A DNA stretch of 64,000 nucleotides, from contig OZ176051.1 in NCBI GenBank assembly GCA_964247055.1, positions 3,844,001 through 3,908,000 on the forward strand. The letters run 5' to 3'. This document shows positions 1 through 64,000 of this stretch, piece by piece. Each line of letters opens with the position of its first letter. The first letter of the stretch is position 1. The notes under the pieces were generated by a model. That model searched no databases and was not told the origin of the DNA. It saw nothing but the letters and a program-made list of their open reading frames with translations. The position numbers and the translations under genes were made by a program. This DNA is from Paragordius varius (Eukaryota > Animalia > Nematomorpha).

Positions 1-3000
1 CTATACCAATCGATGATAATGGTTTGTCGCAATTTTCTGCGTCAATATTAATATTCTCATTCCCTATTTCAGCATGAATAATTTTTGCAGTGCTAGCTGT
101 TTGGTTATCAAGGTCTGCACCTGCAGTCAAATGATCTTTATATGGTGTTGAAGTTAACAAAGGTTCTGTAATGCAATCATTTTTTTGTTTGTCCTTAATT
201 ATTCCATTTATAGATAAATCATTGTCGTGAATTGAGGAGGGGCTTAATAATCGGGATCCTTCCCCTAAATTGGGAGCTATAACAAAAGTAAATGACAAAA
301 ATTATAAATAATGTCCTATAAATTTAGTGTTTAAATAAATTAAATAATTGAATAATGGGTAAATTTTGATAAAAAATATTCCATAAAAGCGCATATTAAA
401 ATTACAATGGGTACAAGAAGAATTTTCATCCGTGTCAGATTGTTGTGTGTTTGCTATTTTTTCACCTTTTGATGCGGCGATGGTTTTGGCGTAAAAAGAA
501 TATTGTTTGAAAGTATCTTTCATATCAGGATACAAGATATCAACAATATCCCAAAATGTTGGGCGACCGGTTGGTTCAGCATTCCAGCATAATTGCATCA
601 ATTCGTATCTTAAAAGGTGACACAAAACAAAAATATATTTAGGATTTAATATTATACATGGTTTTTTGTTCCAAGATAAAACATAAAAAGTTTTATAATA
701 ATCTAATGATTTTGATATTTTATTTATTATATAAACTTGGATACAAATTATTAAAATAAGTTTTGTTCAACCAATTTAAACTTTTCAGTATTTAATAATC
801 CAAAACGGTTGATCATGCTTAAGTCTCTAGCTAAAAAATAGTTTTATTAAATAGAAACCACTAGTCTTTTATAATTTACTTTTGTCTCGTTATAATTTAT
901 TAAAAATTTGTTATAATTTAATTACAATTGATCGGGACATCCTTCAGGTTGTTCCAAAATGCCACCATTGATGACAAAATTGACGACCTGTTCGTTAGAT
1001 AAACCCTGATAAGGTTGACAAGCCAAAGTTGCAATCTCCCACAAAACTATGCCATATGACCTAAAGAAAGTTCAAACTTAATAATTATTTCTGGAAAAAA
1101 CTAATTAAACAAGTGGTGATTTTATAAATTCTAATGGAATTTTTCATAGTAATGCTAAACTTATAAAAAATGAAGTAAATAATTTGTGTCTTAGTAAAAA
1201 TATAAAAATAAAATATTTCACATACATTATATTAAAAATAATTATCAAGAATGTAAAAAAGAATGTTGACATACCAAACATCAGATTGAGAGGTGAAAAT
1301 TCCATCTTTAAGTGATTCAAGAGCCATCCAACGTACTGGTAACAAACCTTTTCCATCTTTACGATAATAATCGGTTTCATAAATGTCTCTCGTCATTCCA
1401 AAATCTATTCACAAATATTCACAAAAATAGTATGATAATAAGTTATTATCAAAAAGGTATCTCTGTGGTATAACTAAAACGCTATTTCTATCTATTCGCG
1501 TAGAAAAGGCTAAAAAATAGGAGTGTTTGAGTAATCAAAAATAATCGATTTAAAGGCGGTCATAAACAATCAATATCATATATTTGTAATCAATTATAAT
1601 AGTTCTAAGTAGTGCAATTTATAGTTTATATCAATTGGATAAAAATTTTGAAAGAAAACTTTAAAATCACGTAATTTTATACATAATTAATCCTATAAAA
1701 TACATATATCAACATAATTATTTATATAATAGCAATCACAGTCACACTCTTATTATAAACTCAAAAAACCTTAGCTATAAAAAGTGCGTGCGAAATCAAA
1801 GCCTTTCTCCAAAAAAGATTAAAAGATGTTATATATATAAAATTTACCTCCAACTTTAACGGTCAAATTTGCATCAACCATACAATTTCTGGCAGCTAAA
1901 TCTCGATGAACTACATGAGAATTTGCCAAATAAGCCATACCATCAGCAATCTCACCGGCCATGTACAGGTATTGAGCAAATGTTAGAGGTCTTTTGAGCA
2001 ATTCACGTTTTCGTACATCTATCAAGCAAACAAGTAAAAAATGTTTAACGTCTACATAAATTAATATTTAAAGAAATTTTTTTCTAAGACTAATCATTTA
2101 AAAGGTATATATAAACTACTTTTTTAGAAAGTATTTATAAAAAGTTTATAATTGTTGAGCTTTAAAAGCTAAAATATAAAATTTTAAATTAAAGAAAAAA
2201 ACAAATTTTTGACTGAAGAGTTAATTATAATATTATTACTCATTCGCATTTTCTCTTGATCTTCCAAACTTTCAGAATCAGGAGGAGAATCCTGCAATTT
2301 TAATTCTAAATTTGATTCCGTCTAAAAAACAATTATATATTTTTACTGGATTTATTAACAATAATTACACTAATGTCATAAATTATATATCCAACTGCAT
2401 AAATAATTGATCTATAAGTAACATACATTTATTTAAATTGAAAAAAATTTAAATTATTATAAAAAATCGGTATTCTTTAATATATTATAAAAATAATTAA
2501 TTATTCAGAAAAAAATTTACATCTGTAAATTGGTGGATATTCCGATGTGCCCGAAGAAATGTTTTAAGATCTCCCCCCTCCATTAACTCCATAAGGACTA
2601 GGGTTGGTTGTGATTTGGATACGACGCCTAATAACTTGACTATGTGATAGCAATCAAAACCCCTATCAAAATATAAAAATAATTAGATATAAAATAAAAA
2701 TTGCAAATATTTAAAGTAATTTATAGCATAATTAGATTATTGATATATCATGGCTCTATACGCTTTTCCAACTTTATTTAAAAAACATTAAAGGGTAAAT
2801 GTCCGAAAAATCCCGATAATAACTAGTTTCCAACAATTTAGATCAATTAATGAAGCCAATCAATAATTTGGATATTATGAGAAAAATGTGGTATCATTAT
2901 ATTATCGGCTATCATTTGAAACAAAAGTTAGTTTATATCAACAATTTAAATTCATACTGTAAATTTATATTTCAATCCAAAACTATTAAAAATATAAAAA

Positions 3001-3178
3001 CGATCAATTTTATATGCAGTTTATACCCTCTTATATTTAAATTCTATAAAATAAAATTTATATGACACAATATTATAATACTTCATAACAGATGCTTCCC
3101 GTAAAAATTGTAATTTTTCCGTAGCAGACGCTGATTCGTTGATAGTTTTAACAGCACAAGGTTTGTATGTTACTACAT

Positions 3179-3214
<36 letters not shown>

Positions 3215-6200
3215 GTTAACTAATAATTTTTTTAAATTCTAACAGTTAATATTAATATAGGAGTCAAACCTTTTTCAAGCTTTTGCAAGTTTATCTATTA
3301 TCCTTTTTTTCAAAAATTACTTTAAAGTCCCCTTTTATGCAATATTATTCATTTAATTGTAATCAAAAATCATGTAAAAATGCCTTAGCTAAAACAAATC
3401 ATAAAAACGTATTTGTAAAAATTCCGCACAAAATGTCTTTTTCGCATATTATACCTACCATTAGTTGTGGTTGCTGATATTTCTCATTTAAAATAAATCT
3501 TTTTCTGTAATAAACTTATTTTTATGTCATGCACGCTTTTTTCACAACAAAACAACACGGTTGCAAGTAACTACACCCCAAAATGTGTAGAAAATGTAAA
3601 CCTGTATGGCCACCTTGTATAGTTTCTGTGAATAGATTTTTGTCATTATCACCCCTAAGTATGTTATTGTTTCGCATCGAAGTTAGATCAGAGGGTAAAA
3701 CTATAATCTTACCTCTGTATACAGTTCCAAAAGAACCTTGACCTAACGGCGATTCTGATTTATTGTCTATAATGACGCGTTCACGATCAATTTCATATTC
3801 ATCTGGGGTATATACATCACCAGAATGTAAATAATCGGGGTTTATTGCCGTATAAATCTAAAATTAGGCAAAAATAGTTTATTTTTAAAAAACAATTCGA
3901 TGCTAACATCATTAGCATATAGATGCAAAAAAGGTATAAATGAATTTTCGTGATATTTCTTCGTTAACATCTAACTTTTACAAATTGTAATGAAAATAAA
4001 ATATAAAAAATGTAGTTTATCAGTCCGATAAATCGAAATTCAAAACATTTATAATATATGGAGGTATATAAAAACAAATTTAAACGACATTCTATTTAGA
4101 TAACTTAAAGTATTATATTTTTAGTATCTAGAATATGAATAAATTCAAGATAGAATATTATTTTGCAAAATTAATTTAATACGGTTCATATTATTAACAT
4201 TATATTATTAAATAAAAACCAATTTTCAAAAAATCATTTTGATAGCAAATAAAAAGTTTACCCATCCGTCCACAGGTAAGCTTTGACCATTTTTAAGGGA
4301 GGAGACGCCTGTAGCATAATGAGTAGAATATAATTTTTTGTTATCCATTTTCTGTCGTTTACGGCCACCGTAGACAAAGCGTTTGCGTTTCGCATCATAA
4401 AACAAATAGTATTCAAATCTTTTACGGACATATAGACACCTATATAACATATATACATACCAAAATAATAAAATGGTTTAGAGCAAAAACAAAATTACAC
4501 GTAATGTTTATCACAATCAGTAAATATTGATTATTAAAGAATAAGAAAATTATTATTAAAAATGGTAAAAATGATTGATTAATTTTGTCGCCATTAGTTT
4601 TTAGCGACATAATTTTCGTTTCAATTAAAATAAAGAATCTCTCTTTTACAAAATAAAAGTAAAAAAATGGTTTTTTAAAAGCAAATAAAATTGATAAGAT
4701 ATGGGTTATTAAGATGATTAAATTAATTTAAAAGAAACACTAGCAACTTTTTTGCCATTATTTTTTTTTAAAAATTATTCTAATTAACTCACAAATACCA
4801 AAAACTAAAACAAATTTCTGAACTTTTGCAAAAAATAAAAATAATTAATAAACTAACCATATAAGCCAACAGGACATGGCTGCCGAAAATAAGGCTGTAA
4901 GTGTAACGAGCCAAACTGCAATAGTTTTACGTTTCATAAGAGCATTGCGACGATAAATGGCGCTCAACGATTCCTCATCTATGATATTCAAAGCAAGGGA
5001 AAATATTAAAAAACCTATAAAATTATATCAAAATATCGAAAATTCCTAAATCGTTTGCACAAATCAACTTAAATTTAATTTGATGCAAGCGAAGTATGTA
5101 TAGCATATATTTAGCAATAAAAAGCCGGTGCTGATAAAAAAATATCAAAAAACTATTATAAAGTATCTTATCTTAATAATATTTAGATTTTCCTTATCAA
5201 AAACGCAATCATTCGGTAAAAAATGCGAAAATATTCAGCGTATAATGAATATTTCATTTAGTCTATTCATAATAAAATAAAAAAGTTAATAAAGTATAAA
5301 AGAAATTATTTTCTGTGTGCCAAAACTACATTATATACCATACGCTACTATAGGGGAAATAAAAAGATTTCAGGGATATTTATATCCGTGAAAAAATATT
5401 TAAAATTAACAAAAAAAGATGTTAATAAAAGGAGGTAACAAACCCTCTGGCATTTCTAACGTAATAGAACGGGTAGGTCGAGAACGGCCGTAAAGAGATG
5501 TTGAAGAAATCGTTATGGAATATTTTCCAGGATCAAGAATACGTTCCCAACCATTTTTGTTTTTGAGATAATCAGAGATGGAAACACAGTCTCGATAATT
5601 TCGCTTAATATGTATATATATTAAAAAATGGAATTGATAAGTAATTAACTCTTATGCAAAATAATTGAATAAATCAATTTTTGATTCATTCCGAAGAAAA
5701 AGCTTTTTTAGAAACTTTGTTGAGAAACTGAGAGGGACTTACAAACGAATTGGGTAAATGGATGAATATAATAATTAACAGATGTATTCGTTATTAAATA
5801 TAAGGTGTTACTATGTTAATGAATATGCAAGTAGTATTTTTACACATTAAAGATATAAATTAATAATGATAATTTGAATAATATATCTTATTCAAAATGC
5901 ACAAACACATAAATACCATTTTTAATAGGTAAACTCTAAAGCTATGTGTGCTATTATGGATAATTTTCCTTTTATACAAAAAAATTAAAAAAAACCTCAA
6001 AACAGAGAGTCATTAACAAAGTATTTTATTTTTTAAAGTTCATTTTACATTTGGATGATCGATTCCGTGAAAATCAATGTGATACGATAGAATAAGACCA
6101 TTAGGTTCTGCCGGTGCTGTCCATTCTATTCGAACTTTCTGGGTTTTTGAATGAACAAAAGTTTTTATCCTGCCTTCATTGATTTCATCAGCGTGTAAAT

Positions 6201-8249
6201 TTGGTCTCGTTCTAAACACTGTAACAACCTCTTGACTACATTTACGGTTTATGTTATTATTATTTAACAAGTTTTTATTTGGGTTATTTTGTGATTCTTC
6301 ATTGTTTTGTACGTGATCGGCATGACAAGCTTTAATCTTTAGTGTACGCAAAAACATATATAACAAACATATTTCAAAAACAACATAGCTTACAAATATA
6401 AATATCAAATCCAAACATCTTAAATATACCATTTACAATACAAATTCACCCTTGAACAATTAAAATTATTCACCCTTGAACAATACAAATTCATCCTCAT
6501 ATAAATTATGTGTTTTTTAAAAATTACCTATATTATAAGATATTTTAAAAAACAAAACATTTTTTAAAATTTAAATATTACTTAAAAAATAATAAAGTAT
6601 GCCATAAAGATATATTTTATATGAATGAGTTACATTATTTCGAAAAAACATGATTGTTTATTAGGGTAAATTTGTATTGGTTAAGGGTAAATTTGAATTG
6701 TTCGGGGTGATGAATTGTTTAAGGTTAAATTTGAACAGTAAATGGTATATATATTTTTTATAAACAGGCAAAGATATATATGTATTCAATTTACCGATAT
6801 TTGATAATATTGAAAGTATTTAGGATTTTCAATGGTAAATGTTGTATTTTGAGCACCAAACACTATAGCACTATTATTCATTTGGCTATTTCGATTTTTA
6901 AGACTTAACTTATCATTTAATTTAGCGCGTCTTTTTTGTCTAATAGGTTTAATATCCGAAACGTTTTCATTATTGCTAATTGGTGTTTTTTGTGATGATA
7001 GCAATAAAAAACTCAATAAATTACGGATTTCAGACTCCTCTTGGGCAGCGTTGTAATCTGGTCTAAAATGGTTGAACAATATATTAAATTATTTCTTATG
7101 TCAGCTATATTGAAAATTAAACTTTTTTTCGAAAATCTAAAAAAACCATGATGTACCTTTTAATAAACGTAATGCCATGCAAAAAATCTTCGAATGCAAT
7201 GTTCCAACCCACATTTTTCTCATAAAGGCTCATTTTGTGCTTACTATTTTTATTATCATCCATATTTTTTGGTTCCATTTTTTTCGGACCCTCCACATCA
7301 TTATTTTTATGATTGCATTCACAATTATCATTATTAATATCTGATTTTTTACTATGGATATTATAATAATCATAAAAAGTGTGATTTTCATTGCCTATTT
7401 CTTCATCAACGCCATTATGATTAATAAGAGGTTCATGTATGGTTGACATAAGGGGTATTTCATTGTAATCATGATACAATTGATCTAGTATGCGGGATAA
7501 AAAAATGATAGATAGGCTTTAAGGTTTCAATTAAATTTTGTGCATTTATTAACATTCAAAAAATTATAATGCAAAATCAACGAGGTTTAAATAAATATAA
7601 ACCGTACATTGTTTTAAGGAAAAAAATATTTAGTTTTAATTTTCAAAGATACAACTCTAAAAGTTGCGTGGATACCAGAAAACAAAAAAACGCATATTTG
7701 CTTATCTCTAGTAATATATATGAGAAGATATTATTAATATTGAAAAATAATCTAAACGTTAATTTTAATTTAAAAAAATTAATATATTTTTTATAATCAT
7801 GATGCGAATAATGAGTTCTCACTCAATTTTATCAATCAATGATGTAGATAGCAAAAGATCATAATTTTTTATTCAATGCAAAGAGACCTTAATTCGTATT
7901 TTTACAACAAAATAATAATTTTATTGTATATATATACCATTTACAGTTCAAATTCACCTTCGAACAATTCACATTCACCTTCGAACAATTCACATTCACC
8001 CTTGAACAATTCTAATTCACCCTAAAAATAAATTATGTGTTTTCGAACTAATATAACTCATTATTAATATAAAATATATCTTTATGGCATAATTTATTAT
8101 TTTTCAATATTATTTTAATTTAAAACAAAATTTTAGTTTTTTAAAAATATACTAAAATATAGGTAATTTTTCAATCTTAAAATACATATTATTTATTTGA
8201 GGGTGAATTTGAATTGTTTAAGGGTGAATTTAAACGTAAATGGTATAAT

Positions 8250-8292
<43 letters not shown>

Positions 8293-11200
8293 CAAATGTG
8301 GGATGGGGTGGGCACAAAAATCACGTAATACATATTCTTTTCCATTCGTTTGTTGCATTTGGCCCAACAAAGCATGATCATGTATTGAATCATTTCCAAT
8401 AATAATAGGTTCTTTCTTTGTAGCAATAACTTTATCACTCATGTAATAATAATGATGTAAATAGGGTGATATAAGTTTCCAACTAATTTTGTAATATTCG
8501 ATAGGCCCATTAGGTTCATTCGGTTGTTCCCATTTTAGGATGAGCGAGGAACCATTGTAGTTGACATTATTATTACCGTTTGGGTTTTTTGGATCTGGCC
8601 AGAAAGAAAAAGAATTTTAACAATGTTTGTACGAAAAATAAACTTCGAATATAAAAACAACCAACTTTTAAGCATACTGAAAAAGCTGTTAATTGATGTT
8701 TAACCTTGAAATATAATGTGATTTGTGAATAAAATAATTGTACAAACTTATCAAATGTTTGATTGTAACTTCATACAAATAAAAAATAACTTTACAATGT
8801 AAACTTTATATATCGCAAATTATTGATTTATCAATAAATAAAATTTTAAGGAGCACCAACAATCAATTTGTTTAAAGGTGAATTTTCCTTTACCAGGAGT
8901 AAACTTTATTAAGTACTTTTTAAACATTTATAAATCTTTTTACAAACATTTTCCCCATCATTTGCCCTTAAAAAGTACAAAAAAAGTACAGTCCTAATAA
9001 TTTTACCCTCTTTTGCCTCTTTCAATTTTGTCTTTTGTATGGTTTGTTGCAAAAATATTTCTCGTATAGACAGGCCACGTGGCGGTGATGGTTTATCAGG
9101 GCCTGTTCGGAAATAATGTATTTCGCTCCGGGCCCCTGCATTTTCCGTGGCTATCGTGAAAGTTTTGACATAAACTGCGTACCAAGTGTAAGGTCTAAGA
9201 TCCCTTAACATGTGATGAATGTATTTGCTGTGTTGTGTTGTTGGGGATGATGAATCCATTGCATTTTCAATAAGATGAATAGATTTATTATGATCATTAC
9301 CTTTATCTGGTGGTCCTAAGGTTTCCATTTCAGACAAATTAGTTTCTTTATGCGAATCTTTAGGAATAAATAGATGGTGTTTTAAATAATCAATTAAGTA
9401 AAATATAAAAATTAATGAAATACTAAGCAATCATTTATGTAATCTTTTGAGCAGAAAAAAATTTATACGACAAATTTAGAAAACCAAAAAAAATTACTCA
9501 AATTTGCCTGCAAATCCGCAAATATTTGTGGTGTAAGGACCGATGTCGCAATATTGGAAGTGTTTGTCAATGCCGCATTCAATTGAGATTTCAATTTGTT
9601 AAGGTTTGATAGTATGCCCCAAATATCGTTAATATCTAAATCTTTTTTTTATTCATATTAAAAAAATATTAAATACAAATACTTATAAAAGATCGAATAA
9701 TATTAATTTTGACCTTTACATGTGTAATCACATTTATATAATGAAAATACTATATAAACTCCAAGCAAATTTTGTTGGCAAAAAACATTTATGATGTTCT
9801 ATTAAAAAAATGTTTTATGTTCGTTTTTATTTATCATTAATGATTTTAAAAATGAAGGAATACTTTTTTTACAAATCTAAGGGTAAAAGACAAATACTAT
9901 TTTTACAAAATTTGGAAAATTAAAAATCTTATAATAATAAAAATGAAAAAAAAAACTGTTATCATCAATCAACACATGTTCCATATCAGCCGGAGAAATA
10001 TAAGGATCAATAGGGACATCAATCACTTTCCAAGGGTCATTTATTTGACATGCATCCCTATCCGTATAATACGATACTATAGGGTGTTCATTTTGAGCGT
10101 TATCTATTTATAAAAAAAAAGAGTTTTTTTAATAAAAGTTCTCCTAAGAAATTATAATTAAAGAAAAAACAGCTAAAAACTGACGGATATAGAGCCATAC
10201 CTTATTCAACCTTATTTTTTAAATAAAAACAATATAATTTCAAGATATATAATTGAATATTTTCTCTATTCACACCTCTCTTCCTTTTTTCGCAACTTAA
10301 AATGATACGCTTTATTTAAATTAATCAAGAATTGAAAATATAGTAATCTTAAACGATTAAATATTTGGTGTTGCCTTTTTACTTAAATTACAAAATATAT
10401 ATATATATATATATATAACTAACAACCTATGTTTTTGGTGGATAACAAGTTGTTATAATTATCACGATCCGAATTTTGTTGCAAATCAGTCAAATCACGA
10501 TACGTAACAATGTATCCCAAAAGAGCTCTGGGATCCTGTGCAATATACTTTTTCCACTTTATTAAGGCTAATCGACTCGTTATAAAGGGTATAGTAACTG
10601 GGAGTGGTAAAACTTCACCTATATAAATACCATTTACAGTTAAAATTCACCCTTAAACAATTCAAATTCACCCTCGAACAATTCAAATTCACCCTTGAAC
10701 AATTCAAATTCATCTTTAAACAATTCAAATTCACCCTAAAATAAATTTTGTGTTTTTTAAGATTATATATTACCTATATTTTTAATATTTATAAAAAAAA
10801 TTTTTGTATGCAATCAAAATAATACTGAAAAAATAATAAACTCCATTAACATATATTTCATATTAATAATGAGTTATATTAGTTCAAAAACACATAATTT
10901 ATTTTTAGGGTGAATTTAAATTGTTCGAGGGTGAATTTGAATTGTTCAAGGGTGAATTTGAACTGTAAATGGTATATATATGATTTAAAAATAAAGTTGA
11001 TCCCCCTTTACATAATAAGTTTAAAAGGTTCTAAGATTTTTTAGTTTTAATCGTTATAGTGAGACAAACTTACGATTTAAAAGGGTATATAGAAGCCCTT
11101 AAAAAGAGCTAAAACAATAAAAAAAATCCATATATAATGGTTTAATATTGTAAAATAATATATTTTTTATTCAAAAAACTAAATATCAATTAATTTTTTT

Positions 11201-14200
11201 ATTTAATTTTGACTCAAAAAAGGGTTATGATGCGGATATTAAGCCATATTTCCTCACCTAAAATTTATAATTATAGAACATGATCTTTTTAACTAACATT
11301 ACAGAAACAGACAATTTTTCCCTATCCAAAATGCTAAAAAAAGTTTACAAGCAATCTTATCGCCGTTTGAAGTGGCCGAGATTTCCGTTGAATCCAATGA
11401 GGGATCTTTTAAGCCCACAAAATCTATCAATTTGTGGATGATGGAAAGACAAAGCCGAGGATTAAAATGAAATATAAGTTTGCCATTTTCAATGACCAAT
11501 TTTTTACCATCACGTTGTCTATTCGCAATATCCCATAGAATTTCCAAATTAGGATTATCTATGACTACCAAACTATACCTAATATAGAAATAGAAAATTA
11601 TTGTGAAATACATTCTGTGGAAAAAATAAATAACATTTTTTTATGATGAAAATACTGTTTATTCCATAATTGTAGGCCTCGTATCCGGGTAAGGTTTGCA
11701 AGGAATTCAAGTGAAACCAAAGGATAAGACCTGGAAATTCGGACATAACCTGTAATTTCTTCAATGAGTCCCAAATTAGTTATCAATTCTTTGACAACAC
11801 CCTCTTTAAATATGGTATAATATATTTTTAAGGACAATCCTAGCAAAGTTATAATGTGTGCATTAATAAAAGAATTTTTAGGAAAAATATCACTTTTTAC
11901 ACATTCCATGTATATGAGATCAACAAATGGTTCTTTACCGATAAAAACTTTATTATATTTTCAGTAATATAAAGTAAAAAAAAAACAATTATTGTTAAAA
12001 ATAAAAATCCATATATATATTTATTTGAATATAAATTTAAATTTATAAAAAAATATATATTACGTCCGCCCTGGATAGATAATTCGAGATTGCCATTTAT
12101 AATGGTACAATCCTTGAGGCGTTGTGCATCGGCTATATTTATGATGGGTGTATTAACAGTACAAACTAGATATGTAAAAAATAAAATTATCAAAGTTGAA
12201 TAAAGTATAGTTATAGAACATTTTAATATTACATTATTATCAAAAATGTTATAGTTAATATCTAAAATTATATTCCCCGAAATAAAGTTAAAATTCGAAA
12301 AAAAACCATATTTTAAGATTTAAAAGTAAATCTTTTAAAAGTTTAAAATGTTGTAAACATTTATCCTAATTCTACAATCAAACCAAATATTCTAAAAAAT
12401 AATTTTACATTAAAGAAATATTATGTTTTTATAATTTAAATTCTTGTTCAATTTTAATGAAATTGAAGAATTACTTTTTGGACATGCCCCTACACATAAT
12501 AAACATGAGTGAGGGTCCTTTGGATTTTCACGATACCCAAACGGGCATTTTTCCAAACATTTGTCACCAAAGAGTTTGTATTTCACGGAATTGTCAAACA
12601 ATTTTTTTGGTTCATTTTGAGCAAGATTGGATGATGTAGTAGTTTTTATATGATCATTATTAATGTTATTATTAATATTTTGCGCTGGTGAAGATCTAAA
12701 AAAATTTTTTTGGAAAAATTCATCATGTAAAAAGTTTGGAAATTAGTTTAAAATTAAATAAAATAGTATACCCAAGATTTGTGAACACATCTAGGGTAGT
12801 TTTAATAGTAGGAATCGGTGTAGTTGGTAAAATAATAATCTTTTTAGTTGGATCTTTGCAGAAAGCTGCAGTTACACATCTTCGATTATAAAACTGGAAA
12901 AAAATAGGACAAATAAACTATAATTTCTTACAACATGTAGGCTTAGATAATATATATTTAAATTAGCACATTTAAAAAGTTTTAAATTAAATGATATTTT
13001 TCTGACTATGAATATTGATATATTGAATTAGTTAAAACAATTTTTAAAAATGAATTACACTTATAATGACACCACACCAGATAACTAAAATATAACCTAT
13101 TAATAAAAATTATATCCATCTTTATGATAACTTAAGATACATTTAACAGGATTTAATTGAAAAAACACAAAAATAAACTACAAAACTTTTACAAAAACTT
13201 TTAAAGTTTAAAGTTAGTTACAGCATATGTATCAGGAGGACATTTTGCATAACATTCTTTCTTGTAATAAAAATTGCGACAAACTACGCAATCACGAGCC
13301 GTCGGGCCAACACAACCACCCAAACAAAGTTGGTGACAACAATTTCCAAATTTATCACAAACATTGGTTGGACAATGCGTACAAACTGTATATTATAAAG
13401 TAAAAATAAAACTCAAAAATACCGATAAAATGTAAAGAAAAAGTAGTTCATTTACTCTATATTTTTATGTTTTTAAGATAAAGCTAAATATTATATTTTA
13501 AAAAGTTTCAATCAAAATTTAAACGTTCGATGTACAATGATATTTTGCAGAACAGTTGATTTACTATATGTTCTTTCTCAAATAACTATCTTGCCTGATA
13601 CGGTATAAGTAAATCATTCTAATAAACTCTCACCCTCTTCCCAAAACTAAAATAAAACGAATCTCATATATTTTTAAAATATAATTTATATATGCATCCA
13701 CCTCCCAAAACTTTTAAGTTGTTAAAGTTTTGATTTGTTTAAAAAAAGTATATACCATTTACAGTTCAAATTCACCCTTGAACAATTCAAGCTCACCCTT
13801 GAACAATTCAAATTCACCTTTGAACAATTTAAACTCACCTTAAAAATAAATTATGTGTTTTCGAACTAATATAACTCATTATTAATATGAAATATATGTT
13901 TATGGTATAGTTTATTATTTTTTCAGTATTATTTTAATTTAAAAAAAAAATTTTATTTTTGAAAAATATAAAAAATATAGGTAAATTTTAATCTTAATAA
14001 ACATATATTTTATTTGAGGGTGAATTTGAATTGTTCAAGGGTGAATTTGAACTGTAAATGGTATTTATATATTTAACAAAACATTTACCAATTTGACAGG
14101 AGGTTTCACTCCAACATAAATGCTTTATGTCGCCAGAATTTGGAGATGCATTTTCAGGAAAAGTTAATTTTGTTTCATTATTACTAGTAGTGATATTGAA

Positions 14201-15397
14201 TGAGCCCTTCTTCTTCTGATCTGTAAAAGATTGTTCCCATTGTTTTTGAATTTTATCACCCAATTGAGTACTTAAAGTGACTGCCCTTCGATTCGGTAAT
14301 TGATTGATAGGACAAGTAGTTGGAAGTTTTTGATTCCACTTAAAAAAATATCAAATGTCAAAAATGGTGTGTCAAAATATGTTGCATACTAAATTATAGT
14401 TAAAAAAATTAAACTCCAAAAAACAATGAATTAGACTTGAAAAAACGAAAATAATAAATTTTCTAGCGGATCTTTTAATTATCCGGGGAACAAAATAATT
14501 TTCAGATAGAATTATAAAATATATTTTTATAATACGACAATAAGCTAAAAATATTAGCCAAACAAAAATATCAATTTTTACAAAAGCGTTATTTATTAAA
14601 TAACTAAACAAAAAGTCTCATACTAACTCCAAAAACAATTTGAAGTGTAAAAAAATTTGCTTACTTTTAAATTTTTGCTTCCTTTATTATCTATGTTTTT
14701 CGTTTTTGATGTCGTATTGAGAGAGTTTGTGGTTAAAGTAGAAGACCTTACACAATCATTTGAACATGTACCGTCTTGTGCATTGTCAGAAAAGATACTT
14801 TCACCCATATAATCGGAATTTGTTATTAAAAGTTCCCATGCGACTGTATCCACAAAACATAGGAGCGGATTTCTTTGGATCCTAACTGCCCCCCGCTCAA
14901 TAATAGTCAAAGATCCTATCATTATGAATAAATTTCAAAAGATGTTATAAAAAAATATTTAAATTATAATTCAATCGTACCTAACCCAAGATCTTCCAAT
15001 TCAAAATTTTCATAAACGGCTAATGCATAATTATATGCTAAGGTTAATCCACGAATCACAGCTAAATTTGGAAATAAATCTCCCAAACTGGTTAATCCAC
15101 TAACTCTATACACCAATAAATAACCGGTTATTTCAACCAAATCTGGATAGGTGATATTAACAAAATCTTTTGGCTTAGCCAAATCAAATAACATAATTTC
15201 CAAATTTCCCTCGATAACTGTACATCGATCGAGTATTGCAAAGTTTGTAACAGAATTACGAATTGATAGGCTACTGCAAACTAAAAAATTATATTAAAGA
15301 GCATACTATAAGGGCTTTTGCGTATAATTTGAGTTGAATTAAAATCGACTAAATAGAATAATAAATTTGTTAAAATAAAAAATAGACATTTTATCAT
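1..15397 (-). CDS. InR: Insulin-like peptide receptor tyrosine kinase, about 30 exons, 3' end truncated by window edge
   Basis: Exons (minus, high to low): 15397-15307 (signal peptide [19 protein letters not shown]), 15280-14981, 14915-14665, 14338-14089, 13385-13222, 12893-12772, 12695-12475, 12165-12064, 11803-11656, 11578-11349, 10618-10424, 10103-9957, 9635-9498, ~9357-9007, 8594-8292, 7484-7157, 7062-6795, 6336-6049, 5603-5444, 5014-4858, 4439-4262, 3857-3602, 3172-3082, 2662-2521, 2321-2240, 2018-1848, 1404-1275, 1060-926, 608-406, 276-1. Motifs: L1 ([26 protein letters not shown]), Cys-rich region, L2 ([13 protein letters not shown]), FnIII, furin site RQKRR (~6930), [36 protein letters not shown]. 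Confidence 0.96.
3181..3212. repeat. (TA)n microsatellite near an InR acceptor
   Basis: Direct TA dinucleotide run. Confidence 0.9.
6425..6749. mobile_element. MITE family A copy 1 (InR intron)
   Basis: Inverted termini TATACCATTTACA... / ...GTAAATGGTATA with subterminal 21-bp tandem units (ttcacccttgaacaattcaaa). Confidence 0.85.
7933..8247. mobile_element. MITE family A copy 2 (InR intron)
   Basis: Same termini, 21-bp units and AT-rich core; followed by a (TA)n tract. Confidence 0.85.
8252..8290. repeat. (TA)n microsatellite abutting the InR donor at 8291
   Basis: Direct TA run; source of the YIYIYI ORF artefacts. Confidence 0.9.
10627..10976. mobile_element. MITE family A copy 3 (InR intron, core inverted relative to copy 2)
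   Basis: Same termini with four to five 21-bp units on the left; starts 6 nt from the AG acceptor at 10619-10620. Confidence 0.88.
13751..14064. mobile_element. MITE family A copy 4 (InR intron)
   Basis: TATACCATTTACAGTTCAAATTCACCC ... GGGTGAATTTGAACTGTAAATGGTA. Confidence 0.88.
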
Positions 15398-15543
15398 TTT
15401 TTCTTCATATATATATAAATATTAAAATATGAGATCTTGTTGAAAGAGGTATCTAAAAAGTATATGATACGCGCAATTCACATATCCATATGACTAAAAT
15501 ATATAAAATATAGTTGATTGGTAATGCACGAAATGATGTGTAT

Positions 15544-16590
15544 TTAAACTATTGGAGATATTGTCCTTCTACGCATCTTATTAATCAACTTCTTTAGTTC
15601 TGATCTTAGAGCCGCTGAGCACAAAAAATATATATAATAATTGCTGGAAACATAAAAACTATCTAATAATGTATGGCCCAATATTATCCATATATCATTA
15701 AAAGTTGGAAAAGAAAAAAATTTTCTCAGAAATAATGCAAGTTCAGGCAGGTGTACTATCATATTTAGTCCTATTATAATGTTCAAATATTTTTGATTTT
15801 CTTTTCCTCTCTCCAACAGAAATAATACAGAGTTAGAGTTTCGTGAACGATGCGCTAAAAATTTTCTGACGCTCAAAATATAAAAATAATTAATAAAGCC
15901 CAAACTAACAAGTGTTGTTGCAGAAATAAAAATCTCCCTGATTATTTCATAGATCATATAGGATTTTGGTGAATCTATGAAAAAAATCGAATAAAACTCG
16001 ATAAAACCTTCTCTTACAGATTTATCCTCATGATTTGCTAAATTGATTTGGGTATATTGTTCCATGCATATTATATATCTAATAAACATGGGTGTGAGTA
16101 ATAAAGCTATCACAAATAGTGGAATATGAAAGATAAAATAGTTCTTATAACGGTAAAACTTATTTGGCCAAATCGCAGAATGTATCATCAGATATTTATC
16201 AATCATGAGCATTATAATTAGGATAAGGTGGATTATTAATAATGATTGATAAATTATAGTTGTTAAGAATAATATGTTTAACCATATAATAACTTTAACA
16301 ATAGAACTTTTGTTATCACATGGAGCAAACGTTGGAATCGTATAATTTATAGTCAAATTTAATCCAATATTAATATATGCAATAATTTTTAATATTGTTA
16401 AAAATGAATATTGATTATGAAGAATACGGGCTGGTATTCTCAGAATTAGAAATATTATCAAGATATTCCCCAAAATTCCATGAATATATAAAATACACCA
16501 AAATGTCTTTAAAATTGGATTTATTTTGTAATTTATTATATTGTTAATACAATGGATTTGAAGAGTAGCATTAGTTTCTGAGAAATTCAT
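15544..16590 (-). CDS. Single-exon rhodopsin-class (class A) 7TM receptor, neuropeptide/chemoreceptor-like, 348 aa
   Basis: Long ORF with about seven hydrophobic segments, TM1 GILGNIL, DRY-like IDKY at the end of TM3, NPxxY-like SNYYIY followed by helix-8-like LRSELKKL. Confidence 0.8.
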   Translation of the reverse strand: MNFSETNATLQIHCINNIINYKINPILKTFWCILYIHGILGNILIIFLILRIPARILHNQYSFLTILKIIAYINIGLNLTINYTIPTFAPCDNKSSIVKVIIWLNILFLTTIIYQSLLIIHLILIIMLMIDKYLMIHSAIWPNKFYRYKNYFIFHIPLFVIALLLTPMFIRYIICMEQYTQINLANHEDKSVREGFIEFYSIFFIDSPKSYMIYEIIREIFISATTLVSLGFINYFYILSVRKFLAHRSRNSNSVLFLLERGKENQKYLNIIIGLNMIVHLPELALFLRKFFSFPTFNDIWIILGHTLLDSFYVSSNYYIYFLCSAALRSELKKLINKMRRRTISPIV

Positions 16591-17370
16591 TAATCAATTT
16601 TTTATAATTAATACCTTATTAATACTCTAAAAATTTCAGATAAATATCAAACAGAAATTTTAAAATATAAAAAATATTCCACCTATAGATTATTAATTAG
16701 ATAAATGAAGATGTTTATTGTAAATTACATGTTTACAATAATTAGGTTCATAAATGTAATGCCAAAAAATATCCTTTGCGCGAACCTATTGACGTTGTTT
16801 TAAAAACTCCAAGGTATCATTTATTCAATGCATCTTCAGTATTAATAAGACCATATAAAAAATACTCATTAATATTATGTTAATGTGCATTGGTACTTAC
16901 ATAATTACATTTATGAAATGATTAAACACAACTCCATGATAAAAATGGCAACCATTGAACGAGGAATGTTTAATTTAAATATTATTAATTAAAATAAGTA
17001 TATAAATCTATTTTATATTAAGTCATGGTCGCTTTACGGACATTGCTATAATTAAAAATCAAAATAATTAATTATTTGTACTATTGGGATATACTTCATA
17101 CTAGGGGGATTTAATTGAAATATATTAAAACTCTATCTTTGATGAAACTTACATGGCCCTTTAATTGTAAATTAAATATTTTTATCAAATGTAATCATTC
17201 TGCCGCAAAATATTTTTTTAACTTAAATCTATTTAATTGATTTACCATTTTGATTAATATTGACTCATAAGATAATTTCACATCAAATATTCAGTTTTTT
17301 TAAATTTCATTTTTTCCAAGGATTTAAACTAATAAGAAGTAGACGATTTTTAAAAATCTTGTTCAAAAAT

Positions 17371-18331
17371 ACTAGCTGTAATCATAAGTTTCTACTGGTT
17401 TGTTGGTAAAAACAAGTAATATTAAAGGGATATCGGTTTGCACAATCCCATCTCTCAGAAAATCTATGAGTGTCATGCCAGAAAAACTGACTAACTTTTG
17501 CAAACCATTTTCTAGCGCCTTATATATTATTGAAATACCCCTATGCGAGCGTGTGCCCCATTCATGTTAAGAGTTAGAAATGGCACCGCAGAGTACGGCG
17601 AATGCGGAAGTCCCATCGAAGCGATTTCAAGGCGTCCAGATTTTGCTGCATGAGACGGAGCATTGTCAAACATCAAAATCATGCCATATCCAGTTCCGGT
17701 CATTTTCGATTAAAGTATCGTTCATCGAGAGCCTATTGTATTAATGGTTTCACTAGGCTTATAAAGTTGATAATACACAATACCGCTATCAACAGACACA
17801 ATTTTCTTGACGAAGCAATTAAGGCTTGCAGTTGATGAACCGGCTTGAGACGAAAGCCAGGATAAGATACTTTGTTATTTTAATATGTATTGATTTTTAC
17901 CTTTATTTGTAAACATCCACTGATTGTTATTTATGATACATGGCTTAATTCACGATATGGGTCTCATCCAATAACTCTTAAAGATATCTGCCTTTGCTGT
18001 TGTACTAGGGCGCTAAAATCTTTCCTATGAAATCCTAACTTTAATTTAACAACCATATGTTTAGCAGCAAAAGATGACTTTCAGTGGCTTTATTCCTTTG
18101 TTTGCGTAAATGAAGCTATGCGTCCGCGAATGATTTTTTTCAGGCACAAAATATACATGATTGGTAAGGATAAACAAAAGAAGTAATTTTGGGCGGACCT
18201 AACATGTGTGTGTTTGCCATTTATTATTGGGATGAACGAAATGGCATCTTTGTCAAATTGATTGGCTTCGCACTTTTTTTACTGAGGTCGTCCCTTACTT
18301 AAACCGGTAATGACTTATGAATAAACCTAGT
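17371..18331 (-). mobile_element. Decayed, internally deleted mariner (Tc1/mariner) DNA transposon
   Basis: Broken-frame transposase motifs on minus: (G)DETHI, GIVYYQLYKPSETIN, FDNAPSHAAK, LPHSPYS, KWFAKVSQFFWHDTHRFSERW. Imperfect 29-bp inverted termini at 17371-17399 and 18303-18331 (22/29 match). Confidence 0.8.
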
Positions 18332-19486
18332 TTAATTATATTTTAACAAAGAAACTCTAAATATTTTATATAATCATCATTAATCACTGGTGGCAAAATA
18401 GGAGCCCAAAAAATGGATAATAATATACTGCGACGGCTTATAATATGATTGCTTAAAAAGGAAAACCATTTTTTATTTTTATTTCAAATAATATATATAT
18501 ATATTGATAAAAAATGTCCCAAGAACCTTATGGCAATGATTTTATGTCAATTATGTTAGTAAGTTAGTAGATAAACTCTCTCATCAAATTTAAAAATATG
18601 CAAATCACATTAATACGAAAAGAAAAGTGAGAATTTTTTTTGGAAGCTATTTTTAAGATATGTTTTAGCTGAAAACTGTAAAAAACTTAAAAACACCATC
18701 AATTATCGTTAAAACTTTTTTTCCCACCGATGCAATTGATGAATTTAAATAAAACTCTCATTTTATATATATCTAAGTATAAAAAAATGGTTCAATTTTC
18801 TCTTTATTTATTAAAAAAAACTAAATTATTAAATCAAGCTGTTAGCACCCGTTTTACATTCATACACCCATCTATCAAAAAGCATCAAGATGTCCTTATG
18901 TACATTAAAATCAAATTTAAATGTATCTATTAATAATGGGACTATAATTCAGCAATAATTGAATGAATTTATTAAAGTGAATTTTCGATTATATCAAGTA
19001 ATCTTTGTCAAACGTAAAAATAAAATTAAAATATAAACTAAATTAAAGTATAAATTAAAAATATTAAATGAGAATGAAACAAAAAAACATGTGTGTAATG
19101 TTTTTAAGAACACTCTACGGGTAATAACCTGGGCATATAGATTATAAACGGTTTAATAGATTTTTCAAGCCCTATAGTTCTTCATACAGTCCCTCTTCAA
19201 AATATTTATTAAATAATAATGGCCATTTAAGATTTAAATATCCCTCATGAAGCCTTCATCTATCGTTTTTTGCCAGATTTCACCTCTGAGTAAGGCTGAA
19301 TAATGATAATATTCAGTTAGGCTTTGTGCAAACAATTTTAATGATTATTATATAACACAGTGTCCACAAATAAATTTCCTGACGAAATATATATATGTAT
19401 TTATTCTTATAGATAAAGTATTGGGATTATCATGGTGCTCTCGATTTTGGACTCACATTTGATAAAAGAAAAATATTTACACTTTT

Positions 19487-20330
19487 CTAATAATTGCAAC
19501 ATATTGAAATATCGCAAAATTTGCGCATATCATGCTACATAGATGTATGTTAAATGCCACGTTTCAATATGTATTATATTTAAAATCAAAATCAAATTTT
19601 AATTGTTAGATAAAAACCTCAATTTTTTTTGACACCTTCAAAATGGGATATTTTTTTAAAAAGAGGGATGCCGAGACTTTGCGATAATTTAAATTGTGCT
19701 GATTTTAACTCCAAAAAAATAACAAATTTTGAATGAAGTATTCTTCATGCTATATTGAAGTACCATGGAAACGGTATAAATACATTTCTTCAAAATTCTA
19801 TGATGCGATTTCTCTCACCTCAGAATTTTAATTCAAGGTTAGTTTTCAAATTATATTAAAAAAATGAACAATTTATCAATATAAAATTGAAGACACACGA
19901 ATTTTTCAATCGAATTCTGAGATGATAGAAAGGATCATCATCCCATTTATATGGAAAAAATGTTTTTGTAATATCTTAAAGAGTTTTAAACCGATCCCCT
20001 ATGCTTCAAAATATGATGTACTCAACAAAATTTTGCTAAAAATTAAATTTTAATAAGGAGTGTGGAATGTTTGCAAAAAATGATGCCATGATCTGTCATA
20101 AATTTAAAATTTTATCGCAAAATCTCGACATTTTGTCATTACTTTAAGACTAGCCCCTTTTAGAGGGGGCAAAAATTTGAGATTTTTGGAGCCTACACAT
20201 AAAAATTAAAATTTTACAAATATCATGTTTTGCTTAATTTAGTTTATAAAGTATATTAATGATATTTTGAAAATTCATTTAGCATAATGTGCGCAAATCT
20301 TGCGAATTTACGATATGAAGCAATTATCAC
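19487..20330. mobile_element. Degenerate non-autonomous element with ~50-bp imperfect inverted ends; internal part related to 22540-22870
   Basis: ataattgcaacatattgaaatatcgcaaaatttgcgcatatcatgct (~19489) is an imperfect inverse of agcataatgtgcgcaaatcttgcgaatttacgatatgaagcaattat (~20281). caacaaaattttgctaaaaattaaatttt occurs at both ~20024 and ~22600. Confidence 0.5.
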
Positions 20331-23300
20331 AAAAGTGTAAAAAAATTTTATATCACAAGACCCAAAACCAAGAGACATTTATTTGCAGTATAAATAAACT
20401 TGTTCGATAAAAAAATGCTCTGTCGCTTTTCCCCCGATCTAGGTCAAAACACAAGGCTATAAACTGAAATAATAACCATTATTTAATTTAAATAGTAGAA
20501 TACATTTTCAAGAAATTTTTTTAATGTCATTATTTTTTTTAGGCTTAGGAAACACATATTCGGGTGAGATTTGGATTTAGAAATTTCAATAATTTGCCAT
20601 CACTACTATTAGTCCTGGGCAAGTGAGTGTTAAAGATTTTGTATTTTTACCAGAGATTGCTATGCTTTCATTAATATGTAGTAAAAGGGTAAAACAAAAT
20701 TTGTATAACATGTATTTCTTATACTTATAAAAACAATCTAGGCAAATATCCATAAAATAACCTTACAAACTTGTATAAAGGCTATAATTTTTAGTATAAG
20801 AAAGTTATTATCGATTAAAACGATATGGAATACACTAAACTTCTCCATGAATGCTTTTCAATGTTTTCATATTTAGTTGTGAGTTTTGCTTATTCATGTA
20901 AATAAACGATATAAAAATAGATTATCCGGGTATAAAAAGTTTACGTATAATAACATGATAATATCACAAGTGTGTATTATTTTTAGTAAAAATGAAGCTT
21001 GTGAAATTTAGTGTTTTTGGAAATAACTTTTTCAGAAAAAATAAGGGTTAGTGATATAAAATTAGGACAATACCTCAAAAATTGATTTATAAAAGTCAGC
21101 GATAAATAACTATAAAATTTGATAATTGAGGCCTCTAATAAAATCCATATATTTAAAAAATGCAAAATGAAAGCATTTTTCTGGAAAACCTGTATCACGA
21201 TTTAAATTAAATAATTCTTTTATATTCATTTCTATTTGTGTCGACCGACTACAGTCCAATTCTTTTTTTCTATTAACCCGTATTCGGCCCAATTCTGGTC
21301 AATACTATGTTTTTGAAAAATGCCAGCCCCATATTACTCTCGTAAAACGCCTATTTTCACAATAACGGATACTTTATCTTCAATGGGCCAACTGGCCGAC
21401 ATTTTTAATTCGATCTTGTACATAGTCTCACGATGTATAAATAAAGATTAAAAAACAAAACCACAAAAATCGTGTTCTTAAAGCAATTTCAAGGAAAATA
21501 CCCATGTCCCCTCAAAAATATTATTGAAAATTTTATATTCAGTTATAAATACGCCGAGCATAGTAGATACTTTTTCTTTGTTGTATTGTTAGCGCCCCCT
21601 TTAATATATTTTTTGATAAAATGAATCCCGAAAAAAATTATTCTATTTTGAAAAACGTATGAGAACAAATAAAGTTACAGGAAAGCGTATAGGCTTTTTT
21701 GACTCCTGTAAAATCGTTATTTTCAAACCACCCACACTTTCTTTCGATCCACTATTTTGATAAACTCATTCACAAATCATCGTTTCGGTTAAATCAAGCC
21801 AATACTCGGTTTTTTATAAAGCTCTAGATTTTACATACTATTATCGTTATAAAAAACTATATTTTTAGCTTGTGAGGACTTCAAGACGGAGAAAAATATT
21901 ACTTTTTATACAGAAATTTTATAAAACAAGAATTTAAATCAGTTGTACTCAGCAAAATTTTTAAAGGGTCATAAAAAAATAATCTTTAAAGGGCCCTGCA
22001 ATACCGATAAATTTTTTATAGCTTACTTATACTCAAAACAAGTAAATATAAATAATAATTCAGGGCCATACAAAAGATATTTTAGGACCGCAGGCCCTTG
22101 AGCTCCTGTTTGAGTACGAATTTAAATGTTAAAGCTTTTACATTAAAAAAATATGTAACTCCAAATATTCCAAGCTTGTATCCAGCCACATATATTTAAC
22201 TTGATATTTTATATGGATAACTTACAATCAAACAGAATATGTAGGTCATATCATAAGATTCGATTAGTTAAAGAAAAAAATCCAGGTTGGAAGGGAACCC
22301 GGAAAAAAGGCCGGTCTAAAACCAGGAAGATTAATAAATCAGTTAATATCACATTCCTCCAAATGATTCGAGGAACTCAAGTTAATAAATGTAGGTATCA
22401 TTCTAAGATAAAACTAGGCAACTCATGTCTTAGAACGACACCCCTGAATTATTTTTATTTATTTTGCAAAGCATCTTAAAATTTCAATCTGACATTCTTT
22501 TCCCAAAAAAATTTTTTTATTATTTATTGGGTAGTTACAATATCTAAAAGTGGTTTGTAACCATTTCCCTCATGACTCAAAATACTATAAGGTACATTTC
22601 AACAAAATTTTGCTAAAAATTAAATTTTAAAAAAAATGCATTTTTTAAAAATATTTTTAGTTTATAAAAATTTAGCATATATTTAAAAATTTTATCATGA
22701 AATTCCGGCATTTTTAAGGGGGACTAGCTCATTTTAGAAGAGCATAATTGGAACTTTCGGAGTCCACATCAAAAAATAAATTTTTTGAAAATATTGTTTT
22801 GCTTATTGTATGTAGTTTAAATAATATTTTAGTGATATTTTTGGAATGAAGCCTCTAGCTTTTACCAAAAAAAATTATAGAAGATAATATGCTTAAATTT
22901 TGCCATTTTCTGATTTGGAACAATTACCAAACTGAAAATAATTTACTTACATCAGTCGTAAGAGCTATGTTTCATCAAATTAATATTTTAAAAAAGTAAT
23001 AAATTATATTTCTGTTGAAAGTTTCGGAAAAAGGTATATCAGTGTTAATACAGATAAATAGATTTAGAACATGAAAAAAAATCCGTTTTATACAATGCTG
23101 CATTTTCATGGTGTAAATTTATCAAACATTTGATTGAAATTAAATTATATTTTTTTATGATCAATGATTTGATAAGTAGTGTGGTAAAGTAATCCGATAA
23201 TATTATTGTTTTACACAATATATAACAATATAGCCAAACCTACGGTCCCAATTAGACGTACTCATAATAATTATTAAATTTTATTTCAATATTATTTATT

Positions 23301-23335
23301 TAAACAAATAAAATCTTGAAAACAAATATGCAAAA

Positions 23336-23548
23336 CTAAGCTTCGATTTCTAAGATTAAATATATAAAAAACTTGAAATCGGCTTGCCATTTTCCCATTT
23401 CGTAACTTTAATGTTTACACCAGAAGTATCCTTTTTGCCTTCTGTTTTGATTATTTTTCGTAAAGCCTGTGCCGCAAACCGAGAATATTGAACATAACTA
23501 TAAATAAGTAAATATTTACGATATTGCAAGATTTCTCCAACTGGTCAT
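23336..23548 (-). CDS. ATP5F1E: Mitochondrial ATP synthase F1 epsilon subunit (stunted-like)
   Basis: Exons 23548-23520, 23497-23373 and probably 23349-23336 give MTSWRNLAISYVQYSRFAAQALRKIIKTEGKKDTSGVNIKVTKWENGKPISKIEA, matching the epsilon pattern MxxWRxxxxxYxxYS...WxNGKP. Absent from the ORF track. Confidence 0.9.
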
Positions 23549-23607
23549 GCTTTTAATAATATTAGAGTGCTAGCATCTGTTTTTATTTGGTATATGGTAA
23601 AATTTTT
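23549..23607. promoter_or_regulatory. Inferred bidirectional promoter, ATP5F1E/RCE1
   Basis: Only 59 nt separate the two divergent ATGs. Confidence 0.55.
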
Positions 23608-25301
23608 ATGAAAGATTTCTATTATGCAGTTGCCTACTGTATATTCATATCTATATTATATGTCAGCGGTTTATATCTAAGTCCTAATAAATATGCTAGG
23701 TATTTTATACCATAATTTGTCAGAGATGATACCAATGTTATTTTATGGCGTTTTTTATTTGTGTCCATAACATGCATAATAGCAGTTTTAATACCCTATT
23801 TTGTGAACAAAAATGTCGTATATTGCTTGAATGTTAAGAAGGATTGTCTTTTCTCCGCATTTTTTCTTCCATTTATACATGTTTTGGTGAGCAAATTTTA
23901 TTTATATATAAAATACAATCTGGGGCCAACAAAGTTCTATTGCAACCTCCCCGCGGTGTTGGCTGGGGCATGAAAATACTCTAACGGCAAAGACCATTTT
24001 CTAAACATGCGCAAAATTATTTGTGCATAAGGGCATGTGTTACGTAAAAAATTGCCTCAGATTACCACAAATATTATGAATATGAGTTACTGCGTGTACG
24101 AAAACTCCGAATTCGGAGTCCTACCCTTTATGATGATAAATATACAATCCCATACTAAACACCCATAAATTTGTTTTACGATCTGCTTTATAAAAATCGC
24201 TTTCGGAACACACTTAGGCTGATAATTTGTTATTATTCCAATAGGTTTAAACTTTTAAAGTAATATATAAACCAAAATAACTAATCTTTTAGAAAAAATT
24301 ATTATACACAGATTTCGCAGAGGCTATCGCAATTATATATAATTTGGTAAAATGCATTTTGAAATTTTACGCTATAATGCAATTTGAATTATTTATGACA
24401 TTTATTATGATATATAAATTAACAATAAATTTGAATTAAAATAAGCCTATTATTTAATAAGAGGATATTTTATAATTGTAATATAAAAATTATTTGGGCA
24501 AAATTTACTTAATTTAATATAATAAACGGTTGGTTAGAATTTGCAATATTTTTCTTTTGGCTTATTGTTTTTTATTGCCGTATTTTATATAATTCAATAA
24601 ACCTCTTAGATTTTGTTTGCCGCTCCCATCTTTCAACATATAGTTGACAATGAAATTTCCTCACGATCCAATAAAATAATATTTATCAGAAATTATGTAG
24701 TGGTAAATATTTTTATTTTCATATTAGGTAGGCTCCTTTCACCGAAGAATTTATATTTAGATGTTGTATGTTATCACTTTTAACGCGTTATTCTAGTGTT
24801 TTAACATCAATACTCATATCATCATTTCTTTTTGGCTTGGGTATATATATATTTAATGTGTATATAATGTTAGCTCATTTACATCACATATTTGAGAATG
24901 TGTATCAAGGAATAAATTTGTCCCACGCCTTATTCGTATCAAGTTTAATGTTAATAAAACGTTTTTTATTAGTCATACAATTTTCGTACACTACAGTGTT
25001 TGGATTGTATGTTTCAACTGTGTACATCATAACAGGTACCAAATTTTTTTGAAATAATTTTTTATCAAATATTTAAGAAATCTTATTTTTTAATGACGCA
25101 GATCATTTAATTTCATGTTTTACCATTCATGCATTTTGCAATACAATTGGTTTTCCCGATTTTCAACGCATATGGAAACACCCAAACTCACTTTATCGCT
25201 TAATTATGCGGGCCCTTTTAATATTTGGCTTGTTGGGTTGGCTCGTCACATGGCCATACGTTATGAATCCTACTATATATGCCAACAAAAATACAATATA
25301 A
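23608..25301 (+). CDS. RCE1: CAAX prenyl protease 2 (Rce1 / type II CAAX endopeptidase)
   Basis: Exons 23608-23699, 23724-23886, 24610-24702, 24732-24840, 24874-24942, 24973-25035, 25102-25301. Motifs RNYVVAPFTEEFIFRCCM, FGLAHLHH, QFSYTTVFG, HAFCNTIGFP. Confidence 0.92.
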
Positions 25302-25622
25302 ACAGACATAAAAATTGAAAAAAACATTGTACCTGAATAAAAATATATTTATACATTTATTGTATTTATATGGACTTTGTGCAAATAAATAACGGTGTAA
25401 ATACATTTATGCTTATAAAAATATGATTTGCAATTTTTCCATTTCGTAAACTATAATAGAACATTTTTTATCATATAAATATATATATATATTGATGGGT
25501 AATTAATTGCATTGTTTTATGTGGTTATAATAAAGTTACATTGGATACAACACAGACTAGGCCTCTTTCGCGATAATATTATAATGGAATGAATGATATT
25601 ACAAAAATTACATAAATGTGTT

Positions 25623-28600
25623 TCATTTTTTGTACAAATCCATAAAAACTTTCCAAAGAACTGAAAAAGTTAATCCTTGTAAGCCATTCACGGTTATTCG
25701 AGTCCCTAGGCCTCGGAGAAAAACACTATGAGCTAAAAAATAGGTAAAAATTAACAAAAATTTTGTCAAAGTTTGGGTAAAATTTTAATATGTATAATTG
25801 AAATAAAAATGAGAAAATCTCCAAATATCTCAAGAAATACCTTTAATATCATTAAACTCTTTTAAAATGTTGATCAATTCCGTTTTAACTTTAAATTAAA
25901 GTGGTTATTATTTAAATCTCAATCATAATTTTGATATAAATCCAATATTTCCCTTTTGTGCCCAAAAACACATATTTGCAAAAAAATTCATAATACTTCC
26001 AAAAAGGGGTGAAGTCCCACTCTTTGCACTATCTTGACCTATGACTTTGACAACATCCATATAACTCAAGGATTGGCCGCTTGTTTGTTTAACCGTTTTT
26101 ATGACACGCAAACTATTTGTTATACTGTCTGAAACGATTGACGCTGCAAAACCTAAAAAACATAAAACAAAAATTTGAAATATTTGTTTAAAAATTTGCT
26201 TACAGAAGAAATGATTTATTTTAACATAATGAATTAATTTACCTATGAATGCTTGTCGGCCCAAATCACATATTTTATAATCGATAGCTGGGGAATTGAG
26301 TATGGTTGGAACCAGGAAATGTCTAAACCATATTATTTATCATAAATGGCGCATCCCAAAAACAAGATTCATGAACTTTAGCTTGTCCTTATTATCATTC
26401 ATTTATCTGACTTCTAAATAATCTCATGGATAATTAACTACAAACGTCGTTAAAATTTACTTACATCTTACTCCAAAAGAAGCAAATAAATAGTAAGGGC
26501 GTATTTTTAGTCCTTATAATGAATTCATACAAAATTAGAAATCATGATATTGAGAATATTTTTATAAATATCACTTGACAATGTTTTTTACATAAAGAAT
26601 TGATTTCTATAGTGAAAAACATGTATTTTCCCCACAATAGGGATTATGAGGGTAAAGTCTACTGTAATTACAAGGTATGTAAAATTTAAGAAAAAAAAAT
26701 CAACTTTGTTTTAGCCAATTGTGTAGAGGGTGTCTCCTTTTCTATATTATCCGCTAATGGTTTTGGTTTAGGCAATTTTTCTGACAAGTAATTATAAGTT
26801 GCAAACCATGGGTAATGACCAGCAAGTGTTGCCGCAAACGTAGCTCCCATACCATGATACAATACTCTTATACCGTTTGTACGAATTTTTTGGAGCAATA
26901 TTTGGGTCCCTTGTTTACCTACAACACCATGAAAAAAAATGTATATTATATTTCATGATAAATGCATTAACATATATGACTTTATTAACAATCGAGATTA
27001 TTACGATATACCATTTGATTTAACAAAAAAGAAAAGAAGAGTGAAATAATAAAATTGATGGGGAATGAAAATCTATATCTACTCTAAAGACAAAAGGATT
27101 GTAACATATGTATTTGCATAATAAACCAAAAAACATTACCGACCAACCAAAAGAAACAAATGTTCAAAAAACAAATTTTCAAAAAACACATCATGAAATT
27201 AGCTATTATATACCTACCTTCAACCTGTTTTATCGTTTTCCAAGCATCGATAGGCATGAGATTAAGTCTCCAAAAAGCAGCTATCCCCGAAGCAAAAACA
27301 GTTTTAACCGCTACTGGGAGTTGTGAAAAGTAGGGGTGATGTTCGGTTACGAGGAGGACGCCTTCATTGGCGGCCGCATCTCCGAAACGTGAAAGGGGTG
27401 CTTGAACCATGGCTTGGGGGTAACCACGGTACATACTTTTGATAACGTATATACCATTTACAGTTCAAGTTCACCCTCGAACAATTCAAATTCACCCTTG
27501 AACAATTCAAATTCACCTTCGAACAATTCAAATTCACCCTAAAAATAAATTATGTGTTTTCAAACTAGTATAATTCATTATTAATATGAAATATATGTGT
27601 TATAGTTTATTATTTTTTCAGTATTATTTTAATTTAAAACAAAACTTTTATTTTTAAAAATATATAAAATATAGGTAATTTTTAATCTTAAAAAACATTT
27701 ATTTTATTTGAGGGTGAATTTAAATTGTTCGAGGGTGAATTTGAATTGTTCAAGGGTGAATTTGAATTGTTTAAGGGTGAAATTGAATTGTTTAAGGGTG
27801 AAATTGAACTGTAAATGGTATATAATAAAAAAACCCTGTCAATTATAAGAAAATATAATGGTAAATTGTTGCGGTTTACGGTTAAATGGTTACGTGATTT
27901 GGAATGAAATTCAAAATTGGTTTTGAGTCTCGCTTAATTTTTGGTAAATTCTATTGGTTATATTGGAATTTAATGTGAACAAATACATAAATTATATATG
28001 TTTCCGGCTCCAAAAAAAATATTTTGCCAAATATCATTTATTATGCATATAGTATAATTATCTTAACCAATTTAAAAAAAAATACATATATAAATATTTA
28101 AAAAATGGACGATATCAAAGTTTGTGTGCTGATAAAGTTAGTTTTTATTCCAAACATCCACTATTCACAACTTCAAAATATTTTTTTGACTTCAATAAAT
28201 TTTACGAGAATACAAATTATTATTTTAACATAAAATATTCGTTCTCGTTGACAATATTAATAAATGAAAAGCTTGCACAATGACAAATCAATATCAAAAT
28301 ATCCAATCATATAATATACAAGATTTTATAAGATAAAATCAGAGCTTCGAACCGGGAACCACCCCGGTTCTATCTATAATTTTTAGAAATTCACCCGGTT
28401 CCGGTTCCAGTTTAACCCCCTTAATTACTGGTTCCCATATGATTTTTATTATAAAAATTTTATTTTATTATTTAAATTTGATTGTACCACTACACATTAC
28501 AACTTACTTCAAACCTATAACTAAGCGGCTAATATTAGCGATACTCTCTGAATTATGGACGATTCGGCTCCTCTAAAAAAACTAAGTCATAACTCAAGTT

Positions 28601-30089
28601 TATTTATAACACATGCATATGTTCGTATATATAGGTCTCCGTTGAAAGGAATTTTTTACCCTTTTTCTATTTTTAGACTTGAAAAGCAGTTTGACCAGCG
28701 AATTGCTTAGTGCAATATTTTTTAATTAAATTAAATTTTTTTAGATGCCATACTTAATTTAACTCTCATTTTATACCTTCATTTTCCTATTATATTTTTA
28801 TTATTTGTTTCATTTATTATGACACACTATATTTCTTTCGCTATACATTTGACAATTCATAATAAATTGTTTGATTTAATTTTGGTTGCATTATTACAAT
28901 AATAATTTTGCAAATTTAATTAAAAGTCAGGAACCGAAAATGGAACCGGTTCTAAATATTTTATTAAGGAACCAACGCGGTTCCGGTTCCACTTTTTTGA
29001 ACCGGTTCTAAGCCCTGGATTAAATATATTATTATGACAGATCCAAAAATACATGTTGTATTATTATTTTTATAAATATTCTATGGGACATTTATATACA
29101 TTAATATTCTATATGCCCGGTCATTTAAATAGATTTAATAAAAAAATATTTATTCAATCAAAAAAATTTAAAAATCCCATATAATATTTTAATTAAACAA
29201 AAATTAACATTATGCCGGTTGAAATATTAATTACGCAGTAAATAAGGTAAAGTTCGATTAGTAATAAACGATTTTAGTAAATCAGTTTTTAATTAAATTT
29301 TAACTGTCGAAATAATAATACTATAAATCGAGATAATTTTTATATTTATGCATATGGTATTCTTATCTCATAATTATAAACAAAAATACAAAACATTTAT
29401 AATCCATGTTATATCTTTTGCATTGTATAAAAAGAATGTTAGGTAATAATATATAAATCAAACAACCTTAAACCGATTCACACAAGTAATTTCTCAGAAA
29501 ACATAGAACTTATACAGTAAGAATTAAAAGGAAAAAATGACAAATTATAAAAGTAAAAGAACGATATATTTTTTATATCAAAAAGACCTTAATTTTCCTA
29601 ATATAACTTTGGATTTTGATATAAATAGCTAATAAACTAAATTTTATATAATCCGGATCATAATCATAAAGGTTCACCGAAAAAAGAGACAAAAAATCGT
29701 TAAAATTACCGTATAAAACCGCCTTGTGAATATAGTTTACGGAAGGCCTGAAAAAAATTGCCTGCTTCCACAAATCTATACTGATAATTCATAACAGTCC
29801 TCATCCACATGAGCAAACTTACTTGACAAGCCATGGCGGCAGACCCACTCAATCCACCCCCAAGTGAATATTTAAGGACGTGCACAAAATTGTGATGATG
29901 ATGCTTACCGACTGCTGGTTTTTTAGTTTCCTCCAATATGATGGGTGGTAAAAGGGTATTGGGTGAAGATGACTGTACAAGGGGAACCGTCTCTGATGGT
30001 ATAGGATCATTTTGAACATCTGGTATTTGCTGTGGTTCTGACTTTAAAATTACATATATACTTTTGGTAATATTATTGTTTCCTTTCAT
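25623..30089 (-). CDS. Mitochondrial carrier (SLC25-fold) family protein of an unusual subfamily
   Basis: Exons 30089-29710, 27435-27218, 26918-26705, 26322-26243, 26152-25997, 25732-25623. Three carrier repeats with modified signatures: LMWMRTVMNYQYRF, LMPIDAWKTIKQVEG, TNSLRVIKTVKQ; also GHYPWFATYNYL and RGLGTRITVNGLQG. The exact start codon is uncertain. Confidence 0.85.
27450..27822. mobile_element. MITE family A copy 5 (carrier intron 1)
   Basis: Same termini; three left and five right 21-bp units. Confidence 0.88.
28340..29017. mobile_element. hAT-like MITE (family B) with GAACCGGTTCC subterminal motifs
   Basis: Ends CAGAGCTTCGAACCGG / CCGGTTCTAAGCCCTG; flanks GATAAAAT and GATTAAAT form a near-perfect 8-bp target-site duplication. 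Degenerate relatives at ~32960-33430 and ~61430-61535. Confidence 0.75.
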
Positions 30090-30179
30090 AGCCTTGCAAC
30101 TAGTCTATGTCTTTTTCAAAATCAAAAATTGCATCTGTTTAAACGTGTGTGACAATAAACAATTTTTATCTTTGCGTAC
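30090..30179. promoter_or_regulatory. Inferred bidirectional promoter, carrier/ZMAT5-like
   Basis: 90 nt between divergent ATGs. Confidence 0.5.
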
Positions 30180-30518
30180 ATGCCTCGTCGTTTATATGAA
30201 TGTGAATATTGTAACAGGGAATTTCGATACGATCGCGGCGCAATTAAATCCCACAATAAAAGCAAAACACATTTATACCATAAAAAATTATATTATGATT
30301 CAATACCTACTCCTACTGTACCACATAATAAAAACATTATTGTTTTATATCCCCAAAAAATTCGACAACTCCAATTGATCAATCAATTTAACATATCTAA
30401 TTGGGTGAAAAATTGGCAAATAAAAAAAGAAGACGCTAAAATATTCAAAGATTACCATCATGATATAACACATGAAAAATACAGATTTATTAAGAATTAT
30501 ATAAATAAATTATTTTGA
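30180..30518 (+). CDS. Small matrin/U1C-type C2H2 zinc-finger protein, ZMAT5 (U11/U12-20K)-like, 112 aa
   Basis: [42 protein letters not shown] fits CxxC-x12-H-x5-H, followed by KKxxYD as in ZMAT5/U1C. Single exon. Confidence 0.6.
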
Positions 30519-30945
30519 TTCTAATAAATCCTTTGCTTCATTTATTTTTGCAGCAATTAACGGTGAGCCACCTATTATTATTATATTTAAATTACCTTTA
30601 TCCGGGTGGTTTAACCTCATTATCCTGTTATAGGCTTCTTTTATTTTTAATGGGCTGGCGTTCGGGCTGAAGTAAAAAAATTAATAAAGTTACCTTACTC
30701 CTAAAATAAGAGCTGCTTCTCTCTTAGTCATTTTTGGCTCAAAACCTCCTTGGTAATATTTTGAAAAAACCTAGGTAAGAGGTAAATATACTTGAGATTG
30801 GGAAATATTTTTAAAATAGCTTTGAGCATGTTCAGCCAATGGCCTACTGTTTCGAGACAAATATCGGCCTAAAAATATTCAAAAATATACCAGCATAACC
30901 AATGATAGCTATACCCAATCCGGCCAAAATTGCAGCACTCGCCAT
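30510..30945 (-). CDS. DNAJC19: Mitochondrial import motor J-protein Tim14/Pam18
   Basis: Exons 30945-30891, 30868-30792, 30770-30694, 30666-30596, 30571-30510 give [25 protein letters not shown]...[65 protein letters not shown]. Absent from the ORF track because of the tiny introns. Confidence 0.95.
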
Positions 30946-33664
30946 CGTCTGCAAAGTCTAACAATTTCGGTTATTCCATATGCTACAATAATAAAGGAAT
31001 CGTATAAAATATCTGTAAAAAATTTGATAATTCTCAAAAGTACTCACATCATCATAATTTCTTGGTAAATCTCAGATAATGGGCGGTATTCGCCAATTAT
31101 TTATTTAAAGACTTTTAGCCATATCACACAGAGACATAAAAAAATATCCTAAATATATATTTTCTAGAAAAAAGATAATTAATTTTTAAAATAGAAAGGT
31201 ACATTTGTGGTTTTAATTCATATAAATTCAAAATTTGCTATACTATGCTAAATTATTTTTTTAATAACTAAATATTTTAAACCAAAAATCACTAGCTTTT
31301 AACTGAGCACAACATCGTGGTAATAATTATCCTGACTAATTATTGCACTTTTATGGAATTTGCTCGATATCTTAACAGATTTAGCTCACAATTTTTTGTT
31401 AAAAGTTCAATAATTCCAAAAAATACTAAAATAATATATTTACTTTATATAAAAAGCTAAAAAATATTTTTAAAAACTTTATTTTTTTGATGTGGCCTGC
31501 GAAAGTCTCTACTTTTGTCCCTCTTTATAATAAGCCATAACTCTTAATTAAACGCTAAAATCTTAATTTTTTGCGTTAAAATTTTTATAATTTGCTAGAT
31601 TGTGGTATAAAAAACGAATTTTTTCAAAAACCATGCTTTGCTGAAATTTTTATTATCAATTGTCAGTGTATCTCATGCTGTTTTTAAGCATGATAGATAC
31701 CATAAGAATACGCTTTGACATATTATGAAAACACTTATTTTATATATCGATGATGCTGAATTTTGCCATTTTCTGATATGGAGCACTTACCACAAGAATT
31801 TTAATAACTTTCTATGAATGATTTATATTTATTTATTTATTTTGTTCTTTCGGTAATTAATTTAAGATAACCTTTAAAGTTTTGTCGGCTATGACATTGG
31901 GGTATTTTATCCCATCGCTGGATCTTGAAAACAAAAACTCTTTTGAAAGTTACAGTATTTAAAGTTTAATTATCAAACAGTTCATGCTTTCTATGTATTA
32001 AATAAGGCTTTTTCAAACTTATAGAATCTAAAATTGGGACAACCGAAAAAGTTTCAGCTGAGGATATTTGTGCAATTTTTTTAAAAAGAAATCTTTTATT
32101 ATTATGTACCTAAAAGGCTAAAAACATATTTTTAAATTTCGGGCTGATACCTTACTTTTTAAGATATTCCAATTTCAAATCTCTCTGTGATAAAAAAATT
32201 ACCCCAAAATATCACCAACTGTTAATTTAATATATTTTTCAAAAATATGGTATTTTCTATAATTCTTAACAATATTGGAAAATTTTTAGGGACTTGTTGA
32301 AAATCCATGGCATATGATTATACTAAATAGGGAATTTTTGTTAGGATGAGGCGCATCTTGCGTAAATTCAGCAATGATTTAATTTTAAAAGTTCAAATCA
32401 GAGAAATTTTTAAGAAAAGTATATTATGTTTTAGTAAGATATGCCAATAAATATATAAAAAATGAATGTTATGCTTACTGTCCCCCATCCCAACTTATGA
32501 AATATATGGAAAAAACATTAATACAGAATTCCATTTGGGTTTAAACAAAAAAATTGTTGATTTTTATTTATTATATCTATCGTCTTAAGTGATCGATAAA
32601 ATTCTCATATCAAACTATTTTAATTTTTTAAATAAATGGCACAAGAGGAATTTTAGCCGCGGTTTATATACCATTTGGACAAAACGGTGATGATTTAGAG
32701 TATAAAATCATGCATAACTCTCAACCAGCTATATATTCTTCAGAAATATACGATGCGTGGCCCTTAAAAAAAATTATTCGCCCCATCAAAATATTTTGGT
32801 GAGTACCACTGCTTTAAATTAAATAATCGGTAAATATTTTAGTACAATTATTTCAATGTGACATGAATCATAATTTTTCATTTGCTTAATTAATTTAAAT
32901 TTTTTTGCAACAAGTTAGACACCATAATTCCAATAAAATTGGGAAACTAATTTTACGTCGTAATAATAGCACCGTTTTTGGTTCCAGTTCTGGTTTCAAT
33001 CAAATTTATTGCCTTTTATTAAATGTTAGTTTTATTCGTTTTGTTTATAAAGATGGTGTTGGTTCCATTTTTTGTTACCGTTGATATTAAATAATGATAG
33101 TGTCTTTCTGTTAACGTGGTTAACTTTACTAATGCTGCGTAAAGATTAATAAATGACGTTTTGTTTTTCAACATACAATCAATACCTCAAATTACATATG
33201 GTACACCTAAAATCGACATGGTAATCAAAAAATCCCAAAGCAATTTTTCTGAATAATATAGACATTAAAATAATTTAAACAAGAATTTAAAATAAGAAAA
33301 AGATGCCAACATATGCCAAATAATTTAAAATAAAAATATATCGAAAACTGTTTGCAACCACGGTTTCGGTAACCGTTTGTGGTTTGTAAAGTTTTATCTG
33401 GTTCCAAAAATGGTTTCGGTTCAGAGTAACGCTTCCAATTTCCAATCACGAATGTATTTCCCATATACCATTATATAGGCGCAACAATATGGACCCTAAA
33501 TGTTTTATTAACCTAGTTTATTTTAGTTAAGGCATATAATTACTGAATAACATAAAGCAAGTCTTTTCATATAAACAATCGCGGTCTACAATTTTATACA
33601 CGTTTTATTCGAACTGTTAAAATTTCATTTAAAGATTTGCAGACAATCACAGTAGGGCTTAACG

Positions 33665-36600
33665 ATGCAGGGTTATTTCAGCAATATATTCCTAATTAAA
33701 AATGACTTTTGTTATTTGTTTGGAAGGAATAGGCCCACAAATGATTTCTTATTAGGACCTCTTTTAACAGGATCCTCCAGGAAGAGGTCGTTATGTAATA
33801 AATGTATCACAAGCTTAGATATTCGACATTATTAGTAATTTTAATAAATTTTTTATTTGATATTTATAAAATAGTTTCACTATAGTTAGAAACATATTTA
33901 AATGAGGGGATGTTCTATCTTTTATAAAAAGACTATTTTTACATGCATGTATATTATAAAAGTGCATTAAATATAACGCCTATATCAATGTTTTCTGTCG
34001 AATAAATCATCACTAAATCACCCCTTATTAATATTTTAATTAATTTGGGCAACGTATTTTGCTTATCATCTTTTTTTGTTAATTTTTCATCTCGGATATT
34101 CTTTTAAAGCTTGAAAAGTTTTTACCAACCAAACTGTGCGAGAGGGTCGGATGACTCCTGAAGAAGCTATAAAAAAATATGCAGATTGCATATTCTCCTC
34201 AGAAACCAAAGAAATGGAGGATTACGAAAAAATATATTACGTGGGTAATAACATGATACATCGAAGCCCTGAATGTCCCACCGGGGTAGATGATGAAAAT
34301 GGTCGATATGTAGTTATGATGCATGATCACATTGCATTTCGTTTTGAACTTTTGGATTGCATTGGCTCAGGGAGTTTTGGCCAAGTTTTTAAAGCGTTCG
34401 ATCACAAAGAACACGAAACTATAGCTATAAAAGTGAAATAAATTTTTGTATTTATATGATATATATATGCCCTCCACTCCTCCTCCCCCTATTATAATAT
34501 AATTTTGAAAAGGAGATTTTTGTATTTTTCACAATGTAAAACAATTAAGCGTTTGGAAAACATGAATTGTAAATAATTAGTAATTAAATTTAAATCACTT
34601 AAAACGGATATTAATTAAATTTTGTAATGTTGTTAGCTCATCTGTTATTACTTTTCTTAAAGCTTATTTTAAGTTTGGCCCACTTAATACCTCATTAATC
34701 CCCTTTTGCAGAATGGTTATTAAAAAAAGAATAATTAAACCAATATACATAAACATTTAAAATTATTGTTGTTAAGTAGCAAAGTATTTATTCCTAAGTC
34801 TACTTGGCGTAAAACACCTGTGTAGCTTGTTGTAGTTTTAACCGATAAGCCGCACCAAATTACCCTATTTTTAAATTATAATACTAATCTGATCGATAAA
34901 TACAGTCATTCATGATAAGAGCCGTTACCGTAAATGTAAAATACTTATTTCACCTCATTTAAACAAAATATTAACCGTTTAAAATAGTTTTAATAGTGTG
35001 AAAATTATTAAAAATAAATAACTTCAAACATTTATTTTAGTTCGGGTTACATACTATCATATCCTATTATTTATCACGTGTTAAACTTTTTGGTTTTTGA
35101 CTAATTATTTCTTATAAGTTGTCACATTCACAGTAACCATTAATTGATTTATCATGTGAGATTTAAACTTGCCCACAATTAATCACATTTCATATTTATG
35201 AAGAGCATAAAAACATGTGCAAATGCATTACCGTATTGAAAGTGTTATTTAATTTTATTAGGCTTTTCTTAAAAAAATGAGTTGTTTATTTGTAAAGATC
35301 GATAAATCTTTATATTTTAACTATAAAAATTCTGTCTAAAATGTCCAACTTTCTCGTTGAATCTATCAAATTGGCTTTTGTTTTAAAAAATAAATATATA
35401 AGCTATAAACATGAAAAACATTTGTATAATTTGGGATACGACTTTTGAAACCGTAGCTCAAAAACTTTTTCTGCGGATGGTGACTGAAGGAGACAAAAAC
35501 AACAATAATTAAATAATATTTTTAAGTGATTCAAAAATGTCAAAATCCGAACTCAAAATACGATATTTTAGTTTGACAAAGGGTATAAAATACATTTTAC
35601 TTTTGAATGATATAACATAGCTTTATGGGTTTGATCTGTGTGGTTAGGCTGAGTCCAGATCTAAGCGGCTTATATTTTTAAATTAATTTTTGAGTGTGTT
35701 CTTTAAATTTTTTACCCTGGGTTGGAATAAATATTAATAATATATATTGTGATAATTTAATCAATTTCATGTAGGTTATCCGTAGTGAACGCAAATTTTT
35801 TAAACAAGCACAAGAAGAAATTGCCATTTTATTGACGCTCAACAAAATGGATGCCAATAAAAGTGCTAGCATTATCCAGCTCAAGGAACATTTTATATTT
35901 AGAAACCACCAATGTCTGACTTTTGAACTTTTGGATTTAAATTTATATGAACTAGTCAAGAAAACTAATTATAATGGTTTTTCACTAAGGGTCGTACGCA
36001 GTTTTGCTTACTCCCTCCTAAATTGTTTACGACTCCTTAACAAAGCTCAAATCATACATTGTGATTTAAAGCCAGAAAATATTTTGCTCAAAAAACGTGG
36101 TAATAGCGGAATCAAAGTGATAGATTTTGGTTCAAGTTGCTTCTTGTACAAAAAACTATACTGGTACATTCAATCTCGGTTTTATCGAGCCCCCGAAGTT
36201 ATATTGGGTGGGAATTATACCATGGCCATTGATATGTGGAGTTTGGGATGTATTCTTGCCGAACTTCATACGGGAAAAGCCCTGTTTCCGGGTGAAGATG
36301 AGTGCGATCAATTAGCCCTACAAATGGAGCTTTTGGGTATTCCACCAAAATGTTTGCTAGATTCCTGCACCCGATGCGATAAATTTTTCCATGCAAACGG
36401 TGTACCAAAGTATTGTACAGCTATGGCGTCCAACGTTGAAATGTTATATGGTGGTGGTGGTGTGGCAGCCGAAGGAAACGGTACTAATATCCTACACCTG
36501 AGAGGTGGTATCTCAAGAAAGGGTAGATTCCGGGGTCCACCCGGGAGCAAAGTTTTGAAGATGGAACTTAAAAATTGTAATGATGATTATTTCATCGATT

Positions 36601-36695
36601 TTGTCGGCCAATGTTTAAGTTGGATACCAGAGGAAAGATTAACGCCGAGTAAGGCCTTTTCTCATCCCTGGATCTCCAAGATTATTGAAGCATAA
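33665..36695 (+). CDS. Class 2 DYRK kinase (DYRK2/3/4-like)
   Basis: Exons 33665-33794 (tentative, phase-compatible), 34119-34432, 35775-36695. DH box (DDENGRY..HDHIAFRFE), GSGSFGQV, HCDLKPEN, YWYIQSRFYRAPE activation loop. Confidence 0.9.
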
Positions 36696-37491
36696 ACAAG
36701 GAAGAGAAATACATATGATGGAATATGAACCTTACAAATTTGTGCAATTATTACAATACTTAATTTTCACAAAAAAATTATCGATGATAATTAACAATGC
36801 AATTTTTAAATGTTTTATCCAAAATAATTTTTATGTAGAATTATGATATTTTTACCATCATTTTTAAAATCGTGATCAATTCTTCACACTCTTGAATCTT
36901 TTATCAGAAGATATATAAACCAAATACCTCAACATCCTTTATAAAAATTATACCCTATTTGAATTTAATATTATTTCTAGACCATTGTAGTTTATAAAAA
37001 CTTATATCGAATGGACGCTATTAATAAATAAAGAACGCTGGCATATTATGAACAATAGTAAATTTCCAATATGTTATAAAATTAAACCATAAAACCTAGA
37101 TAAAAAAGGTAAAATGTTTTGGCATAACTGCTGAAAAACTGTAAAATCAGCGTAGTGGGTTTATATTTAAGGCCCGTAGATCAGATTTATGAAACGTTTG
37201 CTGTATATTAATATGTGTTGTTTTAAACATGGTATCTTGATGAACCATATTGCATATTCCATAAAGTTTTTATTCTTTGGTTTACTATACTTTGTAAATT
37301 ATATTTGTCAACAATTAACTAAGTATCATTGCTACATCACATGATAAATGTTCGAAGACTTGATTTTATGTACTTATCTTTTTTTTTCAACTTTCATATA
37401 TATAGAAAATAATTTTGTTCTTTGCTAATCAATCATAGCGAGAGGGATAGTTTTTATTAATTCTTTCGATTCTTTCCCTCTCTGATTTATT

Positions 37492-39252
37492 ATGGATTGT
37501 CCCATTTGCCTTGGCAAAAGTACGCAGTTAATTTTTGGAGCTTGTCAACATTACATTTGTGTTACGTGTGCCTACAATAAAACTAACATTTTGCGGAGTA
37601 TGTTTGAAACTTGCCCCATTTGTAAGAGGGAAAATGTATATCCGAAAAATAAGTATTAATTTATATTTTGCATGTGAATCGATAATTGTTTTAGCCGTAA
37701 TCATTTTTGTAATAATATATGTTTATTAACAGACGATAAAAAGTTTCTACTTTAACCGTATATAGCTTTTAAATAAATGTTATCAACGAATCTTTGACCA
37801 GAAAAAAACGTTCTTTTAAGTCAATCGATACCCTTGGGCTGAATATATAACTATACAGTACAAAATTAACCCCTTTTAAAAAATTCAAAAACAGTGATAT
37901 CGGATTGACATTTTTAAAAAAGCTATAATATTGATAGGCGCTTTAACCAAACAGTTTTTACGCTGTTAAATTGATAATTCTGGTCCATATTTTTAATTGC
38001 ATTATGCTGTTTTTGACAAACTTTTAATCAATTTTCTTTTATGTATACTTTAAAGGCTTTCATTTTTACCGTAAAAAAATTTGACATAGGTATAATTAAG
38101 ACCTATTAAATAAATAGTTGAATTTTTTGCATATTCTTAAAGGTACGCTTTTTTAGCCTACTTAATGAAAATTAGCATTTCTTTTTCAAATATGTTTGTT
38201 AACATGCATAATTGAAATTTAGAAGGATGCCCATAAAGATTTTTTTGATAAAACTACAATTATACACATTTTTAATGCTGACTTTACGAAATATATATTA
38301 GGCTATTTATAAATCGGTGTGCAGATTATAATAGAGTTTTTCTTAACATGCGTTTGATTTGGACCCACCCCTGAAAATAAGGTTAATCATATAATTTGAC
38401 CTGCAATAGTGGCTATAAAAAGCAATTTTAAAGATTAAAAGCATTATACCAGTTGAATTACTATATATCGCCTATATAGACCAAGTTGAAATTTTAATTT
38501 TGATAGACAATTTATTGCACCAATTTGTGGAAATTATGCATGAATTTTTAGTAACATTTTTTAAAACCTTAAGGGGATTAAAATTTTAAATAAAAGTCAA
38601 TTTAAAAATCCCTAGTTTATTTCATGATTCAGTAACAGCCACGCCTGATAGATAACAGCTCTTAACTGATTTAATTTTTGAAAAAATGCGCAAATTAAAA
38701 AGAAAAATTTACTATAAATGCATATTTGCTTACCTTCCATATACACCATTTACAATTCAAATTCGCCCTTAAACAATTCAAATTCACCCTCAAACAATTC
38801 AAATTCACCCTCAAATAAAATATATGTTTTTTAAGATTATAAATTACCTATATTTTCATATATTTTTAAAAATAAAACTTTGTAAATTAAAATAACTGAA
38901 AAAATAATAAACCATGCCATAAAGATGTATTTCATATTAATAATGTGTTCAAGGGTGAATTTGAACTGTAAATGGTATATTAATCATTATATATTAATAT
39001 TTTTGCAAACTTTTCTTTACGATATTATACATTTCGACTAAAATTGGTCTAATTTTTTGAGTATATTATAATAACAGACCCTGTGTCAATCGAGATTTGA
39101 AGGAAACGTTAGAAGAAACCTTAAACTCTGCACATGTTACAAACGAATATGGGTTGGAAATTCCATTCATAGATATAACACAAAAGCCAAAAACACGGCA
39201 AAAGAAAAAAAGTTATCAAAAATTAAAAAGAAAACGTCGAAAAACAAAATAG
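37492..39252 (+). CDS. Small two-exon C3HC4 RING-finger protein with basic tail (~111 aa)
   Basis: Exon 37492-37652: MDCPICLGKSTQLIFGACQHYICVTCAYNKTNILRSMFETCPICKREN (C-x2-C-x11-C-x-H-x2-C-x2-C-x14-C-x2-C). Phase-2 donor AA|GTATTA joins acceptor ACAG|A at 39078; exon 39078-39252 ends KKKSYQKLKRKRRKTK*. Confidence 0.7.
38742..38979. mobile_element. MITE family A copy 6, internally deleted (RING gene intron)
   Basis: Both termini present; part of the core missing. Confidence 0.8.
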
Positions 39253-40280
39253 CAAGCATATCATTATTTAAAAATTTGTGCATTTTATACGGTGAAAATA
39301 CTAGTAATCCTATTATAACATGTAATTGAAATAAATATACTAACCTTTTATAGTTTCTAATTTTTTGGTTAAAAATAAGATTTGCATATCTCTTCGATCG
39401 CCATTAAATTGGTAAATATTAATGCAACATTACTTTTTTTGATTTTAAATAGGAATTATTATTAAAACATTTTTTTCTCAGGGAGTTTTAACCTTTAATA
39501 AAGTTTGCAAATGGCCCGAGTAACGCATTAGCAAAGGTATCTTTCTAGGCTTTTAGGGAACATCATAAAATTTTTAGTAGATATCTCACAATGCCCCTAA
39601 AATGTTTCAACTAGCTTGATAACATTGTTTTTTATTTATAAAGTACAGTTTTAGAGATTTACAAAAGTATTTTAATATAATTTTTAAAACCATACTTAAC
39701 ATAAAATTAATGATCACAAAACAATGTTTATTTCTTCAACAATTATAGTTTTAGTATAAATTTAATATATGCTGTATATATCCAAAACAAAAACTTCAAA
39801 TAAATATATATTTATTCATTATATAAAGTAGCAAAAAAATTATTACATTGTAACCTAGTGAAAATACCATTATCATATGGAAACAATATATCATGGGTAT
39901 GATTAAGAAATAGATATGGTGAACCCTTTATAAAATTTAAGCAACATTTGATTTAATATATATACCTAAAATGACATTAAATGCGGTTTTGGAGGACATT
40001 ACGATAATATAAATTAAACTACACTATTAATTAACACTGTTTATACAAGATATATAATACTATAAATAAACTATACATTATAAAAGTAATATATTATATC
40101 TACCAAGTTATATAGCCTAAAAAGCGCCCATTTAAAAAATTGTTTCAAGGAATAAAATTATAACTATATGCATATAATTGAAGCATTATATTCCCAATTA
40201 GAGTGTGTTAGTTGGATGTATATTGCACTAAATCCCATAATTATTTTTGTCGCCATAAAAAATCTGTAAGGAGAAAATGT

Positions 40281-41997
40281 TCAAATAAAATTTGGACTTT
40301 CTTGACCAGTTAAAAGTCGATAAATAGAGGTCGGCATTGTTTTCATATGAATCTAGCCATATATTATTTTGGAAATATAAAAGAAAGATTTGAAATATTC
40401 ATTTTTTTAAATATATAAAAAACCCGCTTAAAAAAATGTTTAAACCTTTAAGCAATGTATATAAATAAGGTATTAACTTCTCCAATGGTAGTTGATAGTA
40501 TTTTAACAATTTTTTCATGTGGTATGGCTACCATACTTTCCCCATTTATTTCAATAATGCGATGTCCAACTCTAATACCACCACGTTCTGCAATACCCCC
40601 ACGCAATAAACTACAAATCTAAGAGTGTATGAAAATATGGCATTATTGTATAAATAATGCTTTATATCCGAATGACTGTATAAGCGAAATAACATGTAAA
40701 ATAACGGATATATAACATTCGGTAAACATTTTAAAAATAATTGAGCAAAATAATGCAAAAAAATTTATGTGTTACATAAAAATGAGATTTATATTTTGAC
40801 ATGCGCTTATTTCAATTATCAAATTATAATAAAAATAAAAAATTTTGCACAAATATATATATGTAGATCAAATAAAAAAGGCTATAATAAATATTTTCGC
40901 AAATTTATTTGAATACATAAGTGTTAATATACCGTTCCATTCTGAACACTGAATCCCAATTGATATTTGGGATCTGGTCTTTTGATTCGTACTTCAACAA
41001 CAGGTGAACAGCTGATCACTTTAAGCCGAATAATGTTTTCTTTATGAAAAGACTAACATGTATCAGAATAAAATATAATGTATTAAAAAATTTTTTTTTT
41101 GAAACACCCAAAAATAAAAATATTTATTTATTTTAGAGCAGGGGTGGCCAACACGCGGTCCTCCGAGACTTTGTATGCAGACCGCGAAAAATTTTAAATC
41201 CATAATTTGCAAAAAAACAGGTTCACAAAATCTTGGTAAAATTGATATTCCTTCAAGAACAAGAAAAAGTTTTCTTTTTGAGGTCTTATGTTTGAAATTT
41301 AATTAATTATTTATGAATACCCATGTCCATTTCGAATGCGGCCCGTCGTAATTTTTTAGCTAAAAATACCGCCAGCAAAGGCATATGTATTGACACCCCC
41401 TGATAAAGAGCATATTATATGTTTTGAATGGGTCATGAAAAAATGTATTTAAACTGTTGTGGCATATTTGGAAATGTTGGCCCAATATTTACACAAAGCC
41501 AATGATAAATGATATTTTCATACATATAAAAAATCTTATAAACTCAAAAAATTTTATTAATGAGAAAAAATCTAAAGGGAAAGAAAATAGTTACAACAAA
41601 CCTTAATTTTTTGAACGCAAGATTCTAGGGAAAGGCCAACCAAACTGGATCCATTTATAGCGATAATTCGATCGCCAACATTAAGGTGTTTTCCACGTGT
41701 GGCCGGGCTGCCAGGACACAGTTTAGCAATTACAACGGTGGGGAGCATAGAACCCCAACCCGATTCAACTATGACAAGGCCCAAGGGTTCATTTTTTTCT
41801 TTAGGGATAACAATCTATAACAAATTTGGATTATTGATATTGGATTGAAATGATTGATATATTTAAAAAATATACAAAATTTAGTTTGCGAAATTAGGGG
41901 AAAATTAACTTACAAAACATAAGATCTAATTTATAAAATTTAATTTGAATTAACCTTAAGGTGTTTTTTTAAAAGCGCATTCGGATTATTTTAACTA

Positions 41998-42038
<41 letters not shown>

Positions 42039-45031
42039 TAGGGGCAAACTAATCATCCAGCTAGGACAAAAATTTAAAAGGTCATTATGATAAAATTTCA
42101 TAATATGGATTAAATGAACACCAATATATAAATATAGACAACTTTAATCATAATCATTCAAATATTTGATAAAAAATTAGAGCAAAAATACTAAAACAAT
42201 GAACAAAAACTCCAAATAATACCTCCTTTTGTGCCTGTGTATCACTGAAAACATCCAATTCTTCGGTAGCAAACACCTCTTGTGAATCCAAAACATCCTG
42301 ATAATCGATTAAACCACCCAAGACATGTGCATTCGTAGCGTTTGAGGCATTGGGAATAAGTCCATTTGAACTGTAATCCAGCTTGGCGAGTTGGGCGGCC
42401 GCGGGCCCCTTGAGTAATCCATGCGTCTTCAGGAACTGTAGGTAAGCGATTTGAAAAGCTTGTCCAATCGATTGGGCAATGAGATGAGCCTATTTATTAT
42501 TATTATACATATTATATTTTATAGGCGGAATAACGGAAAAATGTAGCGTCAATTCAATTATAAATTCAAATCGGGTTTTGTTTTGTTCGTGCCAAAAAGC
42601 ACATCAATAAAACAAGACACATGTATGTGAATTAATTAATTGTGTTCCACAATGGTTGTTTATTATTCTTTCTGTTTGAAATATATTTTACATATTCAAT
42701 TTTTCATGATATTATTCCAGAGAGAATTTAATAAAATAAAGCGTTATATTTTTTATCAACCTAATCCATTGATTGTCCCAATATTCTTATAAATATATAA
42801 AAATATAAATGTTAAAACAACCCATTACAGATCTAACACACTAACAAACTAGTAGATTACTAAAAAAGATAAATCTATCGCTCTTAAAATAAATTCTTTT
42901 AAAAGTACAGCATTTTTGTCAGGCCTGTTTATTTTATTTAAGTGTAAAACTCTTCCTTTAGTTTAATACTATACCTCTTCCGATTCAAAAACATGACAAA
43001 TCATTTTATCATCCGCAGTGGCCGTTGGTGTAGATGGTACAGAATTTACCTTATCCGACTTCGTTAGAGTATTAGGAGTTGGTAAGTCTCCATCTATTAC
43101 ATTCATTTCACTATTATGCATGCCATTTTGCATGAGTTTATCAATTTTTTCCTCATTAGGTGAATTTTCTGTATTAATATGTGGTGATTTGGTTTCCCTT
43201 TTAATAGTGGTTGTTTTATCGTGTCCATCATTTGTCAACAAACTGTTTGAGGAGGTTGGTATTAATATCATATCTTTTTTAACCATAACCACAACAATAT
43301 TCCCAATATCAGCGATGTAGGAAATGGATTTAAGTGCATGATCCATCATAATTTCCTAAAAAATTAGTTGATTAACAAATGCGACATATATCAAATTTTA
43401 TGTTTAAAACATAAAAAAAAACATTTAAAGGACAAAAACAACATTAGTTTTTACGAAACATGCGATAAACCTTGGATTAATATGAAATACATATTTTATA
43501 AACATTTGAAACAGACACCAATCATGCAAAATTTACCTCATATTTAATCACTTGAATTTGTTCACTCTATGCATAAAACATGATTGTAAAAAAATATTAT
43601 TAATGGGTTTTTGTGACTTGCTTATCAAAATTTAATTTTTATTTTCTCCTAAATGGCATCAATAAAGGTGTTGTTTATACAATTTATTAAAATACAATTA
43701 TAAACTAGCTACCTATCAATAACAAAATTAGTTGAAAATCTAACAATAAATAATTAAAACATTGGTATTTAATATTTGAAAAAATACTGTAAATTCGTTT
43801 TGAGATAGCGAAATTAATTTAAGCACAAAACAAAAGGTATACTTGTAAATTTGTGTTCAATATCATAATCTTTTCAGTTGAGATAAATAAATCGACTTCG
43901 GTTCTCGGTTGATTTTCTCCGTCAAATGCCTATAAACAAAATTTACAGTGTAATTTTATTAAAAGCAGCTCCGTTAATTTTTGTTATATTTACCATTATT
44001 TCATGGGTTTTTAATAGTTAATACCTAACGTAATTAATTGCGTAAGTTACTTTTTAAGTAAATATGCAATTAAAAATAATTATAAATTTTAAAAATAATG
44101 TTTCAACAAACTTAACAAAAATCTTGAGAATTACCTTAACTTGGTTTACAGCCTCGCGGGCCTGTAGTGTTCGAGAATGACGTTTTTTCGACCATTGTGA
44201 CAGGTATATATGAGTAGATCCTAAGTAAGATGCTCTGAATAAAACACCTTCAATCAAAACGGCATTTTGTTGGTTATCATTTCCATTCATATTGCTTTCA
44301 TCTAACGTATATGAAGTAATTTAATAACTTTTTAGACGGCTTCATTTTTTTAAATATATATTATAGAACAATAAAATGAATTTAAACCAAAAAATGGAAA
44401 TATTGTAAATAATTAAATATGTTTACTAATAAAAAACTATGTTACCAGTTTTTGATTTTGACGTTTTTGATCCGTCACCTTCATATAATTCCTGAAATGA
44501 TAAATTATTGTATTATTTCATATCAATGTAAAAAAACAAATCAATAATACCGTACAACATAAAAATATTTATCATTCAAGATATTACCCCTAAAATATTT
44601 GGGGGTGATTCTTGTGGGCCCAACACCTCATCATACACCACATTTTTATCGTTTAAGTTTTTTACATCAAGATCTGAATTTAAAATTTGAGATTTTTCCT
44701 GTTTTTTATTTTCTAAATTCTGTACAAGATCTGGCGTTTCAAACCCCAAAAGAAGTCTTGAGGACTCATCGCAAAATGCTTCTTCGTTTTCTTGAAATTT
44801 TGTAGTGGCTGAATTTTTACCAACATGATTATCGTTATAATTCAAAGTATTTTCTGCATTTGTCAGATCTCCATTTTGTTTGAAAATTGGTGCTAAAAAA
44901 GTATAGATATGACAATAGGATTGTTGATAAAATTAATTTAATTAAACTAATATCTTGCTCTTACAACACTAAGTTAAACAATATTTTTTGCTCTAAAGAA
45001 TATTAGACGACTAAACTTAGCAAAAACAAGC

Positions 45032-45088
<57 letters not shown>

Positions 45089-47214
45089 TTAATACCATAG
45101 GACTTTTTAGCTTTTGGTCTGTACTTAGGAAATAGCTTATCGATTTCTGCCTGTTCCGTACTACTTAATTGATTAAAAGATACGGCTAGCTTGCTGTTTG
45201 TATCGCCGGCAATCCAATTAACATTATCACCATTTCTTTCATAAAATCTATGCCAGTAACATTATATATAGATATTAATTATGTCTTGAAAGCACCTTAT
45301 TTACACAAATGGTAAAATTTTGTTGTGCAACCGTCGCGAAAAAACGATGGCCATAAAATTATATATTAATTATTAACAAAGAAAAGTGCATCAACACATT
45401 AATGTAAATATTATTTGAATAATTTTTGGAAAAAGAAAAATTTACAAAAAGATTAATTATTCAGCCTACAAATTTTCAAGATATATAAAACATGTAAAAT
45501 AATGTCAAGATCCGTGTTTTTAATGCCTTCCATCCTCTGCACATCCATTTCATTTAATAAAAGCATTTAAAACAGTGACCACAACATTATTTAACATATG
45601 GCAATACTTATCGTCTGCTTCATTGGTAGTTTTATTGATAGTCATGTGACAGGTTATGGTATCATTATTCTGACCATTTTCGTGAGCGGTGTTTTGAAGA
45701 GTTGATTGATCAAAATCGATATTATTTAACAATATCATATCCGCATCCATGTTATTATTTGAATCAATCACCTTAGTTGAACTTATATTTATGAGTGAAC
45801 ATTCCTTATTGAAACCGTTAATTGTGGTGACATTTTCTGGTATAATCATTAAATTATTTTTACTACCGTTATTATCATTGTGACCATTATATAAAAGAGA
45901 TTCGGCATCATTCTTTTCTTGTGAACTACAAACAATCGTAGTGTTTGGAGGAATAGTAAAATTTGTATTCGGAATGTTTGATTGGGGTAAATGCACTGAA
46001 TATTGAGCAAAATTGGTGTCATATGGTGTTTGTGATAATCCGAAGCTATCAGCTCGAAACCCTTTGATTATGAGATTCATATCATTGTTATCCTTATTGT
46101 GCAAAGAAGCGTTTGCATCTATCTGGCCAAATTGTGAATGTCCCATAAAAGGTAGCGCTTGCGGAACTTGGTATAAAGATGCAAATTGATCCTTAAAAAA
46201 TTCGGCATCAAACACGGAGTTACCATTTGATTCTGTTGAATAGGATGGATACGAGGTTCCAAAACCATTTATACCGGTTACGATATTGGGGACAAAACCG
46301 TTTTGGTTATTAATATTGTTAGCGTAGAAAGGGGTGGCTATTGTGTTAATCGCGGGATTAAAGTAGGGAAACGCATTATAATTCACGATCCCTGATGATT
46401 CATTGGGTGTTGCGATGTTGTAATAATTGTAGGGTATGGTTAAATTAGAGTCTCGGAAGATATAACCATTCTCACAATTAGGGAGAATATTAGTTGTCTG
46501 ATTAGGGATGTGGGGTATTATAGGTAATACCGGCAATAAACGTCTTTTAACACAAAAACTACCGTTCTGAGTGACAATATTAGTAGTGTTTTGCGTTGAC
46601 TCGTGGCCATTGGGAGGAGTGGTTGGATAATTATTATTGACTATGGGATAATTTAAGATATTATGATGATGACCAGCACTAAAATTATGACTATCAATAA
46701 TGTGAGATGAATTATTATTATTATTGGTATAAAAACTGCTATAGTACCCCATATCTGTATTGGTAGAATGGCTCATTTGATTATTTATTTCATAATCATC
46801 CGGTTCATCATTACCACATGTAACGGATGTATCTATTTCCGGAAAATAATATTCAATCCCTGTCCCGACTGTCCCTTCATCGCATTCCTTTTCCCCATCG
46901 ATTTGTAATTTTCCGTGGTTTTCTAGAGTTTCATGATTAGATAATTTTGTTGGACATACGGTTTTTCCATTCTTAGCCGCTGTTTTGTTCGACGCTTTCA
47001 GCGTACTTTTACCATTTTTAATGGTACAATGCGAATTGTCATAACAGTTGCCATTATTATCATTGGGTATCTCATCAAATTGTTCAAGGGGAAAAAATTT
47101 AGGGGCAGGTGAGGAGGGAGACTTTATGGCATAATTTGCGACAATTTGTTCATTTTTCATACAATCATTGTCATTCTTATCGATAGAGTCAGGGAATGCG
47201 GTTGGAGGTGCCAT
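40281..47214 (-). CDS. APBA: Mint/X11/LIN-10 adaptor (PTB plus two PDZ domains)
   Basis: Exons 47214-45608, 44892-44588, 44491-44446, 44301-44135, 43929-43843, 43355-42975, 42489-42223, 41814-41602, 41052-40933, 40618-40478, 40352-40281. [80 protein letters not shown]-terminus [13 protein letters not shown]. Confidence 0.93.
41139..41402. mobile_element. hAT/Charlie-like MITE (family C) in a Mint intron
   Basis: Ends CAGGGGTGGCCAAC ... TTGACACCCCCTG, a typical hAT terminus; the 8-bp flanks TTTTAGAG / ATAAAGAG match only partly. Confidence 0.65.
41999..42035. repeat. (TA)n microsatellite in a Mint intron
   Basis: Direct TA run. Confidence 0.9.
45033..45082. repeat. (TA)n microsatellite in a Mint intron
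   Basis: About 25 TA units. Confidence 0.9.
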
Positions 47215-47584
47215 AAATTGTGAAATGGTAATTTTATCAAAATTTAAATTTTAATGTAACACAAAAATGAAACATCAATATGATGTAAAATAAATTATAT
47301 TTCCAAACTTTCATGAAAAAATCGAAGAAGTGAGAGACAAATTTGTCTTATGACTGGAGTAAATGAGGATAAAGTTTTCATCAATAAATGCAAAAAATAT
47401 AAATATTTTTGTAGGCCACACCAAAATAGCACCACGATATAAAGTACATTTTTTCTGTCCACATCTTCACTATTGCATGTATGTTGTAAAAAATATATGA
47501 GATAATTTAATATATGGTAAAACTGGGGACAATACAAAAAATAATCGATATTATCGTATAAATATAGGTTTATTAACAATTTGA

Positions 47585-47610
47585 TATATATATATATATA
47601 TATATATATA
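47585..47610. repeat. (TA)n microsatellite between Mint and PHF20
   Basis: Direct TA run. Confidence 0.85.
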
Positions 47611-47877
47611 ACGTAACAAATCAATTAATATTAAAACCGATGATCCTTAACGCCCATAACTATTATTGATTGCGAAACTAATATTTAACTGTTAAACGTG
47701 TTGGAGATATAAAAGATATGACAAAAGTCTAAATATAAATAACCGCATTAATTAATATTGGAAAAGAAATAAAATTTTACAAAAATTAACAATAAAAAAT
47801 CAACTGATGATTTTACCTTATGTGAACCGAATTGATCAATGTAAACATTTGAAATAATTCTTTCACGCTTAAAAATA

Positions 47878-50800
47878 ATGGAAGATAATTTTGGTCCAGA
47901 TAGTGAATTCATTCAAAAGGATTTTTATGTTGAAGTTAAGGATAATGATCATTGGTAATTTATATAATATATATTTGAGGTACCTTGCTAAAATTTTGGA
48001 TTTAAAAATTGATGAACGGAAAATACTAATTCATTTTCAAGGATGGAATAAAAAATATGATCAATGGGTTACCTATGAAAAAGATAAATTTCGTAATGCA
48101 AATTTTGAACATAAAAATCAAGTAATTAAATCTTAATATGTGCAGAAATTTTCCGTGAATGATATAGTTTTAGCAAAAAACCCAATGTATGGCTATATCC
48201 CAGCCAAAATCGTTGAGATTTTGTCCGATAATGGATCTTATGTTTTATCCTTTATCGACAAAACTACAAAAACTGATAAATTAACATCCATACGAAAAAT
48301 CACCCATAAAAAATTTAACTTAAAAGTAAAATACGTTAATCAATTTTTAGGACTATCTCGTTGATATTAAAGTTGAAGCACCTACTTTGCCCGATAAGAC
48401 ACCAATAAGTCTTGTGAACGCCATAGAATCTTATCAAAAAGATGATAATTTTGCAACATTGTATCCAAACACTGATTTTGTCTTTTTAGTACAACTTAAA
48501 AATATATTGAACCAAACCACAGTAAACGGTCGCCATGACAACGTAGTTTCCAATTTAAAAAGGCCTAATACTCCACTGGAATCTAATTCCCACACTATAC
48601 CTTATTCGAAAAAAGCAAGATCCGACAATGATTCTCCGAATTCTGGTTTGTTGGTTTATAATTTCATAACTAAAAAATTAACATAAAATATTTTTTGTGG
48701 TTTAATTAATATACAGAACGAAGTTTTTCCTCCCAATCATCGCAGCTATCCACAATTCTTAAGCAATCAACCAACTCTAATAAGGCACCAAATCAAACTA
48801 ATCCAGAAGGTAGTGTATACTAAATAACATGCTTTTAATTTAAGAATCGTTAAAATAAAGACTTTAAATATGGTATACAAATTTAATTGAGCTCCGATAG
48901 TTTGCATATCTTGTTTAGAATAAATTAAAATACATGTTAATAAAATATATTCTTTTTAACTTTAAATTTTTTAAAACGAATTTGGGTTAAAGTTTAAATT
49001 GTGATTATTCGAGATTCAGCGGCTATCTTTGTTGCATATTAACTTCCTAAATCATAAAAATACTGCGAAAAAAATGGTTTGCCAATTATGAATTTTATTA
49101 ATTATTTATTCAATTTTTACCAAAAATTAACTCTCTAAATCATTTATTTAACCAGAATTTAGCAATCATTTCATCTTTTACCATTATTTTTAATTTTAGA
49201 CATGACTGAATCAGGAAACCAACTCAAAAAACGAGTTAAAAAAGCTTCTACTAGACAAGGTTTTATTTTGGACTTTTTAATCTTATTAAAATTTCATAAA
49301 CATTGTAATTTAGCAATTATGAATTCGTATTTTTGTATATGATTTGTATTAGATCCCATTTTGGCTGCCATAGAACGCATGAAAGAACGTAAAAGGCTTA
49401 AATTGGCCCAAAGCTCACAAAATCAGGAGGAATCGGACAAAACTGTTATATCGATAATTCAAAATAATCCTAATCGTTTATCACCCTTGAAAGAAAAAAA
49501 TGTTAATCAAAAGATTGATGTTGAAAACTCAGTCAAGATTGACACTATCTCAAATACGTTATCTTCTTACAATACTAAAAATGAAAAAAACTCCTCTTCT
49601 CATGAACTTATTGAGAAACAAAGTCTTATTAACAGTGGTGAAGAATCGAAATGTAAAACTACCAATGATGATGTTACTAATATAACAGCCACTTCTTTAG
49701 AAACCGAAAGTAGTCTTACCATTATAAATTTGGATGAAAAAGGTCAAAATGAAAATCACACTGACCGTTCTAATCAAGAAAACCAAATGAATGACACTTG
49801 TGATAATACAACAAATATATCAATCGATATGGATAAAAGTCTACCTGATGATACCTCATACAAAACCCAAACAAATATTGTATTAGAAAATTTACAGGCT
49901 CAGACCCCTGAACCCGCTTCTCTTAATTTTCCCACGAAACGCATAACGAAAAAAGGGATTGCCATTTTAGACCCAAAAATTATGTCAAATACTGAACATA
50001 AGGACAGTGATATTCTGACCAATTATAGCGAAAATATTAGTGATAATAGCTATAATATTGATCTCAATTTTTCACCTAAAACACACAAAGGTGGTGGCAT
50101 TAAAATTTTACATCCAAAAATTTCAAGCGATTCTGCTAGCACAGGTAAAGTTGTTGAATCACAAAAGAAACCAATTACGGTACACCATGAACCAAAAAGT
50201 GTGAATGCCGCAAAACATAATCGTCCCAAAATTATGTTTAATAAACAAGCGTTTTTCCTAAAATCATCGTCGGCACATAGGGGAAAACGTCGAATATCCT
50301 CATCTGGTGATGAGCAAATCTCAAATAAAGAAAGTAATTTTTTTTGCAAAAATAATTTTAGTTTTGACTAACTTTGTTAGTATAAATTTTAATTTGTAAC
50401 AATAAAAAATTGCAGAAATGGAAATTTTAATATTTATTTATATCATTTTTAGAAGACCCTGTATCAGAAATCAAAACAACTGTGGATTTACCATCGCCAC
50501 AAGATTTACAAGAATCTCCAACGGTTTAATATAATTCTTAATATTTCATGCATTCCCAATGTCAGTAAAGTTTTAATGTCAATTTTACAATTTTTATAAA
50601 AATAATTTTACCCTTAGATTGCACCAGATTCTGTATTAGAGCAACCGAAACTTATTGAATCTTTAGCCGTTCATTTAGATATTCCTTCTACTGAAAATCA
50701 CTCACACAACATAATGAATGATTTTCATCAAAATTCAAATGTTTCACGCACAAATATTTTAAGTTCTCAAATTTCACCATTAAAAACAATTGATTTAGTT

Positions 50801-52698
50801 GAACCTTTGTTGAAATTTGAATCAAATAAACCCTTAACAATATCAAAGAAAAAAGCAAGTAGTAACACCCTCATAAAACATAATACTGTCGAATCAGAAA
50901 AGGTGCCATCTCGTCAATCTTCACTTTCCCCTTCAACGACCACGACTTCTAGCATAGATATTGTGCATTGCGCGTGTGGTATGCAAGAGGAAAATGGTCT
51001 TATGGTTCAGGTATTTTACAAAAAAAATTAAAATTTAACGTGAAAAACGTATAATTGAGTGTATTATCCATTAACATCTCTATTCCTTATATTGCAAGTT
51101 GAAACGATGAATTTTATTTGAAAAAAATCAAGGTTTAAATATGTATAGGTGTCCTTTGAAAAATATAATTGTCTTTTAGTTTTTCCATTTCGTCCGTAAA
51201 ATTTTGATTTTTACTGTAAGTTAAGTTTATCACATTTTAGTGAATCACACTTGAATCGAAGTTTTAAGAAATCAAAAATTTTTTTTTCATTATAGTGTCA
51301 CAAGTATTGTTTTTCGATTTGCCAATAATATTTCTCGTTAGAAGGTGTCTAAGGTTATATAGATTGGTATTATAAATTGGGTCAAATAATTTATACAACC
51401 TTATAAATGTAATTATATTTAAATTGTTATACATTATTTAGTGTGATATGTGTTTTGCGTGGCAACATTCATATTGCTTGAATTTGCCGAAAGATTCACA
51501 CGGAAAAGAAAAAATTCCAACATATCATATTTGCTATTTTTGTCGAAATCCACCAGGTATTTTGAGTTTTTTTTCAAAAAATATTTCTTAAACGCAGTGT
51601 ATAAATCGTTTTTTATCACATAAATAGATCCAACTCAGTTATTAGATGAATTTTTTGTCATGAATGATGTGCATAGAACCGGAAAATTTCCCATGACTGG
51701 AAAACCTCTGAAAAAAGGTTAAATTTTTGGATATTTATATTTTTCAAACCCAACTTTTTACATTGTACAATTATTAGTTAATAAGACAGACCATATGAAT
51801 GTAGCCAATGTAGACAAAAATAATCAAAAAAATACAGTAAATGATGCTAATTCCATTTCACAACAACAGAACAACTTATACCAAAAATCTGTTGCGATTG
51901 AAAGGGAAGTCTTAAATCTAGATGCAACTTTATACAATCTTCGGATCAAATTACATCAAGCTAATAATAAAGATTGCCTCACTACATCACCAAATAAGTA
52001 TTAAATTATCAAAATTTCATATTAAAAGCTGTTTTGTAAATTATTCCAAGACAATAAATGTAGCTGCTGATATAATTTTTTGGGGTAATTTTTTACATCG
52101 GTTTAAAATGATTAAGATAAAAATGTTAATTAAAATCAATTTGACCGAACAAACAATCGAGCTGAAATTCTTTTATTCTAAAATCATTACACAAAAAATT
52201 GTCTTATAACCATAGTAAAAGTTCTGATTTACATCCCAGTTATTTTATGAATATTTATCCATACATTTATATTAATTTTATTAGATCTTTCCAGAATGGT
52301 CAAAATATTTCCGAAAATCAGAAAATTGTATGTTTTTAACATGTTTCTATTTGCTATTGGCCTTTGACCTTTATTTTTTAAATGTAAAAATTTTATATTT
52401 AGGATGGTGGTTCCCTTAATTTTGATATACTCAATTCTTTTGAACTACAACAAATTGAACTTGACAATCATTTAAAGGAAGTAGAATCGAAATATCTAGG
52501 TATTTATCGCTTTTATAACTTCGCTTATTAAGAATATCATATCATAATTTTATAATTAATACTTCTTTTTTCGATAACCATAATTTATATATATATATAA
52601 ATTATTTGTTTAAAATTATACCATGAATGATTTATGTTATTTATATTTTGTTAGATCTTGAAAAACAATTTTTAAGCAGTGAAATTCCATTACAATAG
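47878..52698 (+). CDS. PHF20: PHF20/MBD-R2-like chromatin reader (two Tudor domains, PHD finger)
   Basis: Exons start 47878-47954, 47980-48121, 48146-48325, 48351-48645, 48717-48809, 49200-49259, 49353-50333, 50453-50523, 50618-51010, 51442-51556, then five to six short exons to a stop at 52698. Tudor 1 WYLAKI...LIHFQGWNKKYDQW, Tudor 2 [38 protein letters not shown]...CYFC. Confidence 0.85.
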
Positions 52699-53110
52699 CA
52701 CAACAACAGCCAACTATAAATCAATTTAAACCGTGTTTTTTGGACTTAAATTGGCAAAATAATTATTGTAATATTTTGTAAAAAAATAAATTTTTCATAT
52801 ATTGTTTTTTCAATATATCTATGAAGTTTACTTTTATTCTCCTGTTCTTAGTTAGCTTAAAAAAGGTAAATTTGAATTTTAACATTATTTGAAATGTAAA
52901 GAATTACAAAATATTTTAAAAATATAAGGATTAAATGCGTATGATAAACCCCGATTATATAAAATTTGATAAATAGCTTAATATTTAGAGTGTCCATAGA
53001 AATTATATATAATAATATCGAATAGGTTTTAATGCACATAAGAAGTTTAATTTTGCTTAGCCTGCCATTTCAAATTAAAGGTTATATTACTTTTTCTATT
53101 TGATATAAAG

Positions 53111-53762
53111 ATGGCGTTTCTTAAACTATGTTCTTATAAAATTTATATTTTAGCGTATAATGTAAATTTTTGGTTAGGGAACATAATAGCTAACTAAGTT
53201 CTGATAGTTTAGGGATTTTTAATTTTTTGACAGTTTATATTTTATAACGTTGCGCTTATGGCTTTGCCAATCTCTTTTTAAGCCCTCATAATGAGCCAAA
53301 AACAATAAAAAATTAGTTTTTGAACAATATTTGATATTTATAAAGAATTTCAGATATAAATTTTTATACCTCATTGACGGCTTAATTGTATACGAAATCC
53401 TAATTCCACATTATTATTTATAATATTAAAATAATTTCGATTAACTTAAACATTGATAATGTTAGATATTAATTTTAATAAAAATTTCTTTTCAAAAATA
53501 CTCTCATTGGAATCATCAGATAAATTGCAATATTGAAAAATCACCAGAATCCAATTTTAGTGTTAAAGTTATTGAAATTGAACCACTTAAATGCGATGGT
53601 GCAACTTATAAAGGACCTCAGCCTTGTAAGCCATGTCCAAATTCCTACCAAATGTGTACGCGGAGAATTAAGAGCGTCTATTGTAAAGTGAATGCATGTG
53701 ATATAGATGTGTGTCTTCCTATTTTAACTGATGCCAATAATACTTTAGTTATTTGCAAATGA
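53111..53762 (+). CDS. Putative small secreted cysteine-rich protein (~115 aa)
   Basis: Stop-free 297-nt exon 53466-53762 in a GC-richer island with 9 Cys (CDGATYKGPQPCKPCPNSYQMCTRRIKSVYCKVNACDIDVCLPIL). Candidate first exon 53111-53161 (MAFLKLCSYKIYILAYN|GTAAAT) joins in phase 0 to give a hydrophobic leader. Confidence 0.5.
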
Positions 53763-53929
53763 ATATTGACAGACAGACAAAATTAATATGTGTAAAAAAT
53801 TTATTGTACAATGAATCAATCACAAATTATATATTATCATGTGTGTAGTATATCTGCATGCTATGAACTAATTATTTATCTTTTTGGATATATATTTACT
53901 ATAAAATAAAATGTTGGCAATCAATATTG

Positions 53930-56900
53930 TTACGGTTTTTCGCCCAATTTTAATTTGAGAACGTTTTCAAAGTTTTCATCGTTATAATTACATCCCTTCA
54001 ACCAAAAATCACTGGAAGGACTACGGATCATTTTAGCTTTCTAAAATTATAAAAAAAATATTTAGCTATTTTTATAATTTAATTAAATTGGGTAAAAAAT
54101 TCTATGCAAAACATACCTCTCTGAAGGTCCCCGGTTCTTTCCAGAAGTAGTATAAGCCTCCAATTACAATTTGTGCCAATATCGCTATAGTCAAAGTCCA
54201 ACCAAAACTGTGCGCCCAGCCCGGATATTTATAATTATCGAGTTTGTGTTCATCTTGCGTTACCAAATCATACAGCGATGTAATGGTCAATGTCTAGAAA
54301 TAAATATTTACAAATACAATATCATATTAAATTACCTATCGTGTTTTGTAAAATGAATTTTAAGTTTTTTTAAGAAAAATGATGCGTTAAAACGTTGAAG
54401 CTTTAGCCATTTTAAAATCAATTAAAATATTTACAATTAATAAGAGAGGTCCAAACACGACCCACCCACATAACCAATATAGTTTGTGGGGCAGAGTGCG
54501 TCCCAACATCATTTCAATGTCTTTAACAAAACGTTTGAATCCATAAATCCACATAATGCCGACAACTTCGGCCGCCGCAATGAAAATGAGGTTGAAATCG
54601 CCAACATAATAGTTTATGAGATCAAAAACGTAAAATCCACCCTATGGCGAAAATGAAAAAAGTAAAACTAAATTTTGCTCCACAACAAAATAAATACAAT
54701 AGAAGCTTAACTTACATAAGTGACAAACGGTAGCCCTAACAAAAAGCATAGGAAACATATCCCAGCAGACATGTACGTTTTATACTTCCAAGGGAATATG
54801 GTTGGAAATTGGTCATGTATTGCACTTGTTATAGTTTGAATTAGAGCTATTTCGCTGTCCAGCCCCAGGATGTATAACATGAGGAAAAATAGGACTGACC
54901 ACAATTGAGGTAGCGGGAGCCGCGATAAAGCCCTCGGGTATACAATGAAAACAAGGCCGGGACCTAAATATGATTGAAAGCGTAAAATCTTCATTTTAAG
55001 AAGTACTAACAAACCAACACCTCAAATTCATCTTTGAACTAATTATGTTCTGAATATCCCAAATTACCTATATTTTTAAAATACTTTACAAATAATATAA
55101 TCTTTTTAAAATATATATAATATATGATTTAGCTCAAAAAAACATAATTTATTTTTAGGAACTATTAATGTTCAGGGAAGAATTTTTAATGTTCAAAGGG
55201 TAAATTTGAGGCATAAGTGTAATCTATTTGTATTACCAGATATGGTTTGAGAACCATCCGTGAGATCAAGGTCAAGTTCGTAAGCCATATTTCCAAGATA
55301 GGAAAAAATAACTATCCCGGCTATCAGGCTTGTTACCGTATCCATAATGCTAACGATAACGGCATCTTTGTAACAATTATTACGGAAAGGATTAAAACTG
55401 GCAAATGTTGTAATTCCTCCGAGTGCTAAACTTAAGGAGAAAAACATTTGGGAACAAGCAGCTTTCCACACCTAATCAGAAAAATAGTGAGTTAAATTCA
55501 TTGTGTAAACAAACATTGAAGCATTTTTATAGACAGTAAAAACAAAAAATGATTAGTGAAAATTAAAAAACTGAACTTGCTTAGATAACCAAGAATGAAA
55601 GGCTTGTAAATTTTGTATAATAAATTATTCCTTTTTGTTTTTACTGTTAGTTTATATATATAATTACCTTAATTTCCAGTAATTTATCCCATTGCGGAGT
55701 AAAGAGATATTTTAGGCCAGCTCCGGAACCTTTGAGTGTTACTCCACGAATTAAAAGTATGATAAGTAGGAGGTATGGTAACGTGGCTGTTACATATATA
55801 GCCTATTAAAAAAATAAAAAAAAAATAAAAACGTAATTATTTAGATAAAATATTTAAGATATTTGCCAAAATACATATGGAAAAAATATTTTTTATATAC
55901 TTTTCCGGCAGTTTGAATGCCCTTGTAAAGCATACCGAAAACAATAAGCCATGAAAGAAAAAGGATAAGAGCCAAGTCCCATTTTAATGGCCCAATATCG
56001 TCTATACCTTTGGAGCGGTTAAATCCCAAAACACGATTACTATAAAAGAATATATGATATATTGAAATTATATCATTTTTTAGTTATTTTAAAAATCTAA
56101 GCATTTTTACATCCAAAATTCCTCCATAGATGATACATTACGTTTGATTACGGCTAAATCATTCCCAATTGTGTGATTAAAATTTGGAACATACGGGGTA
56201 GTTAAATTTGGTTGCATAGAGGATTGGTAATTTAAATCGGTATAGTTAAACATAGAGGTATTGGATAGCGATTGTAGAGTAAAATTTAGGTGATTCAATA
56301 AGTTTGCTCCATCATTTGAGCTAGTATTCAAAGATGTGATCATCGAAGAGTTACTGAGCGTTTTTGTAGTATTTAAAATAGTGTTTGTGTCATAGCAAAA
56401 TTTGGTATTAAAATTCTATGAATATAAATACAGTAAAAATTTGAATTAAACGACGCAACATAAAAGTATGAGGTTTATATTTTTTGTTAAGATGACCACA
56501 TTTTTTAATCCGTGATTTACATATAACTCAATATATTACAATATGTATTCGAGTGTGTTACCATATATTTTAATACTTATTTCTCAAATACTAAGCTTTG
56601 ATAAATATATACAAAAAATATTAGTCTTTAAGTTTGTAAGTTTTGCTTTATATTACTATAAATGGACATCAGAAAAAATAGAAAATATATATAAACTAGA
56701 TTAAACTTCTCAAAAATTAATTTTTATCTTCGAAAAAAAGGGCAAATTTTACATTGTTGCAATGTGCCCAAGGTAGGTGACGTTGAAATGAGGCAAATGT
56801 ATAGTACAGCGTATATGCCATAAGTATATTGTAATAAACACATATAATAAGGCAGGTGAATAGCATTGCATATCCAATACCTTTATTACAAAATACAAAA

Positions 56901-57878
56901 AATATTAATAGAAATAAAAACTTTTTTTTACAAAAAATGTTTTTTAGATAACGCTTATTGACAACACCCTTGTTTTTATCGTTAATTTGCAGTATCATTT
57001 GCGTAATTAATTAATAACCTATTATAATTTATTGGCAGGCTATTAAAAGGATTGATTTGATTTAACAACATTTATATTGGCCGATTTGGCACTCTTACAA
57101 TTGAAATATTTTATATCAATTACTTGTTATAATATACTTAATATACAAATTTTTAATCTATTTATATCCGAAAAAATTTAAACGCTATTTAGAGTCAAAT
57201 ATTTTTTGCATATTAATTAATGAATATAAAACAAGTTGTAAAACCATTTAAATTTAAAAGATGGCTTTTCGGAAAATATATAATTAAATTTATTTATATT
57301 TGGTTACCCATAGTAATTGGAGCAATTTTAAAAGCACCGGGTGGTCCTCGCCTTGTAAATTGACCCAACGATAGTTCCATAAAATAAAGCGGTTTCCCAA
57401 TCACAAACAGTATAATGAAATAGGGTATTAAGAAAGCCCCTAAAATTTATTTAAAAGACAAACATTATTACATGTAAAGGCAATTATATACCTAAAAAAG
57501 ATGTTACATAATTATATAAAATTCCTTTCAAAAAATTGATAATATAGCTGGTAAAATAAAATTAGGTATAAACCTCCGCCATTATCAAAGCAAACATAAG
57601 GGAATCTCCAAATGTTACCGAAACCTACTGAAAATCCTATGATGGATAAAACGAATTCAATGTGGTTTCCCCATTCACCCCGATGGTTTTGATCAGCAAC
57701 ACCTTCGATCTTGACTTCTAAATCATTTTTTTCGGGCTAAACAATGGTTTTTAGAATAATTATTTATGAATAATTATTGAAAATTATGAAAAAATTTACA
57801 GAATTTAGTTCTTTTATGGGTATTCCTGGTTTTTCGTTGTTTTGTTTCATCGTAAATTGGATTGGACCAATAGTTCAT
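53930..57878 (-). CDS. SLC6 sodium:neurotransmitter symporter (amino-acid/glycine-proline transporter-like), about 12 exons
   Basis: [109 protein letters not shown] at 57878, stop at 53930. Confidence 0.92.
55020..55210. mobile_element. MITE family A degenerate copy (SLC6 intron)
   Basis: ctcaaattcatctttgaac ... ttcaaagggtaaatttgag with core fragments; outer termini lost. Confidence 0.55.
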
Positions 57879-59479
57879 AAAGTCAAATTTTGAGCACTTT
57901 GAAATTTCTGGTACGGAGTGGGATAATTGGAATGGAATGAATCAAAGTTTATGTTAATTAATCAAAATATAAATTATATTATTGCCTTAATTTTAATTTT
58001 TTATGTTAGCAAAAAAAAGATTTATAAAAAATTATTTTTAGATAAAAAATATGAAAAATAGGTTGTGTATTTATGATTTAAAAGAATGTCAACTCGACTG
58101 TATACTTGTTATATTTTGGACGAAGATATATATAAATACCTTTGTTTTTATTATTAATAAAGCCTAGGTAACAACACTTTTTAATAGTCCATACATTATG
58201 AAAATAAAAAATAGATAATTTGTATGATGCAAGAATTTTGATGAGTTTTTTTTATAAATAGCATTTTTTGAAAAAATAAGATATATAAACTTTAAATTCA
58301 TATAAAAATATATTAATTAACATGTTCACTCCAAAACTTAAAATAGTTTTAAATTTATATTTTTGATTATCAAATATTATTTTCAAGTTTATGGACATCA
58401 GACAATGGTTAATCATGAAATATATTTAACATTTTTTGATGAATATTTTACCAAGGTTAAACATAAAAGAATAATTTAGTTTGCTAAAAAATTTTTTTAG
58501 GTATGATATAAAAATTAATATAAAATAATAAAATTACCGTATTTGAATTTCTCTAGCTATCACACTTTTTATACCTCCGTAAAATAAAATAATTTTTAGA
58601 CTCTAAGAAAAAAAATGATTTTGTAGCAATTGATTGGTTTTATCAATTTTTCAAAAAATTATTTTATAAAATGTTATAATTAATTCGCTAAACGATAACA
58701 TTTATGATGGACTATTGCATCATTAATATTGATAAATGGCTTCGGGCATCATTTTCCCCAAAAATATGGTTTTAATCGTTCACCATTAATTTATTAAATT
58801 TATATTTTTAAAAAAGATATACCTTAAGGGTTTCTCCTACATAAATGATAAGATAATATTAATTATACTTACAATATACATATTTTCTTAATATATTTAA
58901 TTATCTTATTTTTACGTGAAAAATTAAATTTTACAAAAAAAAATAGCTTAGAAAATTATTTGGAATTGAATTTTTAGACAGTTCGTATGTTTAATAAATA
59001 TGTTCCTGACTTTACCCACAATTTCCATAGGCAAAATTTGTATATAAAACCATTTTTTGAATGAAAACCAAAAACTTTGCAAATTAAAAACTTTTTGTTA
59101 ATATATTATTACAAAAGAATGAATATTATTGCGACAAAATAAAGTATATATTTCACGGGTAAATATGTGGATATAACACATTGAAAATGCCTGGCAATAA
59201 TAGTACGATACGTTATTATATCATAAATAGTAATAAAAAAATTTAAATATTAATTTTATAAATTAGTGGTAACTTATAAATGTGAAATATTTGATAGCCA
59301 ATTTTATTTAACAGGTGGTTTCCTGTTTGGTTTTTCAGTGACCGTGTTTTTTACATGAATTAATTTATTTGAAACCAATCAATTATAAGATTCACAACAT
59401 ATAAATATTTATTTGTCACGTATAAGAATGAATTATTTGCATAACATGTAATTTATAAATAGTTATGATATTATAAATA

Positions 59480-62400
59480 TTAGTGGCATAAATCATTTTT
59501 TTATTTCCTCCATTTTGATTTGTATGGTTTTTTCAATGGCTGTCATGTAATCTTCTATACTACAATTTTGTTTCTGAAAAATATGATAAAATTAATTTTA
59601 TAAAGTGTTGGATACTTTTTACCTATTTTTGACAACTTTAAAATGATTCAGTTAAATAATTTTTTGGGTAAAAAATACTTTAATAAAAAGGGCATGGGCT
59701 AAAAATGGAATTTTTCTGATAACGCGACCACTTAAACCACTGGCCGTTTTACAAATATCGAATAAGCGTAAACTGTGACGTGTAGAAGATTGATTTTCAA
59801 ATTGCATTATTTTCAGGCATTTCAAGTCCACTAATGTTAATTTGGGCCTGATTATACCAACCTATACAGAATATTTGATACAGATATATACCATTTACAG
59901 CTCAAATTCACCCTAAACTAAATTATGTATTTTTTAAGATTTAAAATTACCTTTATTTTATAATATGAAATTCTGTTTAAACTTAATGTAGTGCTGAAAA
60001 AACAATAAACTATGTCGTAAAAATATATTTCATATTAATGATGAGTTATATTATCCCGAAAATACATAATTTATTAGGGTGATGAATTGTTCAAGGGTAA
60101 ATTTGAATTGTAAATGGTATATCAATATATTAATGTAGGATTTAAAGATATTAATAGAAAAACATATTTTTTTATTTTGTACCTTCATTAATTCTATTAA
60201 ACTGCATCGTATCATATGGAATATGACTTCATGATCTGGTAAATCAATGTAGAGTTTTAGATCTGCCCTATCTAAGAAAGCGGAGTCTAATGCCTCAAAC
60301 AAATTAGATGTTGTTAATATCATGACATTTGGAAAACTAAATTATAATTTTTTTTACAAAAATATATAAAAAAATAAGCATTTGACAAGGTAATCAATCA
60401 ACTTTTAATACTATTAAATAGTTTTCTCAAATAATTTGGAATGTAAATTAATTTATTTATTAAGCAAATGACATATAATGAATGATAGAATGAATATTAA
60501 AGCCACCTAATTAACTTAAAATGAAAATTAAATTTTGAAATCTAATTCTGTAAAATTATTATTATAAAACAAAAATTTATTAACTTTTTAATTTTATCCA
60601 TTTGTGTAAGTAAAGCGTTAACGACACGCAATGCATCACTCGGTTCAGAAGCGGTTGATATATTCCGTGAACCAGCAATACTTTCTACCTATGAAACAAT
60701 ATTTAAATTGGCTTAAATGAATAATTTATCAAAGAAAAAGTATAATATAATATTAACTGTTTTCTTCAAATTAAATATTTTTACGAATTAAATTTTAAAC
60801 CTCAGAAAAATAAGAAATTTTGGAAAATTTACTAGATTGGGATAAAGGTTTGAAATTTAGGTCGAACTCCATATTAAATTAAAAAACAACGGAAAACTGA
60901 AAAAATTGTGCCGATTAGGGTTAGATCTGACCGGTTAAGAATGTATTCATCATCGTGAGTGTGTCTGATGACTATTATCGATACTCCAAAACTTTCAAAC
61001 AATCGTTTATCACGCAAACATATTTAATGTAAAAATATTGTTAGTTTAGAATTTGTTTATAATGTAATCTTTTAAATACTAACTATTTAGCACGGTTAAC
61101 ATTGTGTTTGGTTAATTTGTTTTTAATAAATAATAAGTACATATGACCATGAATGACTGTATTTATTAGCGGTCGGATCGGTTTTTTGTGAGAGCCATTA
61201 AATACAAAACCCTAGATAATCGTTAAATTTTTTGACATTATATATCGAGCTATGAGACCTATGATATTCATATAAACTTTGACTTATGAAAGAAATTAAA
61301 ATATTTATTCTTATAGTTTGATTGATACTTAGTTTATGATCCCATAGTAATATAAAGACCACTTAAAATGATAAAAACATCTCTGGACCTATGTAAATTC
61401 GATTACAACGTTATCCAAAAATTAGATGACGTTTAAACCGATTCCGGATTTTTTCATCCATGTTTTCCGTTAATATTTTATTTAAAGGAAAGATTTTGTT
61501 CGGGTTTCTGTTCCGTGTTCGGAAATAAATGGTTTCGATAGTATTAAATTACAATATGATAAAAGATTTTTTGAGACGGTTCTCAAAACAAGCTGATGAT
61601 ATGGCATAAAAAGGGTTTAAATAAAGTCCCTAAACTTCTTAGTACCATTTGTTATTCATTAATTAAGGGTAAAAATAAGCTAAACCTCATCAATTAAAAC
61701 GAAAATTAATGTATTCTCATCTGCAGCTACATCTTGAATTTTTTGGAATATTCTTTGCACCATTTTTCCACTCTGTTATAAATTAAAAAATAATATATAT
61801 ACCTCGGAAAACCATTTTGAAAACAAACAATGGCTATTTATTTCAAACAAGAAACCCCAATTGTAACAATCAATCATTCTAATCATAATTTTTTGGGCCA
61901 ATGATTTACATAAAGACGTTTTTCCGGTACCCGGTGGACCTTATATTTTAATAAAACAACAAACCGTGCAAGAGAATAACTTTATTCCAGCTTATTTGCG
62001 TTGTATCAACATGATGTGTGGCAAAAAGCATAGCACTATATGCATAATCTAGCAACTAATGATACAATAATGAAAAAATTTACATCATCCTTGACATAGG
62101 TTTTAAACAACAAAGTTTCCCAGGTTCTGTGAAACTTCAAGTTGGGTAAATTATAACTTTTAAGTGCAAAAATATTGTCACTTTCACTCGTCGGTTGATT
62201 CATGTCCTCATTTATTTCATCCAAATTAGATCCATCAACGAACAGGCTATAGAGATGGAATTGGACTTCATTATTTTGTAGATCTAAAAACTATTTTATT
62301 TATTTTTAAGCAATTTTACTGCCCCTTCTCCCCCATTCGGTTTATCAATGTTTACTGATATTATCTTATTTTGCAAATAATCATCATTAAATTGTTCAAA

Positions 62401-62590
62401 CTTTAAATTACTTTCCACATAAAGCATCGAAAATGATTTCAAAAATTCAGTTAGTTTGTCCTTTATACGACCGTAATCAACATCGCTACATAAAATAAAT
62501 TTATATAATTTACCAATCAGATAATTGAACCTCGATATGAAATGTATTTTTAGATAAATTAGACCGTTGACTAGAAGTAATTATATTCAT
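59480..62590 (-). CDS. TRIP13: Pachytene checkpoint AAA+ ATPase TRIP13/Pch2
   Basis: Exons 62590-62514, 62485-62320, 62290-62084, 62055-61965, 61939-61803, 61772-61686, 60688-60585, 60336-60183, 59861-59679, 59573-59480. [84 protein letters not shown]. Confidence 0.95.
59887..60121. mobile_element. MITE family A copy 7 (TRIP13 intron)
   Basis: TATACCATTTACAGCTCAAATTCACCC ... GGGTAAATTTGAATTGTAAATGGTATA. Confidence 0.82.
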
Positions 62591-62649
62591 GTCAATAAAA
62601 TTTACTAATCGTCTGCTTATTTATTTATTAGAAAAATGTATGTATAAAA

Positions 62650-64000
62650 TTATGAATCACATAAGGTTGTCCCAGAAACAAGTTTTTGAATCTGCTTTGG
62701 TCTTATATCGTATGTTGAAAGGACACGAGCCGAAGGATCCACCAACTTGATTCGTTCATTTTCTGGAAACCAATCTAACCGTGGCATCCAATTTTTGGTT
62801 ACTAATGGCGGATGATTAGGAAATAATTCATCATATATTTTTCTATAATAGTATGCTTCTTTAGTCAATGGACGTGGTGGTGCCAGTTTTGGAACTTTCT
62901 CCTCAAACTCGGAATCTGAAATTAAGGTGTTAATTTTTGCTATTAATTTATCCCTGAATTCATAGTTGACACCATCCGAAAACGCCTCCTTTTTTCGCCA
63001 TAAAACTTCACGAGGTAAATAATCCCCCTTTTCAAACGCTTTGCGCAATATATGTTTCTCCATTCGGTCATTGACACCGTGCATTTTCATGTTTGCAGGG
63101 ATACGAAAGAGCACATATGGAAAAAGTTTTTTATCCAAGAATGGTTCTCTCATTTCCAAACCAAAGTATGCTAGAGTTCTATCTGAGCGTAGCGCATCGA
63201 ATTGATATAAGTTTTGGCAAAGATCGATAACCTCTTCAGAGAATTCGTTTGGTGAAGGTGCTCGCTTTAAATAACTGTATGAGCCAAATGTTTCTTCCGC
63301 TCCCTCACCAGACATAAGAACTTTGACATCGGTGCGATCCCTGATATATTTCGCCATTATAAATTGGCCAATACTGGCACGCACTGTAGTACAATCCCAA
63401 CTTCCAAGAGCCCAAATAACCTCCCGAATAGATTTAAACGCTTCATCAAAAGTAAATTCAATACGGTGATGCTTTGTTCCCAGCTTATCAGCCACCATTT
63501 GAGCATATTCAAGGTCTGGTGAATACGAGGTACCTTGTTCCGATCTCATACCCACTGAAAATGTGTGTAGTGTACTTAAATGAGGTTGCTTAGCACAGTT
63601 ACACACATGTTGAGTTTGTGAGTTTACATTGAATATATTTCCGTTTGGTGAAGTGACATCATGATCATCGGCATCGTCGTTATCGTATGATTTGTGAAAT
63701 TTATCTATTTCATGTTTATGGGTAGGAGAATAAGACATTCGCCTTCCTTGATTTTCAGCTGATTCCTGCTGCATGTCTCCATTGGCCATTTTGAGATCAG
63801 TTGGTGACGACTCTAGGTGTCCATTATGGTCGAGTCGTTTTCGTTTGTTAAATAAACACTGTGTGGAATGATAGGTAGTTGCTTTAGCCCCAGAATAATA
63901 TCTACTCACTATACTTGCAATAAGGCTAGAATCTAACCCACCAGATAAAAGACATCCAATCGGTCTATCACTTATCAATCTTTTTTTGACTGATTGGATA
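62650..64000 (-). CDS. ASNS: Glutamine-hydrolysing asparagine synthetase, synthase domain; 5' end beyond window
   Basis: VKKRLISDRPIGCLLSGGLDSSL, TTVRASIG, SGEGAEE, REPFLD, EKHILRKAF, WRKKEAFSDG, DPSARVL. The frame stays open to the window edge. Confidence 0.95.
   Translation of the reverse strand, partial: IQSVKKRLISDRPIGCLLSGGLDSSLIASIVSRYYSGAKATTYHSTQCLFNKRKRLDHNGHLESSPTDLKMANGDMQQESAENQGRRMSYSPTHKHEIDKFHKSYDNDDADDHDVTSPNGNIFNVNSQTQHVCNCAKQPHLSTLHTFSVGMRSEQGTSYSPDLEYAQMVADKLGTKHHRIEFTFDEAFKSIREVIWALGSWDCTTVRASIGQFIMAKYIRDRTDVKVLMSGEGAEETFGSYSYLKRAPSPNEFSEEVIDLCQNLYQFDALRSDRTLAYFGLEMREPFLDKKLFPYVLFRIPANMKMHGVNDRMEKHILRKAFEKGDYLPREVLWRKKEAFSDGVNYEFRDKLIAKINTLISDSEFEEKVPKLAPPRPLTKEAYYYRKIYDELFPNHPPLVTKNWMPRLDWFPENERIKLVDPSARVLSTYDIRPKQIQKLVSGTTLCDS

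Follow-up and report, generated by a model that had tools for sequence, protein, structure and literature searches.

An ultra-short class of introns in six animal genes

Six unrelated genes in a 64-kb stretch of DNA (the window) are interrupted by 19 GT...AG segments of 21–33 nt (median 25 nt), which we interpret as genuine U2-type spliceosomal introns that have shrunk to this size in the nuclear genome of what is most likely a nematomorph; we put the probability of this reading at roughly 0.86. A preliminary description had proposed these segments and their lengths, and exact string searches located all 19, each with GT at its 5' end and AG at its 3' end: 26 nt in InR; 22 and 23 nt in ATP5F1E; 24, 29, 33, and 30 nt in RCE1; 22, 21, 27, and 24 nt in DNAJC19; 25, 24, and 25 nt in PHF20; and 28, 29, 28, 25, and 30 nt in TRIP13. 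Excision restores conserved proteins in most cases, as the same description had held: homology or domain matches directly support 14 segments (the four in RCE1, TRIP13 introns 3–5, the four in DNAJC19, the first in ATP5F1E, and the first and second in PHF20), and the remaining five are less firmly supported (TRIP13 introns 1–2, the third in PHF20, the 26-nt segment of InR, and the second, 23-nt segment of ATP5F1E). Segment length is not a multiple of three in 11 of the 19, and retention would introduce a premature stop in 16, leaving three that could be read through without a stop (the 33- and 30-nt segments of RCE1 and the 24-nt segment of DNAJC19). The case is built on homology and not on a generic statistic. 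A count of GT...AG segments of 15–80 nt that bridge two open frames gave no excess over control dinucleotide pairs, and this count is uninformative because 20-codon open frames are too common in DNA of 27% GC. These comparisons support the reading of the segments as genuine introns that form a separate, ultra-short size class in the window, and they sit, again as first described, in conserved animal genes that are invisible to open-reading-frame tracks.

The RCE1 micro-introns occupy ancestral intron positions

Intron-position conservation was compared for one of the six genes, RCE1, which lies on the + strand. The spliced model is full-length (262 aa), and its residues 5–259 align in one stretch with insect RCE1 (E 1e-55). 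All six of its introns, four of them tiny, agree in alignment column and in phase with RCE1 introns of the limpet Patella caerulea and the sea cucumber Holothuria leucospilota, matching six of the eight introns common to these two species; by our own rough estimate (six hits on eight positions among about 786), the chance of such agreement is ~1e-12. Micro-intron 1 (23700..23723; 24 nt, phase 2) corresponds to introns of 817 nt in Patella and 10,613 nt in Holothuria. Intron 2 is long (23887..24609; 723 nt, phase 0), with Patella and Holothuria introns at the same column and phase, and is followed by three micro-introns, likewise at ancestral positions: micro-intron 3 (24703..24731; 29 nt, phase 0), whose junction RNYVV/APFTEE is gapless relative to orthologs, micro-intron 4 (24841..24873; 33 nt, phase 1), with the gapless junction FGL/AHLHH, and micro-intron 5 (24943..24972; 30 nt, phase 1). 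Intron 6 (25036..25101; 66 nt, phase 1) belongs to the ordinary short class. Because the micro-introns equal, in column and phase, long introns of the limpet and sea cucumber (counterparts of 572–14,866 nt), we conclude from the alignments that they are ancestral introns that shrank. When RCE1 exon 7 was searched exhaustively against representatives, none of the matches listed exceeded 48% identity, and the top one by identity was a JGI contig; a search with an alignment made of an RCE1 ortholog and the exon pieces listed mainly arthropod RCE1. Nematomorph RCE1 was not among the best 120 matches.

The same positions bear on the idea that the segments are germline-limited DNA that, in the manner of ciliate IES, is lost through programmed DNA elimination and is not spliced from RNA at all. 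Some nematodes do eliminate DNA, and short ciliate IES have a size range like that of the segments; however, the boundaries here are GT...AG and not TA...TA, longer introns in these genes have the same ends, and in RCE1 both position and phase coincide with spliceosomal introns of other animals, so that we regard elimination as extremely improbable.

Reading frames of the other five genes

TRIP13, on the − strand, contains five micro-introns, and the spliced protein is full-length (428 aa). The first (62486..62513; 28 nt, phase 2) is supported by frame continuity and the expected N-terminal length, and the second (62291..62319; 29 nt, phase 0) by frame continuity and the expected protein length. 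Exons 3, 4, 5, and 6 align to residues 89–148, 149–178, 180–224, and 225–253 of human TRIP13 with gapless junctions. Micro-intron 3 (62056..62083; 28 nt, phase 0) accordingly separates an exon that runs to human residue ~148 from one that begins at 149; micro-intron 4 (61940..61964; 25 nt, phase 1) lies inside the Walker A motif (LLHG/PPGTGKT) and splits the codon that supplies residue 179; and micro-intron 5 (61773..61802; 30 nt, phase 0) falls between exon 5, which reaches residue 224, and exon 6, which starts at 225. The 3' part of the gene (59493..61772, −) has longer introns of 997, 248, 321, and 105 nt.

DNAJC19 (− strand) has four micro-introns and encodes a full-length protein of 113 aa once spliced. 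Micro-introns 1 (30869..30890; 22 nt, phase 1), 2 (30771..30791; 21 nt, phase 0, with an in-frame TAG at its end), and 3 (30667..30693; 27 nt, phase 2) are supported by the uninterrupted reading frame and presumably also agree with the human sequence; the exon that follows the third matches positions 10–32 of the Pfam DnaJ domain. Micro-intron 4 (30572..30595; 24 nt, phase 1) comes directly after the HPD motif and, if translated, would form exactly an 8-residue insertion relative to the yeast Tim14 structure (2guz_A), between HPDKG and GSP.

In ATP5F1E (− strand), exon 2 matches positions 10–49 of Pfam ATP-synt_Eps from its first residue and exon 1 provides the missing start MTSWRNLAI, so removal of micro-intron 1 (23498..23519; 22 nt, phase 2) restores the conserved start of the protein. 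The candidate micro-intron 2 (23350..23372, −; 23 nt) affects only the C-terminal tail, which is unconserved, and the frame that reads through it likewise ends soon. A homologue search with ATP5F1E gave no candidates with enough words in common. The PHF20-like gene (+ strand) has a first micro-intron (47955..47979; 25 nt, phase 2) that splits the first Tudor (Tudor-knot) domain, with exon 2 matching Tudor-knot positions 17–51 from its first residue, a second (48122..48145; 24 nt, phase 0) that lies between the two Tudor domains and contains an in-frame stop, and a third (48326..48350; 25 nt, phase 0) that is placed by frame continuity only. The single InR micro-intron (15281..15306, −; 26 nt, phase 1) separates a signal-peptide exon (15307–15397) from the L1-domain exon; the latter matches Pfam Recep_L_domain at E 7e-16, and the former, which has no homology support, is likely a hydrophobic signal peptide. 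Pfam searches with single short exons were mostly below detection, and the spliced ATP5F1E and DNAJC19 junctions had no exact match in the JGI metagenome contigs scanned. Sequencing runs (type unspecified) that match the window contain 23–68% of the sampled words.

Could the segments simply be retained, in pseudogenes or in genes that tolerate insertions and frameshifts? Three of them are in frame and stop-free, as such a reading would allow, but the other 16 would truncate the protein, every disruption is AT-rich and bounded by GT and AG, and each RCE1 segment lies at an ancestral intron position. Apart from these disruptions, the frames of the six genes are intact, their catalytic motifs are conserved, and their lengths are those of orthologs. 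Retention is therefore scarcely credible as an explanation, and the segments are better read as spliced introns.

Micro-introns share genes with ordinary and long introns

The micro-introns account for 19 of the ~31 introns measured in the window. The others, with boundaries mostly supported by homology, measure 65, 66, 77, 105, 248, 262, 321, 723, 997, and 1,342 nt; an intron of the mitochondrial carrier gene is about 2,240 nt long, and a candidate PHF20 intron is 63 nt long. It is one of three provisional introns downstream of the third PHF20 micro-intron, where the region is unconserved; the other two are about 390 and about 93 nt. The size gap that had been reported between the two classes was borne out, with no measured intron of 34–62 nt in a sample of only about 30 introns. 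So was the coexistence of micro-introns with ordinary and long ones inside the same genes, for example RCE1 and TRIP13: ordinary short introns (63–105 nt) and long ones (248 to about 2,240 nt) occur in the same genes, and DYRK, the mitochondrial carrier, SLC6, and most of InR have only longer introns. Transposon-related sequence was found inside at least two long introns. The 321-nt intron of TRIP13 is mostly one MITE copy, and an HDV-like ribozyme match (23924–23993) lies inside RCE1 intron 2.

Splice signals of the micro-introns

The micro-introns are poorer in GC than their flanking exons (16.8% vs 32.9%; Mann–Whitney P about 1e-7). Their consensus is GTAnnT at the 5' end, with A at position +3 in 16 of the 19, T at +6 in 15, and G at +5 in only two, and YAG at the 3' end (17/19); between the ends T and A are intermixed, with no clear pyrimidine tract. 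In a count of motifs, TTAAT was present in 8 of the 19, where 2.35 would be expected (P about 5e-4), and YTNAY, a looser branch-point pattern, was present in 14 (P 0.017). The TTAAT-like element that many of them have 6–18 nt upstream of the 3' end is a possible branch site. We also considered minor, U12-type introns and rejected this identity, since the U12-type 5' splice site [AG]TATCCTT and the branch site TCCTTAAC were absent from all 19. The reduced GTa...AG motifs of the dicyemid and myxobolid ultra-short class are present here too, and the lengths of 21–33 nt agree with the limit of <~30–35 nt for ultra-short introns of animals.

The preliminary description had raised the possibility of two splicing modes. 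In such a case the micro-introns would need a specialised recognition (for instance U2AF-free and SPF45/RBM17-dependent) that the longer introns do not. The length gap between 33 and 63 nt in the window fits this idea, and a 21-nt intron leaves at most ~12 nt from the 5' splice site to the branch point, a distance hard to reconcile with the order in which U1 and U2 usually bind. In human cells, SPF45 replaces U2AF on short introns whose pyrimidine tracts are truncated (PMC8363638). This is a candidate mechanism for the introns described here; the model intron of that study is 56 nt, about twice the length of the window micro-introns. Yet the 5' and 3' signals of ten longer introns look as weak as those of the micro-introns (GT followed by A, G, or T; mostly YAG), neither an snRNA nor a splicing factor was found within the window, and in myxozoans the long introns have no extra features and the U2 and U2AF set is conventional (PMC13644364). 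Two modes are therefore unlikely. Splice signals do not set the two size classes apart, and a single U2-type spliceosome for both, the conclusion reached for myxozoans (PMC13644364), is the simpler reading. On the explanation favoured here, the micro-introns descend from ordinary ancestral bilaterian introns that shrank with position and phase kept, and they retain minimal signals: GTA, usually T at +6, a T-rich body of ~17% GC, often a TTAAT-like element, and a terminal YAG. The major spliceosome would remove them from the RNA through intron definition, and one machinery would serve all intron size classes.

The host is most likely a nematomorph

The asparagine synthetase-type open reading frame of the window (ASNS) has its best match in Gordionus sp. 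(60% identity, 98% coverage), and its other matches reach at most 47% identity over 54–73% coverage. Its first 110 residues align to Gordionus only, which points to an insertion common to the two. GC content is about 27% in the window and 26.93% in the Gordionus genome (288 Mb; BUSCO completeness 71.6%). From the ASNS match, the insertion, and the base composition, the host is most likely a nematomorph, and the genome is probably a few hundred Mb if it is like that of Gordionus. A look-up of an intronless open reading frame of 348 aa found no public record of it. At the Gordionus ASNS locus, the ASNS and 4HBT genes have seven introns of 95–760 nt and no micro-introns (one locus), and TRIP13, DNAJC19, RCE1, and ATP5F1E are not found there. 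The isoforms of that locus differ only at the N-terminus, apart from one 3-residue alternative junction. With ordinary introns only at this Gordionus locus, the micro-intron trait may not extend to all nematomorphs.

If the DNA came instead from a dicyemid or a myxobolid myxozoan, in which such introns are already described, nothing here would be new. AT-richness, comparably reduced splice motifs, and the median length (25 nt, against 27 in dicyemids and 22–27 in myxobolids) would all suit such a source. These parasites have fast-evolving proteins, whereas the window proteins show good conservation (73% identity to human over TRIP13 exon 5, counted by hand from the alignment), the best ASNS match, with its common insertion, is a nematomorph, and the GC content equals that of Gordionus and not the 36.7% of Dicyema japonicum. 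Such an origin is very unlikely, and with a nematomorph host the finding goes beyond a repeat of the dicyemid case.

Comparison with known ultra-short introns

A survey of 51 animal genomes (September 2026) found introns <30 nt only in myxobolid cnidarians and the dicyemid D. japonicum and linked them to extreme parasitic reduction (PMC13644364). In Dicyemida (Dicyema japonicum and Dicyema sp.), GT-AG introns have a median of about 27 nt, two thirds are <30 nt, exon/intron positions are conserved, and motifs are reduced to GTa...AG (PMC6543705, PMC13644364). The window introns resemble them as ultra-short GT-AG introns of an animal with conserved positions and reduced motifs. Dicyemids, however, belong to another phylum (Spiralia), with a GC content of 36.7% vs 27% here, and the short class dominates their 67.5-Mb genome (mean intron 38 nt), whereas here many introns of 63 to >2,000 nt lie alongside the tiny ones in the same genes. 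In myxobolids (Henneguya salminicola, Thelohanellus kitauei, and Myxobolus), short introns occur in clusters within genes that have several introns, next to longer ones without extra signals (PMC13644364), as they do here, but those are cnidarian parasites with fast-evolving proteins, and the present genome appears to be ecdysozoan with well-conserved ones. The introns of Paramecium and other ciliates have similar lengths (average 25 nt in Paramecium), AT-richness, GTA...YAG ends, and mostly a stop upon retention; ciliates are unicellular, unlike the present host, and nearly all of their introns are tiny. In-frame lengths occur in 8 of our 19 micro-introns, a sample too small to judge a depletion of in-frame lengths.

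Implications for nematomorph genomes

Common aligners and gene predictors have default minimum intron lengths near or above 21–33 nt. For this reason, published nematomorph annotations may lack genes such as DNAJC19, RCE1, ATP5F1E, and TRIP13 or contain them in broken form, and gene loss would then be overestimated. It is plausible that annotators miss micro-intron genes, and since introns of this size lie outside the models of common gene finders, the BUSCO and gene-loss figures of nematomorphs could be in part artefactual. Tentatively, and at somewhat less than even odds, we suggest that sub-30-nt spliceosomal introns had a third, independent origin among animals in Nematomorpha, or at least in this lineage, and that it was their first within Ecdysozoa, that these introns arose in a transposon-rich, uncompacted genome, which would separate miniaturisation from streamlining, and that the low BUSCO score (71.6% in Gordionus) and the reported loss of universal metazoan genes are partly an annotation artefact. 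If the host is a horsehair worm, an ecdysozoan lineage joins the animals known to have tiny introns, here in genes that also contain kilobase introns full of transposons, and compaction alone would then fail to explain the tiny class. A large animal akin to nematodes and arthropods would also become available for work on how small an intron the animal spliceosome can handle.

Gene content and composition of the window

The 64-kb window is AT-rich throughout (GC 24–31% along its whole length, mean near 27%) and bears ordinary animal genes on both strands: an insulin-receptor-like gene (InR; minus strand, running from about 15397 to the start of the window), ATP5F1E and RCE1 as a head-to-head pair, a mitochondrial-carrier-like gene (25626–30104, minus), DNAJC19, a DYRK-type kinase (34151–36692, plus), a PHF20-like gene (two Tudor domains, a PHD_5 match), an SLC6 (SNF) transporter (54707–57446, minus), TRIP13, and the 3′ part of asparagine synthetase (ASNS; 62650–63978, minus). 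Genes are very tightly spaced in two places: between the stop codon of ASNS and the start codon of TRIP13, on the same strand, lie 59 nt (62591–62649) that contain AATAAA-like signals, and the divergent start codons of ATP5F1E and RCE1 are likewise 59 nt apart (23549–23607). An open reading frame of 348 aa (15544–16590, minus), complete and without introns, lies just upstream of the insulin-receptor gene. It encodes several hydrophobic stretches that by eye resemble a 7TM protein, and neither Pfam nor an exact look-up in the public gene collection gave a match. An Asn-rich, low-complexity open reading frame of 554 aa (45550–47214, minus), which lies about 660 nt from the PHF20-like gene in divergent orientation, also had no Pfam match.

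Removal of tiny GT…AG segments restores conserved proteins

A preliminary description of this DNA had listed 19 GT…AG segments of 21–33 nt, the removal of most of which was claimed to restore conserved proteins in six genes. Exact search located all 19 at the lengths claimed. Counting GT…AG segments that bridge open frames generically across the window is of no use in such an AT-rich composition; therefore, the case was built on homology. Gene models in window coordinates yielded full-length DNAJC19 (113 aa, across introns of 22, 21, 27, and 24 nt), RCE1 (262 aa, across introns of 24, 723, 29, 33, 30, and 66 nt), and TRIP13 (428 aa, compared to 432 in human, with introns of 28, 29, 28, 25, 30, 997, 248, 321, and 105 nt in order), in agreement with that claim. 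Exons 3, 4, 5, and 6 of TRIP13 were searched one by one against solved structures, and they matched residues 89–146 (extending to 148), 149–178, 180–224, and 225–253 of human TRIP13, respectively, with neither gap nor overlap at the junctions; the 25-nt segment interrupts the codon for residue 179, within the Walker A motif. Exon 5 shares 73% identity with its human counterpart, by our own count from the alignment. The spliced RCE1 aligned with insect RCE1 in one stretch (residues 5–259, E about 1e-55), and each of its tiny-intron junctions is gapless relative to orthologs.

The ATP5F1E exon that follows the 22-nt segment aligns from its very first residue with the Pfam epsilon-chain profile, which it covers from position 10 through its end, and the first exon (nine residues) provides the start that is absent from this profile match. 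A 25-nt segment splits the Tudor-knot domain of the PHF20-like gene, whose exon 2 begins at profile position 17, and the 26-nt segment of InR lies between a hydrophobic, signal-like exon and the L1 domain (Recep_L_domain, E 7e-16). The stop-free 24-nt segment of DNAJC19, if read through, would insert exactly eight residues between HPDKG and GSP when compared with yeast Tim14. A scan of metagenome contigs for the spliced ATP5F1E and DNAJC19 junctions returned no exact match. On strong comparative evidence, the segments are real introns.

The tiny introns of RCE1 occupy ancestral positions

We obtained the RCE1 exon structures of a limpet (Patella caerulea) and a sea cucumber (Holothuria leucospilota) by exact mapping of the annotated proteins onto the fetched genes. 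Each has eight introns, identical in position and phase between the two species. When the three sequences are aligned together, each of the six introns in the window RCE1 shares its column and phase with one of these eight, namely at columns 39 (phase 2), 102 (phase 0), 149 (phase 0), 185 (phase 1), 210 (phase 1), and 231 (phase 1). By a rough estimate, chance alone would produce six matches to eight positions, out of some 786 possible ones, with a probability on the order of 1e-12. The orthologous counterparts of the 24-, 29-, 33-, and 30-nt segments are thus long introns, which measure 726–1,701 nt in the limpet and 1,317–10,613 nt in the sea cucumber. Judging from this alignment, the tiny introns of RCE1 are ancestral spliceosomal introns that have since shrunk.

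Sequence features of the tiny introns

The 19 introns have a median length of 25 nt (range 21–33 nt); 11 are not a multiple of three, and 16 would introduce a premature stop upon retention. The three that would not (33 and 30 nt in RCE1 and 24 nt in DNAJC19) interrupt highly conserved motifs. Their mean GC is 16.8%, compared to 32.9% in 27 flanking exons (P about 1e-7), and it is close to that of the transposon-free longer introns (16–21%). At the 5′ end, A follows GT in 16 of the 19, G occupies +5 in two, and T occupies +6 in 15; the 3′ end is YAG in 17, and none of the 19 carries a U12-type 5′ motif. Eight of the introns contain TTAAT; the expectation, taken from stretches of long introns matched in length, is 2.35 (P about 5e-4). 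With its place 6–18 nt from the 3′ end, the motif is plausibly the branch site.

Longer introns and mobile DNA

Boundaries mostly supported by homology gave longer introns of 65, 262, and 77 nt in the insulin-receptor gene, 723 and 66 nt in RCE1, 997, 248, 321, and 105 nt in TRIP13, 1,342 nt in the DYRK kinase, and about 2,240 nt in the mitochondrial carrier; the downstream introns of PHF20, with tentative boundaries, measure 63, about 390, and about 93 nt. The gap in intron length noticed earlier was borne out, as no intron of 34–62 nt was present in this sample of about 30. Both size classes have equally weak splice-site ends, and in the sequence we saw no sign of two machineries; the two splicing modes suggested in the preliminary description are a conjecture. 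The tiny introns precede the longer ones in TRIP13, PHF20, and the insulin-receptor gene, with RCE1 the exception. Longer introns alone (about 150 to 2,240 nt) were seen in the mitochondrial-carrier-like, DYRK-type kinase, and SLC6 genes; hence, the tiny introns are clustered by gene rather than universal.

Mobile DNA accounts for at least part of the length of the long introns. About 250 nt of the 321-nt TRIP13 intron is a copy of a MITE-like family (59886–60122), whose six other copies in the window lie at 6424–6752, 7921–8212, 10623–10982, 13750–14073, 27438–27827, and 38741–38984. Its copies (about 250–390 nt each, 75–77% alike) have internal short tandem repeats and terminal inverted repeats containing TGTAAATGGTAT, which has 11 exact matches compared to 0.04 expected; all copies within annotated genes (InR, mitochondrial carrier, and TRIP13) are intronic. 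In addition, an HDV-like self-cleaving ribozyme match (Rfam drz-agam-1, 38 bits with a gathering threshold of 37, E 5e-4) lies at 23924–23993 on the plus strand, 37 nt into the 723-nt RCE1 intron and on the RCE1 sense strand. HDV-like ribozymes mark the 5′ ends of non-LTR retroelements, and this match probably marks that end of a non-autonomous retroelement by which the intron was enlarged.

Comparison with Gordionus

Among 5.8 billion proteins searched, the 442-aa ASNS open reading frame has one outstanding relative, in the horsehair worm Gordionus sp. m RMFG-2023 (60% identity over 98% of the query, E 1e-164). The other matches listed reach at most 47% identity at 54–73% coverage, and the named ones are bacterial or metagenomic (38–47%). 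Among the matches listed, Gordionus alone aligns with residues 1–110, which indicates an insertion of about 110 residues common to both worms. This 442-aa stretch is intronless in the window, whereas it has four introns (99–760 nt) in the Gordionus ASNS locus, L001 (10001–14555). ASNS could have a bacterial-type origin, together with intron loss in the window lineage or gain in Gordionus. No tiny intron was found among the seven introns (95–760 nt) of two genes at this one locus. Downstream of the Gordionus ASNS (L001 17641–18943, plus), open reading frames unannotated there resemble an LTR-retrotransposon integrase by eye. The Gordionus genome paper reports 26.93% GC, the same as the window, and a BUSCO completeness of 71.6%, and it never mentions introns. 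The ASNS relative, the shared insertion, and the equal GC content point to a nematomorph other than Gordionus montsenyensis as the source of the window.

Relation to known ultra-short introns and a proposed mode of splicing

Dicyemid introns have a median of 27 nt (PMC6543705) and a mean of 38 nt (PMC6736024), and those of myxobolid myxozoans have medians of 22–27 nt (Molecular Biology and Evolution, September 2026; PMC13644364). The latter study surveyed 51 animal genomes, found comparably short introns only in myxobolids and Dicyema japonicum, and described reduced GTa…AG motifs with weak A residues upstream of AG. The GC of the window (~27%), below the 36.7% of D. japonicum, and its well-conserved proteins (e.g., TRIP13 exon 5) argue against a dicyemid or myxozoan. 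A full-text literature search, whose scope did not include the 2023 Current Biology nematomorph genome paper, returned no report of tiny introns in nematomorphs or hairworms.

The best-supported reading is that these introns would be removed by ordinary U2-type splicing, through intron definition on minimal substrates. Such a substrate would begin with a GUA(N)(N)U 5′ site and end in YAG, with a UUAAU-like branch site and a short U/A-rich spacer in between, like the substrates of dicyemids, myxobolids, and ciliates; in the 21-nt intron, about 12 nt or less separates the 5′ site from the branch point. SPF45-type recognition without U2AF (PMC8363638) is a candidate for how the tiny introns may be recognized. 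The feature is thus of a known kind, in what appears to be a new animal lineage and in an unusual setting, a large genome rich in transposons with tiny and long introns side by side in the same genes.

Follow-up and report, generated by a model that had tools for sequence, protein, structure and literature searches.

The 64-kb window, the whole stretch of Paragordius varius DNA analysed here, carries several genes in which very short introns, here called micro-introns, stand close to the start codon and longer introns follow (Table 1). Seventeen micro-introns of 21-33 nt are spread over five genes, namely TRIP13, a PHF20-like gene, InR, RCE1 and DNAJC19. In the gene models these introns have GT-AG ends, and their excision leaves a single open, homologous reading frame. 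The frames across them are backed by homologue alignment over the junctions and by Pfam matches on the adjoining exons; joined coding sequences were translated for the frame check, and single exons were used for the homology searches. If retained, nearly all of the micro-introns, including most of those whose length is a multiple of three, bring in a stop codon within 15 codons. Lengths that are multiples of three show no deficit among the window micro-introns (8 of 17).

Splice signals in the window are weak and extend barely beyond a GT[AT] and a [TA]AG at the two ends. Ab initio exon chaining, which combined codon log-odds with splice matrices trained on the window, failed because these signals are weak at 27% GC. 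It was discarded for gross over- or under-prediction and retained solely as a rough guide to InR.

Table 1. Genes, introns and spacer in the window, with positions counted from its first letter
Feature	Position	Strand	Length (nt)	Coding position (nt)	Remarks
InR intron 1	15281..15306	-	26	91	gene ATG at 15397
InR intron 2	14916..14980	-	65
InR intron 3	14339..14664	-	326
RCE1	23608..25301	+			clean 262-codon frame; Rce1-like Pfam match on exon 4, E = 4.5e-8
RCE1 intron 1	23700..23723	+	24
RCE1 intron 2	23887..24609	+	723
RCE1 intron 3	24703..24731	+	29
RCE1 intron 4	24841..24873	+	33
RCE1 intron 5	24943..24972	+	30
RCE1 intron 6	25036..25101	+	66
DNAJC19	30510..30945	-			four introns, every one micro
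DNAJC19 intron 1	30869..30890	-	22
DNAJC19 intron 2	30771..30791	-	21
DNAJC19 intron 3	30667..30693	-	27
DNAJC19 intron 4	30572..30595	-	24
PHF20-like coding region	47878..52004	+			12 exons as modelled, open 907-codon frame; may extend further 3'
PHF20 micro-intron 1	47955..47979	+	25	77
PHF20 micro-intron 2	48122..48145	+	24	219	in-frame stop on retention
PHF20 micro-intron 3	48326..48350	+	25	399	eight longer introns after it
SLC6 5' end	57294..57850	-
SLC6 intron 1	57737..57799	-	63
SLC6 intron 2	57440..57573	-	134
TRIP13/PCH2 coding region	59493..62590	-			10 exons, 428 codons, ATG at 62590; open frame once spliced
TRIP13 micro-intron 1	62486..62513	-	28	77	GT-AG; frame kept on removal, immediate stop if retained
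TRIP13 micro-intron 2	62291..62319	-	29	243
TRIP13 micro-intron 3	62056..62083	-	28	450
TRIP13 micro-intron 4	61940..61964	-	25	541	interrupts Walker A motif
TRIP13 micro-intron 5	61773..61802	-	30	678	last micro-intron of the gene
TRIP13 intron 6	60689..61685	-	997		first long intron of the gene
TRIP13 intron 8	59862..60182	-	321		contains very high-copy MITE-like repeats
ASNS stop to TRIP13 start spacer	62591..62649	-	59		has AATAAA

TRIP13 provides the clearest view of the layout. Its exon 5 matches PF00004 (AAA) and its exon 9 matches PF23242 (AAA_lid_TRIP13_C, E = 1.5e-12), giving the AAA core with a Walker A motif and the TRIP13-type C-terminal lid of a TRIP13/PCH2 AAA+ ATPase. The original prediction gave the intron lengths of this gene as 28, 29, 28, 25, 30, 997, 248, 321 and 105 nt, and this series is reproduced exactly, with GT-AG ends and the 428-codon frame. 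The switch from micro to long introns falls between coding nt 678 and 765. An exon-5 query returned 741 homologues, full-length homologues align contiguously over the splice junctions, and their residue numbering is uninterrupted over micro-intron 4. The length of micro-intron 5 is a multiple of three, yet this intron carries an in-frame stop and represents a 10-codon insert relative to the homologues.

Comparison with another individual is consistent with these boundaries. The four sequencing runs compared all consist of DNA contigs that are collinear with the genome. Read in the spliced frame, 16 of the 21 exonic changes in TRIP13 are synonymous and 5 are non-synonymous, and third-position changes are found in every one of exons 1-5. 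The listed indels of the other individual are confined to the micro-introns or to the spacer between ASNS and TRIP13: a 1-nt insertion at 62072 within micro-intron 3, a 1-nt deletion at 61946 within micro-intron 4 (which also has three substitutions), and indels at 62616 and 62631 in the spacer. These differences support splicing of TRIP13, and the micro-introns appear to evolve as non-coding sequence. Taken with the homologue alignments, the polymorphism pattern confirms the predicted TRIP13 junctions at the sequence level.

The remaining genes vary around this arrangement. Single exons of the PHF20-like gene match Pfam Tudor-knot/MBT-like and PHD_5 profiles, and its introns measure 25, 24, 25, 71, 390, 93, 119, 94 and 431 nt as claimed, with two additional introns of 71 and 60 nt after those in the earlier list. 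For InR, the claimed opening series of 26, 65 and 326 nt holds; the claimed 703-nt intron and the 26 after it, all said to be at least 76 nt, were followed by rough exon chaining only, which gives no further intron below 41 nt. RCE1 had been named as a counter-case and truly is one, with introns of 24, 723, 29, 33, 30 and 66 nt that place micro-introns behind the 723-nt intron. SLC6, identified by an exon 2 that covers SNF profile positions 1-36 (E = 1.1e-14), had likewise been set apart; its first introns are 63 and 134 nt and none of these is micro. In DNAJC19, one micro-intron lies just 60 nt ahead of the stop codon. Micro-introns are thus the exclusive class in some genes and absent from others, and their placement is a positional tendency with exceptions.

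Every one of the 17 window micro-introns lies no more than 678 coding nt downstream of its start codon, and the 14 longer introns modelled in the window have a median coding position of 946. Shuffling intron order within genes gives a permutation p of 1.5e-5 (1.2e-4 with InR omitted), and a Mann-Whitney test on the coding positions of micro and longer introns gives p = 2e-5, although both tests are post hoc, the window examples having been picked once the pattern was noticed.

A genome-wide survey (110 Mb) of nine Pfam families, made from coordinates only, covered 117 gene loci and 206 resolved introns. These comprise 19 micro-introns (19-31 nt), 31 introns of 45-100 nt with a peak at 60-80 nt, and 156 long introns (>100 nt); the 36-45 nt bin is empty. 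With position along the Pfam profile standing in for distance to the start codon, 19 of 19 micro-introns lie at position 135 or less, and none of the 91 introns beyond position 150 is micro (p = 9.3e-6). Ras, one short family, supplies 14 of these 19, and several of its genes have two or three micro-introns and no other introns. When this family is excluded, micro-introns account for 5 of 33 introns at position 100 or less and 0 of 99 beyond (p = 7.7e-4). The bias extends to all introns of up to 100 nt, which make up 31 of the 68 introns up to position 100 and 19 of the 138 past it (odds ratio 5.2, p = 1.5e-6). The median length of the first resolved intron is 76.5 nt versus 438 nt for the remainder of the gene (p = 0.027), and in kinesin, HSP70 and CCT genes the first intron is micro or short and those after it are long. 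Elsewhere in the assembly, a 200-kb segment (C1:1000001-1200000) is pure satellite and gene-free.

The introns fall into three size classes (about 19-33 nt, about 45-100 nt, and from hundreds up to thousands of nucleotides) that are used according to position. Micro-introns are restricted to roughly the initial 0.45-0.7 kb of coding sequence, introns of 45-100 nt are likewise enriched at first positions, and past that zone nearly all introns are long. The proposal that micro-introns lie near the start codon with long introns downstream is therefore borne out both in the window and genome-wide. An even distribution of introns shorter than 36 nt over the gene length would have spoken against it and was not found. 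When window and survey are pooled, 5 of 36 micro-introns sit behind a long intron; RCE1 has three of them and Ras-family genes have two. On the DNA these five lie over 1 kb from the start, but their coding distance is below 540 nt.

The cause may act on the length of the DNA itself, with a 5' zone that is intolerant of intron expansion. We tentatively prefer this explanation, at somewhat less than even confidence. In roughly the first kilobase of a gene, expansions caused by an inserted repeat or a duplication would be removed by selection or would seldom reach fixation. Small deletions would then shrink 5' introns down to one of two minimal spliceable sizes, about 25 or about 65 nt, with the gap of 36-45 nt between them avoided. 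Downstream of this zone expansions would be tolerated, and introns could drift to hundreds of bases. Because introns of 45-100 nt share the 5' bias, a general constraint on 5' length is favoured over a rule specific to tiny introns. Two of the three long introns tested contain dispersed repeats. The region of TRIP13 intron 8 has a contig depth above 2e5 at 59801-60200 and repeat signature matches at 59888 and 60109, and the 723-nt intron of RCE1 includes a dispersed repeat, about 240 nt long, of which there are at least 169 candidate copies. Both the enrichment of 45-100-nt introns and these repeats lean toward the DNA-level explanation. Against it stand the largest intron of TRIP13 (intron 6), which is unique genome-wide with no repeat copies and no insertion trace, and the PHF20 introns, most of which are repeat-free by a within-window comparison of low power.

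A possible alternative, to which we assign a clearly lower probability, is that splicing competence is set by the 5' end of the RNA. Introns shorter than about 35 nt would be removable only near the cap, a spliced leader or a polymerase in early elongation. Splicing would run from the 5' end, so that distance is counted on partly spliced RNA, and tiny introns elsewhere would fail, so that shrinkage halts at about 45 nt or more. Such a mechanism accords with a coding-distance limit that has no exception (window micro-introns reach 678 nt at most, surveyed ones profile position 135), even though in DNA distance some micro-introns lie past a long intron. The micro-introns behind long introns in RCE1 and the Ras-family genes fit an RNA coordinate better than they fit DNA distance. 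TRIP13, which begins 59 nt past ASNS, is without ordinary upstream promoter space, and its micro-intron zone opens at the start codon; this spacing and the micro-introns past long introns both lean toward an RNA coordinate. What competence at the RNA 5' end leaves unexplained is the 5' enrichment of 45-100-nt introns, and it offers no account of why downstream introns run to hundreds of bases instead of lying just above the limit.

It is a rather doubtful suggestion that the zone is measured on partly spliced RNA, from the cap, a spliced leader or the start codon, and not on DNA. A zone of this kind would explain the micro-introns behind long introns, the zone that opens 59 nt past ASNS and the likeness to flatworms described below. 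If true, it would imply a distinct, 5'-end-dependent mode of splicing for introns whose shortness precludes normal assembly of the spliceosome. An operon with trans-splicing was considered for ASNS and TRIP13, the basis being their 59-nt same-strand spacing with AATAAA only. A literature search found no paper connecting spliced leaders with Nematomorpha. Among named relatives the nearest is Gordionus sp., whose ASNS is 61% identical and in which TRIP13 does not adjoin ASNS; none of the TRIP13 homologue representatives retrieved comes from hairworms.

Error-prone micro-introns might instead be tolerated only at the front of genes, where retention gives an early stop and a harmless, rapidly degraded transcript, and not toward the 3' end, where it gives truncated proteins. 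The early stops that follow retention of nearly all micro-introns agree with such a gradient in the cost of retention, but we consider it improbable, given that multiple-of-three lengths are not depleted, that a DNAJC19 micro-intron lies so near the stop codon, and that it provides no reason for long downstream introns. Still less probable is an effect of gene class, under which all introns would be micro in genes that are short or highly expressed, and long in long genes. All-micro genes do exist (DNAJC19 and several of the Ras family), and the short Ras family dominates the surveyed micro-introns, but the switch occurs inside genes: TRIP13 has five micro and four long introns, PHF20 has three micro and eight longer ones, InR has a micro-intron first, and the kinesin, HSP70 and CCT genes follow the same order. 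Chance or a gene-model artefact from a small, hand-picked sample is very improbable and already largely refuted, for although window examples were selected after the pattern was seen and splice signals are weak, p is about 1e-5 in the independent survey, the TRIP13 junctions are upheld by polymorphism and homologue alignments, and surveyed lengths form a tight 19-31-nt cluster next to an empty bin.

First introns are generally the longer ones in eukaryotes (Bradnam and Korf 2008, PMC2518113), which is the opposite of the Paragordius layout. Operons of C. elegans are an exception, in which tightly packed genes on the same strand have first introns shorter than later ones (PMC2518113). TRIP13, 59 nt behind ASNS, resembles this exception in its spacing.

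The closest published parallel is the monogenean flatworm Gyrodactylus salaris, whose intron lengths are bimodal and biased by ordinal position (Hahn et al. 2014, PMC4040987). At intron positions 1-2 a mode of about 32 bp prevails, and from position 3 onward a longer mode is dominant, with no mechanism known for the bias (PMC4040987). The features of this Neodermata-type distribution (PMC4040987) recur in Paragordius: a discrete shortest mode well below 40 nt, a second mode below 100 nt and a majority of introns above 100 nt, with the shortest mode at the first ordinal positions and exceptions to the order in RCE1 and two Ras-family genes. Both animals thus combine two short modes and a long tail. 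Paragordius differs in its smaller short mode (19-33 nt), in a second mode near 60-80 nt, in a zone that holds up to five consecutive micro-introns in the window, and in belonging to Nematomorpha, not Platyhelminthes. The 2009 genome paper on Schistosoma mansoni reportedly describes small introns toward the 5' end and large ones toward the 3' end. Tapeworm intron lengths are bimodal, according to the citation of Tsai et al. 2013 in PMC4040987. Tapeworms and S. mansoni are also parasitic worms with a discrete class of minimal introns, although their size classes differ from those of Paragordius.

Dicyemids have uniformly tiny introns. The introns of Paramecium are likewise uniformly tiny, at about 25 nt (mentioned in PMC2518113). 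Functional spliceosomal introns of about 25 nt exist in these organisms, but all of their introns are tiny and position is irrelevant, whereas in Paragordius the tiny ones are confined to the 5' region and share genes with kilobase introns.

The layout has already been published for a parasitic flatworm, and Paragordius is a new lineage that has it; there is no new phenomenon. It reverses the near-universal rule of the longest first intron and demonstrates that introns of 20-33 nt can coexist with kilobase introns in the same genes. Gene finders and read aligners that set a minimum intron of 30-40 nt or more will break many 5' gene ends here, and the broken gene models may make gene loss in hairworm genomes look greater than it is. 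Since both size regimes occur within single genes such as TRIP13, the genome offers a natural system for asking what determines the lower size limit of animal introns and whether this limit varies with location along the transcript. The likeness to parasitic flatworms is suggestive of convergence, a matter open to comparative study.

Micro-introns, tiny introns of about 19-33 nt, are concentrated near the start codon as originally predicted for the window, and the observation is confirmed and valid genome-wide. When exon ends are set by script, TRIP13 has ten exons that form a single open frame of 428 codons with GT-AG introns throughout, and its nine intron lengths match the predicted list exactly. 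The predicted PHF20 series from 25 to 431 nt is reproduced, and two more introns absent from that list follow it. The first three InR introns, the only ones checked individually, agree as well, and a rough exon-chaining run gave no further InR intron under 41 nt. RCE1 is a genuine counter-case, with three micro-introns downstream of a long intron. SLC6 opens without a micro-intron, and Mint has no early intron in its coding sequence because the first stretch is open for about 1.7 kb. Pfam searches with single exons confirm the predicted identities of TRIP13, PHF20, RCE1 and SLC6.

Features of the window, with intron lengths in 5' to 3' order and Pfam matches
Feature	Position	Strand	Introns (nt)	Pfam match or remark
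ASNS, part homologous to residues 229-688	62653-63999	minus		single 449-codon exon
ASNS-TRIP13 spacer	62591-62649			59 nt, with AATAAA
TRIP13	ATG 62590	minus	28, 29, 28, 25, 30, 997, 248, 321, 105	AAA; TRIP13-type lid (E=1.5e-12)
MITE-like element	59801-60200			in TRIP13 intron 8
MITE-like signature	6426, 7934, 10627, 10964, 13752, 14053, 27451, 27810, 38967, 59888, 60109			12 nt
PHF20	ATG 47878		25, 24, 25, 71, 390, 93, 119, 94, 431, 71, 60	Tudor-knot/MBT-like; PHD_5
Mint	45553-47250			uninterrupted opening frame
RCE1			24, 723, 29, 33, 30, 66	Rce1-like
RCE1 intron 2 repeat	23896-24145			about 240 nt
ORF upstream of InR	15547-16593	as InR		349 codons; no Pfam match
InR	start 15397	minus	26, 65, 326 (first three)	
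DNAJC19			22, 21, 27, 24 (all)	
SLC6			63, 134 (first two)	SNF, profile positions 1-36

Removal of the TRIP13 micro-introns was tested on DNA: of four DNA sequencing runs over 57001-63000, two (X4 and X5) represent an individual that differs from the assembly by about 2%. The 21 exonic differences listed split into 16 synonymous and five non-synonymous changes when read in the spliced frame, and third-codon-position changes are present in every one of exons 1 to 5. This periodicity needs the 28-, 29-, 28- and 25-nt segments to be spliced out, because the frame shifts across them. Listed indels fall in micro-intron 4 (61946), micro-intron 3 (62072) and the ASNS-TRIP13 spacer (62616, 62631), with none in TRIP13 exons among these differences. 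Residue numbering also runs unbroken across the junctions in alignments with full-length TRIP13 homologues.

GTA begins 15 of the 17 micro-introns in the window, compared to roughly 8 of 15 longer ones. In many micro-introns a TTAAT-like motif lies 10-14 nt upstream of the 3' AG, a placement that would put the likely branch point a mere 10-15 nt or so past the 5' splice site. A third run over the same locus (X3, labelled organism B) contains near-identical pieces of it at low depth; the run may be mislabelled, derive from a host or gut sample, or represent a very closely related species.

The 17 micro-introns (21-33 nt) occur in five genes, every one at coding nucleotide 678 or earlier. Since this pattern is what drew attention to the window, the statistics here are post hoc: the median coding position is 262 for micro-introns (n=16 with modelled positions) and 946 for longer introns (n=14, four fully modelled genes; Mann-Whitney p=2e-5), and within-gene permutation of intron order gives p=1.5e-5, or 1.2e-4 without InR.

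The window's own genome assembly (110.6 Mb, 44 contigs) was surveyed by profile search with nine families (Cpn60_TCP1, Proteasome, Actin, Ras, HSP70, Aldedh, tRNA-synt_1, Kinesin and Pkinase). Exon-by-exon matches supply genome and profile coordinates, and subtracting three times the profile gap from the genomic gap gives the implied intron length. From 117 gene loci with at least two exon matches the survey yielded 206 intervals known to within a few codons, which is also the length error; very short exons escape, and scores are available for the best candidates only. Nineteen intervals measure 19-31 nt, none 36-45 nt, 31 measure 45-100 nt and 156 are longer. With profile position as a mere proxy for start-codon distance, all 19 micro-introns lie at position 135 or lower and none is among the 91 intervals beyond 150 (Fisher p=9.3e-6), rather than introns under 36 nt being spread evenly along genes, the outcome that the original prediction had set against itself. 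The Ras family supplies 14 of the 19; without it, micro-introns make up 5/33 intervals at position 100 or lower and 0/99 beyond (p=7.7e-4).

The original interpretation is partly supported. The 5' bias of micro-introns stands, but it is wider than first worded, since introns of 45-100 nt are likewise concentrated at first positions (12 steps from short to long versus five from long to short). Introns of 100 nt or less account for 31/68 intervals at profile position 100 or lower and 19/138 beyond (odds ratio 5.2, p=1.5e-6). In 36 genes, the first resolved intron has a median of 76.5 nt versus 438 nt for the gene's other introns (Wilcoxon p=0.027), and size-class steps between neighbouring surveyed introns go up 17 times and down seven (p=0.064). 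Examples are an HSP70 gene in which a 67-nt intron precedes twelve of 295-698 nt, a kinesin (22, 53, then 1237, 260, 274 and 303 nt) and a CCT gene (26 nt, then 607 nt and more). The bias is a tendency, not a law. Long early introns occur in Proteasome, several CCT, Ras-family and kinase genes, micro-introns lie downstream of long ones in RCE1 and two Ras-family genes, and some genes have micro-introns throughout.

Two of three long introns tested contain repeats. MITE-like elements of extremely high copy number lie in TRIP13 intron 8, and for the dispersed repeat in RCE1 intron 2 there are 169 or more candidate copies across the genome, 76-85% identical. The common signature of the MITE-like element occurs 11 times in the window, and, summed over DNA contigs, the element reaches roughly a thousandfold the depth of single-copy sequence. 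The signature matches that were assigned to modelled genes are all 1.3 kb or more downstream of the respective start codon.

As a tentative proposal, an explanation at the DNA level is favoured. Near the gene start, intron expansions would not be tolerated and deletions would shrink introns until one or other of two minimal spliceable sizes is reached, while farther downstream insertions and duplications would build up. The bias common to both short classes and the repeats within long introns speak for this reading. Against it, the 997-nt intron of TRIP13 occurs just once in the genome, 5/36 micro-introns sit behind a long intron, yet all within 540 coding nt, and the TRIP13 ATG follows the ASNS stop codon after just 59 nt. 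These observations fit the main rival, rather unlikely in our view, that splicing of very short introns works only close to the RNA 5' end; it leaves unexplained both the 5' bias of 45-100-nt introns and the great length of downstream introns. A gradient in the cost of intron retention is improbable, weakened by micro-intron lengths divisible by 3, which are not depleted (8/17), and by a DNAJC19 micro-intron 60 nt from the stop codon.

The short gap between ASNS and TRIP13, which lie on the same strand, leaves no ordinary promoter space for TRIP13 and hints at an operon. InR starts about 150 nt downstream of a same-strand ORF, and both close spacings may represent operons or trans-splicing. 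ASNS in the compared Gordionus stretch (L022:10001-14555) has introns of about 721, 99, 196, 670 and 760 nt; set against the single window exon, three or more introns of the 3' half would have been lost here or gained in Gordionus. The window ASNS shares 61% identity with its counterpart in Gordionus sp. m RMFG-2023 and 43-46% with the next best matches, which are bacterial, so the source organism is a nematomorph-like animal to which Gordionus is no close relative. These bacterial matches are AsnB-type enzymes, and Gordionus is the sole animal among the best 120.

The window, positions 3844001-3908000 of contig C2, is AT-rich (GC about 27%). Elsewhere in the assembly, 200 kb of one contig (C1:1000001-1200000) is all satellite DNA without genes. 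Between about 35 and 62 kb it is a nearly pure A/T short-unit array including a 200-N gap, and from 62 kb to the end a 178-nt tandem repeat with unit identity of about 88-89%. Such a block resembles centromeric or heterochromatic DNA.

Early introns are reportedly short in Schistosoma mansoni as well. A literature search found no papers on intron sizes in Nematomorpha, and the word 'intron' is absent from the Gordionus genome paper. First introns are longer as a general eukaryotic rule, with C. elegans operon genes a noted exception, and Paramecium introns are uniformly tiny (PMC2518113). The closest published parallel identified is Gyrodactylus salaris, where a mode of about 32 bp prevails at intron positions 1-2 and a longer mode from position 3, for which that paper offers no explanation (PMC4040987). 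The 5' short-intron layout is of a kind already known, here in a further organism.
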